Notes: generated from the sequence alone by a model not told the origin. A stretch of DNA of 64,000 nucleotides from Macrostomum hystrix (GCA_950097015.1 CATNEN010000001.1:18104001-18168000); one strand, 5' to 3'; shown: positions 1 through 64,000, counted from the first letter of the stretch. Program-made: numbers and translations.

Positions 1-1859
1 GGTTTTGAAGCGATGCACACCCACCCAGCATCATCATCTGACAACTCGGGAATATCGGATGTGACACTGGCATCCGGCAGCTCCGAATTCCCCTCAGCGC
101 CGGCACGCAGTGGTGTCGAGTGGGCCCAGCTGTTGGGTGAAGTGAAAGAGGGGTAGGAATTGCCTGCTGTTATGATTACTTGTACACCTTATTTACACCT
201 GAATTTCCCACAAATTAGAATCAATTTATTCACCCAGGGTCATCAGCCGAATGATCTGGAACAGCTGATCCTGCACTGAATTCACCGGTAGGCTTCTGGG
301 AATTCCCAACAGAAGCACATGGCGGCGCCGGACTCAATGAGTTCTCGGCTCTTGATTTCAATAAACAAAAAGTTGGATAGTCCTTTTGGATGTGATTGTC
401 GTACTCATCATTGTCATCATTAGGCTGATTTTGAAAGCGAAAAACTCCAGAACTGAACTCACCCAGCAGTCACGAAGCGCAGAGACTCGTAGTGTTCACC
501 ATGGCGATCATAGAGAAGCCGCACCACAGCAGCCGCAGGCCTCCTAGCAGCTGAAACTTGCTGAACCTGCTGGAGCTGACTTCTGTCACCGTCAGCATAC
601 TGATAGATGACATAGTCCACATCCAGCAGCTGGTTCAATATGGGTGCAATGTGCTCATGCACATTAACTCTAGCGCGCTGAGTCTCAGCTACCACTCTGT
701 CCACTGTCAGCCCAATAGCCTTCAGTGTGATCTGCTGAGCTTCCAGCAGCGGTCTCGCATTGGCAGCTATGGTGCGCCGGAGTTGCTGGTGGTCCATGTA
801 GATTGGAGTGCCAATCAGCTGGTCAGAGATGGCGTGAAACCAGCAGTTGCCATCACCGCGGACCCTGGTAACCTGAGTTGCACTTAGTGGCAAACTCTGA
901 GGCAGTGGCTGAAGGCTGCGAAATCAAAATTATCGAAAATAAATGGATTACTGGTATGTAAAATATGAAAAAGTCATTAAAAGGTTATCAAACCGCATAC
1001 AAATGCATTTGATGTATTTGCATGGCACTTTCTGAAATCTGAAATCCTTGCTTATGACAATTTTACTAAAAAACTAACGAAATATTTGTGCATAAAAGTC
1101 GTTGACTGAAAAAATATTGCACGTAAACTATTCTGAAACAAAAAATACTAAAAGCACTTAACAAATTTAATCTGCATGTATATACTCAGCAACAGTTTAA
1201 ACTCTCCCTCTTAAAATCGTGCGCTGGTTATGTGTGCGTCCCGTAAACCTTTCGGATGCATTAAAGTTCTGAAAACTTCATAAATGAGCAGCAGATATGT
1301 TCAACGTTACGGATCTACCATGTACCCATGAAGCCCTTGGGGGATTTCAATCTGCAGATAAAAAAACCATAAATGGCGAGCTCTTTAGTTAATTAAATTT
1401 CTATATCTCAATATTAATCTCAAAAGTTTCTAATTCAAAACCAATTTCATCGTCTTACCTGAAGCTTTGCTCCGGCTCAAGTGATGTCCGATAGTACGAG
1501 GGATTCGAGCTTAGTCGATCGTCTCGCTGCGATTCAGATTCTTCAGCCCTTCGCTGACTCGAGCGCTCTTTGTCGGCCTGCAGGCGGGCGACTCGCTCGG
1601 CTTCTGTCTCGGCAGACCTGCGCAGCTCCGAACGCTCTTTGTCGGCCTGCAGGCGAGCGTTCTTTTCTTCTGGCTTGACTTACTTTGACTTAGCGGCAGG
1701 GAGCCTCCTTTCTTCTGGCGATTCACAAGTCCTGCGCCGAGCCAACCGCTCTTTGTCCTTCTGCAGGCGCTGCTCTCGGGACTCAGCGGTCTCTTCTCGA
1801 CGACGTCGCTTTGCCTCGCGACTCTTCTGCAATGCACTTTTGGCACCACGCTTTACCAT
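1..1859 (-). pseudogene. Spliced STPR-repeat + OTU deubiquitinase gene, Helitron-associated; interrupted by a small insertion and continuing off the window start
   Basis: Exon 1859-1459 (ATG at 1859) encodes 23-aa STPR-like repeats (ETAESREQRLQKDKERLARRRTC; ETEAERVARLQADKERSSQRRAE) and ends at AG|gtaag. Exon 915-463 is phase-compatible and encodes OTU motifs GDGNCWF...EHYESL, ending at GG|gtgagt. Further probable exons lie at ~350-233 and below ~165. In-frame TAA at 1680-1682. Confidence 0.75.
1675..1708 (-). mobile_element. 34-bp 5'-truncated retroposon end with an 11-bp target-site duplication
   Basis: Flanked by identical TTTCTTCTGGC (1664-1674 and 1709-1719). It ends in a TAAGTCAAAGTAAGTCAA tail on the minus strand. 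Removing the 45 nt restores an exact 23-aa repeat, ESPEEKNARLQADKERSELRRSA. Confidence 0.7.
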
Positions 1860-1865
1860 TGTAAC

Positions 1866-1938
1866 AACTGACTGACTGACTGACTAAATGACTGACTGAC
1901 TGACTGACTGACTGACTGACTGACTGACTGACTGACTG
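1866..1938. repeat. (TGAC)n microsatellite
   Basis: Visible tandem tetranucleotide immediately upstream of the STPR-OTU start codon. Confidence 0.95.
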
Positions 1939-2907
1939 AATATGGATAGATTGTACTTTAAGATACGAGTAGATAAGAGCACGAGGGCGTACAAATATTA
2001 TTAACAATAAGGAAAAGTAGAAATGAAAATAATAACAATAACAGTAACCTATCTTTGAAATTATTGCAGGATTGAGTGATTAAGAGCTTTGAGGAGTAGA
2101 GTGAAAACAATTTCGCTGAAGATACTGTAGTCAGTTATATATTCATTTCAAAATTCGCAGTCGGATGACACAATCACCCATTGACACCCGGCAGGGATAG
2201 AAAGTAGAAAGGTACACATAGGAAAACAGGAGAGTGCTGAGGCAGTGGGCCTGTTGGACAGCAATAACGCAATTCACTTACAAATCAGACTGCAGACTGA
2301 TGCCAGGGGTACACATGCCTTGGCACATTGCCAAGTGAGCCAACAAACTCCCTTTCCCTCATTGAAATCTGCTATGTACATTTTACTTATTCAAATCAAA
2401 TCATCCAATCAGCCAAATTGGGTGATTTTGAGACAAATTGAGACAAATTTATAAACGCACGTACGGGTCGAAAAGCAGTGACGCAATTCTATTCAATTGA
2501 GAGTATCGGGCCCTGTTCTGTGCTATACCAATGCACGCGCGAGCGAGAAAAAGCACCGATGCAATCTAATAAAACTGACAGTGTCCGGCCCTATTCTAAT
2601 TTAACCTTGTTGGCCTCCTATTGAAAGCAATAGGAAAACTCGTTTTTCGAATATTTAATACCCTTGGCATTGACACAGAATGATGAAATTTGATCAGTCT
2701 AATCCTTGGATGAATTGGCACTTTTTAGTGAAAACAGGAAAAAAATTGGTCTAGCCATTCATTCGCTAGAGCATTTCAGATAGACAAACAGATCTTAGAC
2801 ATTTAGTATAGTAGGACTAGCAAGTTTTGTCCCCCTTCGGGGAGCAGAAATATTTTTAATTCGTCCAGTATACACATTTTAGCAGCTGTATTTTAGCCTT
2901 TTTTGCG

Positions 2908-3170
2908 CTACAATGATCAGTTGACAATGATCCCCCAGTTGATAATGATCCCCCAATTGATGATGATCCCCCAGTTGACAATGATCCCCCAGTTGACAAT
3001 AATCCCCGTTAATGATGATCCCCCAGTTGATGATGATCCCCCAGTTGACAATGATCCCCCAGTTGACAATGTTCCCCCAGTTGACAATGATCCCCCAGTT
3101 GACAATGATCCCCCATTTAATGATGACTCCCCATTGATCATGATGCCCATTGGACAATGTTGCCCAGTTG
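2908..3170. repeat. 18-bp minisatellite (CAGTTGACAATGATCCCC)n
   Basis: About 14 tandem units; explains the low-complexity ORFs predicted here. Confidence 0.95.
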
Positions 3171-3316
3171 AATTTTTATATTAGCTTGTTATGTAGAAAA
3201 TTGAGAAGAACAACAATTAAATGAATATTAGGCAAAATATTTATCATTATGACGTTATGAGATAACAAACTCAAAATGTCGAGAATTCAATTCAATGACA
3301 AAAGAAACATTTTGGC

Positions 3317-3826
3317 ATGATTCAAACTCTGGTTTAATCATGATTCAAACTCTGGTTTAGCCATGATTCAGACTCTAGTTTAGCAATGATTCAGACTCTG
3401 GTTTAGCCATGATTCAAACTCTGGTTTAGCCATGATTTAGACTATGGTTTAGCCATGATTCAGACTCCAGTTTTGCCATGATTCAAGCTCTGTTTTAGCC
3501 ATGATTCAAGATCTGGTTTAGCCATGATTCAAGATCTGGTTTAGCCATGATTCAGACTATGGTTTAGCCATGATTCAAACTCTGGTTTAGCCATGATTCA
3601 GACTCTAGTTTAGCAATGATTCAGACTCTGGTTTAGCCATGATTCAAGATCTGGTTTAGCCATGATTTAGACTATGGTTTAGCCATGATTCAGACTCCAG
3701 TTTAGCCATGATTCAAACTCTGGTTTAGCCATGATTTAAACTCTGGTTTTGCTATGATTCAGACTCTGGTTTAGCCTTGATTCAGACGCTGTTTTTGCCA
3801 TGATTCAAACTCTGGTTTGCTATGAT
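3317..3826. repeat. 23-bp minisatellite (CATGATTCAAACTCTGGTTTAGC)n
   Basis: About 22 contiguous units with no unique spacers. Confidence 0.95.
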
Positions 3827-4449
3827 TTATAATATTTCATTTACGAAATGAAAAAAATAAATTTAAATAATCTTCAATCACTACTGGCTGACAATTATTC
3901 TAAAATGATTTGACGCAGTGCAGAATCGAACCCTAGCCTAGCCTAGCCTATAACCTATTCCTAGTGCCTACACATAGGCTATTCCGACTGTTGGTTAGTG
4001 GGTGCAAAAATCAGCCTTATAAAATGAATTCTCAAAGTTCTGGCTTTGTACAATGAAGTAAGAATATAGAGTACACTCAGTCTCGCGGTTGTGTACATTT
4101 ATTTCAAATTTGTCTCCAGAGTGCAGGCTTCAATTTCAATCAGCTTGGGGTTTTTGCGCAATTTGACGATGCCATTCTAATTCAGTGGCAGTGAGTAAAA
4201 TTCTCAATAGGCCAAGATGGTTTGACCTTTAAAAAATCATGTTTTTCGAATATTTAATCCACTTAGCAATAAAGTTAAGCTTAATAAAAATACGTGTATA
4301 ATTGTCCCTATATTTGGCATATTTTGGTGAAGAAATGGTGAAAATTGGTTGAGCCGTTTGGGAGAAAATCAATTACAAGCAACCAAGCAACCAAGCAAGC
4401 AAGCATTTCATTTTTAGTATAGTGGTGGAGGAAAAATTGAGCATCATAA

Positions 4450-4610
4450 TTACTTATTCAAATCAAATTACTCAATCAGCCAATAGAGATAAATATATAA
4501 ACTCACGTACGGGTGCTAGAAGCAGTGACGCAATCCTATTCAATTGAGAGTATTGGGCCCTGTTCAGTGCTATAACAATGCACGCGCGGGCGAGAAAAAG
4601 CACCGATGCA
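4450..4610 (+). repeat. Second copy of the Helitron-internal segment at ~2385-2563
   Basis: Shared sequence from TACTTATTCAAATCAAA to GAGAAAAAGCACCGATGCA; cut off at 4611 by the retroelement. Confidence 0.85.
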
Positions 4611-4689
4611 TGCTAGAGTGTCTTCGGGTTGTGGCTGCTGCAGGAGTTGGGGACTGTCTGCGGGGTTTTCCTGCTTGACTGTTCCGGGC

Positions 4690-5233
4690 AAGGGTAGTCT
4701 AAACGCAGTAACCGGGCTTTAGCCACGGACTCCTAAGCCGAAGCGAGGCTCCAGATGAGAAATACCTGGGCTTCCCAGCCTTGTAAATCGCGGAGGTGAG
4801 CCCCGGGCCATCCCCCCGGGAATTAAGGGCCCTCTGAGCGAATCGGGGATTAGCCTTTCTTTGGGCGTCGCGCAAGGCCCGCTTTCATGTACCTGATTCT
4901 GAAGGTGCCACGTAACTTTGACTAAGTCTAACTTAGGGGCGGAATAGTTAAGGGTCGGGACCCTGAGGGAGTCTAGCGACACCCGTGCCCGCGCCCTGAA
5001 ACTGCCGACCTTGGGGATAGGCTAGAAATCGGTCGGCACGTCCTTTTTCTAAGAAGCTCTCTGAAGGGTAGTCTAAACGTAGTAACCGGGCTTTTGCCCT
5101 ACGGACTCCTAAGCCGAAGCGAGGCTCCAGAGGGGAAATACCTGGACTTTCCAGCCTTGTAAATCGCGGAGGTAAGCCCCCGGCCATCCCCCCGGGAATT
5201 AAGGGCCCTCTGAGCGAATCGGGGATTAGCCTT
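4690..5233 (+). repeat. About 170-bp direct repeat (4690-4858 and 5064-5233) in the retroelement 5' region
   Basis: AAGGGTAGTCTAAACG...GCGAATCGGGGATTAGCCTT occurs twice, nearly identical. Confidence 0.9.
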
Positions 5234-5705
5234 CTTTGAGTAACTTTTTAAAGACGTGTACTTTCCAAGGTAGGGCGATAGGCTGCTGCAGGCGCTGCCT
5301 GCGGTAGTACTGGCCCGCCGTACCTGTAGTGTAACAGTTCGCTATAGGGTTGCAGAATGAGTGCTGGTTAAAACCTAGACTCCTATGTCCCAATTTCGAG
5401 TGCGCTCAAGCAGTTGTCGGAAGCCGAGGCCGGAAGCAGAGCTAGCCAGGGCCCCAGGCCTTTCTCTCTCCTATCAGTTTACATTTTCTCGCTTTATCAG
5501 CCGCTGCACCGCAGTGTTTGTTCATTAGGGCCGGGATTTCTTTTTGATTTTTGCCAGGTGACAAGTCAGCCGGGCTTCTCAATTGTTCAGTTCGCCACGG
5601 CCTCTGTCGTGTGCAGAATCCCGCTTAGCCCACCTTTCTCACTTTATTTTTGCATTAGCGACACCCCCTCAAACTCGCAAAATCCTCATTTCCTCTGTGG
5701 TCGAC

Positions 5706-6782
5706 ATGTCTGACCAGGAGGATGAGGTGTTGGAGGCCGTCGGCAATGCCCGCCCACCGAGAGGCCGCGCTGCAGCTGCAGCGCGCGCCGAACCGCCTGC
5801 GGCCGCAGCAGGCCAAACAGCTGACCCAGTTGAGCGCCTAGCCTCCCTGCTAGAGCGACTTGAAGTGCGCCGCCCCCGGAATCACCGGGTGAAGGTGGCA
5901 ATCGAACCTTATGAATCTCCGAAGGATTCCTTCCCGCGCTGGCTGCGCCGGTTCAACCTCAAAATCGAGGCCGAGGGGTTAGAAACCGAGGAAGAACGAA
6001 TTCTGACCCTCCTAGCCCATTTAGGTGGCGAGCCACTAACGCAGGCTATGAGCCTACCGCGCCGCGGGACTTACTTGCGATTTGTCCAAGATTTAACCGA
6101 GGCCCTCAGCGGCGCCTGTACACCTTATGCCCGGCTCCTTAGCGGGCGGAACCTCAAACAGGCCCGTGACGAGTCGTATGCCTCCTTCGCCGACCGCCTG
6201 CGGTCCGCCGCCACCCAGGTGAATCCTAATGGTCGAGGCGCGCCCTTTGAACAGGCCCTCCTGGCTTCGTTCCTTGAAGGCATTACGGCCCCTTCGGAGG
6301 TGCTGGCCCCCATCATGCGGCTGGACTTCGCGACCATGGAGGAGGCCGCTGCCGAGCTGCGTGCCGCCACTCAGGCATTCGAGATGGCGGCCGAGCGGGA
6401 TCCGCGTCGGCGAGTGCGGCAGGTGAAGGCCGAGCCGGATGACAGGCAAGGATGCTCCAGCGAAATCCAGGCCGTCCGCAAGGATCAGCAGCAGCTGGCA
6501 CAGGAACTGGCCAGAGTCACCGAGCAGCTCGCGGAGGTCACGCGGCAGCTGCGAGAGCCGAAGCCGACCCCGGTCCTGCCTCCTTGTCCGCACTCCACAG
6601 GGCACCACTGGCATCACAGGCAGGAGAGGCCGTGGGCGCGGCGAAGGCACCGCGAAGGCACTGCTTCGGGAAACGGGAGTGGGGCCGCCGACTGGAGGCA
6701 GCTCAGTTATCCGGAGGCGCCTCAGGCAGCCCGGGCAATCGAGGCCCCCCCGTCAGTGCCTCCGTCCTCGAAGTCCGAGTGA
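5706..6782 (+). CDS. gag: Retrotransposon Gag
   Basis: Open frame from MSDQEDE with capsid-like motifs (FPRWLRRF, LLAHLGGEPL, LKQARDESYASFADRLR, FLEGI) followed by a coiled coil. Confidence 0.85.
   Translation: MSDQEDEVLEAVGNARPPRGRAAAAARAEPPAAAAGQTADPVERLASLLERLEVRRPRNHRVKVAIEPYESPKDSFPRWLRRFNLKIEAEGLETEEERILTLLAHLGGEPLTQAMSLPRRGTYLRFVQDLTEALSGACTPYARLLSGRNLKQARDESYASFADRLRSAATQVNPNGRGAPFEQALLASFLEGITAPSEVLAPIMRLDFATMEEAAAELRAATQAFEMAAERDPRRRVRQVKAEPDDRQGCSSEIQAVRKDQQQLAQELARVTEQLAEVTRQLREPKPTPVLPPCPHSTGHHWHHRQERPWARRRHREGTASGNGSGAADWRQLSYPEAPQAARAIEAPPSVPPSSKSE
6668..6720 (+). other. Programmed -1 ribosomal frameshift signal
   Basis: G_GGA_AAC lies in the gag frame (TCG GGA AAC, 6668-6674) and the protease is in the -1 frame. 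Downstream GGGCCGCC/GGCAGCTC can form a stem whose loop CTGGA can pair with TCCGG, giving a pseudoknot-like fold. Confidence 0.75.
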
Positions 6783-7211
6783 ATTCACTCGGCCGAGTCC
6801 CCAACCGAGTGCGCACCCGCCCCAACCGCTCCGAGAAGCTTAGCGAGGTATGGGTCGCCTTGGAGGTGGACGGGACACCCCTTGACCTGTTGATCGACAC
6901 TGGATCTATGGTAAATGTGGTCCCGGACTCGCTATCATCAATCATCCGACAGTTTCCATTCGAACCCCCTAAATTTTCACTAATTGCTTACAATGGCACA
7001 CCAATTGTTGCACTCGCGCAAGTCAGGATCAAATTACAGGTTGGCGCCGAAGCACTGGACACTATTCCTCGTGGTCGAGGGCGACTGCTCTCCCCTGCTA
7101 GGCGCTTCCTGGTTGGCTCACCATCACGCCATTCTCGATTTTGACTCGCGCAATCTTATAATCTACAGCCAATCTATCCCTTTCTCGCTAAGGCGGAGGC
7201 CTGCTCTCTAG
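6675..7211 (+). pseudogene. Retropepsin (aspartic protease) with an extra frameshift near 7050
   Basis: LLIDTGSMVNVV is in the 6452 frame, while the C-terminal FLVVEGDCSPLLGASWL is in the 6984 frame. Stop at 7209-7211 with no RT following. Confidence 0.8.
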
Positions 7212-7350
7212 GGTCGAGGAACTTCCTCCCTCCCCTTCTCTTTCCCCCCCCCCCTTCTCCCCCCTTGATACTATTTAGAGGGAGAGCCGCAAGTGTGGTG
7301 GGAGATATTCATTTCATTCTTAGGATAGAGATTTCATTCTAGCGGAAGAC

Positions 7351-7932
7351 ATGGCAAGCTTTGGCACCGTTCTGGCGTGGTGGCTGGAAGTAGTCGCCAC
7401 GGACTACCGCCGCGAACTGGCAGGAAAGAGGACCTGGCTGATGGTCCGCCTGTGGCTGCTACCCATGTTAGGACGAGCGGCCCAAGCAGGTGTTGACCTC
7501 GCCCTTGCCTGCCAGCTGGCGGAATCTAGGTGGTTGGCCCAAGCGTGGTGCGAGGAGCGGGATCCTCTGCCGCCTAGGGGAGAAGACGAAGCAAGCCTCC
7601 CTTGGAACCTGCGGTGGATGGAGTACAGCCCGCCAGAGGATTGGAGTATTACCATCCCCGATGAGCTCGCGTCCTGGCTACAGGCCAAAAGGATTCCAGG
7701 ACAGGAGGAGTTGGAGCACCAGCTGGTCATGCGCCGGATCGGAATGCCAGAGGTCACCCTGCGGTCAGCGGCAGACCCGGACTGGCGTGAATGGCTCCAC
7801 GGACATCGCATCGCCGAAGAGCCACCGCCCGGGGACAGCACGCTCGGCCGCATGGTGAGAGAGATGGAAGGTGAAGGAGTTAGCAAGGGTCCAGCAGAAA
7901 GTACACCCATCAAGGAGGCAACAGAAGAATAG
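7351..7932 (+). CDS. Orphan Trp-rich 193-aa ORF at the position normally occupied by pol
   Basis: ATG-initiated, GC-rich, uninterrupted and preceded by pyrimidine-AG acceptor-like sites. No family recognised. Confidence 0.55.
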   Translation: MASFGTVLAWWLEVVATDYRRELAGKRTWLMVRLWLLPMLGRAAQAGVDLALACQLAESRWLAQAWCEERDPLPPRGEDEASLPWNLRWMEYSPPEDWSITIPDELASWLQAKRIPGQEELEHQLVMRRIGMPEVTLRSAADPDWREWLHGHRIAEEPPPGDSTLGRMVREMEGEGVSKGPAESTPIKEATEE

Positions 7933-8991
7933 GGAACGCGAGGTAGGATTAATCGAGGCGGTGACCGCAGAACAGTCAATAGGACCCCTATCCACTAGGC
8001 CCCTGTTCCCTGTTCCCCCTTGTCCTTTCCTTTTTATTCTCGTCCCTTTTTCTTCTCCCCTTTAATAACTTTCCGCACCGCGCACTCTCTCTCGTATCGT
8101 TGTGTTTTCCTTTTCATTAAAGCCATCTTGGCGCCAAAATTCTGCCTAAAAATTATTATAATCTAGCCAAAACCACAAAAACATACGTCATGGGGTGAAA
8201 TTCCCCTTGTAAGATTTTCGCATGAGATGTTCTCAATAATTGTAGCTAACTATGAAGTGCACCTTCTTCTTCTTAAACATTTAACATTATTCGCACCGCA
8301 TTATGAATGGCACCCTTCTTTATCCTTTTTGCTTCGGGTGGGTCTGTGGGGTGCATCTCGGGACAATTTCTATTTTAGGAGGGATACCAACCCGCTAAAG
8401 TGAGCGGGGTGGTATGTTGGGCACTTCTATGTTTGTGGAGGGCAGTCATAAAACAAGGAACCGATCGGGCATACGATAGGACTTAAGGGAAGCGTTCTCA
8501 TTGGCTCAGAGGGTTAGCGAGTTGTCAAATGGTGGTTTCTTTCTCACGTAAATGCAAGGAGAATGAAGGGCACTTAGTCAGGGAACATGGTTGTTTACAA
8601 CTAGGATGAGTCAATGGAACTGTGGGCACCTAAGTAAGAACAATGTCATATGCTTCCGGGCCAGATTAAATTTACTATTAGTATGGGAGTGAACTTTAGT
8701 GGGCAAGCTCAGGTGATATGTTGCCTTTTCGATTGGAGTTTTGTTTTAGTATGAAGGAGCATAAGTTTTCTAAGAGAAAAACAGTGAAGAACTTAACGAA
8801 AGCGATTGCTTAGAAATTACACATCGTGTGTGTAGGCTGAATAGAAATATTAATATTTGTACAAAGGACGTTATACACCAGAAAATTATGTTGGCAAATT
8901 AAGGAAGAAGCAAGTTATACACGAACAAAAGATGTTTTAAAAGAAAGATGGGTCACTTCCCATAGGCAAAAAGAATTTCACGTAGTCCGCT

Positions 8992-9662
8992 TCATTGGCG
9001 TTGGTGGCTGAACCATAGCGCCGCCGCGGCCATCATTAGTCCGGCCGCCGTGGCCAAGCCAAGTGGCCCCAGCAGGGCATTGTTCCGAAGCATTTCAGCT
9101 ACATCTATCTGCCCGAAGGGCACTTCGATTTCTGTGGGAAGGAAGGCGGGTTTTCCATGTCAATGATAAACTCTGATAGTTGGAAGTATTTCAAATGGTG
9201 GCAAGATTTGGGTAGGGTTTTAGAAGTTTTAGAATTCAGGTTAATGCAACTTACGAATGCTTAAGGTGATCCGCGTGGGCGGTGGCGGCATGTGACTCTG
9301 AAAATTAGGTGGGCGGAAAACTTGTGAGTTGTCGAAAGCTACGGTCGCCAACATAGGTATTTAGCTTAGATTAAAAATTCATCCTAAATCATTACAACTT
9401 CTAACAGGGTTACGTAGCTAATAGTGGGATAGGGCATTTGTGCCCGGCTAGAAAACAATTATAGACAGGGACAAGTCGGGTGTGCCAGGTTCATGATTAA
9501 TGCTTATCCTAATAATTATGCAATAAACCTCGTAATAACCCCTTAATAACCGGCCTTGGGAGGCCTAGTACAAGCAATAACTCACCTTTCTTCAACAGGT
9601 GGCGGCTGGGTCACAGTTGGGCTATCAGATAGCGGCGTCGCAGGGTAGCTCGTTATAATCAT
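8992..9662 (-). CDS. Predicted 4-exon, 97-aa Pro-rich protein with a C-terminal hydrophobic segment, antisense within the retroelement
   Basis: Exons 9662-9586, 9447-9414, 9297-9255 and 9131-8992 are all GT-AG and phase-compatible (294 nt), with an AAAATG start. The protein ends ALLGPLGLATAAGLMMAAAALWFSHQRQ*. An additional upstream exon with a donor at ~9889 is possible. Confidence 0.55.
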
Positions 9663-11624
9663 TTTTGCCAATAAGGAGTTGAGCTTCGTTGGGTCAAAAT
9701 TGTTGTGTGTAATGGTTCTTTTAGAAAAGATAGCAGCTTGAGTTAATGGGGCGTCAAGTGTTTGTTTTTATAGCACTTAAGTTTAGGGGTAAAGTGGCGG
9801 GAGCGCCAGCCAATAGGAAGACAGTTGGGAATGTGGGAAATTCCAGTATAGGGGGTCCATAGTGACAGTTTAGTTGTTGGGGCCCTGACCTTTTCGGTGA
9901 GGAGACACCTCGGCCGGCAACAGCATCACAAGCGGCCTGAGCAGCGGTTTCCCCAGCTGCGACCAGCTGCAGCGCCGATTGGACCGCGCGCAACGGCTAG
10001 GCAACCGGCCCGGCGAGCATTCTCGGGCACGGCCAGCCGGAAACACCTGGAGCGCGCGGCAAATCAGAGGCTACCAATGCCCGGCAACAGGATCGGAGGA
10101 CGCGAACGGGCCAACCAATCTGGAACCACCTGGTGAGAGCACGGCCGGACCCCTCGGACTCAAGGAAAGACGGCCGGGGCCCCCAGGATTGCGCAACCGA
10201 GACCAAGCCGGGCAGGAGAAGATGGGCACAGCCGCAACCACCTAGAGAAGAAGGCGAGCCGGGACTAAGCACACCCCTGGGCATCAAGGACTTTCTTCGC
10301 CGCGACCGGAATGCGCACTCACCCCCCATAGGACGCTATACCGTAATCACTAGGGGCGCCGACCATTCTAACCTCTCGCACCAATCTATTTATAGTATTC
10401 GTACGTATGTACGCATTAGGATCTCTTCTCTAGCGGAATTCTTCTTAGGGTTCTGTACAGTATGTTGTAGGTACTCATTTTTTTTATCCCCTCGATTCTC
10501 GAGACACCCCGCTACTACTGTCAGTAGGCACGTAAGTGTCTTACATGAAAGTGAGCGATGGTGGAGTGATGTGGAGTGTGCTGCGGGAATCGAGTGGGAA
10601 TGTAAGCCAGCATAATTTTTCAAAATTTTTAAGTACATAATAATTGCGACCCACATAGCAGCTGGCCGCAAACACGATCATTAATCTTAGGGCCGGGTTT
10701 TGGGCAGCGGTGAATTAAGTAGCCGTCGACTCCCTTCTCCCTGGATCTGTCTAGACCCCTGTAGGAATGACTGATCGCGGCCATAGCTTTTATTGTATGA
10801 ATAGTTTAGGTCATAATTCTCCTCCAAACCGCGATCAGATATTGGGAATCACTCGGGCATTATGAGTGATCATTAATTCTTCATGTCCCCACTTCTTTAC
10901 AGTATTCGAGCCCAGCTCGACTTTATGACCTCCCTCCTTTAGATACATGTAAATGTCACTGTAGGCAGGTCGGCGCCTGCGCTTCCCATTGTCCTGGCGG
11001 AGTAACAATCATTGGCCGACTGCCGACGGCTGTTCGAGCAGAACATCTGTCGTTTCCCGCCGTCGGTTCATTGGGTAATCGGGGCGGCCATCGCCGCTTC
11101 GATTATCCGTTGACAGGCTGGCGCGAATGTGGGTTGTTTTGATGGATGTCGGGGTTGGCGTGCTGCAGGACTATATAAGAAAGCGCGCTGCGCTGCCCCT
11201 AGGAACCTAACCTTACTTTTCCCCGGACCTATCTCTTTGCCGGGCCGGACTCCCACCGGACCCAGAGCACTATTCCGGACCCACGTAGGGCTTAGACCCT
11301 TGAGCCTTGAGCTCCGAGCAGCTAGTACAGGCCCATTGCCTGTTTCCATTCCACTGAGCGCAAGCCACCTCTTTAGGTGAGCTCTAAATTGAGCCACTGT
11401 GCTCCCAGTGTGTTGGCCCCTGCCAACTCGCAGAAGATTTCCTTTCTCTGCCTTGCTAATTTTGCCCTGCCTTTCTTTCCCCCGAGAACAACGGGACTGC
11501 AGCACGCGGCCAAGCGAGATTCAGATAAGTAATCCGCGCAGCGGTTTATTATTGTTAATCCTAAGGGACAATTTACTTTTAGTTAGGCGGCACTTAGTGG
11601 GAGGGGAGCTAGGAGTTCCTTCAG

Positions 11625-12865
11625 CCTAATAAACTATTAATCTACAGCACTTTTAACTTATTGGGCTATTTTTATAACCAACTTAATCCTTTTACTATGT
11701 CTCTCTTTCGCTATTATTTTATCGTTAGACAGCCCTCTATCATGAGTGGCTAATCGCCTAGGAGGGCGGGTTCTGGTGATGCCGAGCTGAAGGCTGCGGC
11801 AGGAAGACAACTGTAAGAGCGCATAAGAGTAATAAGGAGCTAGGGATTCGCGAGCAAAATGCGGAGTGTAAGCATGTGCATCTCTTTCCTGAGGGTTGGG
11901 GGAATTCTTAGCCGGTTTTCCTTTTTCCTCTTGGGAGGGTTCAACGGTGTACGTGTCGAACTCCCTTGTCAATGAAGTTTTCTCCTATCCCCCTCTCGCG
12001 ACTGCGGCTACGGGGGCGAGAGTGATGACCTAAGAATCTTTCGCTTGCGTAATCACTCAGCCAGTGTTCTGCTTAATCTCTCCAGCCTCTGCTTTCCAAA
12101 TTTCACACAGATTCGGATTTGTTAGTTACTTAATGTGTAGGCTGCAGTCTAATGTAAAGAATGTGCCTGATGTTTCATGAGTAGGATTCCGGCTATGGAT
12201 TCTCATTCGAGTTCCAAGTACCACCTCTCTAGACCCCTGTAGCGCGAATTCAGGAATCCCCTTTTGAGGCGTGTCTCGATCCATTCTGGGGCTCTCGCCC
12301 CAGTCTAAAACGGAAGTTGCAGAATGCCCTATTTTTCGGCTTGTCTAGATCTGCGTGATAAACTAGGAGCTGTGTACTCCGGGGACCCAAGTTCCCGAAT
12401 GTCTGCGGTGGCAACGTAGGCGCATTGGGTGGTGGCGCTACCTGAGATCATTTTCCGCTTTGCCAATAGCCTTTCCGCATTTCTGTGACAAGAGCCTGGG
12501 CCGTTTCGACCACCGCTACCAAGGTTAGGAGTCAGTTACTTACACGCTACTGACGGCAGTAGACTAGTTAGCCCTGCCCTGTCCGATTCCGGGCAGTCCG
12601 ACCCTCTTCTTAGACTTTTAGCCGGTTTCGAGCTCTGCTTGGGGTAGGCACGGCAGTCATGCCTGTGGCCTATGGGACGAGTGGGACTGGCCAGCCTGAG
12701 GCCGATAGGACCACTCCCTGCATCCGCTGAACCTCCCTTCATCTCATCTCTCTTTCCGCGAAATCTCGCGTGTAGCTAAGCGGTCATTAAGTCGACTCTG
12801 TCGCCCGCCCTGAATCTAATTTCGTGAGTGCAGGTCAGCGCTTGCAAACACCCACCCACTTCACT
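11625..12865 (+). repeat. Non-coding LTR-like segment, copy 1
   Basis: Collinear with the reverse complement of 28301-29563, with long near-identical blocks at about 12170-12725. Confidence 0.85.
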
Positions 12866-13004
12866 ACACGCATTGCCCTGCTTATTCTCCCTTGAGATGA
12901 TTTGATTATTTGAAATGCGAAAATAACAAAATAGACTTACAAGCAGTTCTTCCTTTCCAAATACGAACTCGTGTCAGATATCACAAGATCAGACGCTCTT
13001 GAAA

Positions 13005-15089
13005 GTGCCTTTCTTAGAGACACAAATTTCTAATTATTTCTTAGAGAAACAATGTCAGGAATCGAACAATCAACCTTAAAGATGCGAGTCCGATGCTTTA
13101 ACTGCTGGGCTACAACCCAGCTGTAAAATGGGTACCAATATTAACTAGGAGAACTGAAGGTGAGTCTGGCATCCCTCAGTCCATGGACTGAACAGCCATG
13201 TGCAGCCTTTAGATACGAGCGTATGCTGCACAATAGCTATGGCTGTGCTGTTGACCATACTGCACAATTGGCCGGATAGGTATAATAAATTATATTAATT
13301 ACTTAGCCTATATATAATATGTGCTATGTCATTTCTTTTTTAGCTCTGTTTAATACATCTAAAACCAACAAGCTAACCAACAACCATCTTAACCACCTTA
13401 TCTTTTCAAACAGGTTAAGGAATGGCAAGATTCTCGATCTGCATGCACGAGAGCTTACTGGAACTTCTACTGTATCCGGTGCTTGGCCAACAAGAGCTAG
13501 CCTGAATGCTGCTGCCATCCAAGATTATGAAAGGCATGATTGACTAGCTCACTGTTAACTGACAGATCTTTGTTGTTCTTAATGCCTAAGCATGACCAAA
13601 ACTGCATGCCACATACCTGGCTAAACCAGCTAATAAGTAATAATACATTTTTCATGACAATTAGTTCTCATATCATAGCTATATAGCAGTTTCTTTCTTT
13701 CACTGATTCAATAAAATAGCTACTTGTGAAAGCCCCAGAATAAACAGAAGTTAGACTTAAAGTATCTAGAGCAAAAAATAGGAATTGTAACCTAGCTATA
13801 TAGTATATAGTCATTTAAGCCTCACATATTACAATTCATTGTAATATGAATAAAATATGAAATATGAATATAACATAATTCAATGTTGCAAAAATATGTA
13901 TTTTTTGCTAAATAAAAATAAATATACATTATAAATATTAAATATATATATAATAAATATAAATATATGCGTTTTAAAATAACACTCTTTTTTGTAAAAA
14001 TATTCCTGTAGCTTCATAATATATCTTAACTAAGGTACACTGACATTGCTGATCAAATAGATTTTCACTTAATATTATATGAAGTAGTTAACTTATATAG
14101 ATAAACCACAAAGTGATGGCGAGTTTCATATCAGTGTTTATGTTCACTTTGTCTTGTCTAATGAATTTCAGTGTTTTACTGTGAATAGTTTTTGAGAATT
14201 CGTTGATCGAATCGAGAATTCTTACGTACATTACTAAGAATTCTTAGTAATTGATTGAGGGTCCCGTCAAAGTGAAAGTTTGCAGTGCATGCGCTTTCAA
14301 AATCTTTGCTCAGGCCATTCTTACGTTTTTAAGCTGCAATTTGAAACTAAAAAATAGTTTCTGACTTTTTATTAAGTTTAGTGTAACTGGCTTCTTCTGA
14401 GACAAAACTTTTTATTGCCTGCGGTTAAAATACATGTGTTGTTAAATTTTACATTCACGTCGCCTTTTTACGGACTCAAATCGGACGGAAAACAGACCAT
14501 CACAATTATGCTATTTCAACCTATTCTATATACTCCTAAATACATAGCTATTCGAGATGTAATGCAATTAAAGCAGTTGCCGCGGTATCAATCCTTTTTT
14601 ACGGCTTTTAGATTTTCTGCAGACGGCCGGAATTTGGCCGACCAGAAGATCGAATTGTATACACGCTCAGAATATTTTGATAATTCCACTATGTACTCGT
14701 AAATTGTTTCACTGAATGTGCACACACATTTTATTTCCTAGCTCTCACTGATCAGTAAAACAGTAAGTATATGTATTGTAAATAAGTTATATCTCAAAAC
14801 TAAATATTCAATTATACATTTAACTTGCTTCACTGCTAACGTTTAAATACGAGTAGTATTTCAAGCATGTTAGGTTCTGTACAGTAGATCAAAAAGGACC
14901 TTTGCGGAATTGAATCGGATTGTTAAAATTACAATTTTTTTCATCTTTAAAATGCATAGGTAACTGAAAATAAGGCCTCTTAAGACGTTTTCAGCAGCTA
15001 AATCAAGTAATTTTTTAATGGAACATCGTCCTCCTTGTCGCCCTATTGAGGACTCAAAACGGACCGCGGACGATGTTTTTAACACCAGG
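13005..15089 (+). mobile_element. Right-end fragment of a second copy of the CACTA family
   Basis: Collinear with ~57300-59720 and ends in the TIR variant CGGACGATGTTTTTAACACCAGG at 15089. Lacks the SINE found at 57427-57838. Confidence 0.85.
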
Positions 15090-15216
15090 TAACGACGATT
15101 TAAAAAATAAGGCATGGAGAAATGCTAAACGGGCAAGAAGCGTTGAAACAACACAAGAAAACCGTAAATAGTGCATTTCAAGACAAAGTTTTTTCGTAGA
15201 CAAGACAAGACAAGAC

Positions 15217-15885
15217 TTGTGCGTTAGCAATAATTCACAATTCAGAATTTCATACTTAGCGCGCTCTTTAAATGCAGATAGAACGGATGGATTAGTTCGC
15301 CTATACGCGGGTGCATCATCATCTCGACTGTTGCCATGGGCTGAGAAGACTGCCAACGATGCATCACCTAGGTACTGCATATATTGCCAGGTGTATATAG
15401 CTAGCTTGAAGAGACTGAAAAATAATCTTCTGGAAACCAGGGTTCCGGTTTCTCTCCTGGTCAACAATAGACAGACAAAAGACTTGTATTTGGCCTGGTC
15501 CTTTGGACTTCTTCTAGGCAGGAAATAAGTGTCGTCGTATATCCAACGGTAGCCATCATTGCGCCAGTCTAGTAAACATTTTAGTAGGCGAAATGAATTA
15601 ATCGTGCCTAAGTTTTCCCTTTTGTTATTAGTTTTCTGTATAAAAAGTTTGAATGTGTTGCTGCACCACAAATCAACAATACAGCATTTTTAAGTTATAC
15701 CTAACAGTTTTGGGCTGTTGGTTTGAAGTCACTCACCATTATTGCCTTTCGCTTGAATGAGCACAAACACTGTGCCACCAAGTGGTTTCTGTGGTGTGAG
15801 ATTGCAAACCTTGGGAATTGTCAACTGAAGCAATAATACTCTTACTCGTTACAAACTAATCTTCTATTTGTTTCTGAAAAGTACT
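15217..15885 (-). pseudogene. 5' exons of the MULE-type transposase gene, copy 1 (truncated, frameshifted)
   Basis: Homologous to 34950-35590. Motifs PQKPLGGTVF, DWRNDGYRW, QYLGD...HGNSR...YRRTNPS. Confidence 0.8.
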
Positions 15886-18607
15886 GAAAATTAAACATTC
15901 CTTTTTATCTTTGTTCCACAAGACCTTTTTACTTTTAAGTGAACCCCTTTTAAACATCAATTTGTCCCCACAAATGTCTCGCAATTTCTCGTAAAGCATT
16001 TACCAGTAAAATGATTTCAAAAATGCACAAATTCTTCTTGATAACATTTTTACCGATTACTTTTGCTTTTTAAGCTAGAAGCAAGGCCTATGCTTTGACA
16101 TAAAATCTCTGTTTTTTTCAATTGGTAATTTTGTTACGAGTGTTGCAAGTTTGTGACGTGAAAATTGCTTGAAATTGTGGGACGCTTTTTCCGCATTTTA
16201 AAAGTGACCCGTGGATTTCCTTTTCCGTTGCTGCCACTAGGGCCCGACGGAACAAAACTGCTGTTCTAGATGTGCGACGACAAAACGATGGGACAGGATT
16301 CTGGATGTGGTGACAATTGGACACGAGCATCCACCACACACCTGCCCTCTACACTCAGCAGAGTGGATAGGCCACGATCAGTGGATGGTCGTTTTCCCAC
16401 GGCTTAATGCTTCCTGTTGTTCCATCGTTGGGTCTGACTGGAGTTTCTCCTAGTCTTTCCTAGGCGGCCGACGCAAACGAGGATTTTTGTCGCCGCGTGT
16501 GCGGCGCAGCTGCTAGAGCGCAGCTCAATTTTAGATGCCGCAGCTTAAAATAAAAATAGGATAATACGAACTAAAGTGTAGAAATAATTATTCTACAAGG
16601 CGAAATTAAAATGTTTAAAATTTGATTTTTCGTGTTGTTGCTCAATACGAATGTATAAATGTGTAAGACCGTGGGTTAAGTGTCAGTGAATAGCAAACGA
16701 GAGGAGACCTCACTGGCTCACGCCAATATATTCATTGCCAAAGTTGAGGTGGGTGTAACCTGCACCCTAAGCACGCACACGCTGCAGCGCAAACTCCCCA
16801 CCCCAAGCAAGCCGCACATCTAATTGCATGCGCACCAACAAGTCAGACTACAATTTTTTATTCTACGGGTATGTTTGACTTTAAAAAAGTAAAATTTAGT
16901 CAAAGGAAATCAAGGAATTGTTTAAGACGATTGGTTCTCTCTTCTGGAATAAGCCGATCTTCATCTTCATCCTCTTCAGCTTTAAACTCGAACTCAATTT
17001 GAGATATGAACTCTGCTAGAGCATCGCTCAGCACACGATGATGTTGACGAGTTCGAAACGCCTTAATTTCTCGATTTAGTCGCTTCTGACTTTCCGGCCG
17101 CGGCTAGACTGAATTTGCAAGACAATTTAGGTTAGGTAACAGGCCTTCATGTACGTTGTGTCCACGTGCAACTCCATATCAAATTTTAGCAGCACAAAGC
17201 GTCTGCACTTGCTAATCAAATAAAACGATCGCAGAATTACTGCCTACATGGCATACTCGAGATCTAATGAAACGTGCAGACGGTTTTAACTGACGGAAAT
17301 CCTGGTGCAGCTTTGTAATATGTAACATGTTGGATATATATGTAGTTGAAAGAAAAAATGCTATCCCATAATGCCAATGCTCATGTAAGATTTTGCTTTA
17401 TGCTTAAAGGACTAAAATATAGACTAAACTATAGCTGGTGCATGTATTCTCTAATTCAGAGAATAGGCAATAGCAAGTAATTTTCAATTTCATTGCGCTC
17501 TTTAAACACAACTTGAAGGTAACGTTTTTCCCGAAAACTGGGTAACTTTTTCATTTAACCGTTTTGTAAACTTCTGTGCCCCTCGATCTGAAGGTTTGAA
17601 AATAAAGAACGAAGCACGGTCGTTTACCCAGCAATGTTTACCCAAAGAGGTCCGCGAAGAGCAGGGATGATTTATTAATTTGTTAACTAGTTTTGAATAA
17701 AGATATTTTTGAGAATAAACTAAGTAAAAACCAATTGGCTGTAAAAATAAAGTCTAAAATATGAGAGTTTTAAGGCAATACAATTAAATATTTGGAAGAA
17801 AATATAGCTAAAATGGCACGAATTATAAATATGAAACCTTAAACATTAAAGTTTCTTAGAAGTAATTCCGACTTACCCTAATGTAATAAAATTATTGGTG
17901 GGTGGTCGTCATTTGAAATAAAAGAGTAAGTCGTCTTGAAGGCTGCAGCTTAATATACAGCTATATTTTGTAATATAATTAGTAATATTTTTTGTGATAC
18001 TTCTTTGTTTACGCTAATTAGAAAGGCCGCTTTGCTGACGCACGCGCTGGTTCCCACAGTTCATTAAATAAGACTAGGCCTAATTCCAATTCAATCTAGA
18101 GCAAAATAGTCAAAGTAGCTATATAAATTCCAATCTAACGTTCCAATATAAACTTAGTGACTAGAATCCCGATGCCGCGCGCGTGTCAGAAAACCGGTTG
18201 CAACTAGTGTTATGTTATATTTAACGAGTCAAGAGTAGTTTAAACAAATAATAAATACATAATTAATACAGAACATCCATACGAAAATACTGGTTATATG
18301 GGACGATTTAGAATAATTTAGTTAAAATGACAGTACAAAAAAAAAATTTAGACTCTAATAACAATTTCAAACAGATTAATTATTTACGTATTACTTTCCC
18401 GATTGAAATTTACATTCACATTCACATTCAAACAAGAGTATTGTAACTTGAAAAATAAACAATCATTTATAGCGAAACTTAACAGATCTTCTGATGCAAC
18501 TAAGATAACGTTCCAAAAATACAATCTATTTTTGTCAATGCATAAGTGAATTACACAGTTTTGAAGTTTGCTCCTATCTCCGCAGTGTATTTTCTTGTAG
18601 TTTCACA

Positions 18608-20325
18608 AATAGGGGTCAGCCGTCCAGACCCTACCTTCGGCCCTGAGCCCAGGCCCAGAGTCGCCCTCAGCCGGTGCCGACACCGCTCCCTGGGCCGTGG
18701 GAGGGGCGCTCGAAGGGCCCTACTCGATAGAGCAGGGCAACTCCGAGGCCTCCCCGGTAGCCCTTGGTTGCGGCGCCCGCTCCGGTGGGCCAATGCGCAT
18801 CTCAGTGCGCTGCTGGGCCACCTTGGCAGTTCGCACCGCCTCGGAGGCCCGCTGGAGAAGGCCCCGGCGCTTGGTGACGCGGGCGGGGCGACGCTCAGAG
18901 CTGCCAGCGATCGCGCGCTCGGGCCTCTTTTGGCGAGACGACTGGGCCCAGCCCCAGTCCCAGCCTCGGGGTCCGAGGACCCTTCAGTGGCCGGTACGGT
19001 GGTGGGCCCGGTCTGACCTCGAGTTTTGTCAGCCTCGAAGGCGAAGATTTTGGTCTTCCACAGACCAATACAGATGTTAGCGCCATCCGGGTAACGACGT
19101 GTCCACTTCTCGTACAGGCCCAGAATGGCGGTGAAACCAGTGCCGTCGGGGCGCAAGATCGTGCGGTGCACGATTAGGCCCGCTGACGGCAGCTCCCGGT
19201 TCATCGCGATGAGGCCCATGCGGAGGTCCTCAGCGCTGGTGACGACACTTTTCGCCGGGACGAAAATACGGTGTCGTTTAGTCTTTGGCGGCTCGTTTTC
19301 TCGAAGGAAATCGAGGCCAGCCGCCCAGCTCTGCGTGGGCAGCAGCTCCAGGAGCCGCCGCCATGACTCTGCATCGCCGGGCCAGACGACGAAGCACGAT
19401 TCCCTGGTAGCGCTTGCGCCGACCGCCAGGGGCTCGCCCTTCAATTGGAGTTGCCACAGCATAGCGTCTATGTTGTGGCAGATGTCGGTGAGCTGTTCGC
19501 CGCTCAGCCGTTTTCCGTCTCTGCCGGTGATGACAACGGCAGGTTGCCTACGCGCGATGGCGGCGTTGGTGGCACGCGGTCCCGGGCCCTGTCCGGTGGC
19601 GTCCCCACCCTCAGGATCTGCGTCGGCGGTCGGCACGGGGCCCTCCGCCTCCACTTCTCCTTCGGGCCGAGCCGCCGGCCGGATGGGCACCGGGACCTCC
19701 TTGGCCCGCGACCCTGGCCTCGGGGCGTCGTGGGCTCCACCCTGTGCAGGAGCCTGGGCAGGAGGCGCAAGGCTCCCCGCCCTAGCCCCCGCCCTAGGCA
19801 GAGCCCCTTCGGCCCCCCCGGCCTTGGCCCGGTCCTCGGTCAATGGAGCCGACTTGCCGTGGGCCTTCAGGCGCCTACGCCTCTTCGCCGCTCCAGAGGT
19901 TGTGGAGCGCTTAGCGCCCCGATCATCGCGCGAGATGGGCAGCGCGGCATTGGTGGCAGTCGCAGGGCCAGGCCCGGGCGCCACAGCGTGTATGACCGCA
20001 GGCACAATGGTGTCCTCGGCCGGAGCAGAATTTGGGCTGGAAGCCATTTTAGCTGCAAAGAAAGAGGGGCTTCCTGTAGACACAGGCAGGAATAACCCAC
20101 TCAGCCGCGATCCCAAAGCTGAGCGGGGGCAGCCAAAAAAGACAAGTTACAACCCGGGGTGGGATGCCAGAGCCACCGGGAGGAACCGTAGGAGGCCAGA
20201 CTACTCCCTGGTCAAGCGTCCATCAGCACGGTCAACACTGGGACATTGGAGGGCGCTATTGAGCCAGCGCCGAGGCCTGCGGACTGGCCGTATACCCTGT
20301 TGAGGTCAAAGGGTGACACCCTGAA
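18608..20325 (-). mobile_element. Non-LTR retrotransposon 5' fragment (5' UTR + ORF1, DUF4780/Loa-like); ORF2 absent
   Basis: GC-rich island with ORF1 from ATG 20047 (MASSPNS). Motifs SGAAKRRRRL, LLELLPTQSW, IFVP, LIAMNRELP resemble DUF4780 gag-like proteins. Confidence 0.6.
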
Positions 20326-20328
20326 ACA

Positions 20329-21713
20329 TGATACATGAAAGCAACTGCGAGTTATTCAAGGTTTAAGTGTGTTTCGTATCTCCGTAGTGTATTTTGGGAG
20401 CCAGCTTGACATTCGCAGGCAGAAACTTCTACTACATCAATCGCAATGAAACTTTACAAAACCTCTGATGCAATCGAGTTGATTAGATGTGTAAAGTTTC
20501 AGACTGATACATGAAAGCGTCTGCGAGTTATTCAATGTTAAAGTGTGTTTCGTATCTCCGTAGTGTATTTTTGGGAGCCAGCTTGACATTCGCAGGCAAT
20601 ATAATTGATTAAAGCAGCAGCTAGTGCTTAAAAAATTCGAAATGAAACTAAGAAAATGAGAATATATATTCTATAGTATAACGGAGTATCGGCAGAGAAA
20701 AACGTATTTAACGAGATGTGAACAAAAACAATAATTGAAACAAAGCTCTGGATACAAGCGATCTATAGAGTTGAGATAAGTCGGTTAGTGAGCGATTCGT
20801 TTTTATTCAATAAACGTTTTTATTGAAAGCTGGATCGCAATAGAAACAGACAAGTCCCTACTGTGTCACGTAGTAATTTTGGATATCTTCCAGATGTACG
20901 CTCGCGCATTTCTCAGTAGTGACAAATCCGTCGGAAACAGGCTTTTGCCTAGCATAATGCTGCGCCCGTACAGACAGGTAAGTATGCCACAACTACTCGA
21001 GCCGCTTTGCTCAACCACGCCAGCGTAAAAAGTGGGGTGATCAAACTCGTGTAATCCCACTCCACATCGTACAGCGCCTTGTAGAGTATCGTATTGAAGA
21101 AGATGGCTGGAAAAGAAAACTGCGAAATCATAGCTCACAAATGTTTAGAAACATGCAGTGCCACGATTAAATCCTTAAATGTAGCATTTCTTCACGTACT
21201 TAAATTGTTGCAAAATACTTTGAAAGTCTTCTTCAATAGGTGAACTGAATATGGACAACGAATTCAACTTAAAAACTAAGCGAAGTGGGAGGCTGATGTG
21301 AAGCAGAAAGAAATGGCTTACCGTGTACATTGTAATCAGAGTATCTTGTATATTCTGATCTGATTCTGATATTGCCTGCGAATGTCAAGCTGGCTCCCAA
21401 AAATACACTACGGAGATACGAAACACACTTTAACATTGAATAACTCGCAGACGCTTTCATGTATCAGCCTGAAACTTTACACATCTAATCAACTCGATTG
21501 CATCAGAGGTTTTGTAAAGTTTCATTGCGATTGATGTAGTAGAAGTTTCTGCCTGCGAATGTCAAGCTGGTTCCCAAAAATACACTACGGAGATACGAAA
21601 CACAATTTAACCTTGAATAACTCGCAGTCGCTTTCATTTATCAGTCTGAAACTTTACACATCTAATAAACTCGATTGTATCAGAGGTTTTGTAAATTTTC
21701 ATTGCGATTGATG
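20329..21713. mobile_element. Foldback/MITE-like element with inverted arms built from 176-bp tandem units
   Basis: Left arm 20329-20602 is the reverse complement of the right arm 21369-21713. The unit restarts TGATACATGAAAG at 20329 and 20505. The left end is truncated. Confidence 0.85.
20866..21060 (-). pseudogene. Possible Ulp1/SENP (C48) protease C-terminal fragment
   Basis: EQSGSSSCGILTCLYGRSIMLG...LRNARAYI matches the Q-x5-CG-x3-C pattern around the C48 catalytic Cys. Confidence 0.4.
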
Positions 21714-21800
21714 TGCTCTAGGGCTCTCTCTTCAATATTCTCCACTGTAATGTTACACTCTCACTATTACCCTTTAGTTACCAAAAGTTACTATTTATTA

Positions 21801-23403
21801 CTATAGCTTTTGTTAGGCTATCTCAGCCTTTGGGCATTCAAACTCAGCCAGCCCATCTTGTCACTGCGGTTTTTTTACTGAAGCTGCTAATTTTTACCAT
21901 AGACATGCATTTTAAGACCATGCTTTCTCAGCTTGGGACGAGCAATCTCAGCCAAAATATAAGTTATATGTTATTCTGTCTATAGTTTTGCTAACATTTT
22001 TAAACAGTCTATTTACAATAGAAAAACTGGGTAACAGAAAACAGAGTATGGGATGGGATATATAGAGCAACTTTGAAAATGGCTACCAGAGACGATCAGT
22101 TAACAGGCTATTTCAGTTTAGTTGAAAGGTACCTCCTGGATGCATTGTGGGAAGCTCAGGTTGCAGTGAATTTCCCACCTGGCTACCTTCATTGACGTCA
22201 CAACTTGCAAAGAGTCTCGGCCCACTCGCTACAGCAGAAAAATGCGCCATTCCACGCAGGTGACTCCATCAGGTCGGCCACCAGCTTCTTCCTCCACCAG
22301 TGCGGGGTCAGCGAGCTGCAGCTTGATCAAAGCCTTCACTGCACTATGAGTCATCTCACACGGGTTGAGAAACGGCGAGTAAGCGGGCAGCAGCTGAATT
22401 TCAAACTGATGGCGGTGCTGCTCCGGCACTGTCACACCGCGATGAAAGCTTGGACCATCGCAGACTATGACGACTCTGGCGTTGCTGATTTCCGCGATGA
22501 CTTGCTCCACGAGGTCATTGATGAATTGTTGAAACCTCTCCTTTGTCTGGCCTCCTCTAAAAAACTCACTCTTCACCAACCCAAGAGCAGATGACACGGC
22601 CAGACAGATGGAAAGATTTGGACCCCTCTGTGTTGGGCAACGCCGTCTCACTGGCTGACCCCGTCGCGACCTTCCCTGTGATCTGCGCGTCCAGAGGTTG
22701 TACCCCGTCTCGTCTATATAGATTACCACCGTATCCAGTTGCAGTCCCGCCATGAATAGCGCATACTCGCGTCGCTTCTCTATCACCGCGGGAGAGTTCG
22801 CGCTCAATCGAATGTCGCAGTTCTTAGTGGCAATCTTAAATGTATACAGGGCTCCATCCAGAGCTCTGGCTGTTGTCTTAATGGAGACCGGTGGCTTGTC
22901 TGGAAGCTGAGCAGCGAGATTAGTCTGCAATGCTTTCAGTGTCGCCATCGGATTTTCATTCAAGAGGCCGATGAGCACTTGGCGCATCTCCTCGTCCAGC
23001 TTGCAAGAGCCAATCTTCCGGCCTCCGCGCTGAAGAGCATCAATCCGACCTGTAGCTTCAAAAGTGGCAATGATGTGGCGAGCGGTTTTCAATTTGATGC
23101 CAAGAATTGTAGCGGCTAGCAAATATCCTGTCCTTCCGTCCACGCGGAGATCAAGCGTCTTCTATCAACGTTGCTGGTTGCCCTCATTTTGGCGGAACAG
23201 CTTCAAATGTTAACAAAACTATAGACAGAATAACATAGAACTTATATGTTGGCTGAGATTGCTCGTCCCAAGCTGAGATAGCATGGTCTTAAAATGCATG
23301 TCTATGGAAAAAATTAGCAGCTTCAGTAAAAAAACCGCAGTGACAAGATGGGCTGGCTGAGTTTGAATGCCCATAGGCTGAGATAGCCTGACAAAAGCTA
23401 TAG
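21801..23403 (-). mobile_element. Tc1/IS630-family DNA transposon, full length
   Basis: About 200-bp TIRs beginning CTATAGCTTTTGT, with TA duplications at 21799-21800 and 23404-23405. Confidence 0.95.
22118..23187 (-). pseudogene. DDE transposase (IS630/Tc1-like) with a frameshift near 23125 and a premature TAG at 22229
   Basis: Motifs YIDETG, VCDGPSFH and LPAYSPFLNPCE. ATG at 23187; the frame continues past the TAG to TAA at 22118. Confidence 0.9.
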
Positions 23404-24109
23404 TAGTGCTGCCACCAAGCAGAAGGAACTGCTATCTAAGGAATGTTCCGAAGATATTCCTTATTTACACATTTTTCCTTTAGGGTAGCGTTTCTATCTC
23501 TCTCTCTTATACGTGTAAACGTGGCCTGAGAGGTCTTTTAGCACCGGTTATGCACTTAATCCGTCAGGCGTACCTGTGGATTAGAGGGTCACAGCAATAG
23601 GCCTTTGAAACACCTATGGATAAACTCCGAAATTCGGGTATTACTTTCCGAACGTACTTCTTCGGGAATTACTCGACTGGTTATCCACTGAATATCCTAT
23701 TCAGGTCAGCTGTTATATATCCTCTGAGCTCTCTTGTTCAGTTAAATCTATCTCCTTCTCTGAACACTCTGTTCAGGTATAGATCCTAATAAAAACTAAC
23801 TCTTAAACATTTGCTATATTCGTTCACTTGTTTGTAATGAAGGTTGTCCCGAAGGCATACGAGGGTTAATTTTCTCTCTAAAAACCCTCCCCTTATATAG
23901 CATTTTATTTGCGGTTATAAACAAAATTTTTATTACAAGAATATATTTTGGATTTATTCAAATCCAAACATTTAAACAAATTTTATTGAGAACATATTTT
24001 TACAATTTTAACCAATTTATTCGGAAAATATTCTTTGGATTATAACAAATTGTCATTTGCGTAAATTTAACTTACGAAGAATTAATATTTTTAGAGGCCT
24101 ATTACGGAA

Positions 24110-24262
24110 TGGCATCGATTTAATCGGGAGAAAAGGTAGCACTTTCTTACGATTAGATCGGTCAGATGGCATGCCAAATGCCACGATGGCAGGTCATTCT
24201 TCCGATTAAAAGCGAACTCTATTGAAAACCATTGGGCAGGAATTGGCGCGCGATTTAAAACC
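24110..24262 (+). promoter_or_regulatory. Conserved non-coding block between the MULE and KDZ genes, copy 1
   Basis: Aligns with 36660-36806 (TTTTAATCG..AAAAGGTA..CGATTAGATCGG..TGGCATG..GATTAAAAG..TTGGCGCG). Confidence 0.55.
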
Positions 24263-25589
24263 AGAGACAAGAAAAGCGAGCAACATACCGATATGTAGAA
24301 GCAGCAGAGCAGAGTATCAATTTAAATCGCGGCATTATTTGGTGCATTCATATTACATATTGCTACTTGTCTTTTATAGTACGAGTACTATAATATAGGC
24401 CCTGATTGCAATGCTTAGGTTATGAATATCATGCTGTGGACTCAATGTTTTCATTGATTGTAATTTGTATCTAGTAGCCTATGGCATTTATTGCTCAATA
24501 GAATAAATTGTGAGGCTATATGAGACCTAGCCCTAGCCTAGGCCAAGCCCTGACAATGACAAGTGGCAATAATAGGCCTAGGGTCTTGACTTGAACTTAC
24601 CTATGCATTATTCTATTGAGCCTCTTAAGTTAGACCTATGATGTCCTCCCTTTCTTCCATGTTGTTATATTTTGCTAGGATCTAGACTAGACTAGACTAT
24701 GCATATGATCAATATCCATTAATCAATAAAATAGGCTATATAAATATAATTTCCTAAGACTTCATTTATACCATTGCATTGCCTTCCTTCATATGTCATA
24801 TTCATAATAATGGCAATTTAGCCAAGCTTTATACCGGCCAAGCCGGCAGCAGGCAGGTCAAGGTACTGGCCAGGCCTGAGTCGTCTGCGTAGTCTGGACT
24901 GGCGCTAATGGGACCAATTTTTTGTATTTTATAACATTTTGCTACTCATTTTCTAAATGTTTAGTCTTTAGGTTAGACAAATATATAATATAATAGGCCC
25001 TAATGCCCTACTAGGCCTATTAGTATATTTTAATTGCCTAGCCCACAATTTTTATTAGCCAAGTTCCTAGCCTATATTACAACTTGCTATTGTTTTTTAA
25101 TATTATCTGTGACTATTTTCTTGCTACTTTATCTCTGGCTCTAATACGTTATAGATTCTTATTTCCTTTCTTTTATTTTTTCTTGCTACTTTGCTATATT
25201 TGTTTTTTTTCTATATTAATCCCTATAACCTTCTTATTGCTTTGCCCTCTTGACTTTCTTGTTATCTCTCCTTCTATGCCTTTTATACTACCTAGCTAAT
25301 TATTAGGCTGGAGAAAAATATTTACTTTCAAACTACTATGCCATCCTTATCTTCTTATTGCCTTACCTATATTATCTTATTATCTCCACCTTCCTAACCC
25401 TTCTTAGGCCTATTGTTATACCATCTGCTAGATTCTATAATAGCCTCACTTTCTCCACCTTAATTACTGGACTATTCTGTCAAACCTTTTTACTATCTTT
25501 ACATTCTATGGCTTCTTACTGCCTCATCCTTCCGACTTTGCTGCCTTGCTTTCCCACTTTGCTGCCTCACCCTTCCTACCTTGCCTAGC

Positions 25590-26375
25590 CCTTACCTTTG
25601 CCTTTCCCACTGCCTCACCCTCCCCACATTTTAGCTGACTCGCCCTCCCCACCTTTTAGCTGCTTCACCCTCCCCACCTTTTAGCTGTCTTGCCCTCCCC
25701 ACCTTGATGTCTCGCCCTCCCTACCTTGTTGTCTCACCCACCCCACCTTCTTGATGTCTCGCCCTCCCCACCTTCTTGATGTCTTGCCCTCCCCACCATG
25801 TTGTCTCGTCCTCCCCACCTTGTTGCCTTGCCCTCCCGCCTTTTAGCTATCTTACCCTCCCCACCTTCTTGATGTCTCGCCCTCCCCACCTTGCTGTCTC
25901 GCCCTCCCACCTTTTAGCTGCCTCGCCTTCCACCTCGTTGCCCCGCCATCCTCACCTTGTTGCCTCGCCCTCCCCACCTTCTTGTTGCCTCGCCCTCCTC
26001 ACCTTCTTGTTGCCTCGCCCTCCCCACCTTGCTGCCTCGCCCTCCCCACCTTGCTGCCTAGCCCTCCCCACCTTGCTGCCTCGCCCTCCCCACCTTGCTG
26101 CCTAGCCCTCCCCACCTTGTTGCCTCGGCCTCCCCACCTTTCGGCTGCCTCGCCCTCCCCACCTTGTTGCCTCGCCCTCCCCACCTCTTAGCTGCCTCGT
26201 CCTCCCCACCTTTCAGCTGCCTTGCTCTCCCCCCCTTGCTGTCTCGCCGTCCCCACCCCACCTTCTTGCTGCCTCGCCCTCCCCACCATTTATCTGCCCC
26301 GCCCTCCCCACCTTGCTGTCTCGCCGTCCCCACCTTGATGCCTCTCCCTCCCCACCTTGGTGTCTCACCATCCAC
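25590..26375. repeat. C-rich ~24-27-bp minisatellite (CTCGCCCTCCCCACCTTGTTGC)
   Basis: Visible tandem array just upstream of the KDZ acceptor; explains the spurious Pro-rich ORFs. Confidence 0.9.
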
Positions 26376-26496
26376 TCACCCCGACAGCCGATTCATTTTT
26401 TTCTTTATCGCCGTCTCTGCCTGCATTTTTATTCGCCATTTCTTCTCACGGCCGTGTTTTTCGTCTCATGGTATACCTTTAGTGTTTTCCTTCCAG

Positions 26497-27673
26497 GGTC
26501 GCTCAAGGAAGCACATTAAAGTGCGTATAAATGGTCGCACAAAGCTGCTTAAAACCATTGGATGCGGTGGTGTTTTAAAAAAGACCCTTACGCATGCTCA
26601 GGTGCTAGACAGAGCTGCGCCAAGTGTTCCAGACTGCCCAGAGGAAGTTGTCTTTCCGGCTGACAACAATGGCAAGGAGCCATGTGACTGGGAGGATGTT
26701 CTTGCTGCATTTTTGAAGGCTACAAAAGCCGGAACTTGTGCAGAATGCTCAGCACCGGCCTCTACTTACTGCGCACAGTGTGCGTCGTTTTTCTGCGACA
26801 TTTGTACCAGTGGTCGTCATGCAGGCTTGGTGCATGCACTGTACCAGGTAAGTTTATTTTATGATGGACATTAAATGTATCTACATGACTGTTTGTTTTA
26901 GCTTCATTGTCTTGAAAAGTTTGTGAAAAATACAACATGCCTCGAAATGGTGTCATTGCTTTTCCAGAACGGTGTGGCCCTGTGCCGTAGGATCGACTTT
27001 CTATGTGGCTGCTCACCCCTTTCATCCTCCTTAAAAGTGCAGCTTGTGGACAAATCTGTCTGCAAGCGGCCAGACAGACCAGCTCGGCCTTGTCTGAGTC
27101 AGGAGACCAGGCTAATCCAAGATAACCCTAATCTTGGCAAAAGACTGATGCCCGCGGTCGCAAGTCCGCTGGGGCGTCCATCTTCAGGATGCTTAACACT
27201 TTGATGCCCGCCGACGCAAGTCCGCTGAGGCGTCCATCCAGCTTATGGAGGAAAGTAGTTTTCGCAATCGCCATACTTCCTTATGAAATAAATGTTTCAT
27301 TGTCATTCAGTTCTTTTGATTTTGTGGCTTCTCTACTATAGGTCGGAAAATCTCTACTATATGTCGGAAAAATGTGTCATCAGCAATAAAATTCTAGACG
27401 TTGTATGAGTGAAGCGAAAAGACAATTTTATGGTAACGTTATTCTTCCAAAAATCACTGTAGGTTACCATTCGGCGCAGATCGATGCATGTGACAGTCAT
27501 CACTGTCCGTAGTTTCTTGTGGCCAGAAACTTTTTACCTTTGTCCGACCGCAGCATGACATTTGCGTCTTTCGAGCTGCTTTTGATATTCCATCATGATC
27601 AATGAAATCACCTCTCTGTCGAAAGCGTGCGCTGTCGTTTAGAATCGACGGCTAATTTTTGGGCAACTCGGAG
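26497..27673 (+). pseudogene. B-box + CxC KDZ transposase N-terminal exons, copy 1 (degraded)
   Basis: GRSRKHIKVRINGRT...CAECSAPASTYCAQCASFFCDIC...RH..LVH, with an exon structure matching 62562-63435. A ~190-bp retroposon-like insert sits at ~27051-27240 and the catalytic part is deleted. Confidence 0.75.
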
Positions 27674-28300
27674 GTATGAATTAAAATAGTATACATTTAA
27701 AAGATTTTTATACAGCTATGTTACATAGCTGTATAAAACATAGCGCCTATGTTTCACATGGCAGAACTCTGCCGCAAGGAAATCCGCGGAAATTCCATGG
27801 GGCCCAGTGTATGTACATAGGCCCATGTTTTACATAGCAAAACTCTGCCGCAAGGAAGTCCTCGGAAATTCCGTGGGGTCCTAGTGTGTGAACAAACGCC
27901 TGTGTTTGCATAGTGGACTCTGTCGCAGGTAAATCTGTCTCTGAGAGGGAGAGAGAGGCAGTCAGTGCAGTCTGATTGATGAAGATTAATCACGCGTTGA
28001 TTGTTTGACAGAAATTCTGTAATTTTCATTTCTGCTAATTCATCCACTGTATGCTAAAAAACAATTGGCAAAACTATTCTCTATTCTGTTCCTTTTTACC
28101 GTTTTCGCATTCGTAAGTGTGGGTTTCTGGTTTGTTGCTTGTCGCGGTTTCGCACGATATTTTTATTTTACGGTTCGCAACACGTCTGCGATTAAATTTA
28201 AAGAATCAAAATACTTTTTACGAAATAAAATTTAACGATGAAATAAAATATATCTGAACCACTGATTTTTTTCAATGACATTTCAATCGGCATGAAAATT

Positions 28301-29563
28301 TGCTAGATTCTCGGAACACGCTTTCGATTTATTGAAATGGTTGGGTCTTTTGCAAGCCAATGACCGCCCTCGTGAAAGATAGGAGTGTGGAAAACGGCGA
28401 TAGAGTCGGAGGTCGATCGCGTAGCTGCTCGCGAGTTGTCGCAAGAAGAGGGATGAGACGAAGGGAGGGATGAGGAGGTACAATGGATGCAGGGAGTGGT
28501 CCTATTGGCCTCAGGCTGGCCAGTCCCACTCGTCCCTTAGGCCACAGGCATTACTGCCGTGCCTACCCCTAGCAATGCTCGAAACCGGCTAAAAGTCTAA
28601 AGTGAGGTGCCGGACTATCCGTAATCAGATAGGACAGGGCTAGAGAGCCTACTGTCGTCAGTAGCATGTAAATAACTGACTCCTAACCTTGGTAGCGGTG
28701 GTCGAATCGGCCTAGGCTCTTGTCATAGAAATGCGGAAAGGCTATCGGCAAAGCGGATAGTTGATCGAGGGTAGCGCCACCACCCAATGCGCCTACGTTG
28801 CCACCGCAGGCATTTGGGAACTTGGGTCCCCGGAGTACACAGCTCCTAGTTTATCACGCAGATCTAGACAAGCCGAAAAATAGGGCATTCTGCAACTTCC
28901 GTTTTAGACTGGGGCGAGAGCCCCAGAATGGATCGAGACACGCCTCAAAAGGGGATTCCTGAATTCGCGCTACAGGGGTCTAGAAAGGTGGTACTCAGAA
29001 CTCGAATGAGAATCCATAGCCGGAATCCTACTCATGAAACATCAGACACATTCTATACATTAGACTGCAGCCTACACTTTAAGTAACTGACAAACCGAAT
29101 CTGTGTGAGTTGAGGAAATCAGAGGCTGGAGAGATTAGGCAGAACACTGGCTGAGTGATTACGCAAGCGAAAGGTCATTTAATCCTCGCTCTCGCCCCTG
29201 TGGCGGCAGTCGCGAGAGGAGGGGGAAAAGAAGGGGAACTCCATTGGCAAGGGAGTTTGACACGTACCCCTTGATCCGCTGGGAAGAGAGGAAAACCCGC
29301 CAAGGAATCCCCCACACCCCAGCGGAGGTGCACATGCTACGCTCCGCATCTGCCCACGAATCCCTAGCTCCCTATTACTCTTATGCGCGCGTACAGTTGC
29401 CTTCCTGCCGCAGCCTTCAGCTCGGCATCACCAGAGCCCACCCCCTAGGAGTTTAGCCACTCATAAAATGAACATTGAGGCGGACTCAAAAGGAAAAGGA
29501 TTAAGTTGTAATTAAAGGTTGCCTAATGTGAAATTATTGGCTAGAATTGTACTAGTTTATTAT
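28301..29563 (-). mobile_element. LTR 3'-end fragment, copy 2 of the 11625-12865 segment
   Basis: On the minus strand AATAAA is followed by the terminus ...GAATCTAGCA (28301), the inverted complement of the TGCTAGA start at 4611. Confidence 0.7.
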
Positions 29564-29586
29564 GGATTTTTCTATCTTTAAAATTA

Positions 29587-31937
29587 GGCCACAGAAGCAA
29601 CTGCCAGCAGCGCCGCTACAACAGCAACTGCCAGCAACGCCGCTACAACAGCAATTGCCAGCAGCGCCGCTACAACAGCAATTGCCAGCAGCGCCGCTAC
29701 AAAAGCGACTGCCAGCAGCGCCGCTACAAAAGCGACTGCAAGCAGCGCCGCTACAAAAGCGACTGCCAGCAGCGCCGCTACAAAAGCGACTGCCAGCAGC
29801 GCCGCTACAAAAGCGACTGCCAGCAGCGCCGCTACAAAAGCGACTGCCAGCAGAGCTGCTACAAAAGCGACTGCCAGCAGCGCCGCTACAACAGCAACTG
29901 CCAGCAACGCCGCTACAACAGCAATTGCCAGCAGCGCCGCTACAACAGCAATTGCCAGCAGCGCCGCTACAAAAGCGACTGCCAGCAGCGCCGCTACAAA
30001 AGCGACTGCCAGCAGCGCCGCTACAAAAGCGACTGCCAGCAGCGCCGCTACAAAAGCGACTGCCAGCAGCGCCGCTACAAAAGCGACTGCCAGCAGCGCC
30101 GCTACAAAAGCGACTGCCAGCAGCGCCGCTACAAAAGCGACTGCCAGCAGCGCCGCTACAAAAGCGACTGCCAGCAGCGCCGCTACAAAAGCGACTGCCA
30201 GCAGCGCCGCTACAAAAGCGACTGCCAGCAGCGCCGTCGCGAGTGCGCAGAGTTCGGCGACCCTCCAGGAGTCTTTCAGCGTCACCAGAGTCACCAGACT
30301 CAAGGCGAGGACCGCGGGCACCCGAAGCTTCTGGCGCGAGTCGGCCATCGAGATACTGAGCACTGTGGAAGGAGGCCGCGACCGGGTGGAAGGCCGTATT
30401 CCCCCCACCTGCTTTCGTCGCCCCTGGTCCCGCAGTCTCCCGACCCGCTTCGTCCGTGTCGAAACCAGCCGCGACGAGGCACCAGTTGTTCGGAGGACAA
30501 GAACCCTGGAGCTGCTAGACCGCCTGAGGCAGGAAGACCCACCAGACCTGCAGATCTGGACCGACGGCGCAGCAGAGGAAGGCATCCGTAATGGAGGAGG
30601 CGGCTACCTGATTCGGCAGCGGGCCCCAGGGAGCCGGGACATCAGAGGCAGTGTCCCAGCGGGGCACCTAACCTGCACAACGACCGCGGAGGCCGCTGCG
30701 GCCGCAGCTGGTCTCGAGGCGGCCTTGGCCAATCTCCACGGACGCCCCAGCATGGCCGTCTGGCTGCTGTTCGACTCCCAAGCGCTCTTCGACCGGCTCC
30801 AGTCACAGCGTAAATGCCAGACAGACCACGCAACTGCACAGGCGTCTATTCTGCTGGAGCAGCTCGCCACGGACCACCGGCCCATTGTAATCTGGGTACC
30901 GGGCCACGCCGGGCTGGCGCTCAATGAGGAAGCCGACATTCTGGCTCGCGGGGGCTGCTCGCTCCCGCAAGAGAACATGCCAACACCGGTCGCGGCGCTC
31001 AGAGCTGCTCTCAAGCGGCAAGGTCAAGCGGAAGATGACCGAGCCTACAAAGACCTAGTCCCTCTGGACCACCCACACCGACTCAGCGGCGGCAAACGGC
31101 TGCAGGTCGGCCGTGCCTGGCCTCGTGCGGCGGAGGTGGCGCTGTTCCAACTCAGGGCGAACCGCGCGCCTTTCCTACAAGCCACTCTACACCGCTGGGG
31201 CAAGGTACCCGCTGCGTCTTGCCCTCACTGCAACGCTCCCGAGGAGGACACGCGGCACTTCCTGCTTGAATGCCCCAGGTGGGCCGATCAACGCCGCAAC
31301 CTCCTCCATTCTGCTGGCTCAATGTCCCTCCTGTGGGAGGATCCGAATCGGGTGCGGATCTTTGTTGAGGCGACGGGCGCGCTGGCGCGCCCCCCATATG
31401 CCTAGCGAGGGATCCGTACGCCAACAACAACAACAACTGCCAGCAGCGCCGCTACAAAAGCGACTGCCAGCAGCGCCGCTACAAAAGCGACTGCCAGCAG
31501 CGCCGCTACAAAAGCGACTGCCAGCAGCGCCGCTACAAAAGCGACTGCCAGCAGCGCCGCTACAAAAGCGACTGCCAGCAGCGACGCCCCTCACACTGCG
31601 GCAAAGCGACGAGCTTTGACATCTTGTGCGACTACGCCCAAAAAGCCGCGGGTCGACAGCGCAGCCTGGCAGGCAGGCGTTCGCGTTCTGGCCAACTTCT
31701 GAAGTTGACTGGTGGCCTGCCATGGTCTGCAACCCACCTAACAGCAAGGTGGCCATTCGTGGCAGCCGAGTCCACGTCCAGTTTTTCGACCGGCCGCCAA
31801 CACGCGGCTGGATATCAAAAACTAGAAGGATGAGCAGCCCAGACATGGCGGGCATAAAAGGCCCTAAAGCCTTTCAAGCTGCGCTTCACGCCATGAAGGC
31901 AGCAGCCAGAATGACAACAACAGAGAGACTTATTTAA
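29587..31937 (+). pseudogene. Terminal exon with a 27-bp coding repeat (LPAAPLQKR)n followed by a PWWP domain; probably the KDZ gene C-terminus
   Basis: Acceptor TTAG|G at 29586. Repeat and PWWP ([16 protein letters not shown]...[15 protein letters not shown]) are in the same frame, separated by one TGA (31617-31619), and the repeat is split by a LINE. Confidence 0.7.
30237..31436 (+). mobile_element. 5'-truncated RNase H-encoding LINE (I-group, Ingi/Nimb-like)
   Basis: RNase H motifs WTDG, AE, FDSQ, WVPGH and NEEAD, then a C-terminal CPHC...H....CP knuckle and stop at 31405. (CAA)n tail and a ~15-bp TSD CTGCCAGCAGCGCCG. Confidence 0.9.
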
Positions 31938-32202
31938 TATTTATACGTCTAATTTGCTTTCGTCCAATGAACGACTAATGAACTTTCTTGCTTGCAATAA
32001 TGTTATTGTCTTATTTTTATCTCAACGCGTTACAAACACAGAGACTTGTTAAATATTTATGCGTCTAATTTGCCTTCGTCCAATGAATGACTAATAAACT
32101 TTCTTGCTTGCAATAACTTTAGGCCACAAAAGTTATGTAATGAGTCTTATTTTTATCTCAACACTTTGCAAACTAAATAAACTACCGTTATATATAAAAG
32201 CA

Positions 32203-32658
32203 GTCCTCTAGTACTCTTTTGTCAAGGTCCTCTACTACTCTTTTTCCATAGTCCTCTAGTACTCTTCTGCCCATAGTCCTCTAGTACTCTTTTGTCCATA
32301 GTCCTCTAGTACTCTTTTGTCCATAGTCCTAGTACTCTTTTGTCCATAGTCCTAGTACTCTTTTGTCCATAGTCCTAGTACTCTTTTGTCCATAGTCCTC
32401 TAGTACTCTTTTGTCCATAGTCCTAGTACTCTTTTGTCCATAGTCCTAGTACTCTTTTGTCCATAGTCCTCTAGTACTCTTTTGTCCATAGTCCTCTAGT
32501 ACTCTTTTGTCCATAGTCCTAGTACTCTTTTGTCCATAGTCCTCTAGTACTCTTTTGTCCATAGTCCTCTAGTACTCTTTTGTCCATAGTCCTCTAGTAC
32601 TCTTTTGTCCATAGTCCTCTAGTACTCTTTTGTCCATAGTCCTCTAGTACTCTTTTTT
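32203..32658. repeat. 23/25-bp minisatellite (GTCCTCTAGTACTCTTTTGTCCATA)n
   Basis: About 19 tandem units; truncates the USP coding region. Confidence 0.95.
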
Positions 32659-32659
32659 C

Positions 32660-35586
32660 CGATCGGAATTCTGAGCGCGATGTATAAATATGCCAATTAC
32701 TTGAGGGAGGTTTTCAACCTGGGATCTTTCGACTAAATTGTCACTACCGCAGTTGGCACAGTCGACCCGGTCCGCTGAGAGATCTGGTAGATAGACCTGT
32801 GAGCTCGGCTTCGATAGTGGCCTGGATGTCCGGCATACGATCTTCAGAATTTGGACTGATTGAAAATGTGTGCATTGTCGCTGTCGAATAGGATGCGATG
32901 CAGTTGCACACTTCGCAAATGCTGTACGTTGTCCTCTGTAATGTAGTTTATTTAATCTCTTTACAATTTAACTGGCACTTTGTGTACATTTTCCGCATAT
33001 TACTAGAAAAAATAAAAAATTTTAGAATCAGAGAAGTAGAACCAATCAAATGGATGCCCATAAAAGTATTACCCAAAAAAGCAGCCTTAGAAACCATAAA
33101 TTTAGTAAGAATTCATAGAAAAGCTCGTACCAAGTAGGCGAAATATTGCTGTAGATCAGGAATCTGAACGAGGTCCTCGATTAGCTCAACAACGCATTTT
33201 TGCGCGGATGCTCTGTCGAGGTCGACCGTGTCGTTGTATTTGTCAACAGCTGTTTGACAATACCTTTCGAGTATGGCAGATTTGTTAATGGCCTCGTTTT
33301 GAAGCAGGGTTTTAACAAGCTGCATCTCAGGTCCATCGCGAAGCTCGATTTGGGGTTCAATGAGGTTTTCAAGTGCAGAGGTGACGCATTGAATGCCTGA
33401 ATTGAACCAGCAAGTTTCACCGAAATTTGGAAGTCCCGATGGGCGCCAAACATTGCCTAATTGCCATGCTGATTCTATTTTATCCGCCACCGTGCATTCC
33501 AGATGGTCATTCACAGGGGCGATCTCAGCTTCGTTCAATTGGACACTAATAGTAACGCGGGCAGGCGCGAACTTTTCTTGATGTTTCTTTGTCTTTGTCG
33601 TCTTGCTATTTCGCTGAAAGATAATCAACGTCGACTCAGACTGGATGTTCACGTCTGCATCGCATTTTCTAAGGCGCTTTTGTCCGGATCGTTGCTTGCT
33701 GCTGCGTCGCATCTTTGTTATTTTTAGTGCCTTCTTCGACTTAGTAGGCTTGGTGTCACCAATAGAAAACTTTGCGGCAAGAACGTGACAGCATCTAGGC
33801 AAGTTTTTACAGCCACACTTTTCGATGGGATGTAGTTCTACCAGGTGCTTAGATGCTCCCTCAACAATGAAAGCCTTCCTACTGGGAACATGGGTTATGC
33901 CCTGCTTGTCTAAGATGTCATTGGCTAATTCACTGTTGATTCTGTGAACAGTGTCATGAGGCTCGCTCGTTTGTTCGGAAAAAAATTCTGGCTTAAGGCT
34001 TGAAAGATCCGGTGGAAACCATGGCGGTGTAGGGACGTTTGTTGGTTCGGAAGTACCCTAGTGCATCCGCGTCCCATTTTGATTCGATCTTGACAAACGT
34101 CAAGTCAAACTCATCGACTGATGCTGATCGCAAAAGTCGATAAAGGTCGTCGACGTACTCCTCAATGTCACTTGATGAGTAGCGATGGGTATTTAGCCAC
34201 CTCTCTAGATCCTTCTTCAAATGATTCCAGCAAAAAAACTGAAGGGACGAACGGAACGACTCACGAATAGACAGTACAATACCAGGCTCCCTGTCTGTTA
34301 AGAAAATCATCTTCTTGTGGAGTTCGTCAGAAGTAATAGCTGAACTTAGCTGCGCATTAATTCCAGCTGCACGCTTTTGGCACGCCTATCATGAATTAGG
34401 TGCATAACAGGGAATTGATGACAACCATTCTCAGCCTCGATTAGCATGAGCAGTGGGGTTACGTAAAAATCCGTTAAATTGTAAGTAGTATCGACTGAAA
34501 AAATTACTCGAGTAGGACTTGAGCACAAGCAAAATAACATGAAATTCGAGCACTCCTTTATGCCGTGAACGATGGTCAATTCCGGAATAATTTGCATAGA
34601 GCGAATGCAATCGATCTCTTCATTGATGATGCAAACAGCTAGCAGCTGATCCGTGAATAAGTTGGCCCACTCTTTCTCTATGAATAGTTTTGCGAACTTG
34701 CGCTAAGTTGCGAACGCCCTGCATATCATCTTGGACTTGTGATGTTGCTGAATCCTTGTAGACAGCAGATGGATGCTCCCTGAGAAAGTTTTAAACTTAA
34801 TTTTAGGTTGGGTTTGGAAGTTTTATGATGAATTATGAATTATGAATTATTGATTTCGGCGGCGATGTAGGCGACGAATCAGAAAGCAAATGGTTGACAG
34901 CGAAAGAATGACAAGGGCTATGAGTAGGCAGAATATTAGAACTATGTGATTTGCGCGTAAGCAATAATTCACAATTTGGAATTGCATACTTAGCGCGTTC
35001 TTTAAATACAGATAGAGCAGATGGATTAGTTCGCCTATACGCGGGTGCATCATCGTCTCGACTGTTGCCATGGGCTTGCCACTGGCTGCACGACGATATA
35101 GCCAGTCTGAAGAGACTGAAAAACAATCTTCCGGAAACCAGGGTTCCGGTTTCTCTCCTGGTCAGCAATAGAAAGACAGGAAGACTTATATTTGGCCTGC
35201 TTCTTTGGACTTCTTCTAGGCAGGAAATGAGTGTCGTCGTATATCCAACGGTAGCCATCATTGCGCCAGTCTAGTAAACATTTTAGTAGGCGAAATGAAT
35301 TAATTGTGCCTAAGTTTGTCCTTTTGGTATAAGTTTTCTGTGTAAAAAGTTTGAATGTGTTGCTACACCACAAATCAACAATACAGCATTTGTAAGTTGT
35401 ACCTAACAGCTTTGAGCTGTTGGTTTGAAGTCACTCACCATTATTGCCTTCCACTTGAATGAGCACAAACACTGTGCCACCAAGTGGTTTCTGTGGTGTG
35501 AGATGGCAAACCTTGGAATTTTCAACTGAAGCAATAACACTTGTTACTTCCTCTAGTGTTAATCTTCTATTAATTTCCATACAAAC
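32660..35586 (-). pseudogene. Mutator-like (MULE) transposase-SWIM-ubiquitin-specific protease (C19) fusion gene, multi-exon and degraded
   Basis: Motifs DWRNDGYRW; VDTTYNL, TDREPG and CWNH (MULE); CGCKNLPRCCHVLAA (SWIM); GLPNFGETCWFNSGIQC (USP Cys box); CEVC...CANC (USP fingers, exon 32936-32660). Several frameshifts, and the third catalytic Glu region appears deleted. Confidence 0.85.
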
Positions 35587-36659
35587 CTGAAATTAAAATC
35601 AGTTTCAAGAGTTTAATTTAAATGTTAAACATTTTTTCTAAATAAACTATAAGCTAGAAACTATCACATGCAACAACTTACAGTGGCACAATTTTGAGTA
35701 GACTCCCATGAACTTGAAATTGACATTTGAAATAATATTGCTATTGGTTTGTGTTTTGTAATGTATATTATCATTTTTCTAGTATATACTAAATACCACT
35801 AAAAATACATGATTGCAGTAATTAAGATTTATTTCAATACTACAAGGCCTTATACATTGCAAAGAAGCAATTAGAACCTGAAAAACAACCTTACTATATG
35901 GTTACCTTTTTTGATGAAAAATATATGCTAGCTATGACTGAAATATTAAAAGGCAAAACAGCTGCAAAGGCAAAGGCAAAGGCAAAGGCAAAGCAACTGA
36001 TTTTTCTAATCACAATTAAGACAAGTAAATAAAAAAGCAAAGCTCAGTAGACAAAATGCAAATAGAAGAGAACTATTTTCCAAACTAAGCTTCTTTAGCA
36101 GGTGTGGCTTGAGAGGCTCTTTGCAAAGGGAAATATTTAGATAAAATATGTGGTTCAAGTGACAAGATTCAGTGAATGCCGACAGGTAATATTTCATAAA
36201 AATATCAAAGATTTGCACACATACCACATACATATGTCTGTTAACTTATAAGTAATAAATAGTTTAGATTTACATTTTTTATATAAAATGCCTAGCTGCG
36301 GTAAAATGTATCTAGTATTACAGTATAGTAGATTAATATGCAAAGACAGTATGCTTTATAAAAGTATACATAAATGAAAACCATAATTTAATAGTTGTAA
36401 ATTTTACATGCTATGGCGGCCTTATAGTTTCAGCTTTAGCTTTTGGCACGCTAAAAAAATGAAAATGTGCCAAAATCAAGTGTCAGCAAAAAATAGCACA
36501 AGGTTACAAATTAGAATACGAAAATGTGTATTATAAGTGATTATCTTACTGTTATCGATATCAGAATAACATTTAGTAATTTTTCGAACTTATATACTTT
36601 GTTTTATTATTTTAAACCCAGTGAGCCCAGTGTGCCCAGACGGGTATCGCACCCGACTG

Positions 36660-36806
36660 TCGTGCTTTTAATCGTGTAAAAAGGTACGCCTTTGTTCCGA
36701 TTAGATCGGGTGCTTGGCATGTCGCCTGCCGTTATGACATGTCTTTCTAGTGATTAAAAGGGCTTTAATGTATAATCTATGGAAGGTATTTGGCGCGAAA
36801 TTTAAT
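36660..36806 (+). promoter_or_regulatory. Conserved non-coding block, copy 2, with an E2F-type site
   Basis: TTGGCGCGAAA at 36790-36800 (TTTCGCGC on the minus strand); homologous to 24110-24262. Confidence 0.55.
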
Positions 36807-37727
36807 CATGCCAAGAATTTAAGCCGACCCATCTGAAATGGAAAAGAAAACTAGGAGCCTAGTTGTAAGCAAGCTCGAAAAGAATAAATTAAATAAATGA
36901 ACATCTAAATCAGGCCCTAGCTTTATAAGCTCTTTACCATACTGGCTTGAGAATCAATGACAATGGTAATTATAATGTAGCCCATACATGGATATACATG
37001 TAGTCACCCGGTGTAAAAAACATCGTCCGGCGGACGATGATTTTTTGGGTCCGCCGGACTTTGACTTTTGGTCTATTGTACGCAGAAATTTAGTCCGGCG
37101 GACGTCCGCCGTCGGCCGACGGAGGACCAATTTCGGACCATTGTAAAATGTTGTGAATACTACTATTAGTAGTGTAGCTCTGAATGAAAAATCGTATTAA
37201 TTATTCTCTCGTATTCCTTTAAATAACTTATTAAACATGAACAAAAATATTTTAATTTTCTTATTGAAAAAATGAATGTTATCGTATATTCTTATTAATT
37301 TTAATTTGCAAATACGTTACTCATTTCTTTATTTCACAGATACAATATAACAGAAAGAGACAATTAAACAAACATTTGCAAGTTATAAAAGAAGAACAAC
37401 TTGGAATAGAAGTAAGCAAGACAGAACTTGCTAAAAAATTAGGATTATTAAAAAATTACATACAAAATACAGAAAGCAAAGTATAAAATGCCTTTGCAGT
37501 AATACAACGCACAACAGGCAGCATAGACATGGGGTAAAAAATACTAATTTGAATACATAGCAAGAAATATCATTGTGTACTATACTTACTATACTCAACG
37601 TAAATAACGAAGCGCGTTTCTAAAGCATGTAGGAAAATAATAGAAAGGAAGACGAATAATTTTTATACCTCACAAAAACTACAAAATTTTGTGTATGAAT
37701 CAAGACACATAAATACGCTCGTACAAT

Positions 37728-38121
37728 AATAATAATAATTAGACACTAGACTCAAGGGCCAGTGCAGGTGTTGTGTGTCAAGCACACTAGCAGGAGGGGA
37801 CTGCACACCTAATGTAAATCCCCGGCTCTCTCGGACACCGGAATTGACAGCCTCATGTCAGCAATGTAATTAATTTTTCGATACATATCGGCAGCATCCA
37901 AACCCCACTGAATTGCCGCACAGAGCAGCATTTTTCCACGCCAGCCGGAATTATCATTACCCGACAAAATGTCCGTACTCATTTGCAGCTGAGTAGACTG
38001 TGGGCACATCAGGGCAAAGCAGCTTGCCAAAGACTGCACGAATAGTTCTAGACTAGGTCGGGAATCGAACCCAGGACCATCTGATCCAGAGTCCGACACC
38101 TTACTGACTGAGCTATCCGCC
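37728..38121 (-). mobile_element. tRNA-derived SINE, family A
   Basis: A box TAGCTCAGTCAG, B box GGTTCGATTCC and a (TAT)n tail; second copy at 57427-57838. Confidence 0.9.
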
Positions 38122-38331
38122 TTTACATAAATACAACTTAGAGTATAAATTGTGCCACATATGTCCCATTTTAGCTACTCACTAGCAAGTCGTTAGTAGT
38201 AGCATACGAATTATTAGAAGCATACGAATTATAGTTCCGAAAAATAAACGAAAGTTGGGATTTATGAGTGAGAGACACTTAATTTATAAATATTCATCTT
38301 CTGAGCTGGTGCTCAGAACTCGAGCGCGCTT

Positions 38332-41275
38332 TCAAGCCGTCGTAGCTCCAGATGCCGCAGCTCCGACCGCCGCACCTCCAGATGCCGCAGCTCCGGCCTC
38401 CGCAGCTAAGGCCGCCGAAGCTCCGGCCTCCGCAGCTAAGGCCGCCGAAGCTCCGGCCTCCGCAGATCCGACCGCCGCACGTCCAGATGCCGCATTTTCA
38501 GCCGCCGCCGCGTAGCGCTGCCCGGCACTGACTCGCCGCTCCTTTGCCACCAGCCTGTCGGAGGCGTGTTTTAGGATGTTTCTAATCTCCCTCTCTACGT
38601 CGAACTCCGATGGTCGACCTTGGGGGTAGAGCATGGTGACTGCCTCTGGAAAAGAGTGTTGAAAGTCTCAATGACGAAATGCTCTCGACATGAGTGCCTA
38701 TTTTGCCTATACCAATTTCATGTTGCCTAAATATGAATGAATATGATGAATATCTTACCAAAGAAAATACTGCTGAAATTACTGAATGCCAGCTCTTTGT
38801 CCGACAACTCCTGGAGGCCTGGTTCGGCCGCGCGCAGTCTCGCCGACATGTTGCGTCCTGACCAATTGATGACGCACTGCATGTTGGTCGCAAGGCACTT
38901 GCTCAGCATGCGCTTGCATGTGTCGTGGACTGTGCTTCCCCGACAGCTACGGAGGCATTCGGCCTGTTTGAGATTGATTTATTGTGTTTTTAATGTATTT
39001 AGTGTAGTTTATTGGTAGTATAATGTGTATCGTGGTCTAAAAATTTTTGGAATAGCTTGACTTGTAAAATGTTGTGAATACTAACTATTAGTAGTGTAGC
39101 TCTGAATAAAAAATCGTGCAAGACAAAAAAATAATACTCACCAAACGCCCTTGCTGCACTCGGGAATTCCAGAAATTTACGTACTCACTCCAACTCGAAA
39201 TCGGAGCGAAATCCGGTTGCCCAGCGTTGTTAGACCGCTGACCGAGCTGCTGCACACCGATTGGCCGCTGCAGCTGCTGCATAAATTCAGTCAGTCTAGC
39301 CGAGATAGCATCAACTGACGAATTCATGTCTCTCCGGAGAGCTTCGACAGCGGCCTGTGTCTCATAGCATCTCCTAGCAGTCAGAGTCGCCAAATAGATG
39401 GCCGTCTGCAGGGATGCAGGGTCCAGGCCGCTTCTTCGCAGCCGGTTCTGCGTTCCGGCCATAGAGGAGCCCGGTTGGCCTAGGAAGCTGCCATTGTCTG
39501 TTGACAGCGTTAAGTTAACGGACGGGTTGATATGTAAGTTTGTAACTAAGCAAGTCTTATTTGCGAATAACCAATAAATAAGATTGTGAATGGATCAGTG
39601 AGTCTCAATGATCCAATAGCGAGTCTACAAATGAGCGAATGCAGAAATATTATTTCGAAACCTTACCATCAGCTACTTCCTGATGGACCGAGCTGCTCAG
39701 CCTGCTCGGTGAACGCTGAATGTCTGATGCCGATGGCCCCGACAATTTTGGCACAGTAGTGGCATTGTCATGACCTGTAAGCAGAGTAGTGGGGAAAATA
39801 AATTAGACTTTGAATCACTGTTTGTAAATCTGCTAGTAATTGATTGAGTAAGTCTGTGAATGAATTGAACAGTGAGTCTGTGAGTGAATTGAACATTGAA
39901 TTGTGAATGAATGAACCAGTGAGTCTGTGAATCAATAAATCAATGAGTTTTCGCGAATGGATCAGTGAGTCTGCGAATTTATATGAATCCGTGAGTTTTT
40001 GAATACGTGTATGCATGGATGGATTGGATGAGTGAACCAATTTAGTGTATAGTCTAATAAACTCTTACCATCAACAATCGGAGATTCCATGGCGCTGGTT
40101 GAATGCAGGTGGTTCTCCTGGTCCTCCATCAGTCTTTGAGGTGTGGATGGGGATGGGATCAGTGTCGCGGTGCTGCTTAATCTCTGTAGCTGCGGTCGAT
40201 CAGGCAGAGGAGCTGCTTTGGAGCCCACATTCCTCTGATTTATGGCCTCGGAAGCTTCCCTCTCGCTCTCCGAGGTAGTAATGTTCTGTTTTAATTTTAG
40301 AAGGAAATGTGATGATAGGCAGTGTAATGACTTGTGTTAGAAGTCAAAACGAGCTCCAATTTCAAGTGTCTCGGCTCTCACTGGGAGCAGATCCAGAAAA
40401 GGAGGAACAGAAGAGTGTGTGGAGCCCAACCAGTCAGGCTCAACATTATATTTGAGGGCTCTGGGCCCATGACAAAGCAGGCTACAACAAGCGCAGGGGA
40501 AGGCATGTGAAAGTACAACGGGAAACTCGGTGCGCAGTGAGTTGAGAAGCGTACAGCGCCCATGAGTCAGTCAGTGGCCCCCACGCTGAGTGCAAGCAGA
40601 CAGGACACAGTTAGTTTTGTGCAGTCAAAGTTCCCGGCCAGGCGTGCAGACTGAGGGTCTGCAGCCCAGGCCATCACAGGCAGCTATTCTGCTTATTGAA
40701 AAACTCAATTTGTGTGGATAAAGTCTGTTCGTGAATGAACCAGAGTCAGTAAATGAATAAATGAGAGCGTCAGTAAATGAATCACAGAAATCAGTGAGTC
40801 TGTGAGCAAATGAATGAGTGCGGCTTTGATCTGTGAATGGTTTAAGCAGTGAGTCTACTTGGATAATTAATAAAAATGTCTGCTGTTTATTAACAGACTA
40901 TCTGTTATAGTAAAAGTTGTAGTGTCCTACCTGAATGGCTCCCAATCGGCTTCGGTGGCGCCCGGCATTCACCCGACAAACGGCCTTCAGAAGCGAGTCC
41001 ACACTTTTCTTCTTGATGGTGCGCATTCTCCGCAGGTGAAGGACGGTTGGCGTGCTGTCCACTTCTGGGTCAGTGACCACCTGGAGGAGAACGGCGTCAT
41101 ACCATTCGCCACTGTACTCTGCCCTCACCTCAATTCTCGTAGCTGAGTACAGTTCCGAAGGCTCCATGCTGGCCCAGTCAAAATCCTGGTATTCACCAAG
41201 CATAATCTCTGTCTCATCTACTTCTAAAATTTCACCATCATTAGAGAAAAATACTATATAGCGATTGGACTGCAT
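38332..41275 (-). CDS. CACTA accessory ORF2, DUF4806-type protein, 6 exons
   Basis: Approximate exons 41275-40931, 40285-40069, 39774-39667, 39497-39142, 38963-38758 and 38645-38332, GT-AG and phase-compatible. Motifs TCKRMLSKCLATNMQCVINWSG and IRNILKHASDR, with a coiled coil upstream. Confidence 0.8.
40308..40678. mobile_element. Possible solo LTR in intron 1 of ORF2
   Basis: TGTGATG...CATCACA termini and a GC-richer interior; the TSD is imperfect (GGAAA/GGCAG). Confidence 0.45.
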
Positions 41276-41342
41276 TTTAAGCTTTTATAATAGCTTCAAT
41301 ATAAGAATTTGAGTGACTAAGTAGCTAGAAATTTTCTAGAGA

Positions 41343-41615
41343 CTATAAAGTTGCTCAACAAAGATTGATCAACTATTCATATACGAGCTACGTACGTGCA
41401 GATATGCTCCGTTGGGACCCCGCCTTCTCAAAGCTTTACTGGACAAGAGCCAATGCAAAAGCGCGGAATCCGACAGAGCCAATCCGGTTAGAGCGAGCTG
41501 AGCCAATAGCGAACGGCTCGAGCGAATGACTCGACAAAGGCAAACTAGCTTTTGTAGTAATTGAATTTATTGTAATTTACTTACCTTAAGTATCTGTAAT
41601 TTACCGGGTATTTAC
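41343..41615. promoter_or_regulatory. CCAAT-rich promoter block, copy 1 (upstream of ORF2)
   Basis: Three AGCCAAT boxes; homologous to 42894-43230. Confidence 0.65.
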
Positions 41616-42478
41616 TGTAGTTTGCGTTTAATATCGTTGATCACCATCTACTAGCGTTGATGGTGATTCTTTTTTTCCGTTGCGATGCAAATATTACAAT
41701 ATGCATGATAGTCTAGCTTATCTAGCAATCGTTGCAATGATATCATTACAATCTGCCGGTCAGAACTCAGAACTCATGATTACTAGAATTGCTAGACACG
41801 CCTACTATGTATATGCTGAGCCTACAGCGGCTGACAACAGAATTAATTTCTTTCATGTGTTTTTTTCAACTAAATAGCTAAATAATTAGGAATGCATTAT
41901 CAACAATGTATGCTGTCTTGTAACCGTCTCTCATACACGATTTGTACGACTATGATTAAGAACTATGATTCCGATTCAGACTCCTGATTCAGACTGTGTA
42001 ATTGTCCTGATGTCCTTTGATTTCTCAATAAGGTTTCACATACATACTAATACTATGTATTGTATATATACAATATTATTCCTTATTGTCAAGTCAACAA
42101 CTATACGGAAATCCAACCAACCAGTGCCAGTGGCACACAAAAAATTGAAGACGGCGATGAAAAATTATGGCTTGTGTATTTTTTGTGTAAATGTGTATTT
42201 TTTAAACATTTATTTATTTAAAAATGTGCGCGTGCGTATTTGTGCATAAATATTGAACACAACATTAATACAGTTATTTATAAATTATTATTGTCAATAA
42301 GTGCAATTATCGCCACTTAAATTGGTCAGCCGGTCCCGGTCAGCCGGCCGATCTGCTGCCCTGCAGCGATTCACAGGACGCCCGGCTGCGATATAAAAGA
42401 TGGGTTTCAGTTTCATTTAGCTTATTAGCTCGGTTATCAGATCAGATGCGTTAATAAATATTCTAATAATAATAATAT

Positions 42479-42823
42479 TCAAAAGCGACTACTCACATAT
42501 GGGTCCAGGCCCGCCGCTATGCGGCGAGCTCTGGCCATCCGAATCATGGCCAGCTTCATAAGACGCGTCGCTTCATTCAGCGCGTCCTGTGCCCGGCGCC
42601 GTGCGGGCGTCCAGGCCACTGTCGCCGCCATCTCTTCCGCAGCGACGAGGCATGACTGGATGGCCTCATCCAGTTTGGTGGTGGCATTGGCCAGAAAGTT
42701 CGCCCGGAACTGTGCCGGGAACAAATGAAATTTGAACTCATTGACATCGTCATGAACATCCAGGCCATGGACATGGCATTGGCTGCTGTTGATGCTGTTG
42801 CTGTCGCTGCTGTTGCTATTCAT
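42479..42823 (-). CDS. Orphan intronless 114-aa helical protein (CACTA cargo)
   Basis: AAAAAATG start and a GC-rich open frame in AT-rich flanks; lies at the same distance from promoter copy 2 as ORF2 does from copy 1. Confidence 0.6.
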   Translation of the reverse strand: MNSNSSDSNSINSSQCHVHGLDVHDDVNEFKFHLFPAQFRANFLANATTKLDEAIQSCLVAAEEMAATVAWTPARRRAQDALNEATRLMKLAMIRMARARRIAAGLDPYVSSRF

Positions 42824-42893
42824 TTTTTTGTTGAAGGAAGGTTGAAGGAAGTTAGTTGAGGCAATTTTAGTGATCTGGTGGGAGAAGTTGCAA

Positions 42894-43230
42894 CTATAAA
42901 ATTGCTCAACAACGATTGATCATCTATTTATAAATGAGCCATACGTGCAGATATGCCACAGGTGGGTCCCCGCCTTCTCAAAGCTTTATTGGACACAAGC
43001 CAATGAAAACTTGCCCGCGCCGCGCGGAATCCGACAGAGCCAATCCGAGCCAAGAGCGAGCCGAGCCGAGCCGGCTCGAGCCGAGCGAGCCGAGCCGAGC
43101 CGAGCTGAGAGCCAACTCGACTCGAGTCTCGACAAAGGCAAGTAAACTAGCAATTTTAGTAAACTAATGAATTGTAATTTACAGACCTCTAGCCTCTAGT
43201 AATATTATTTTCCCGGGTTAATTTACAGCA
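42894..43230. promoter_or_regulatory. Bidirectional CCAAT-rich promoter block, copy 2
   Basis: Lies between divergent ATGs at 42823 and 43289 and contains TTTATAAA, ATTGG/CCAAT boxes and (GAGCC)n. Confidence 0.65.
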
Positions 43231-43288
43231 ATTTTATTTTCAATATATCCCATCTATTAGCCTTTCATAACCATCACTTACTCACAAA

Positions 43289-46039
43289 ATGTCTAAAAGA
43301 CGGACTAAAGGCGACACGAACCCACGACGAAACTTTCAAATTTGGTTCACAAAGAACCTACTTGACTTTGCGGACAGTGATGTAGTAATGGACCAAGTGA
43401 GTTTTCAATTCTTATTGAGATTCTATTTAAGTTTCATGCAATTTTGTAAAGAAATTTGACGAGGGTGGGGCAGACAGAGGCAGGATTGACAGGGTGATAG
43501 GTTTGATTGATTGCCTCGAATTTTATGCACAGTTTCATCGTCTTCTTTTTTTCCTCTTTATTTTCAATCAGGAGGTTGCATCTTCCCATGCAGATGGCGC
43601 AAGCCTCATTCCACCTGAGGATTCGCGGCCTGATTCTACCAGTGCCGGTGTCAATGCCTGTGACCCCATACATTTATCAGCTATTAACGAGGCTTTCGAC
43701 GAAAGTGAGGCTGATGAGTTCGACTACGCCGATCACTTGTCAACAGATGCGGAAGATGGGGACCCAGGCCAAACAGCAAAGCCATCATTGGAGAGCCTGA
43801 ATGAGGAGCTTCTAATATTCTTCGTTCGTTACAACATCTCACATCGAGCGATGCAGTTCCTGCTCAATGCTCTAGTCTGCCGAGGCCTGCCGGTCGCAAG
43901 AACAGTGCACCGTCTGCGCAAAGAACCTTCGGCTGAAGCAGTACAAATACAAAAGTACACCATGGGTAGTGGACACTTTTCCTACATCGGTATTGCTTCG
44001 AACCTGGCGTTCCTGATTCGCGGCGGCATGTTGGATCTTGGAAATCCGGAAGCCACCCAGAATGACAGAGCAAGGTTGGAACTGGACATTGATGTTGGCA
44101 TTGACGGAATGCCGATTTACAATTCGTCAAACTACGCGGCATGGCCTATTATCGTTAAGTTTTCGAGATTCTGTCGCCCACTTCCTGTTGCTGTGTATGC
44201 TGGGTAAACCACCTCTTACCGAGTACCTGGCCGACTTCATCAAGGAGCTGCAGTCCTTCATGACCGACTTTGTCGAAGTTGATGGGGTGCTAATCCACAT
44301 AAGGAACATCACGTTCATTTGCGACACGCCAGCGCGGTCCTTCATTACCGCAACTTTGGGCCACAACGCACATCACGGCTGCCCCTACTGCAGAGTGGTA
44401 GCCCAGACGGTCGACCGGCGAATAGTCTACCCTGTCGAAGTCGGAGAGTGTCGCACAGCTGAGGATTACCGTTTTAATAGGTGCGTGTGTGTGCATGGGG
44501 TTGTGTGTATGTGTGTGTGCTTTTGCGAATTTTGTATACCAGCTTATACATCTGTATATGCCTACATGGCAGGATATCTGACATGTTTTTTACATGTCTA
44601 CGAACCTGACCTGACGTTGTCTTAATACGTGAATCAGTTAATCATATAAATATGCAAATGGCTGTATCGGGATATGGCAACTAAAGAAATGTGATTCCGA
44701 TTCAGACTGTCTATATAATGGCTGTCCTTTTAAATCTCAAAAATTATTCACATACTTGCTATATACAATATAAAATATACAATATTCAATATACAATAAT
44801 ATGCAATAGCTCGATTCCCGACTCCACTGAAAAAATTTGTGTCCTTTAGCAAGACACTTAACTCTGCAGTGCTTCGGTTCACCCAGCTGTTAAATAGGTA
44901 CCAGCATTAGCTGGGGTAATTGAAGGTGGGTGTATGGCGTCCTCCCAGTCCATGGACTGAACAGTCGTACGCAGCCTTCAGATGCGCCGCGCATTAGCTG
45001 CGGCTGTGCTGTCGATTGGGGCAGGTGTAATCAATTATTATTATTACTAGTCTTTATCGCCAACAACTACTGCAGGGAATCCAACCAGCGGCATGAACCA
45101 AGTCCGCTCCTGTCACTGCCAGGCTTGCAACTACCTGATGCTTGCCCACCGGAGCCAATGCACCTGCTCTTTCTAGGCGTCGCTAGGCGTCTTTTCACAT
45201 TCCTCTTTGCGGTGGATGACGGACGGCGGCGCAAAATTAGGCCGGATCAAGTTTCCGCACTTTCTGATTTTGCCGAATCACGTGCTATATATACACCGAC
45301 AAATTTCCAAAGACGCCCTCGGAGAATCGACCGAGAACTCGGACATTTCAAAGCCAGCGAGTTCCGCACGTGGACTTTGTATGTGGGCCCGTATTTTTTT
45401 CGCAAATTTCTGCCAACAGAGTTGTACAGGCATTTTCTTCTATTTCACTTCGCCTGTTATGTTCTTTGCTCTGATAGCCCACAGCCTGAACTTCTTGATG
45501 CCGCTGAATCTGCCTTGAAACTTTTTGTGTATGACGCAGCTCAACTGTACGGCAACAGTTTCATGACTCACAATGCTCACGTTCTTTTGCACTTGTTTCA
45601 ATACGCGAGGAAACGTGGAAATGTGTCTAACTTTTCGGCCTTTCCATATGAGAACTACCTCTCTCACTTAAAGGGTCGCCTTCGAGTAACGCGCTTTGCA
45701 TCATCTTACTTGCTAAATCAAATGCTTTCACTTCGCGACTTACTAGTCAGCAACCCAATTCAGCCCAATAAGTACTCTGTTAAGATGCCCGACAACTGTT
45801 GCATCGTGAATGGCTCAGTTGTTCGGATTACTTCTGTTCTTGGTGACCAAGTAACTGGCAATATTCTGTCGCTGCAAAAGGACTTGTATGACTATCCATA
45901 TCCGTCCTCAAAACTGGGTATCGGAGTCTATTGTAAAACACGATCTTTTGTTACTGGCACTCCCCACAGGAAGTGCTTTCTGTTCCCGCGCAAGACCGGA
46001 AAGGCATGGCTGGTGATTCCTCTCTCTGGTGTTGATTAG
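43289..46039 (+). pseudogene. CACTA/EnSpm transposase, 3 exons, single frameshift at ~44203
   Basis: Exons 43289-43396, 43572-44480 and 45076-46039. Motifs GIDGMPIY, ICDTPARSF, GHNAHHGCPYC, EPMHLLFLGV, FKASEFR, HNAHVLLHL and SAFPYENYL. Confidence 0.92.
44807..45046 (+). mobile_element. SINE family B body in transposase intron 2
   Basis: GTGTCCTTTAGCAAGACACTTAA...CACCCAGCTG...GCCTTCAGATGCGCCGCGC...(TTA)n. Related copies at 51006-51203, 56622-56818, 57100-57412 (minus), 13116-13295 and 57839-58012. Confidence 0.85.
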
Positions 46040-46436
46040 TGGAATCGCATTCTGTTCCACCCTTGTCAGCAAATGTAATTTTGACTGTTAATGTTTTGCA
46101 TCAATTTGACTACAGACATAAAAATGTACAAATGTAAAAAACTGTATACTCCCTGTATCCCTGTAAACTGTATACTGATATTGAGCAGCAAAGTCCGAAT
46201 AGCAAAATAAATACCGGGAATCGGGAATGATAAGCGATAAGGTTTATTTGAGGCGGTGTGTGGTCCCCGATAACAGGAGTCCATTTTTCTTGCCGTCCGT
46301 TGCCTGAAGAACGCGTTGACACTTTAATGCCAAAACTTTGTTCTTTCGCACATTTTTACGAAATTCTTAAATCGAATTTAATTTTATAAGGCATTCGAAA
46401 GCGTGTCATTATCTTCGTAATTGCTTTTATTGTACG

Positions 46437-46690
46437 CGTACTCATTGACTTAGAAGCTTAGCGTTTAGCAACAAGCATGCTTCCAGAATCACTTAATTCC
46501 CATTAATTGAAGTGACTGCTAGAAACGGTAAACATCTAGCTAGTAGAGCTCTTCTGCATGGTCACAGGACTTGCACGGCCAAAAGAGGAAGGAGCAGCTC
46601 AAATAAAAACTGATAAACTGATGACTGGTCTCCCCACCACAGACAGAAGGAAAGCCGGCCTTATCTTATCCATTTGGTCTGTGCTCCCAG
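46437..46690 (+). promoter_or_regulatory. SET-gene upstream block, duplicated at ~48500-48891
   Basis: Shared GTCACAGGACTTG..CCAAAAGAGGAA..CTGATAA..CCACCACAGAC..AGGAAAG..CTTATCTTATC..TTTGGTCTGTGCT, containing ETS-, GATA- and RUNX-like words. Confidence 0.6.
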
Positions 46691-46857
46691 AGACTTCTAG
46701 AAATAACAACTTCTAGAAACTTCTAGAAATAAAAAGTCTGTGTGTTCCCCTCCCCACCCCACTTGATCGGTCCCACCCAAACCCGTTCAGAGTCATTACA
46801 CACTACACAGGAAATTATTTTGCGATTTATTGTCATCACAAAAGTATTTAATATTTC

Positions 46858-48312
46858 ATGGATATGAGTGATCAGTGGCTAATATCTGACTGCGGAAGTG
46901 CAGACACAGCAGCGCCCGGTTTAAAAATTCGTTTAAAGCGCGTATCGACCGCCCTCAATGAGGTGAGAATTCAGAGGCAGCAAATTATTTGAGATTGTAA
47001 AAAGTTTACAACTTTTCCTTTATTCTTTTGTTATATTTCTATTGTACACTGACGTATTGCACGCATACATTGCCAGAATTCCCAACGCGCTGATCAGGTC
47101 AGGGTGACCTGCGAAACTGGCCCGGGACTTATAGTCCGATTCAAGCGACATTCTTGCGCAATTCCATCAACGGCTGAACTTCAGGTGAATGATAATGTAT
47201 GTTACCTGCCTGTTCAATAACTTGTCCTTCTAAGTATTCTCCTTCTCCCCTCTGCAACTATAATCTCCCACTATAATCTTTGCATGTAGGCCCGCGTCTT
47301 AATTTCTGTTATGCACATTCTCATGTTTCTGCATGAGAAAATATTAAAAATGTTTAATTTTTCAGACTAACAAACGCGCTGTCCCTGAGGTCAACGTCGA
47401 ATTATCCTTCTCCGACAGCGAGGAAGAGGGCGAAGGCAACTCACGCGTGGATCAATCTTTACGAATCGCCCTAGCAGTATGTCCATTAGAGGTTCGTCAA
47501 TCAATTGAGTGCGATTAGATGGTGTGGCTGTATAAAGCTGATTTTGGGGCAAAGTTTCCTTTTCTGTAATAGTTTTTCTTTGAGTAACTTAATGAGAGAG
47601 GAGAGAATTAAGAGGGAGTAAAAAGTAGAGGCCGATTAAGTGAGATGAGATGCAAACGAGATGTCAGCAAGCAAGTGAAATGTGAGAGAGGCGATGGAGA
47701 AAAGGGCGATTTAGAAGCATGAAAAAAAAAACAAATTGAATCGTGTTTAACTACACCCCCGCACAGCCTTTGCCTGACCCGACCGTTAAGAAGAGGCCGG
47801 CTCAGAGGCTCAGCCGATCTAGTGTCGATTATCGTCCCCCGACATCCACTAGAGATACAACCGAGCGCATACTGGGCATCAACGGGAAGACAGACACCGC
47901 GATCGCTGTTGCACCTGCGGGCGAGAAGGGACTGGGCGCCTTTGCGAGAATCAACCTAGCTGCGGGGGCGTTTGTCGATCAATTCGCCGGAATCCTGCTG
48001 AACGAACAGGAAGCGATTAGACGCGAATGTGAACCTAACTCCGACTGGATGCTATTTGAGTTTAAAGTTAACGGCAAATTATGGGTAATTGACGCCAGCA
48101 ACAGTGATGGATTGGGAAGGTACCTGAACCATTCTTCTACTGCTCCTAACTGTAAAGCAAAGCTCATTATTATCGACCAGGGGCTGCGACCCGTCATTTA
48201 TTTCGTGACAAATAAATATGTTGCAACGGGCACAGAACTGACGTTCGACTATACGACTGGTAGAGGTATCGATAATGATGATCTTGTGAAGAACCCATGG
48301 CTTCGAGACTAG
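46858..48312 (+). CDS. PR-Set7/SETD8 (KMT5A)-like SET-domain lysine methyltransferase, 4 exons (CACTA cargo)
   Basis: Exons 46858-46962, 47077-47184, 47366-47476 and 47767-48312, all phase 0 with no stops. Motifs KGLGAFA, IDAS, LGRYLNHS, PNC, GTELTFDY and the terminal NPWL typical of SETD8. Confidence 0.88.
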
Positions 48313-49252
48313 AAAGACACGCATGTTATTATGACTCGTCGCTTAGTTTATTTTGCTAAATCTTTAATCATGTAACAATCATGTTTAATTATGTATATTC
48401 TTTATTACAAATAAAGCAATGGCGCATTGAGAAAATGGTTACTTTTCTGAAAAGTTTCTTGGAATTTGTGTCTTAATTTTTTTAATCGCTTAATGTACTC
48501 GTACTCATTGGCATAATAAAGTAATAAAGCAAACAGGATGCTCCAGAATCATCAAGCAAGTAAATATAATTTAATAGTTTTATAACTCAGCAAATATCTT
48601 TTCCTAACAGACTGTACATATCTTTACAAATCTGTACATATTTTAATTTTTCGAGACAAATAAAAGAGTACTTTTAGCGGCAGAGTTCTGCGGAAGTTCG
48701 GAACTGACTCGCGCCCCCAGTCTTTTAGGGATCTAAAACCAATTGAAGTGAGTCACAGGACTTGAACAGCCAAAAGAGGAAAGAGCAGCTCAAATAAAAA
48801 CTGATAAGAATATTTAGAACGTAATGCATGTGGGTCTCCCCACCACAGACGGTAGGAAAGCCTTATCTTATCAATTTGGTCTGTGCTTCCCACCCGATGT
48901 GCCACGGCGTTCCTGCATGGCTTTCAAAGTTTCGGAGAAGGGCAATGGGGAATTTATGAACAGGGACTATTTTACTTAGATAGACTTAAAGTTGTTTTAA
49001 AAAAAGCTTGAAAACTTCATGATGAGCTTGAAGATGAACTTTCCTTCATCATGAGGAAATCATTTGAAATCATGAAACCAACTCAGTCGTGTAGGAAATG
49101 ATTTCTAGGTTGATTTTCAATTGAATCCGACTCGATAAACTGTGCTCAAATCTATTGGGACACCGACGACAGCCATATAATACTGACATAGTCAGAGTTA
49201 AGATAAACTTTTCTAGGTGACTTTCCAGGTTAATAAGTTCGAGTCAAATAAA

Positions 49253-51002
49253 TTTGATGATGATCCCCCAGTTGATGATGATCCCCCAGTTGATGATGAT
49301 CCCCCAGTTGATGATGATACCCCAGTTGATGATGATCCCCCAGTTGATGATGATCCCCCAGTTGATGATGATCCCCCAGTTGACAATGATCCCACATTTG
49401 ACAATGATCCCCCAGTCGACAATTATCCCCCAGTTGACCATGATCCGCCAGTTGACAATGATCACCCACTTGATAATGATCACTCAGTTTATTATGATCT
49501 CTGAGTTGATTATGATCAGCCAGTTGACAAGTATCCCCCAGTTGATGATGATCCCCCAGTTGACAATGATCCCACAGTTGACAATGATCCACAAGTTGAC
49601 AATGATCATTCAGTTGATTATGATCACTCAGTTGACAATGATCACCCAGTTGACAATGATCCCCCATTTGATGATGATCCCCCAGTTGATGATGATCCCC
49701 CAGTTGACCATGATCCCCAAGTTGACAAAGATTCCCAGTTGACAATGATCCACAAGTTGAAAATGATCACTCAGTTGATTATGATCACTCAGTTGACAAT
49801 TATCCCCCAGTTGACAATGATCCCACAGTTGACAATGATCCCCCAGTTGACAATGATCCCCCATTTGATTATGATCCCCCAGTTGATGATGATCCCCCAG
49901 TTGATGATGATTCCCCAGTTGACAATTATCACCCAGTTGACAATGATCCCCCAGTTGACAATGATTCCCAGTTGACAATGATCACTCAGTTGATTATGAT
50001 CACTCAGTTGATGATGATCCCCCAGTTGATGATGATTCCCCAGTTGACAATTATCACCCAGTTGACAATGATCTTCCAGTTGACAATGATCCCACAGTTG
50101 ACAATGACAATGACAATGATTCCCAGTTGACAATGATCCACAAGTTGACAAAGATTCCCAGTTGACAATGATCCACAAGTTAACAATGATCACTCAGTTG
50201 ATTATGATCACCCAGTTGACAATGATCCCCCATTTGATGATGATCCCCCAGTTGATGATGATCCCCCAGTTGATGATGATCCCCCAGTTGACCATGATCC
50301 CCAAGTTGACAAAGATTCCCAGTTGACAATGATCCACAAGTTAAAAAATGATCCCCCAGTTGACAATGATTCCCAGTTGACAATGATCACTCAGTTGATT
50401 ATGATCACTCAGTTGATGATGATCCCCTAGTTGATGATGATTCCCCAGTTGACAATTATCCCCCAGTCGACAATTATCCCCCAGTTGACCATGATCCGCC
50501 AGTTGACAATGATCACCCACTTGATAATGATCCCCCAGTTGACCATGATCCCCAAGTTGACAAAGATTCCCAGTTGACAATGATCACTCAGTTGATTATG
50601 ATCTCTGAGTTGATTATGATCAGCCAGTTGACAAGTATCCCCCAGTTGATGATGATCCCCCAGTTGACAATGATCCTACAGTTGACAATGATCCACAAGT
50701 TGACAATGATCAGTCAGTTGATTTTGATCACTCAGTTGACAATGATCACCCAGTTGACAATTATCCCCCAGTCGAAAATGATCCCCCAGTTGACCATGAT
50801 CCCCAAGTTGACAATGATTCCCAGTTGACAATGATCCACAAGTTGACAATGATCACTCAGTTGATTATGATCACCCAGTTGACAATGATCCCCCATTTGA
50901 CAATGATCCCACAGTTGACAATGTACCTCCCCTGTTGACAATGATCCCCCAGTTAACAAAGATCCCCTAGTTGATCATGATCCCCCAGTTAACAATGATC
51001 CC
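49253..51002. repeat. 18-bp minisatellite (CAGTTGACAATGATCCCC)n, 1.75 kb
   Basis: Same unit as 2908-3170, with higher-order blocks visible. Confidence 0.97.
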
Positions 51003-52765
51003 TGAATTGCTTCAGTTCAACCAGCTGTTAAATGGGTACCAGCATCAGCTGGGATACTTGAAAGGTGGGTGTGGCGTCCCGCCAGTCCATGGAATGAACA
51101 GCTGTACGCAACCTTCAGATGCGCCGCGCCATAGCTGCAGCTGTGCTGTCGGCTGCACATCTGGCCCAATTGGGGCAGGTGTAATCAATTATTATTATTA
51201 TTATGGTGGTATGTGATTCTATGGTAATGTGTTTACATAATGGCGGAGTGATTTGGAGAGTCGTCGATTTACGCTCGTAAAGCAGGTCGCTCAATTGTGA
51301 GGGCGACCGGCATTATGAATTTTAGCGCTGATTCATTTCTTAAATTCTAACAGCAACTGCGCACTTAGTGCGGCCTCTGATGCGCAAGTTGACAAGATTT
51401 TTTGGCTCAGTTGTGCCAGCTCAGTATTATTAACTTATTAAGTATTGTAGACATAGATGAGCCGCCTTCAGGAAAACGATCCCAAAAGATTCGATCGTAG
51501 GTGAAAGCACTAGCTGTGTCAGCATTATGTTTTGCTGCATAACGTTTAAATTTCGAAATTAAAGAAGTAAGAGTCAACGAAAATAAATATAAATTTCTAA
51601 CGCAGTTCAGTATAAAGAATTTGTCTGACTGTGGCTGCTTAATTGCCGCACAAAGAACGTTTAATTTTCTGTATAAATAGTAAAAGGATGCATAGCGGGA
51701 GAAAAAAAGTAAACACCAAGTATCTGTATACATATGGGATAGGCCTGGGATAGGATTTGGATTGCACTCAAACCGGAATGTTTTGTAGAATTAAATATCT
51801 TCAGGGTACTAAATGCAAAGCAACTGAAGAAGAGTGAAATTGAACAGACCAACAGTAAATTACAGAAATAAAAATGGGAAAGCAAAAAGAGCAATAATAA
51901 AAGAGCCCGCCTTTACCTGATAAAGGCACTTTGAGTTTTTCTTTCGTACAAAATGCCTGTTGTGACTATTAATTAGTAAAAACTTATTTTCGAATTTATT
52001 TCTCACGCCGAACAGTTATATTGCAGTGATTATGCCGCTAAACTAAACAGTACGGCAACAGTTTAATGACGCTCGAACTTCTGAGGAGCAGTCTTAGAAT
52101 AGACACTAATATCAATGTCATCCGCAGCTTCCATTTCTCGACGCACCTGACCGTGTACCGGGCGTCAGGTGTTCATGGAGAATATCTGGAAGAAATTCGG
52201 AATGTTTTAAATCCAATTTACATACGAGTATTTATCTGTCTAGAATGATTGCCCTTAATCAAAATTATAAACGTATATTACCAAATTTGTAAAGGGATCA
52301 GTGTCATTGACAATACAACAACAAAACAGCAACAACAACTGTCTTTGACAATGGCAATTAGAAATATATTTACTGATTATTGTCTACAACCGTAATGGTA
52401 GACAATACAATAGCCTGGGGAATTTCATGGTCTAACCCAACTAAATTTTGAGAGATCCAGAGGGGAAGTAAAATACACAGCAGAGATAAGAGTCTAGAAT
52501 CACTAGAGTCTAGACTAGACAAACAAAGCGTTTCTTTAGGGCAAGGACTTCTATAAATAGCATCTATAAATAGATCGATGCTTGTATTCAGAGGTCCTTG
52601 CTTTAGGGTAGCATAGATACCTTACATTGTAACTTGATTTGGCTAGCTGTCTAAAGCGGAGACACGGCCACAATATTTTTTCCAACAACTATAAGCAACA
52701 AAGCGGAAGCGGCCAAGAGTAATATTAACTGGTTCCTCTTAGAGGCTGTGCCAGACACTGGGACA

Positions 52766-53764
52766 ATGAATTTTGATAGCCGAAATACAACTGAATCCCT
52801 AAAGGTAAATCTATATGATTCGAGACAGTGACTGGTTGTTCTATGGGAGACAGTGGGTATCTACTAGGAGTATATCAAAATCTCGTAGATTTTCTAGGTA
52901 GCTAGCTTATAGCTAGAAAGACAGTTACTATAGCAACGCTTGATTGCGGAGAGTGGCTAGATTGTCTAGCTATGGGACACGGTGTCTAGATTGATTGTTC
53001 ACGGGAGACAAGCTAATCGCAAACCCATTTATTCTTACCAGCCCGTCGATGACCTGGGCAGTCTAGACAATTTGGACTTCGCCGTGATGCGCTGCGAATT
53101 CAGTGACCTCCAGTCTTACGAAAGCGCTGCCCTCTTCGATTTGTACAAGCCGGTTGCCAACGAAGATGACACTGGGGCCATGAGCGCATCGGAGTCCATC
53201 TGGTCCATCGGACAGCAACAGCATCCGCAGCAGCGACTGAATGCTTCGGCGATTGATTGCTCCCTTTGCTGGGTTCATTCGCTTGATCCGCCCACTTCGC
53301 ATCTCCCAACGCATGTGCAGCCGCCAGGCGTCATAAAAAGAACAAGGAAGAAGCGTGCTGGCATCGGTTAGTGTTTTTGAGCTGCGAAAATTTGGGATTT
53401 GAGAATCTTTAGTATTTAACAACAATTAGCTATCAAAACTTAGCATTGCCCAACCTCAGACAGGAATTTTTGGCTGTGGGAGTTTCTGTACCAGTTACTC
53501 GAAACTCCGCCTGTCGCTGACCTGTCGCCACCCTGCTTGCGCTGGGAGAACAAGCTGGAGGGCATTTTCCAAATTCTAAACCCAACCGGCCTAGCAGAGG
53601 CGTGGGGCAGTTACAAGCGGCGGGACATGAGCTTTGAAACGATGAAGCGAGCGCTGAGGCATTACTATGAGGACAAGCTTATCACCAAGACCCACCCAAG
53701 AGACAAGCACTTTTACAAATTTCACTTCGACCACGAGAAATTAAAACTTTTTTTAGAAAAATGA
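52766..53764 (+). CDS. ETS-domain transcription factor (ELF/E74-like signature), 3 exons (CACTA cargo)
   Basis: Exons 52766-52804, 53042-53366 and 53460-53764, phase-compatible with no stops. WLWEFLYQLL...LRWENKLEGIFQI...LAEAWG..K..MSFETMKRALRHYY...YKF. Confidence 0.9.
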
Positions 53765-54116
53765 CTGAGACAAAATGACACCCAAATCAGAAATCCCATA
53801 ATTTAATTAATACCTCAGAAATCCCTACATTGCCCTAGAAATCACATGATCCAGACAATGACTCAGAATTACATCACGGATTGTCTGATTGTCAGTTGCG
53901 CTACTTCACTCATGTAAACTATTGTTTCTTACGGCCATGTTTTGTTCTGTTTTCTTGTGTTTTCTCATATTGTCCATGCATGACTTATCATCTGTAATTA
54001 AGCCTTGATTTTGAAGACATGTAATTGAGACCGACTGTTTCCTATAAAAGTATGATATCTACGAGTACTTATAAATGCTATACTATAAATAAACTAATAG
54101 TTGCTGCACATTATTT

Positions 54117-55658
54117 TATAAACTACGGGCTCGTAAAAAACAAAAAGCACACTTAACGTTGTATCGAGTGCAGCCGTGGAACTCTATTGACATGACAAGG
54201 AGTTCGTGAATGTCGCTGTCGTTCTCTAACCTGCTAAACTCGGCCAGATGCAGCTAGCCGGGACGCTGGGCAAACTTGTGCTCGACGCTGACTGAAATTC
54301 CCCATGCTGCAGAGGGTTAGATAAATTCATTTATCTCATTTTGAATTCCTAATGTGAATTTAAACTCAAACTGCTTAAGAAGAAAGTAACTGCATACCTG
54401 TACATCCGAGGTAAAAGCTAAGAGCGATGTCTCGTCGGTACATTTTCTGCCGACCACCTTGCAACATACGTCTCAGGATTTTCTGGAACGGGGAAAAACT
54501 AAAATTGGAATTTGACAGTATACAGTTTTTGCTTTTGATTTGATCCCTAGTCAAGTATGAATTTCAGCTACATTTCAGCAAGCCTTTAAGGGACAGATGC
54601 GATAGCCAGCTATTATATCAAGTCATTCTAAGAAGCTAATTGCATGCATGCATATTAAGTGCATCTTAAACACAAAGCAAGGTGCAATAGCTCAATAAAT
54701 ATGTTTGTTGTCGTGCAAAGCTAAAGCAATTTATAAATACTTAATGCATGCAGTGCATGTAATAAATAAACAAGTGTGAAATAAATAAAGACACGAAGGC
54801 ATAGATATCCGAAAATCCTATGGCGCTGCATATCCTATATGAGCCGCGCAATCTTTACTATAGTTATGGCGCTGCATGCATCGTATGTATCGTATTCGTA
54901 TCGTATACGTATACGTATCGTATCGTATATATCGTAGAGCATCGTGGCGCTGCATAAATATTTGTGCTCTGAAAGGCGAAAAGGAGTTTTAAGGCGCAAA
55001 TATCATTATTTAGTAAAAACATGCACCTTTAATAAATGCTTTATCCAATGGCAACAAGGGCATGCATCCAACTCTAAGCAAATGCTTGGGGTTGGCTTAT
55101 GGAATGAGCTGCATGGTTGCACACGAAGTGCGACAAAAAGACTAACGTTATAGCATTTAGTTACTGTCATATTAAAGGTGAGTGCATTTTGCTTTATTGT
55201 AATATTGTGTTAGCATTTGTTGTGTGAATTGCAGCATGTTAAACGACGTGTAGCTAATGGCTAGAAAGAGATTTAGTTTTACCACCTAGCACCAATATGA
55301 AGCTTTTAAAGGAAAGTAAAACCTGCAAAACCGGGTATATCTTTTTCAGGATGTTTAAAAGCATATTTAAAGAATTGTTATAAAAACTGTCAAGAATTGC
55401 GAAGAACCATTAGTATAAAATAGCAAAAAGTACGTGGTTTAACAAACCTTATTATTTTTTTCCACCGGAAGGTAGGTGCCGGGGCGGGGTAAAGTTGGTA
55501 GATGCCCCGGCACCTACCTTCACCTTCCACGTGCCGCCCTGGCCCACCGTGTGTGGCTCTATAAGCCACGGTGAGCCAGGGCCCTGCTGCTGCGCCTGCT
55601 GCGGGGCCTGCTGCGCCTGTGCCTGCTGCTGCTGGTGCTGCTGCTGCTTAATATCCAT
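54117..55658 (-). pseudogene. Possible 3-exon orphan gene with N-terminal polyQ and one in-frame stop
   Basis: Approximate exons 55658-55518, 54482-54398 and 54307-54117 join in phase (…WKVK|KILRRMLQGGRQKMYRRDIALSFYLGCT|AWGISVSVEHKFAQRPG*LHLAEFSRL…). Confidence 0.35.
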
Positions 55659-55661
55659 TTA

Positions 55662-55798
55662 TATCTCTGATTCCGTAGATGATCTCTAATTCTGTAGATT
55701 ATCTCTGATTCTGTAGATTATGTCTGATTGTGTAGATTATCTCTGATTCTGTAGATGATCTCTAATTCTGTAGATTATCTCTGATTCTGTAGATTATG
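55662..55798. repeat. 19-bp tandem repeat (TCTCTGATTCTGTAGATTA)
   Basis: About 7 units. Confidence 0.9.
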
Positions 55799-57099
55799 TT
55801 GGGACTATATATCCACTTGATATCCTTAATATCCACTTGAAACTAGAAATTAGATACCTGAAATTAAGTGGTTTTTATCAAATTCGTATCTTTTTAATTC
55901 AGATCGTATGAACAGATCTTTGTATGATTATCGATTTTTAAGAGCACTCAGCACTGAAATCTCAGGAATCAATTGAGAAGCAATCAAAAGAATCTCGAAG
56001 GAATTAAACAAATAAAAGAAATTCAAAGACAGACGAAACAAGACTAGGTTTCGGCAAGAGTGTTCTATTAAATAAATTCAGCTGACTGGTGAGTTACTAG
56101 TTTTAATTGTAGCTCGAACATTATTTATCAGACTAATTTAAATAATAAGTTTATAAGTTTATAAGTAATAAGTTTTTCAGCTATTAAAATATTCAACATT
56201 ATTGAACAGGTACTTATCACACTAGCTGGAATGGTGGCATTTTTGACTGGCTTAAGGCAGTACTACCTATAGCAACTGCTTTCCTTACATCAGTGCATCT
56301 GAGAACTGCTGGTCACATAGTAAGGGCTTGACTAATCATGATCCTTTTGTGAAATACTTAACACCTAACCCACAATTGATAGCTACTATCAATTGTAACT
56401 CAAATTAATTTTGAGCCATTGGTTTAAATAATACATGTGTACAGGTTCAGTTTGTCTAAAAAGGTACTATGCATGTATTTTTTAACTTAAAAGCTTACTA
56501 AACATATATACTACCTCTGTATGTCAGACCCTAAAGTGTCATAAAAATTATAGCATTCACTAGCTATTGCTAGCTGTTGGTACTAGCTAGGGTTATTTGG
56601 TCTGCTGTATTCATGTGAGACAATTTGTGTCCTTTAGCAAGACACTTAATTTACTCTGCATTGCTTTAGTTCACCCAGCTGTTAAATGGTACCAGCATTC
56701 GCTGGGATAATTGAAGGTGGGTGTGGTGTCCCCCCAGTCCATGGACTGTACAGCTGTACGCAGTCTTCAGATGAGCCGCGCAATAGCTCCGCTGTGCTGT
56801 CGGCTGCAAATCTAGCCAGTGACCCCAGTGTATACTTGAGTTATTTGGTCTGGTATTTAGCAGCTAGGGGTCGGCAATGAGCCAGTGGGCCACTTACAGA
56901 ACCTAAAAGACGACGGCTGTATTAAATGTAGGAATCTGAGAAAGGGCAGGGATTAGACATAGGATAGATGAGGCAGGGGGGAATTAGGGTGGGGGTTTGA
57001 TTCCTAACTCTACTGGTACAACTTATGCCCTTTGGCAAGAGGCCTAACTTGCTTGCTTCAGTTCACCCTGTTATAAAATTAATAATAATCCATTAACTA

Positions 57100-57412
57100 A
57101 TTACAACTGTCACTATGGGCCAGATGTGTAGCCGACAGCACAGCTGCAACTATTGTGCGGCGCATCTGAAGACTGTGTACGGCTATGGACTACAGCCAGT
57201 ACAGTCCATCGACTGGGGATGGCTACACCCACTATAAGTTACCACAGCTAATACTGGTACCCATATAATAGCTAGCTGAACTGAAGCAATTCAGAGTTAA
57301 TTGCCTATCTTAGAGACACAAATTTCAAATTGTTTCTTAAAGAAACAGGAGTCAGGAATCGAACCATCAACCTTCAAGATGCGAGTCTGACGCTCTAACT
57401 GCTGGGCTACAA
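57100..57412 (-). mobile_element. Full-length tRNA-headed SINE, family B
   Basis: GTAGCCCAGCAGTTAGAGCG...GGTTCGATTCC head followed by the family B body. Confidence 0.75.
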
Positions 57413-57426
57413 CCCAGCTGTAAAAT

Positions 57427-57838
57427 AATAATAATAATGACACTAGACACAAGGGCCAGTGCAGGTGTTGTGTGTCAAGCACACTAGCAGGTGGGGACTG
57501 CACACCTAATGTACTCCCCGGCCCTCTCGGACACCGGTTGACAGCCGCGTGTCAGCAATGGAATTTATTTTTTCCAAACATATCGGCAGCATCCAAACCC
57601 ACTGAATTGCCGCACAGAACTGCTTAATTTCACGCCAGCCGGAATTATTATTCCCCGACGAAATATCGGTACTCATTTGCAGCTGAGTAGACTGTGTGCA
57701 CATCAGGGCAAAGCAGCTTGCCAAAGGCTGCACGAATAGTTCTAGACTAGGTCGGGAGTTGAACCCAGGACCATCTATCTGATCCAGAGTCCGACACCTT
57801 TACAGACCGAGCTATCCGCCCCTCTGTTTATCCAAGCT
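57427..57838 (-). mobile_element. tRNA-derived SINE, family A, with an 11-bp TSD
   Basis: AGCTGTAAAAT at 57416-57426 and 57839-57849; the empty site is visible in the paralogous copy at ~13119-13129. Confidence 0.92.
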
Positions 57839-59544
57839 AGCTGTAAAATGGGTACCAATATTAGCTATTTGAACTTAAGGTGGGTCTGGCATCCCTCAGT
57901 CCATGGACTGAACAGCCATGTGCAGCCTTTAGATTCGAGCGTACGCTGCACAATAGCTGTGGCTGTGCTCTTGACCATACTGCACAATTGGCCGGATAGG
58001 TATAATAAATTATATTAATTACTTAGCCTATATATAATATATGTGCTATGTTATTTATTTTTCTGCTCTGTTTAATACATTTAAAACCAACAAGCTAACC
58101 AATAACTCTCTTAACCACCTTATCCTTTTCAAACAGGTTAAGGAATGGCAAGATTCTCAATCTGCATGTACGAGAGCTTACTGGAACTTCTACTGTATCT
58201 GGTGCTTGGCCAACAAGAGCTAGCCTGAATGCTGCTGCCATCCAAGATTATAAAAGGCATGATTGACTATAGCTCACTGTTAACTGACAGATCTTTGCTT
58301 CTTAATGCCTAAGCATGACGAAAACTGCATGCCACATACCTAAACCAGCTAATAAGTAATAAAACATTTTTCATGACAATTAGTTCTCATATCATATAGC
58401 TATATAACAGTTTCTTTCTTTCACTGTTTCAATAAAATAGCCACTTGTGAAAGCCCAAGAATAAACAGAAGTTAGACTTGAAGTATCTAGAGCAGAAAAT
58501 AGGAATTGTAACCTAGCTATATAGTATATAGGCATTTAAGCCTCACTTGGTACAATTCATTATAATATGTTGCAAAAATATGTATTTTTTGCTAAATAAA
58601 AGTAAATATACACTATGCGCTTTAAAATAACTCTCTTTTTGTAAAAAATATTCCTGTAGCTTCATAATATATCCTAACTAAGCTACACTGACATTGCTGA
58701 TCAAATAGACTTTCACTTAATAAATAACTTATATAGATAATCCACAAAGTAGATGGCGAGTTTGATATCGGTGTTTATATTCACTTTGTCTTGTCTAATG
58801 AATTTCAGTGTCTTACTGTGAACAGTTTTTGAGAATTCGTTGATCGAATCGAGAATTCTCACGTACATAATAGCTAATTAATTGAGGATCCGGTCAGGTC
58901 AAAGTGAAAGTTTGCAGTGCATGCGCTTTCAAAAACTTTGCTCAGGCCATTATTTCGTTTTTAAGCTGCAGTTTGAAACTAAAAAATTGATTCTGACTTC
59001 TTATTAAGTTTAGTGCAACTGGCTTCTTCTGAGACAAAACTTTTTATTGCCTGCGGTCAAAATACATGTGTTTGTTAAATTTTACATTCACGTCGCCTTT
59101 TTACGGACTCAAATCGGACGGAAAACGGACCATCACAATTATGCGATTTCTACCTATTCTATATACTCCTAAATACATAGCTATTCGAGATGTAATGCAA
59201 TTAAAGCAGTTGCCGCAGTATCAATCATTTTATACGGCTATTGAGCGGTTTACTGCAGACGGCCGGAATATGCATGGCCGACCAGAAGATCGAATTGTAT
59301 ACACGCTCAGAATATTTTGATGATTCCACTATATACTCGTAAATTGTTTCACTGATGCACACAAATTTTATTTCCTAGCTCTCACTGATCAGTAAAACAG
59401 TAAGTATATGTATAGTAAATAATTTATATCTAAAAACTAAATATTACGATTATACAAACCAAACATTTAACTTGCTGCACTACTAACGTTTAAATACGAG
59501 TAGTATTTCAAGCATGTTAGGTTCTGTACAGTAGATCAAAAAAC

Positions 59545-60050
59545 GACATTTTTGCGGACTGGAATCGGACTGTTGGAATTACACAATTTTTCATCTTTTA
59601 AATGCATAAGTAACGGAAAATAAAGCCTTTTATGACGTTTTTAGCAGCTAACTCAAGAATTTTTTTATGGAACATCGTCCTCCTCGTCGCCCTATTGAGG
59701 ACTCAAAACGGACCGCGGACGCGTCGGCCTTTTGCGGAATAATTTCGGACTGTACGAATTACACATTTTTTCATCTTTTAAATGCATTTAGAACTGAAAT
59801 CAAGGCCTTTTAAGACGTTTTTAGCAGCTAACTCACGAGTAATTTTTTTTGGAACATCGTCCTTCTCGTCGGCCTTTTTCGGACTCAAATCGGACCATTT
59901 TGGAGCCGGTCGACGCGTCGGCCATTTTCGGACTATAATCGGACTGTACGAAGTACACATTTTTTCATCTTCTAAATGCATTTATAACTGAAATAAAGAC
60001 CTCTTAAGACGTTTTCAGCAGCTAACTCGATTATTTTTTAGCTGAGCTGA
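59545..60050. repeat. CACTA right subterminal ~180-190-bp tandem repeats
   Basis: Three related units (CGGACTGT..TTTTCATCTTT..GACGTTTT.AGCAGCTAACTC..GGAACATCGTCC). Confidence 0.85.
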
Positions 60051-60554
60051 CGAAGGCCAAAATGGGACCGTAGGGGTCCGAAAGACGTCCGACGGACGAT
60101 GACTTTTACACCGGGCAGGAGCGAGATAGGTCAATGCTTATTATAGGCCTAGACAAAGTTGTTGTAAATAGGATTATTTTTGCTTGTAGTAGATAATAAT
60201 AAAAATAATCAGATTCAAATGCTAACTCATTTTTGGTTATTTTACTTTCTAGCACTTAGCTTAGCTATTTTTATGAATTTGGTAATTATTTTCTACTATA
60301 TAAAACAGTCTTGTAGGCAAAGCAGTGTACTAGCTTATACCCTATTTTTATGAATATGAGCATTAACAAGGCCAACATTAGCTAGCCTATCTAGTTCAGT
60401 ATATAGATATATTTAAGTCACTATGTTGTAGTTTTTTATTTTCTAGTTATTAGCTTATTAGTTACTTATTACTAGCTAAGCTGAGCTAACTACTATATTA
60501 CCTAATAACTACTTACTTTGCTGCTAATACCAGTCATGCTTTACTATAGCTAAG

Positions 60555-61711
60555 TGTAGTGTCGGCATGTTTTTATAATGCGTATATTTCTACTTGTAGT
60601 AACTTATTCGCGCACGTCAATATTATGAATTATTTTAATGTATCTTATAGGTTAGTTGTTTGTACATGCGCACCCCAGCCAGGCCTAACACGCGACCGGC
60701 CGGTCACCCCTGCTCTACAGCCAAGGCATCAGACTAGCCCTGGTCTGGTGGGCCCAACCAATGGGAGGACGGCTAGCCGATTGAAGTGAACCGACTTAAG
60801 TGCGACACCCCGAGCCGGGCCAATCAGCAGCCGGTTCGTTAACCGGCAGGGTCGACCTGGCAGAAGAACAAGCGGCGCGGCCGGCACCCAGGCTTTGATG
60901 AGGGCTGGGGCGGGCGCTTGACTATAAAACTGACTATTGCGCTGAAATATTGTTCTCATGTGATTCTGGTCTCGCGTTCGACCTTGCTCTTGCTCTTGAT
61001 CTTGATATTGTTCTCATTCGTGTTACGCATCCTAGTAAATAGATACCGGGACAGGTAAACCGGTCCAACTAGTTAGTCAAAGAAAACCCCCACACTCAAC
61101 CCCACGTCAGTAAGTAGCTTGCGCTGAGCTCGGTACGTCTGGCCAACTGCTGACGGAGTGTTAGATAGGGATTGGCAAGCACGGAAGCACTCTCCATATC
61201 GCCGACAATCATCGGTGGGACGCCGTCGAACAGACATTAGGTGTGGCACGATAGAACTATCGTTGTGCCATAGTGCAGAAGTGCTTGCTGGTCGCCTCGG
61301 TTTTATGTTAGGGATTTTGGTTAGGTTTCGCGTTATTTGTCTTGTTTGTCATAGGGACTATCTGTTTGTCTAGGATTTATTTGTGTTGTTTATCGTGTCG
61401 TATTATCGAGTAGAGTTCGTGTTTTGTGTTGCGGTTATCGAGATTTTGTTAGTGCGAATTGTGAATTGGATTGAATTAAGTACAGTACCTGGCAGGGGAC
61501 GAAAAGAGCGCTGCCAGGGGAATTGATCAGTGATCATAGCTTTCTCTTATTTACTGATTAAAACTTAAATATCAGCTGTTTAGCTTGGAATTTGAATCGT
61601 CTTGTCTTCGTTATTTTCGAGTTGCGAAAAGGGAATCTCTCACAAAGAGTAGGACACCCGACCTCATTTAGGAATCTCAACGTAAAGAGAGACCTAAGTC
61701 AAAATATCACA
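60555..61711 (+). mobile_element. Solo LTR (gypsy-type)
   Basis: TGT...ACA termini, 4-bp TSD TAAG (60551-60554 and 61712-61715), CCAAT boxes and TATAAAA at ~60923. Confidence 0.85.
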
Positions 61712-62149
61712 TAAGTATATAGCTAACTTGAAATTTTACTTTAATAGGGGCATAGCTAGGCCTACATTACCTACAGTTATTAAGCTATATATTTAACTAG
61801 GCTTGAGTAGCTATGGGGCCAGCCTTATAAACAATATTTGAATAGGTATGATAGAATTAGCAAGGCCTTATTGGCCTAATTGTAGGCCAATATCACTTAT
61901 ATATTGGCTTTCCTATAAACCCACTTTTTCTTTTGACTTTACCCATCCTTATTTATATTTTCTTACCATTATCTATTTATCTTATACTTTTCTGTCCTTA
62001 GCTGCAATATTCTGTCCTTTAATATCCTATACCTTTCTGCTTATACCTTTCTGCCCTCTCCCATACCTTTGTTCTTCCTTCCTTGCCTATCTGCCCTCTA
62101 CCATACCTTTGTGCCTTTCTGCATTCTGCTACACCATTCCACCTCTTTG

Positions 62150-62350
62150 TTTCCTTTCTGCTCTCTACCACACCATTCTAGCACTTTCCCTGCCTTTCTG
62201 CTCTCTACCACACCCTTCTAGCACCTTCCCTGCCTTTCTGCTCTCTACCACACCCTTCTAGCACCTTCCCTGCCTTTCTGCTCTCTACCACACCCTTCTA
62301 GCACCTTCCCTTCCTTTCTGCTCACTACCATACCCTTGCACCTCCTTCCC
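62150..62350. repeat. ~40-bp C/T-rich tandem repeat
   Basis: TAGCACCTTCCCTGCCTTTCTGCTCTCTACCACACCCTTC repeated. Confidence 0.85.
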
Positions 62351-62561
62351 CACTGTAACTTTTATCTGCTTTTTTCTACATCTACCCAGCCTTCCCCGTC
62401 GCCTTCCATTCTCTTATTTATTTTCTGAGTGTCTGCGAGCTTCCATCATCTCCCAACTATTTCCCGCCATTTTCCACTCTTTTCCACCCTCTCCATTACC
62501 CTCGCAATCTCTCCTACTCTCTGCTGTCGACACCTTAGTTTTCATTTCGGCATTTTTTCAG

Positions 62562-64000
62562 GGTCGCTCAAAAAAGCATCTAAAAGTGCGAGTAAACGGA
62601 CGCACTACATTGCTCAAAAGTTTACGGAAGTCCTCATCTAAAAATTTGACACCGACACAGTTACTACAGGGCATTTCTGCGGCTGCGAGCAACTTTCATA
62701 ATAATGAGAATGATGGCCCTTCCGTTTCTGATAACCCAGGAGATATGCCGATTGACTGGGAGAATGTCACTCCACAGAGTCGACCGGAACTTCTGGCGTC
62801 TTTTCTAAAGGCAGCAAAAGCTGGCTCGTGTGCGTACTGTTCGGAACCAGGCAGTATTTATTTTGCTCAATGTGCGGCTTTTTTCTGCGAACTTTGTGCT
62901 GAAATTCGCCATACAGGGCTTGTACATACTTTATCACAGGCGAGTGTATTTTTTGCGTTTGATTATAAAAGTGCATCTGTAGTTGTGTTTCAGCGTATAA
63001 CTCAATCTCAAGAAGAGATAATTCAATTGCGATATTGATTCAAATTTCAGAATGGAGTTGTCCTCCGTCGAGAACTCAGATTTACTTGTGGCTGCACTCC
63101 TGGCTCAACGGTGAAAGTTAAACTTGTAGATGCCTATAGAGGTCAGTTTTTGTCCACACTTTACTCCTTTTGTTTCTGTCGTATTAATTAATAAACTTCC
63201 TCTTTGCTTCCTTCTAGGCTATCATGCGGCACTGATTAGTGAGTGCGATGATCAACACTGTCGGGAGTTTCTTGTGGCTCAAAACTTTTTCCCTTTATCC
63301 GACAACTGCACTAACTATATCTGTTTCGAGCTTCTGAACACCTTAGACTCGATAATGATCAATGGAATTACGTCTCTGTCAAAGGCTTGTGCTGTCGTTC
63401 AGAATCGAAGATTGGCTTTTGGCTTTTTCCCTGAGGTAGGATCAAAATTTCACGCTAGTGTTAGAATCTTGAGATCTTTTGGTTCTGTTGGATTGAAGTG
63501 TGAATCTTCCGGTATTATCGGGAGACTTTGCAGTTACACAAAGAATTAAATCTTGAAATTCTTGCAAAATACCATCCATTGCAGCGAGACCTATATGAAA
63601 GCATTCTGCGCAATAACACAATCGGCCTTTACCGGGAATTCGTAGCCGAAATCGCGAATTACCCGACCGCTTGCTCACTCTGCCAATCGCCTGATTTGGT
63701 AATACAACATTTGTGTGATAAACAAAAGAAATTCTTCACCGCTTTTATGCATGATACTTTTTCGCACAGGGACCGATATTACACGGCGATGCATTGATGG
63801 GATGGCGACGTAGAGCTGCAGTCTGTGAAAGTCTTGCGCAGGTGCCTGTGCAAGGGGAACTTCCTTTTCCCTTTGTGCGCGTTGATCCATCTGCCCAAAT
63901 CGTTGCTCCTACACATGGCGCTTGTCCAAACTGGGCTGCAGGGGAGCTATCAAGAGCGTGTCGCTCAACCTCAAAGTTTGATATTACAGGCTTCTTCATT
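62562..64000 (+). CDS. B-box + CxC + KDZ (Kyakuja-Dileera-Zisupton) transposase, multi-exon, running off the window end; possibly one frameshift near 63500
   Basis: Approximate exons 62562-62939, 63051-63141, 63218-63435, 63500-63698 and 63769-end. B-box CAYC..CAAFFCELC..RH..H; FLVAQNFFPLS; CSLC...LHGDA; CPNWAAG...SKFDITGFF resembles the KDZ DG / C-W-AA / DxTG motifs. Confidence 0.72.

Follow-up and report, generated by a model that had tools for sequence, protein, structure and literature searches.

Can an animal transposon carry its own histone-methyltransferase-like gene and its own transcription-factor-like gene, and do such genes serve the element that carries them? To our knowledge, few transposons carry a chromatin- or DNA-modifying enzyme of their own; most known cases come from fungi, oomycetes, plants or one red alga, and we know of the ETS domain only from animals. 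Elements of this kind illustrate the ways in which mobile DNA resists or directs silencing by its host. The question is raised by a 23,109-bp unit (37007-60115) in a 64,000-nucleotide window of the Macrostomum hystrix genome (GCA_950097015.1, CATNEN010000001.1:18104001-18168000), in which an initial annotation, made from the sequence alone, had seen a giant CACTA transposon with SET and ETS cargo. The best overall explanation is probably a young, multi-copy animal CACTA-type transposon with SET and ETS accessory genes. We are highly confident in the structural and genetic part of this explanation; that SET and ETS serve the element, and are not passive passengers, we propose only tentatively.

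The unit is bounded by 30-nt terminal inverted repeats (TIRs), the left one beginning with CCCGGTG (37007-37036, plus strand) and the right one on the minus strand (60086-60115), which are complementary at 27 of 30 positions. The 2-bp target-site duplication (TSD) is present as a CA on each side, at 37005-37006 and at 60116-60117, as judged from the sequence, the copy comparison and the single CA of the empty sites described below. We counted 37 inverted pairs within 25 kb, and the TIR pair alone does not exceed chance level; we judge it real because the same repeat recurs at the exact ends of six copies, with nucleotides 1-29 of the left TIR identical in all six and copy D deviating at position 30. 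The five further end-to-end copies, of the kind that the initial annotation had proposed to look for, lie in flanks unrelated to the surroundings of 37007-60115, and four of them have their own 2-bp TSD. Matching TSDs thus bound five of the six copies (CA, AA, AT, TA and GT), while copy J has both ends but no matching TSD. Homology between the six copies ends exactly at the TIRs.

The empty site predicted from the flanks, TAGTCA/GGAGCG, occurs at two paralogous positions in the genome, where the whole 23.1 kb is absent, a single CA is retained, and the match to the left flank shares exactly those 2 bp with the match to the right flank; the insertion target of the 37007-60115 copy is another repeat. 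Copy B, at 23.4 kb, and copy C, at 24.4 kb, are collinear with the 37007-60115 copy. Deletion derivatives that keep both ends also exist: copy J lacks SET, and copy E lacks ETS but has a TSD. We conclude that 37007-60115 is a single cut-and-paste transposon that moved recently and belongs to the animal CACTA/EnSpm-related group (CMC clade). A duplicated host segment, or two insertions bracketing host SET and ETS genes, could draw on the concentration of copies on a single contig (C1, mainly at 14-19 Mb) and on the lack of a matching TSD in copy J. Such a history is nevertheless scarcely credible given homology that stops at the TIRs amid unrelated flanks, five different matching TSDs and two empty sites with one CA retained. 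The copies and empty sites likewise contradict TIRs from different insertions, and SET and ETS are not flanked by internal element ends: the search for such ends returned nothing beyond a 12-mer at 46915. This candidate second left end has one mismatch and no extension, and we attribute it to chance.

The annotated transposase gene (about 43668-46036) is present but not intact. Its first exon (43668-44480, plus strand), placed by tblastn with homologues, a five-copy alignment and the donor site, carries the first D, the second D and C(2)C; a GT..AG intron follows (44481-45075), containing a high-copy SINE/MITE-like repeat at about 44833-45014, and the second exon (45076-46039) carries H(3)H and the catalytic E, gives a sub-threshold match to DUF4218 and is open in this copy. 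In the five-copy alignment, the likely start at 43670 reads ATA here versus ATG in four siblings, and exon 1 has a private 5-bp deletion at 44200. The 37007-60115 copy is unable to produce a transposase of its own. Stops and frameshifts are absent from both exons in copies B, C, D and E and from exon 2 in three further copies; exon 2 is open in eight copies, this one included. Sibling copies could mobilise the element in trans.

All protein searches were run exon by exon, with joined models serving only for a local in-frame check. The best transposase homologues come from Macrostomum, at 54% identity. The D-D-C(2)C-H(3)H-E motifs are the signature given for the CMCT clade (PMC12730594); IDG, CDxPAR, GCxYC, HxLLH and FEN are conserved in the homologue alignment and present in copy B, whose sequence matches motif I of Transposase_21 residue for residue (PMC1636069). 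Pfam Transposase_21 (PF02992) stayed below threshold on the exons and on four homologues, with DUF4218 (E 3e-4) and DUF1258 as sub-threshold matches to exons or homologues, and PF02992 and PF06869 are carried by the nearest ESM clusters. A modelled homologue, P0004 (38% identical, full length; pLDDT 78), resembles RAG1, BbRAGL and HzTransib (E 4e-8 to 4e-6, TM 0.39-0.50, about 560 columns), a fold read from the homologue's model. Judged by its motifs and by this modelled fold, the transposase belongs to the CACTA/Mirage/Chapaev/Transib clade.

The name CACTA holds in its animal sense, that of CCC ends, a 2-bp TSD and a CMC-clade transposase. Plant elements have CACTA as their terminal core and most CMCT lineages 5'-CA..TG-3', while CCC is the core proposed for animal TRCs; the TSD is 3 bp long in plant CACTA, 2-5 bp in CMCT as a whole and 2 bp in animal TRCs (PMC1636069; PMC12730594). 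The tips found here, CCCGGTG...CACCGGG, are neither CACTA nor CA..TG and agree with the proposed TRC core. DeMarco et al. (2006, PMC1636069) described such TRC elements, among them SmTRC1 of Schistosoma mansoni and related elements of Tribolium and Aedes. Like them (PMC1636069), the element has CCC-starting TIRs, a 2-bp TSD, a transposase that appears to be of Transposase_21 type, with motif I, spliced transcripts, an internal tandem-repeat block and a flatworm-like host, as its Macrostomum homologues indicate. TRCs, however, measure 4.5-9 kb and are described with transposase-related products only (PMC1636069), whereas here 23-24 kb include SET8-like and ETS genes; the sub-threshold Pfam Transposase_21 score of the element protein is a further difference.

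The first of these additional genes had been annotated as an intact four-exon SETD8-like gene, and this reading stands. It spans 46858-48312 on the plus strand and encodes 294 amino acids in exons 46858-46962, 47077-47184, 47366-47491 and 47767-48309 plus the stop codon, with GT-AG borders and phase 0 throughout. Pfam places a SET domain at 47740-48309 (9.8e-13), with the motifs RYLNHS and ELTFDY of the NHS and ELxFDY type. A Phe occupies the place of SET8 Tyr334, the residue mutated in PDB entries 3f9w-3f9y, titled on multiple methylation. Single-sequence comparison gives a tie (KMT2D 2.9e-12 versus SETD8 9.4e-11). A profile built with the nearest relatives, among them database sequences that may themselves be KMT5A orthologues, gives KMT5A 7e-68 versus 4.5e-29 for the next family, MLL, and SET8 ranks top in the fold search (TM 0.70/0.79). 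The best named library match carries the annotation 'set-1'. The domain is C-terminal and lacks a Cys-rich post-SET, the protein ending ...NPWLRD directly behind it; W178 is nearly invariant in the SET alignment, and SETD8 aligns up to the last residue. Profile and predicted fold together support KMT5A/SET8 as the closest of the SET subfamilies.

Contigs of run X1 contain the spliced joints 47184/47366 and 47491/47767, both GT..AG. X1 is the sole public run holding the sequence; its type is unrecorded, its contigs are of low depth, and these two joints are all that it yielded. No run is recorded as RNA. Splicing of intron 1 was not seen in X1, one contig of which extends 60 nt into that intron. 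An intronless SET copy was not found in the assembly, where all full-length matches begin inside intron 3. Other SET matches in the M. hystrix genome are at most 44% identical; beyond it, an exhaustive HMMER search for relatives returned nothing above 43% identity and a word-based search one weak match only. The top HMMER matches are multi-SET gene models of a sea cucumber and a seadragon.

An 81%-identical sister SET lineage offers a measure of selection. Five of its six copies are open, SET exon 2 is not detectable in it, and comparison with the element's gene gives a dN/dS of about 0.2 (0.18-0.25 at dS about 0.5). At the sequence level, the SET domain is under purifying selection while travelling inside transposons; a dN/dS comparison of the cargo had been proposed in the initial annotation.

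The second gene, annotated as an intact three-exon ETS gene of ELF type, is open and encodes an Ets domain in two coding exons joined in frame (53087-53366 and 53460-53761 plus the stop codon; gene 53087-53764, plus strand, 194 aa); the third exon was not borne out. The domain lies at 53444-53761 (Pfam Ets 2.3e-20; 73.1 bits, cut-off 26.9), and Pfam finds neither PNT nor another domain in the upstream exon. The recognition helix KRALRHYY aligns to SRALRHYY of ETV6, both arginines being kept. Among solved structures, ETV6 (8e-16) outscores ELF1, followed by FLI1 and ELF3 (about 5e-13 for these three), and the ELF assignment is not supported. No host ETS gene exceeds 42% identity. Most copies keep the frame open, among them those at 67-73% identity. 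In diverged families the amino-acid identity of the domain (67-73%) is lower than its nucleotide identity (about 81%), which suggests weak constraint or fast change, and among near-identical copies changes are as frequent in ETS exons as outside exons.

Both genes recur with the transposase. The family gene set comprises the two-exon transposase, the four-exon SET gene about 1.7 kb downstream and then the small ETS gene. Among 11 transposase copies at least 96% identical, 10 have SET 1.55-2.0 kb downstream and 7 also have ETS, contrary to the possibility, raised at the outset, that other copies lack the two genes. Judged by match coordinates, transposases only 38-40% identical are followed downstream at six loci by the 81%-identical SET (at 2.3-3.5 kb), by ETS (at 0.4-8 kb) or by both. 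The module, 81-100% identical, stands beside 38-40%-identical transposases, and at least one element is recombinant. This recurrence supports, on sequence comparison, SET and ETS as family genes that sister families have retained while diverging. On other contigs, most of the related transposase families have neither SET nor ETS, which implies that both are dispensable for transposition in the clade.

That dispensability bears on a rival reading, in which SET and ETS go back to a single capture and travel along without service to the element, low dN/dS then reflecting a benefit to the host or constraint predating capture. Copies J and E, which keep both ends without SET and without ETS, respectively (E with a TSD), fit such passive carriage, as do the absence of both genes from most related families, ETS exons that change as fast as non-exon sequence in near-identical copies, and an ETS domain that looks weakly constrained between families. 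It accounts less well for purifying selection on SET over a dS of about 0.5 in two multi-copy lineages, both adjoining transposases, for a module that recurs next to transposases of only 38-40% identity and also within one or more recombinant elements, and for the lack of a recent host source above 44% (SET) or 42% (ETS) identity. The genes are also complete and keep their introns, SET at least being spliced, unlike Pack-type fragments. We consider passive carriage rather unlikely.

If the genes do serve the element, the ETS protein would bind DNA sequence-specifically and drive element transcription or bring partners to element DNA, and the SET enzyme would place a lysine-methyl mark, by analogy with SET8 most likely on histone H4 K20; this predicted mark could change the state of chromatin at copies of the element or at the sites it leaves and enters. 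Self-activation or anti-silencing, as first suggested, may be the role of the cargo. A specific form of this idea, a two-part chromatin module in the animal CACTA clade in which ETS recognises element DNA and acts with the SET8-like enzyme against silencing, is possible, though we would not bet on it. Its ETS targets would be the subterminal CGGAC repeats, an internal promoter or the tandem array of about 97 copies of an 18-bp unit at 49260-51002, the length of which differs between copies. ETS bound there might drive transcription or recruit the SET8-like enzyme, which would mark chromatin (H4K20 or another lysine) so that the element escapes silencing or biases its landing site, and the SET-ETS pair would have been exchanged between families with 38-40%-identical transposases. 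A module that biases insertion could explain why nearly all carriers lie on one chromosome-scale contig.

The subterminal repeats also invite another role for ETS. By motif count, a CGGAC/GTCCG array with GTCCGSCGGAC palindromes occupies 37007-37140, and the right subterminal region (59538-60085) consists of three CGGAC/GTCCG-rich tandem units of about 180 bp. The first 150 bp contain 8 instances of the motif and the last 600 bp contain 12; with an element-wide mean of 0.25 per 150 bp, the left 150 bp are enriched about 30-fold. ETS might be an end-binding subunit, analogous to TnpA of En/Spm or the Myb-like protein of Harbinger, whose candidate binding to these repeats would assemble the transpososome, with SET secondary. 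The motif is similar to the CCGGA portion of the consensus bound by ETS proteins, the arginines of the recognition helix are kept, and fast ETS change between families is expected from co-evolution with element ends. ETS domains, however, are known to need GGA(A/T), whereas the repeats read GGAC, and neither GGAA nor GGAT occurs as a core within the terminal 150 bp. Part of the motif is missing at the right tip of copies B, C and J, and copy E has a TSD without ETS, though supply in trans is conceivable. We regard an end-binding subunit as improbable.

How far does the proposed element with SET and ETS accessory genes resemble known systems? SET genes have been described as accessories of HarbingerS, Phytophthora MuDR, Helitrons and the giant Plavaka elements of red algae (PMC12730594; bioRxiv 10.1101/2025.02.11.637652). 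The combination had been put forward as undescribed; SET cargo in transposons is known, while ETS cargo and the SET-ETS pairing in an animal element did not turn up in the literature searched. One counterpart by description is Plavaka (EnSpm) of the red alga Bostrychia moritziana, which belongs to the same superfamily, measures 17-19 kb and conserves accessory genes PAG1-3 across families, PAG2 containing a SET domain and another being a putative DNA binder; PAG2, however, joins a DNA methylase to SET, in contrast to the stand-alone SET8-like protein here, and the putative DNA binder is fused to a 2OG oxygenase instead of being an ETS protein (bioRxiv 10.1101/2025.02.11.637652). HarbingerS and Phytophthora MuDR (Kojima and Jurka, Repbase Reports 2014, cited in PMC12730594) likewise have an extra SET lysine methyltransferase gene, read as a counter to silencing, but use PIF/Harbinger and Mutator transposases and are described there with no ETS partner. 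In fungi, TET/JBP dioxygenases are epigenetic enzymes encoded on cut-and-paste elements, including EnSpm and Plavaka, and their genes pass from one transposon lineage to another (Iyer et al., 2014; Kojima, 2025, PMC12730594), much as the SET-ETS module appears to do here; they act on DNA methylation, not on histone lysine, and in fungi, not in an animal (PMC12730594).

Maize En/Spm pairs the transposase TnpD with the DNA-binding TnpA and has short subterminal repeats, a likeness in which ETS-repeat binding is only putative; TnpA is unrelated to ETS and arises by alternative splicing of one transcript, and the element has CACTA ends and a 3-bp TSD. Pack-CACTA and Pack-MULE elements also hold host-derived coding sequence between transposon ends, but are non-autonomous and carry gene fragments, whereas here the family encodes a transposase, and the cargo genes are complete, contain introns, are conserved from lineage to lineage and have no close parent gene in the host. 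The animal case offers exact ends, two empty sites, sibling transposases open in every examined region, a SET gene under purifying selection, a separate ETS gene and recurrence beside divergent transposases. Natural copies with and without each gene coexist in one genome, which makes the system directly testable. For annotation, this is a warning that additional 'SET' and 'ETS' genes of such genomes may belong to transposons and not be host regulators.

The left arm holds minus-strand open frames (38335-42919) that had been taken for a DUF4806 ORF2 and two orphan genes. Neither reading finds support, nor does the coding status of the frames: searched exon by exon, they gave no Pfam match even at E<=10, and the 39091-39594 frame, the sole one entered in a word-based protein search, returned no homologue there. 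A 'Tudor-like' reading of 40901-41284 was dropped, with no Pfam match and low ESM atlas recognition. Rfam families were not found in 36000-61000. The 39091-39594 frame has 4 stops in copy B, and across the left-arm frames dN/dS is mostly 0.5-2.4 and ESM atlas recognition is low.

The element at window positions 37007-60115 (copy A) ends in a 30-nt inverted repeat (37007-37036 and 60086-60115, 27/30 complementary) that begins CCCGGTG, with a CA dinucleotide directly outside each end. By itself this repeat does not rise above chance, since the 25 kb around it contain 37 inverted pairs. Searching the genome with the terminal 370-390 bp gave some 10 places for the left end and more than 25 for the right. 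We compared copy A (23,109 bp, flanks CA/CA) with five further end-to-end copies: B (C1:18578273-18601720, 23,448 bp, AA/AA), C (C1:15899937-15924290, 24,354 bp, AT/AT), D (C1:16187066-16235174, 48,109 bp, TA/TA) and J (C1:18238561-18252561, 14,001 bp, flanks TG and TT, which do not match) on the contig that holds the window, and E (C5:5083918-5122844, 38,927 bp, GT/GT) on another. The inverted ends mark the exact limit of homology among the copies, and the flanks are unrelated. A genome search with the 300-bp left and 300-bp right flanks of copy A mapped them together to two other loci, C1:18182248-18182547 (left) with C1:18181950-18182249 (right), both 100% identical, and C2:8112974-8113272 (left) with C2:8112655-8112975 (right); at both, the flanks share exactly two bases, a single CA, and the element is absent. 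Copies and empty sites thus bear out the initial annotation, which had described matching 30-nt ends and a 2-bp duplication bounding one unit, called for other copies to be sought and predicted an empty site. Copy A is a transposon that moved in one piece, by cut-and-paste with a 2-bp duplication. A segmental duplication, or two separate insertions that together mimic one unit, is ruled out by the two empty sites with their 2-base flank overlap.

The flank of copy A is itself a repeat: positions 36707-37006 and 60116-60415 have an inverted, 100% identical and empty partner past the right edge of the window, ~18 kb away (C1:18181950-18182547, corresponding to window ~77950-78547), which places copy A within an arm of another mobile element's long inverted repeat. 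Contig C2 carries further copies of this host element. Between its arms lies a 37%-identical relative of copy A's transposase (C1:18176784-18177743), and this neighbor may therefore be CMC-related. Many transposons surround copy A; we also noted a Tc1/mariner-type DDE_3 transposase frame at 22229-23143 on the minus strand (Pfam, 3.7e-19) and a non-LTR-type RNase H/zf-RVT frame at 30365-31405 on the plus strand (4e-9). The right side of copy D (C1:16174019-16187431) has right ends at 16187066, 16180540 and 16174019, spaced by ~6.5 kb, and a 3' fragment of the ETS exon just past the first two (16186520, 16179994), as if its right-terminal segment had been triplicated in tandem.

A transposase gene is present as initially annotated, but it is not intact in copy A. 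Homologue mapping places its exons at ~43668-44480 and 45076-46036, separated by a GT..AG intron that contains a high-copy SINE/MITE-like repeat; homologues are 30-54% identical, the best ones belonging to Macrostomum lignano, a flatworm. Two private lesions set copy A apart from copies B, C, D and E: the frame is shifted by a 5-bp deletion at 44200, and the likely start codon at 43670 reads ATA instead of their ATG. Those four copies have both exons open, and genome-wide eight copies have an open exon 2, indicating that copy A is a recently disabled member of its family. Copy A is non-autonomous, and the other family copies look open in the transposase regions examined.

An alignment of eleven transposase sequences shows conservation of IDG, CDxPAR, GCxYC, HxLLH and FEN, which correspond to the D, D, C(2)C, H(3)H, E signature of EnSpm, Mirage, Chapaev and Transib (PMC12730594), and the copy B sequence matches Transposase_21 motif I as written in PMC1636069. 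Pfam returned DUF4218 (44924-46036) and DUF1258 only, both sub-threshold, and in the ESM atlas the closest clusters bear PF02992 and PF06869. The AlphaFold model (pLDDT 78) of P0004, a full-length homologue with 38% identity, aligns over ~560 columns with RAG1, amphioxus RAG1-like and Helicoverpa Transib, at E values between 4e-8 and 4e-6. Like the animal CACTA-related "TRC" elements (DeMarco et al., PMC1636069), which are the closest in mechanism and ends, copy A combines a CCC terminal core with a 2-bp duplication. CGGAC/GTCCG subterminal repeats are ~30-fold enriched at its left end, and its right end contains three units of ~180 bp. Based on the motifs, atlas clusters, P0004 fold, CCC core, duplication and subterminal repeats, we file the element as animal CACTA-related within the CMC clade, with ends that are not literally CACTA and without reaching Pfam Transposase_21; the class proposed at the outset, an animal CACTA element with a 2-bp duplication, holds in this form.

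Downstream of the transposase, Pfam detects a SET domain at 47740-48309 (E 9.8e-13), and the SETD8-like gene previously called here proved intact, with four exons (46858-46962, 47077-47184, 47366-47491 and 47767-48309), all GT-AG and phase 0, encoding 294 aa. Contigs from X1, the single public run containing the sequence, join 47184 to 47366 and 47491 to 47767, which are introns 2 and 3 exactly. Every full-length genomic match to a query beginning 27 nt inside intron 3 starts at the query's first bases, so the assembly holds no intronless SET copy and the X1 joints are most likely RNA-derived, in a run whose type is unrecorded. The predicted splice junctions are thus seen for introns 2 and 3, but no splicing of intron 1 appears in the X1 contigs. 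A spliced X1 contig begins 60 nt 5' of exon 2, within intron 1 (47017-47076), which points to retention of that intron or else to an alternative 5' end.

All four SET exons are 98%-100% identical across six sibling copies. A second lineage, at 81% protein identity, is open in 5/6 copies, and exon 2 is undetectable in it. Between the two, the SET-domain exon gives a dN of 0.095-0.115 and a dS of 0.42-0.55 (dN/dS 0.18-0.25), and within the 81% lineage dN/dS is 0.18-0.37 in 8/10 pairs, those with measurable dS. The dN/dS comparison suggested for the cargo therefore shows that the SET gene is constrained.

In a single-sequence search against solved structures, KMT2D and SETD8 tie, whereas a profile that includes its closest relatives in the library favors KMT5A (7e-68 versus 4.5e-29 for the next family), and the best fold matches of the SET model are to SET8 (TM 0.70/0.79). 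The protein has NHS and ELTFDY and ends in NPWLRD directly after the domain, as does KMT5A. It carries Phe at the position of SET8 Tyr334, whose mutants are the subject of PDB entries 3f9w-3f9y on multiple methylation. No relative above 43% identity was found among 1.84 billion cluster representatives. No other SET in the same genome exceeds 44% identity, so the gene was not captured recently from the host. Another SET family, multi-copy and dispersed (C1:3466462, C7:10984254, C25:9646083, C26:1257810 and others; L046-L049), has identical 184-aa open frames that align to the C terminus of the element SET with 31%-34% identity and may likewise be transposon-borne. The best library relatives are gene models with many tandem SETs, from the sea cucumber Holothuria leucospilota (P0011, eight SET stretches) and the seadragon Phyllopteryx taeniolatus (P0012, five), models that may have arisen by merging arrays of SET genes borne by transposons.

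The second cargo gene has a Pfam Ets domain at 53444-53761 (E 2.3e-20). It had been described as an intact three-exon ELF-type gene; it is open, but the exons verified are two (53087-53366 and 53460-53761), joined in frame across a GT..AG intron and encoding 194 aa, and among solved structures ETV6 (8e-16) outscores ELF1, FLI1 and ELF3 (~5e-13), so the ELF label does not stand. The predicted protein has a basic KRTRKKR stretch and a KRALRHYY recognition helix with both arginines, and its DNA-contact residues are kept. Most copies, even ones only 67%-73% identical, have an open domain exon; copy D has a stop in it. Between families, amino-acid identity (67%-73%) falls below nucleotide identity (~81%), suggesting weak constraint or rapid change.

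Among transposase copies at least 96% identical, 10 of 11 have SET 1.55-2.0 kb downstream, and seven have ETS as well. Copies J and E represent natural deletion forms, J without SET and E without ETS. Linkage beyond this family rests on the genomic coordinates of transposase, SET and ETS matches: three transposases of 38%-40% identity (C1:14185508, C1:17825592, C1:19409538) have the 81% SET 2.3-3.5 kb downstream, and an ETS gene lies 0.4-8 kb downstream of five transposases of 38%-40% identity. The element at C1:17811666-17826533 (minus strand) looks recombinant: relative to this family its transposase is 39% and its SET 81% identical, against 100% for its ETS domain and 97% for its right end. 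This apparent recombinant and the linkage to 38%-40% transposases suggest that the module seems to move between transposon families, resembling fungal TET/JBP genes, which move in this way (PMC12730594). On other contigs, over which related transposases are widely spread, most of these have neither SET nor ETS. Nearly all carriers are on C1 (27.6 Mb of the 220-Mb assembly), in clusters at 3.6-4.0, 14-19.4 and 22.5 Mb; outside C1 there is a single copy on C5, and C14 has fragments. This concentration could stem from local hopping or from a special chromosome.

We infer that SET and ETS would be accessory genes serving the element. ETS may be its sequence-specific DNA binder, and SET may methylate a lysine, on the SET8 analogy H4K20, in element chromatin or at donor and target sites. 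The main rival is that both genes are passive cargo, simply carried along. ETS could also bind the element ends, but canonical ETS cores are absent from the tips, and we therefore demote this to a minority hypothesis. Conceptually, the element comes closest to the giant red-algal Plavaka (EnSpm) elements, which have a SET-containing accessory gene (bioRxiv 10.1101/2025.02.11.637652), to HarbingerS and Phytophthora MuDR, which carry SET genes (PMC12730594), and to the fungal TET/JBP transposons. An ETS domain paired with EnSpm was not found in the literature searched. The element does not belong to the Pack type.

The remainder of the element departs from the initial annotation. Its DUF4806 ORF2 and two orphan genes find no backing in the left-arm minus-strand frames (38335-42919), which match no Pfam family even at E ≤ 10 in an exon-by-exon search, contain stops in copy B and show mostly neutral dN/dS and low atlas recognition; frame 39091-39594, the sole one put to a word-based protein search, gave no homologue. 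Between SET and ETS, ~97 repeats of the 18-bp unit ATGATCCCCCAGTTGACA (49260-51002) form an array that can be read through in several frames, as the unit has no stop codon; copies differ in array length, and in copy E the array is inverted and moved. The SINE/MITE-like repeat, ~190 bp long, occurs five times in the element (44833-45014, 50993-51168, 56622-56817, 57116-57325 and 57835-57913), with more than 1,400 candidate genomic matches and an X1 word depth in the thousands.
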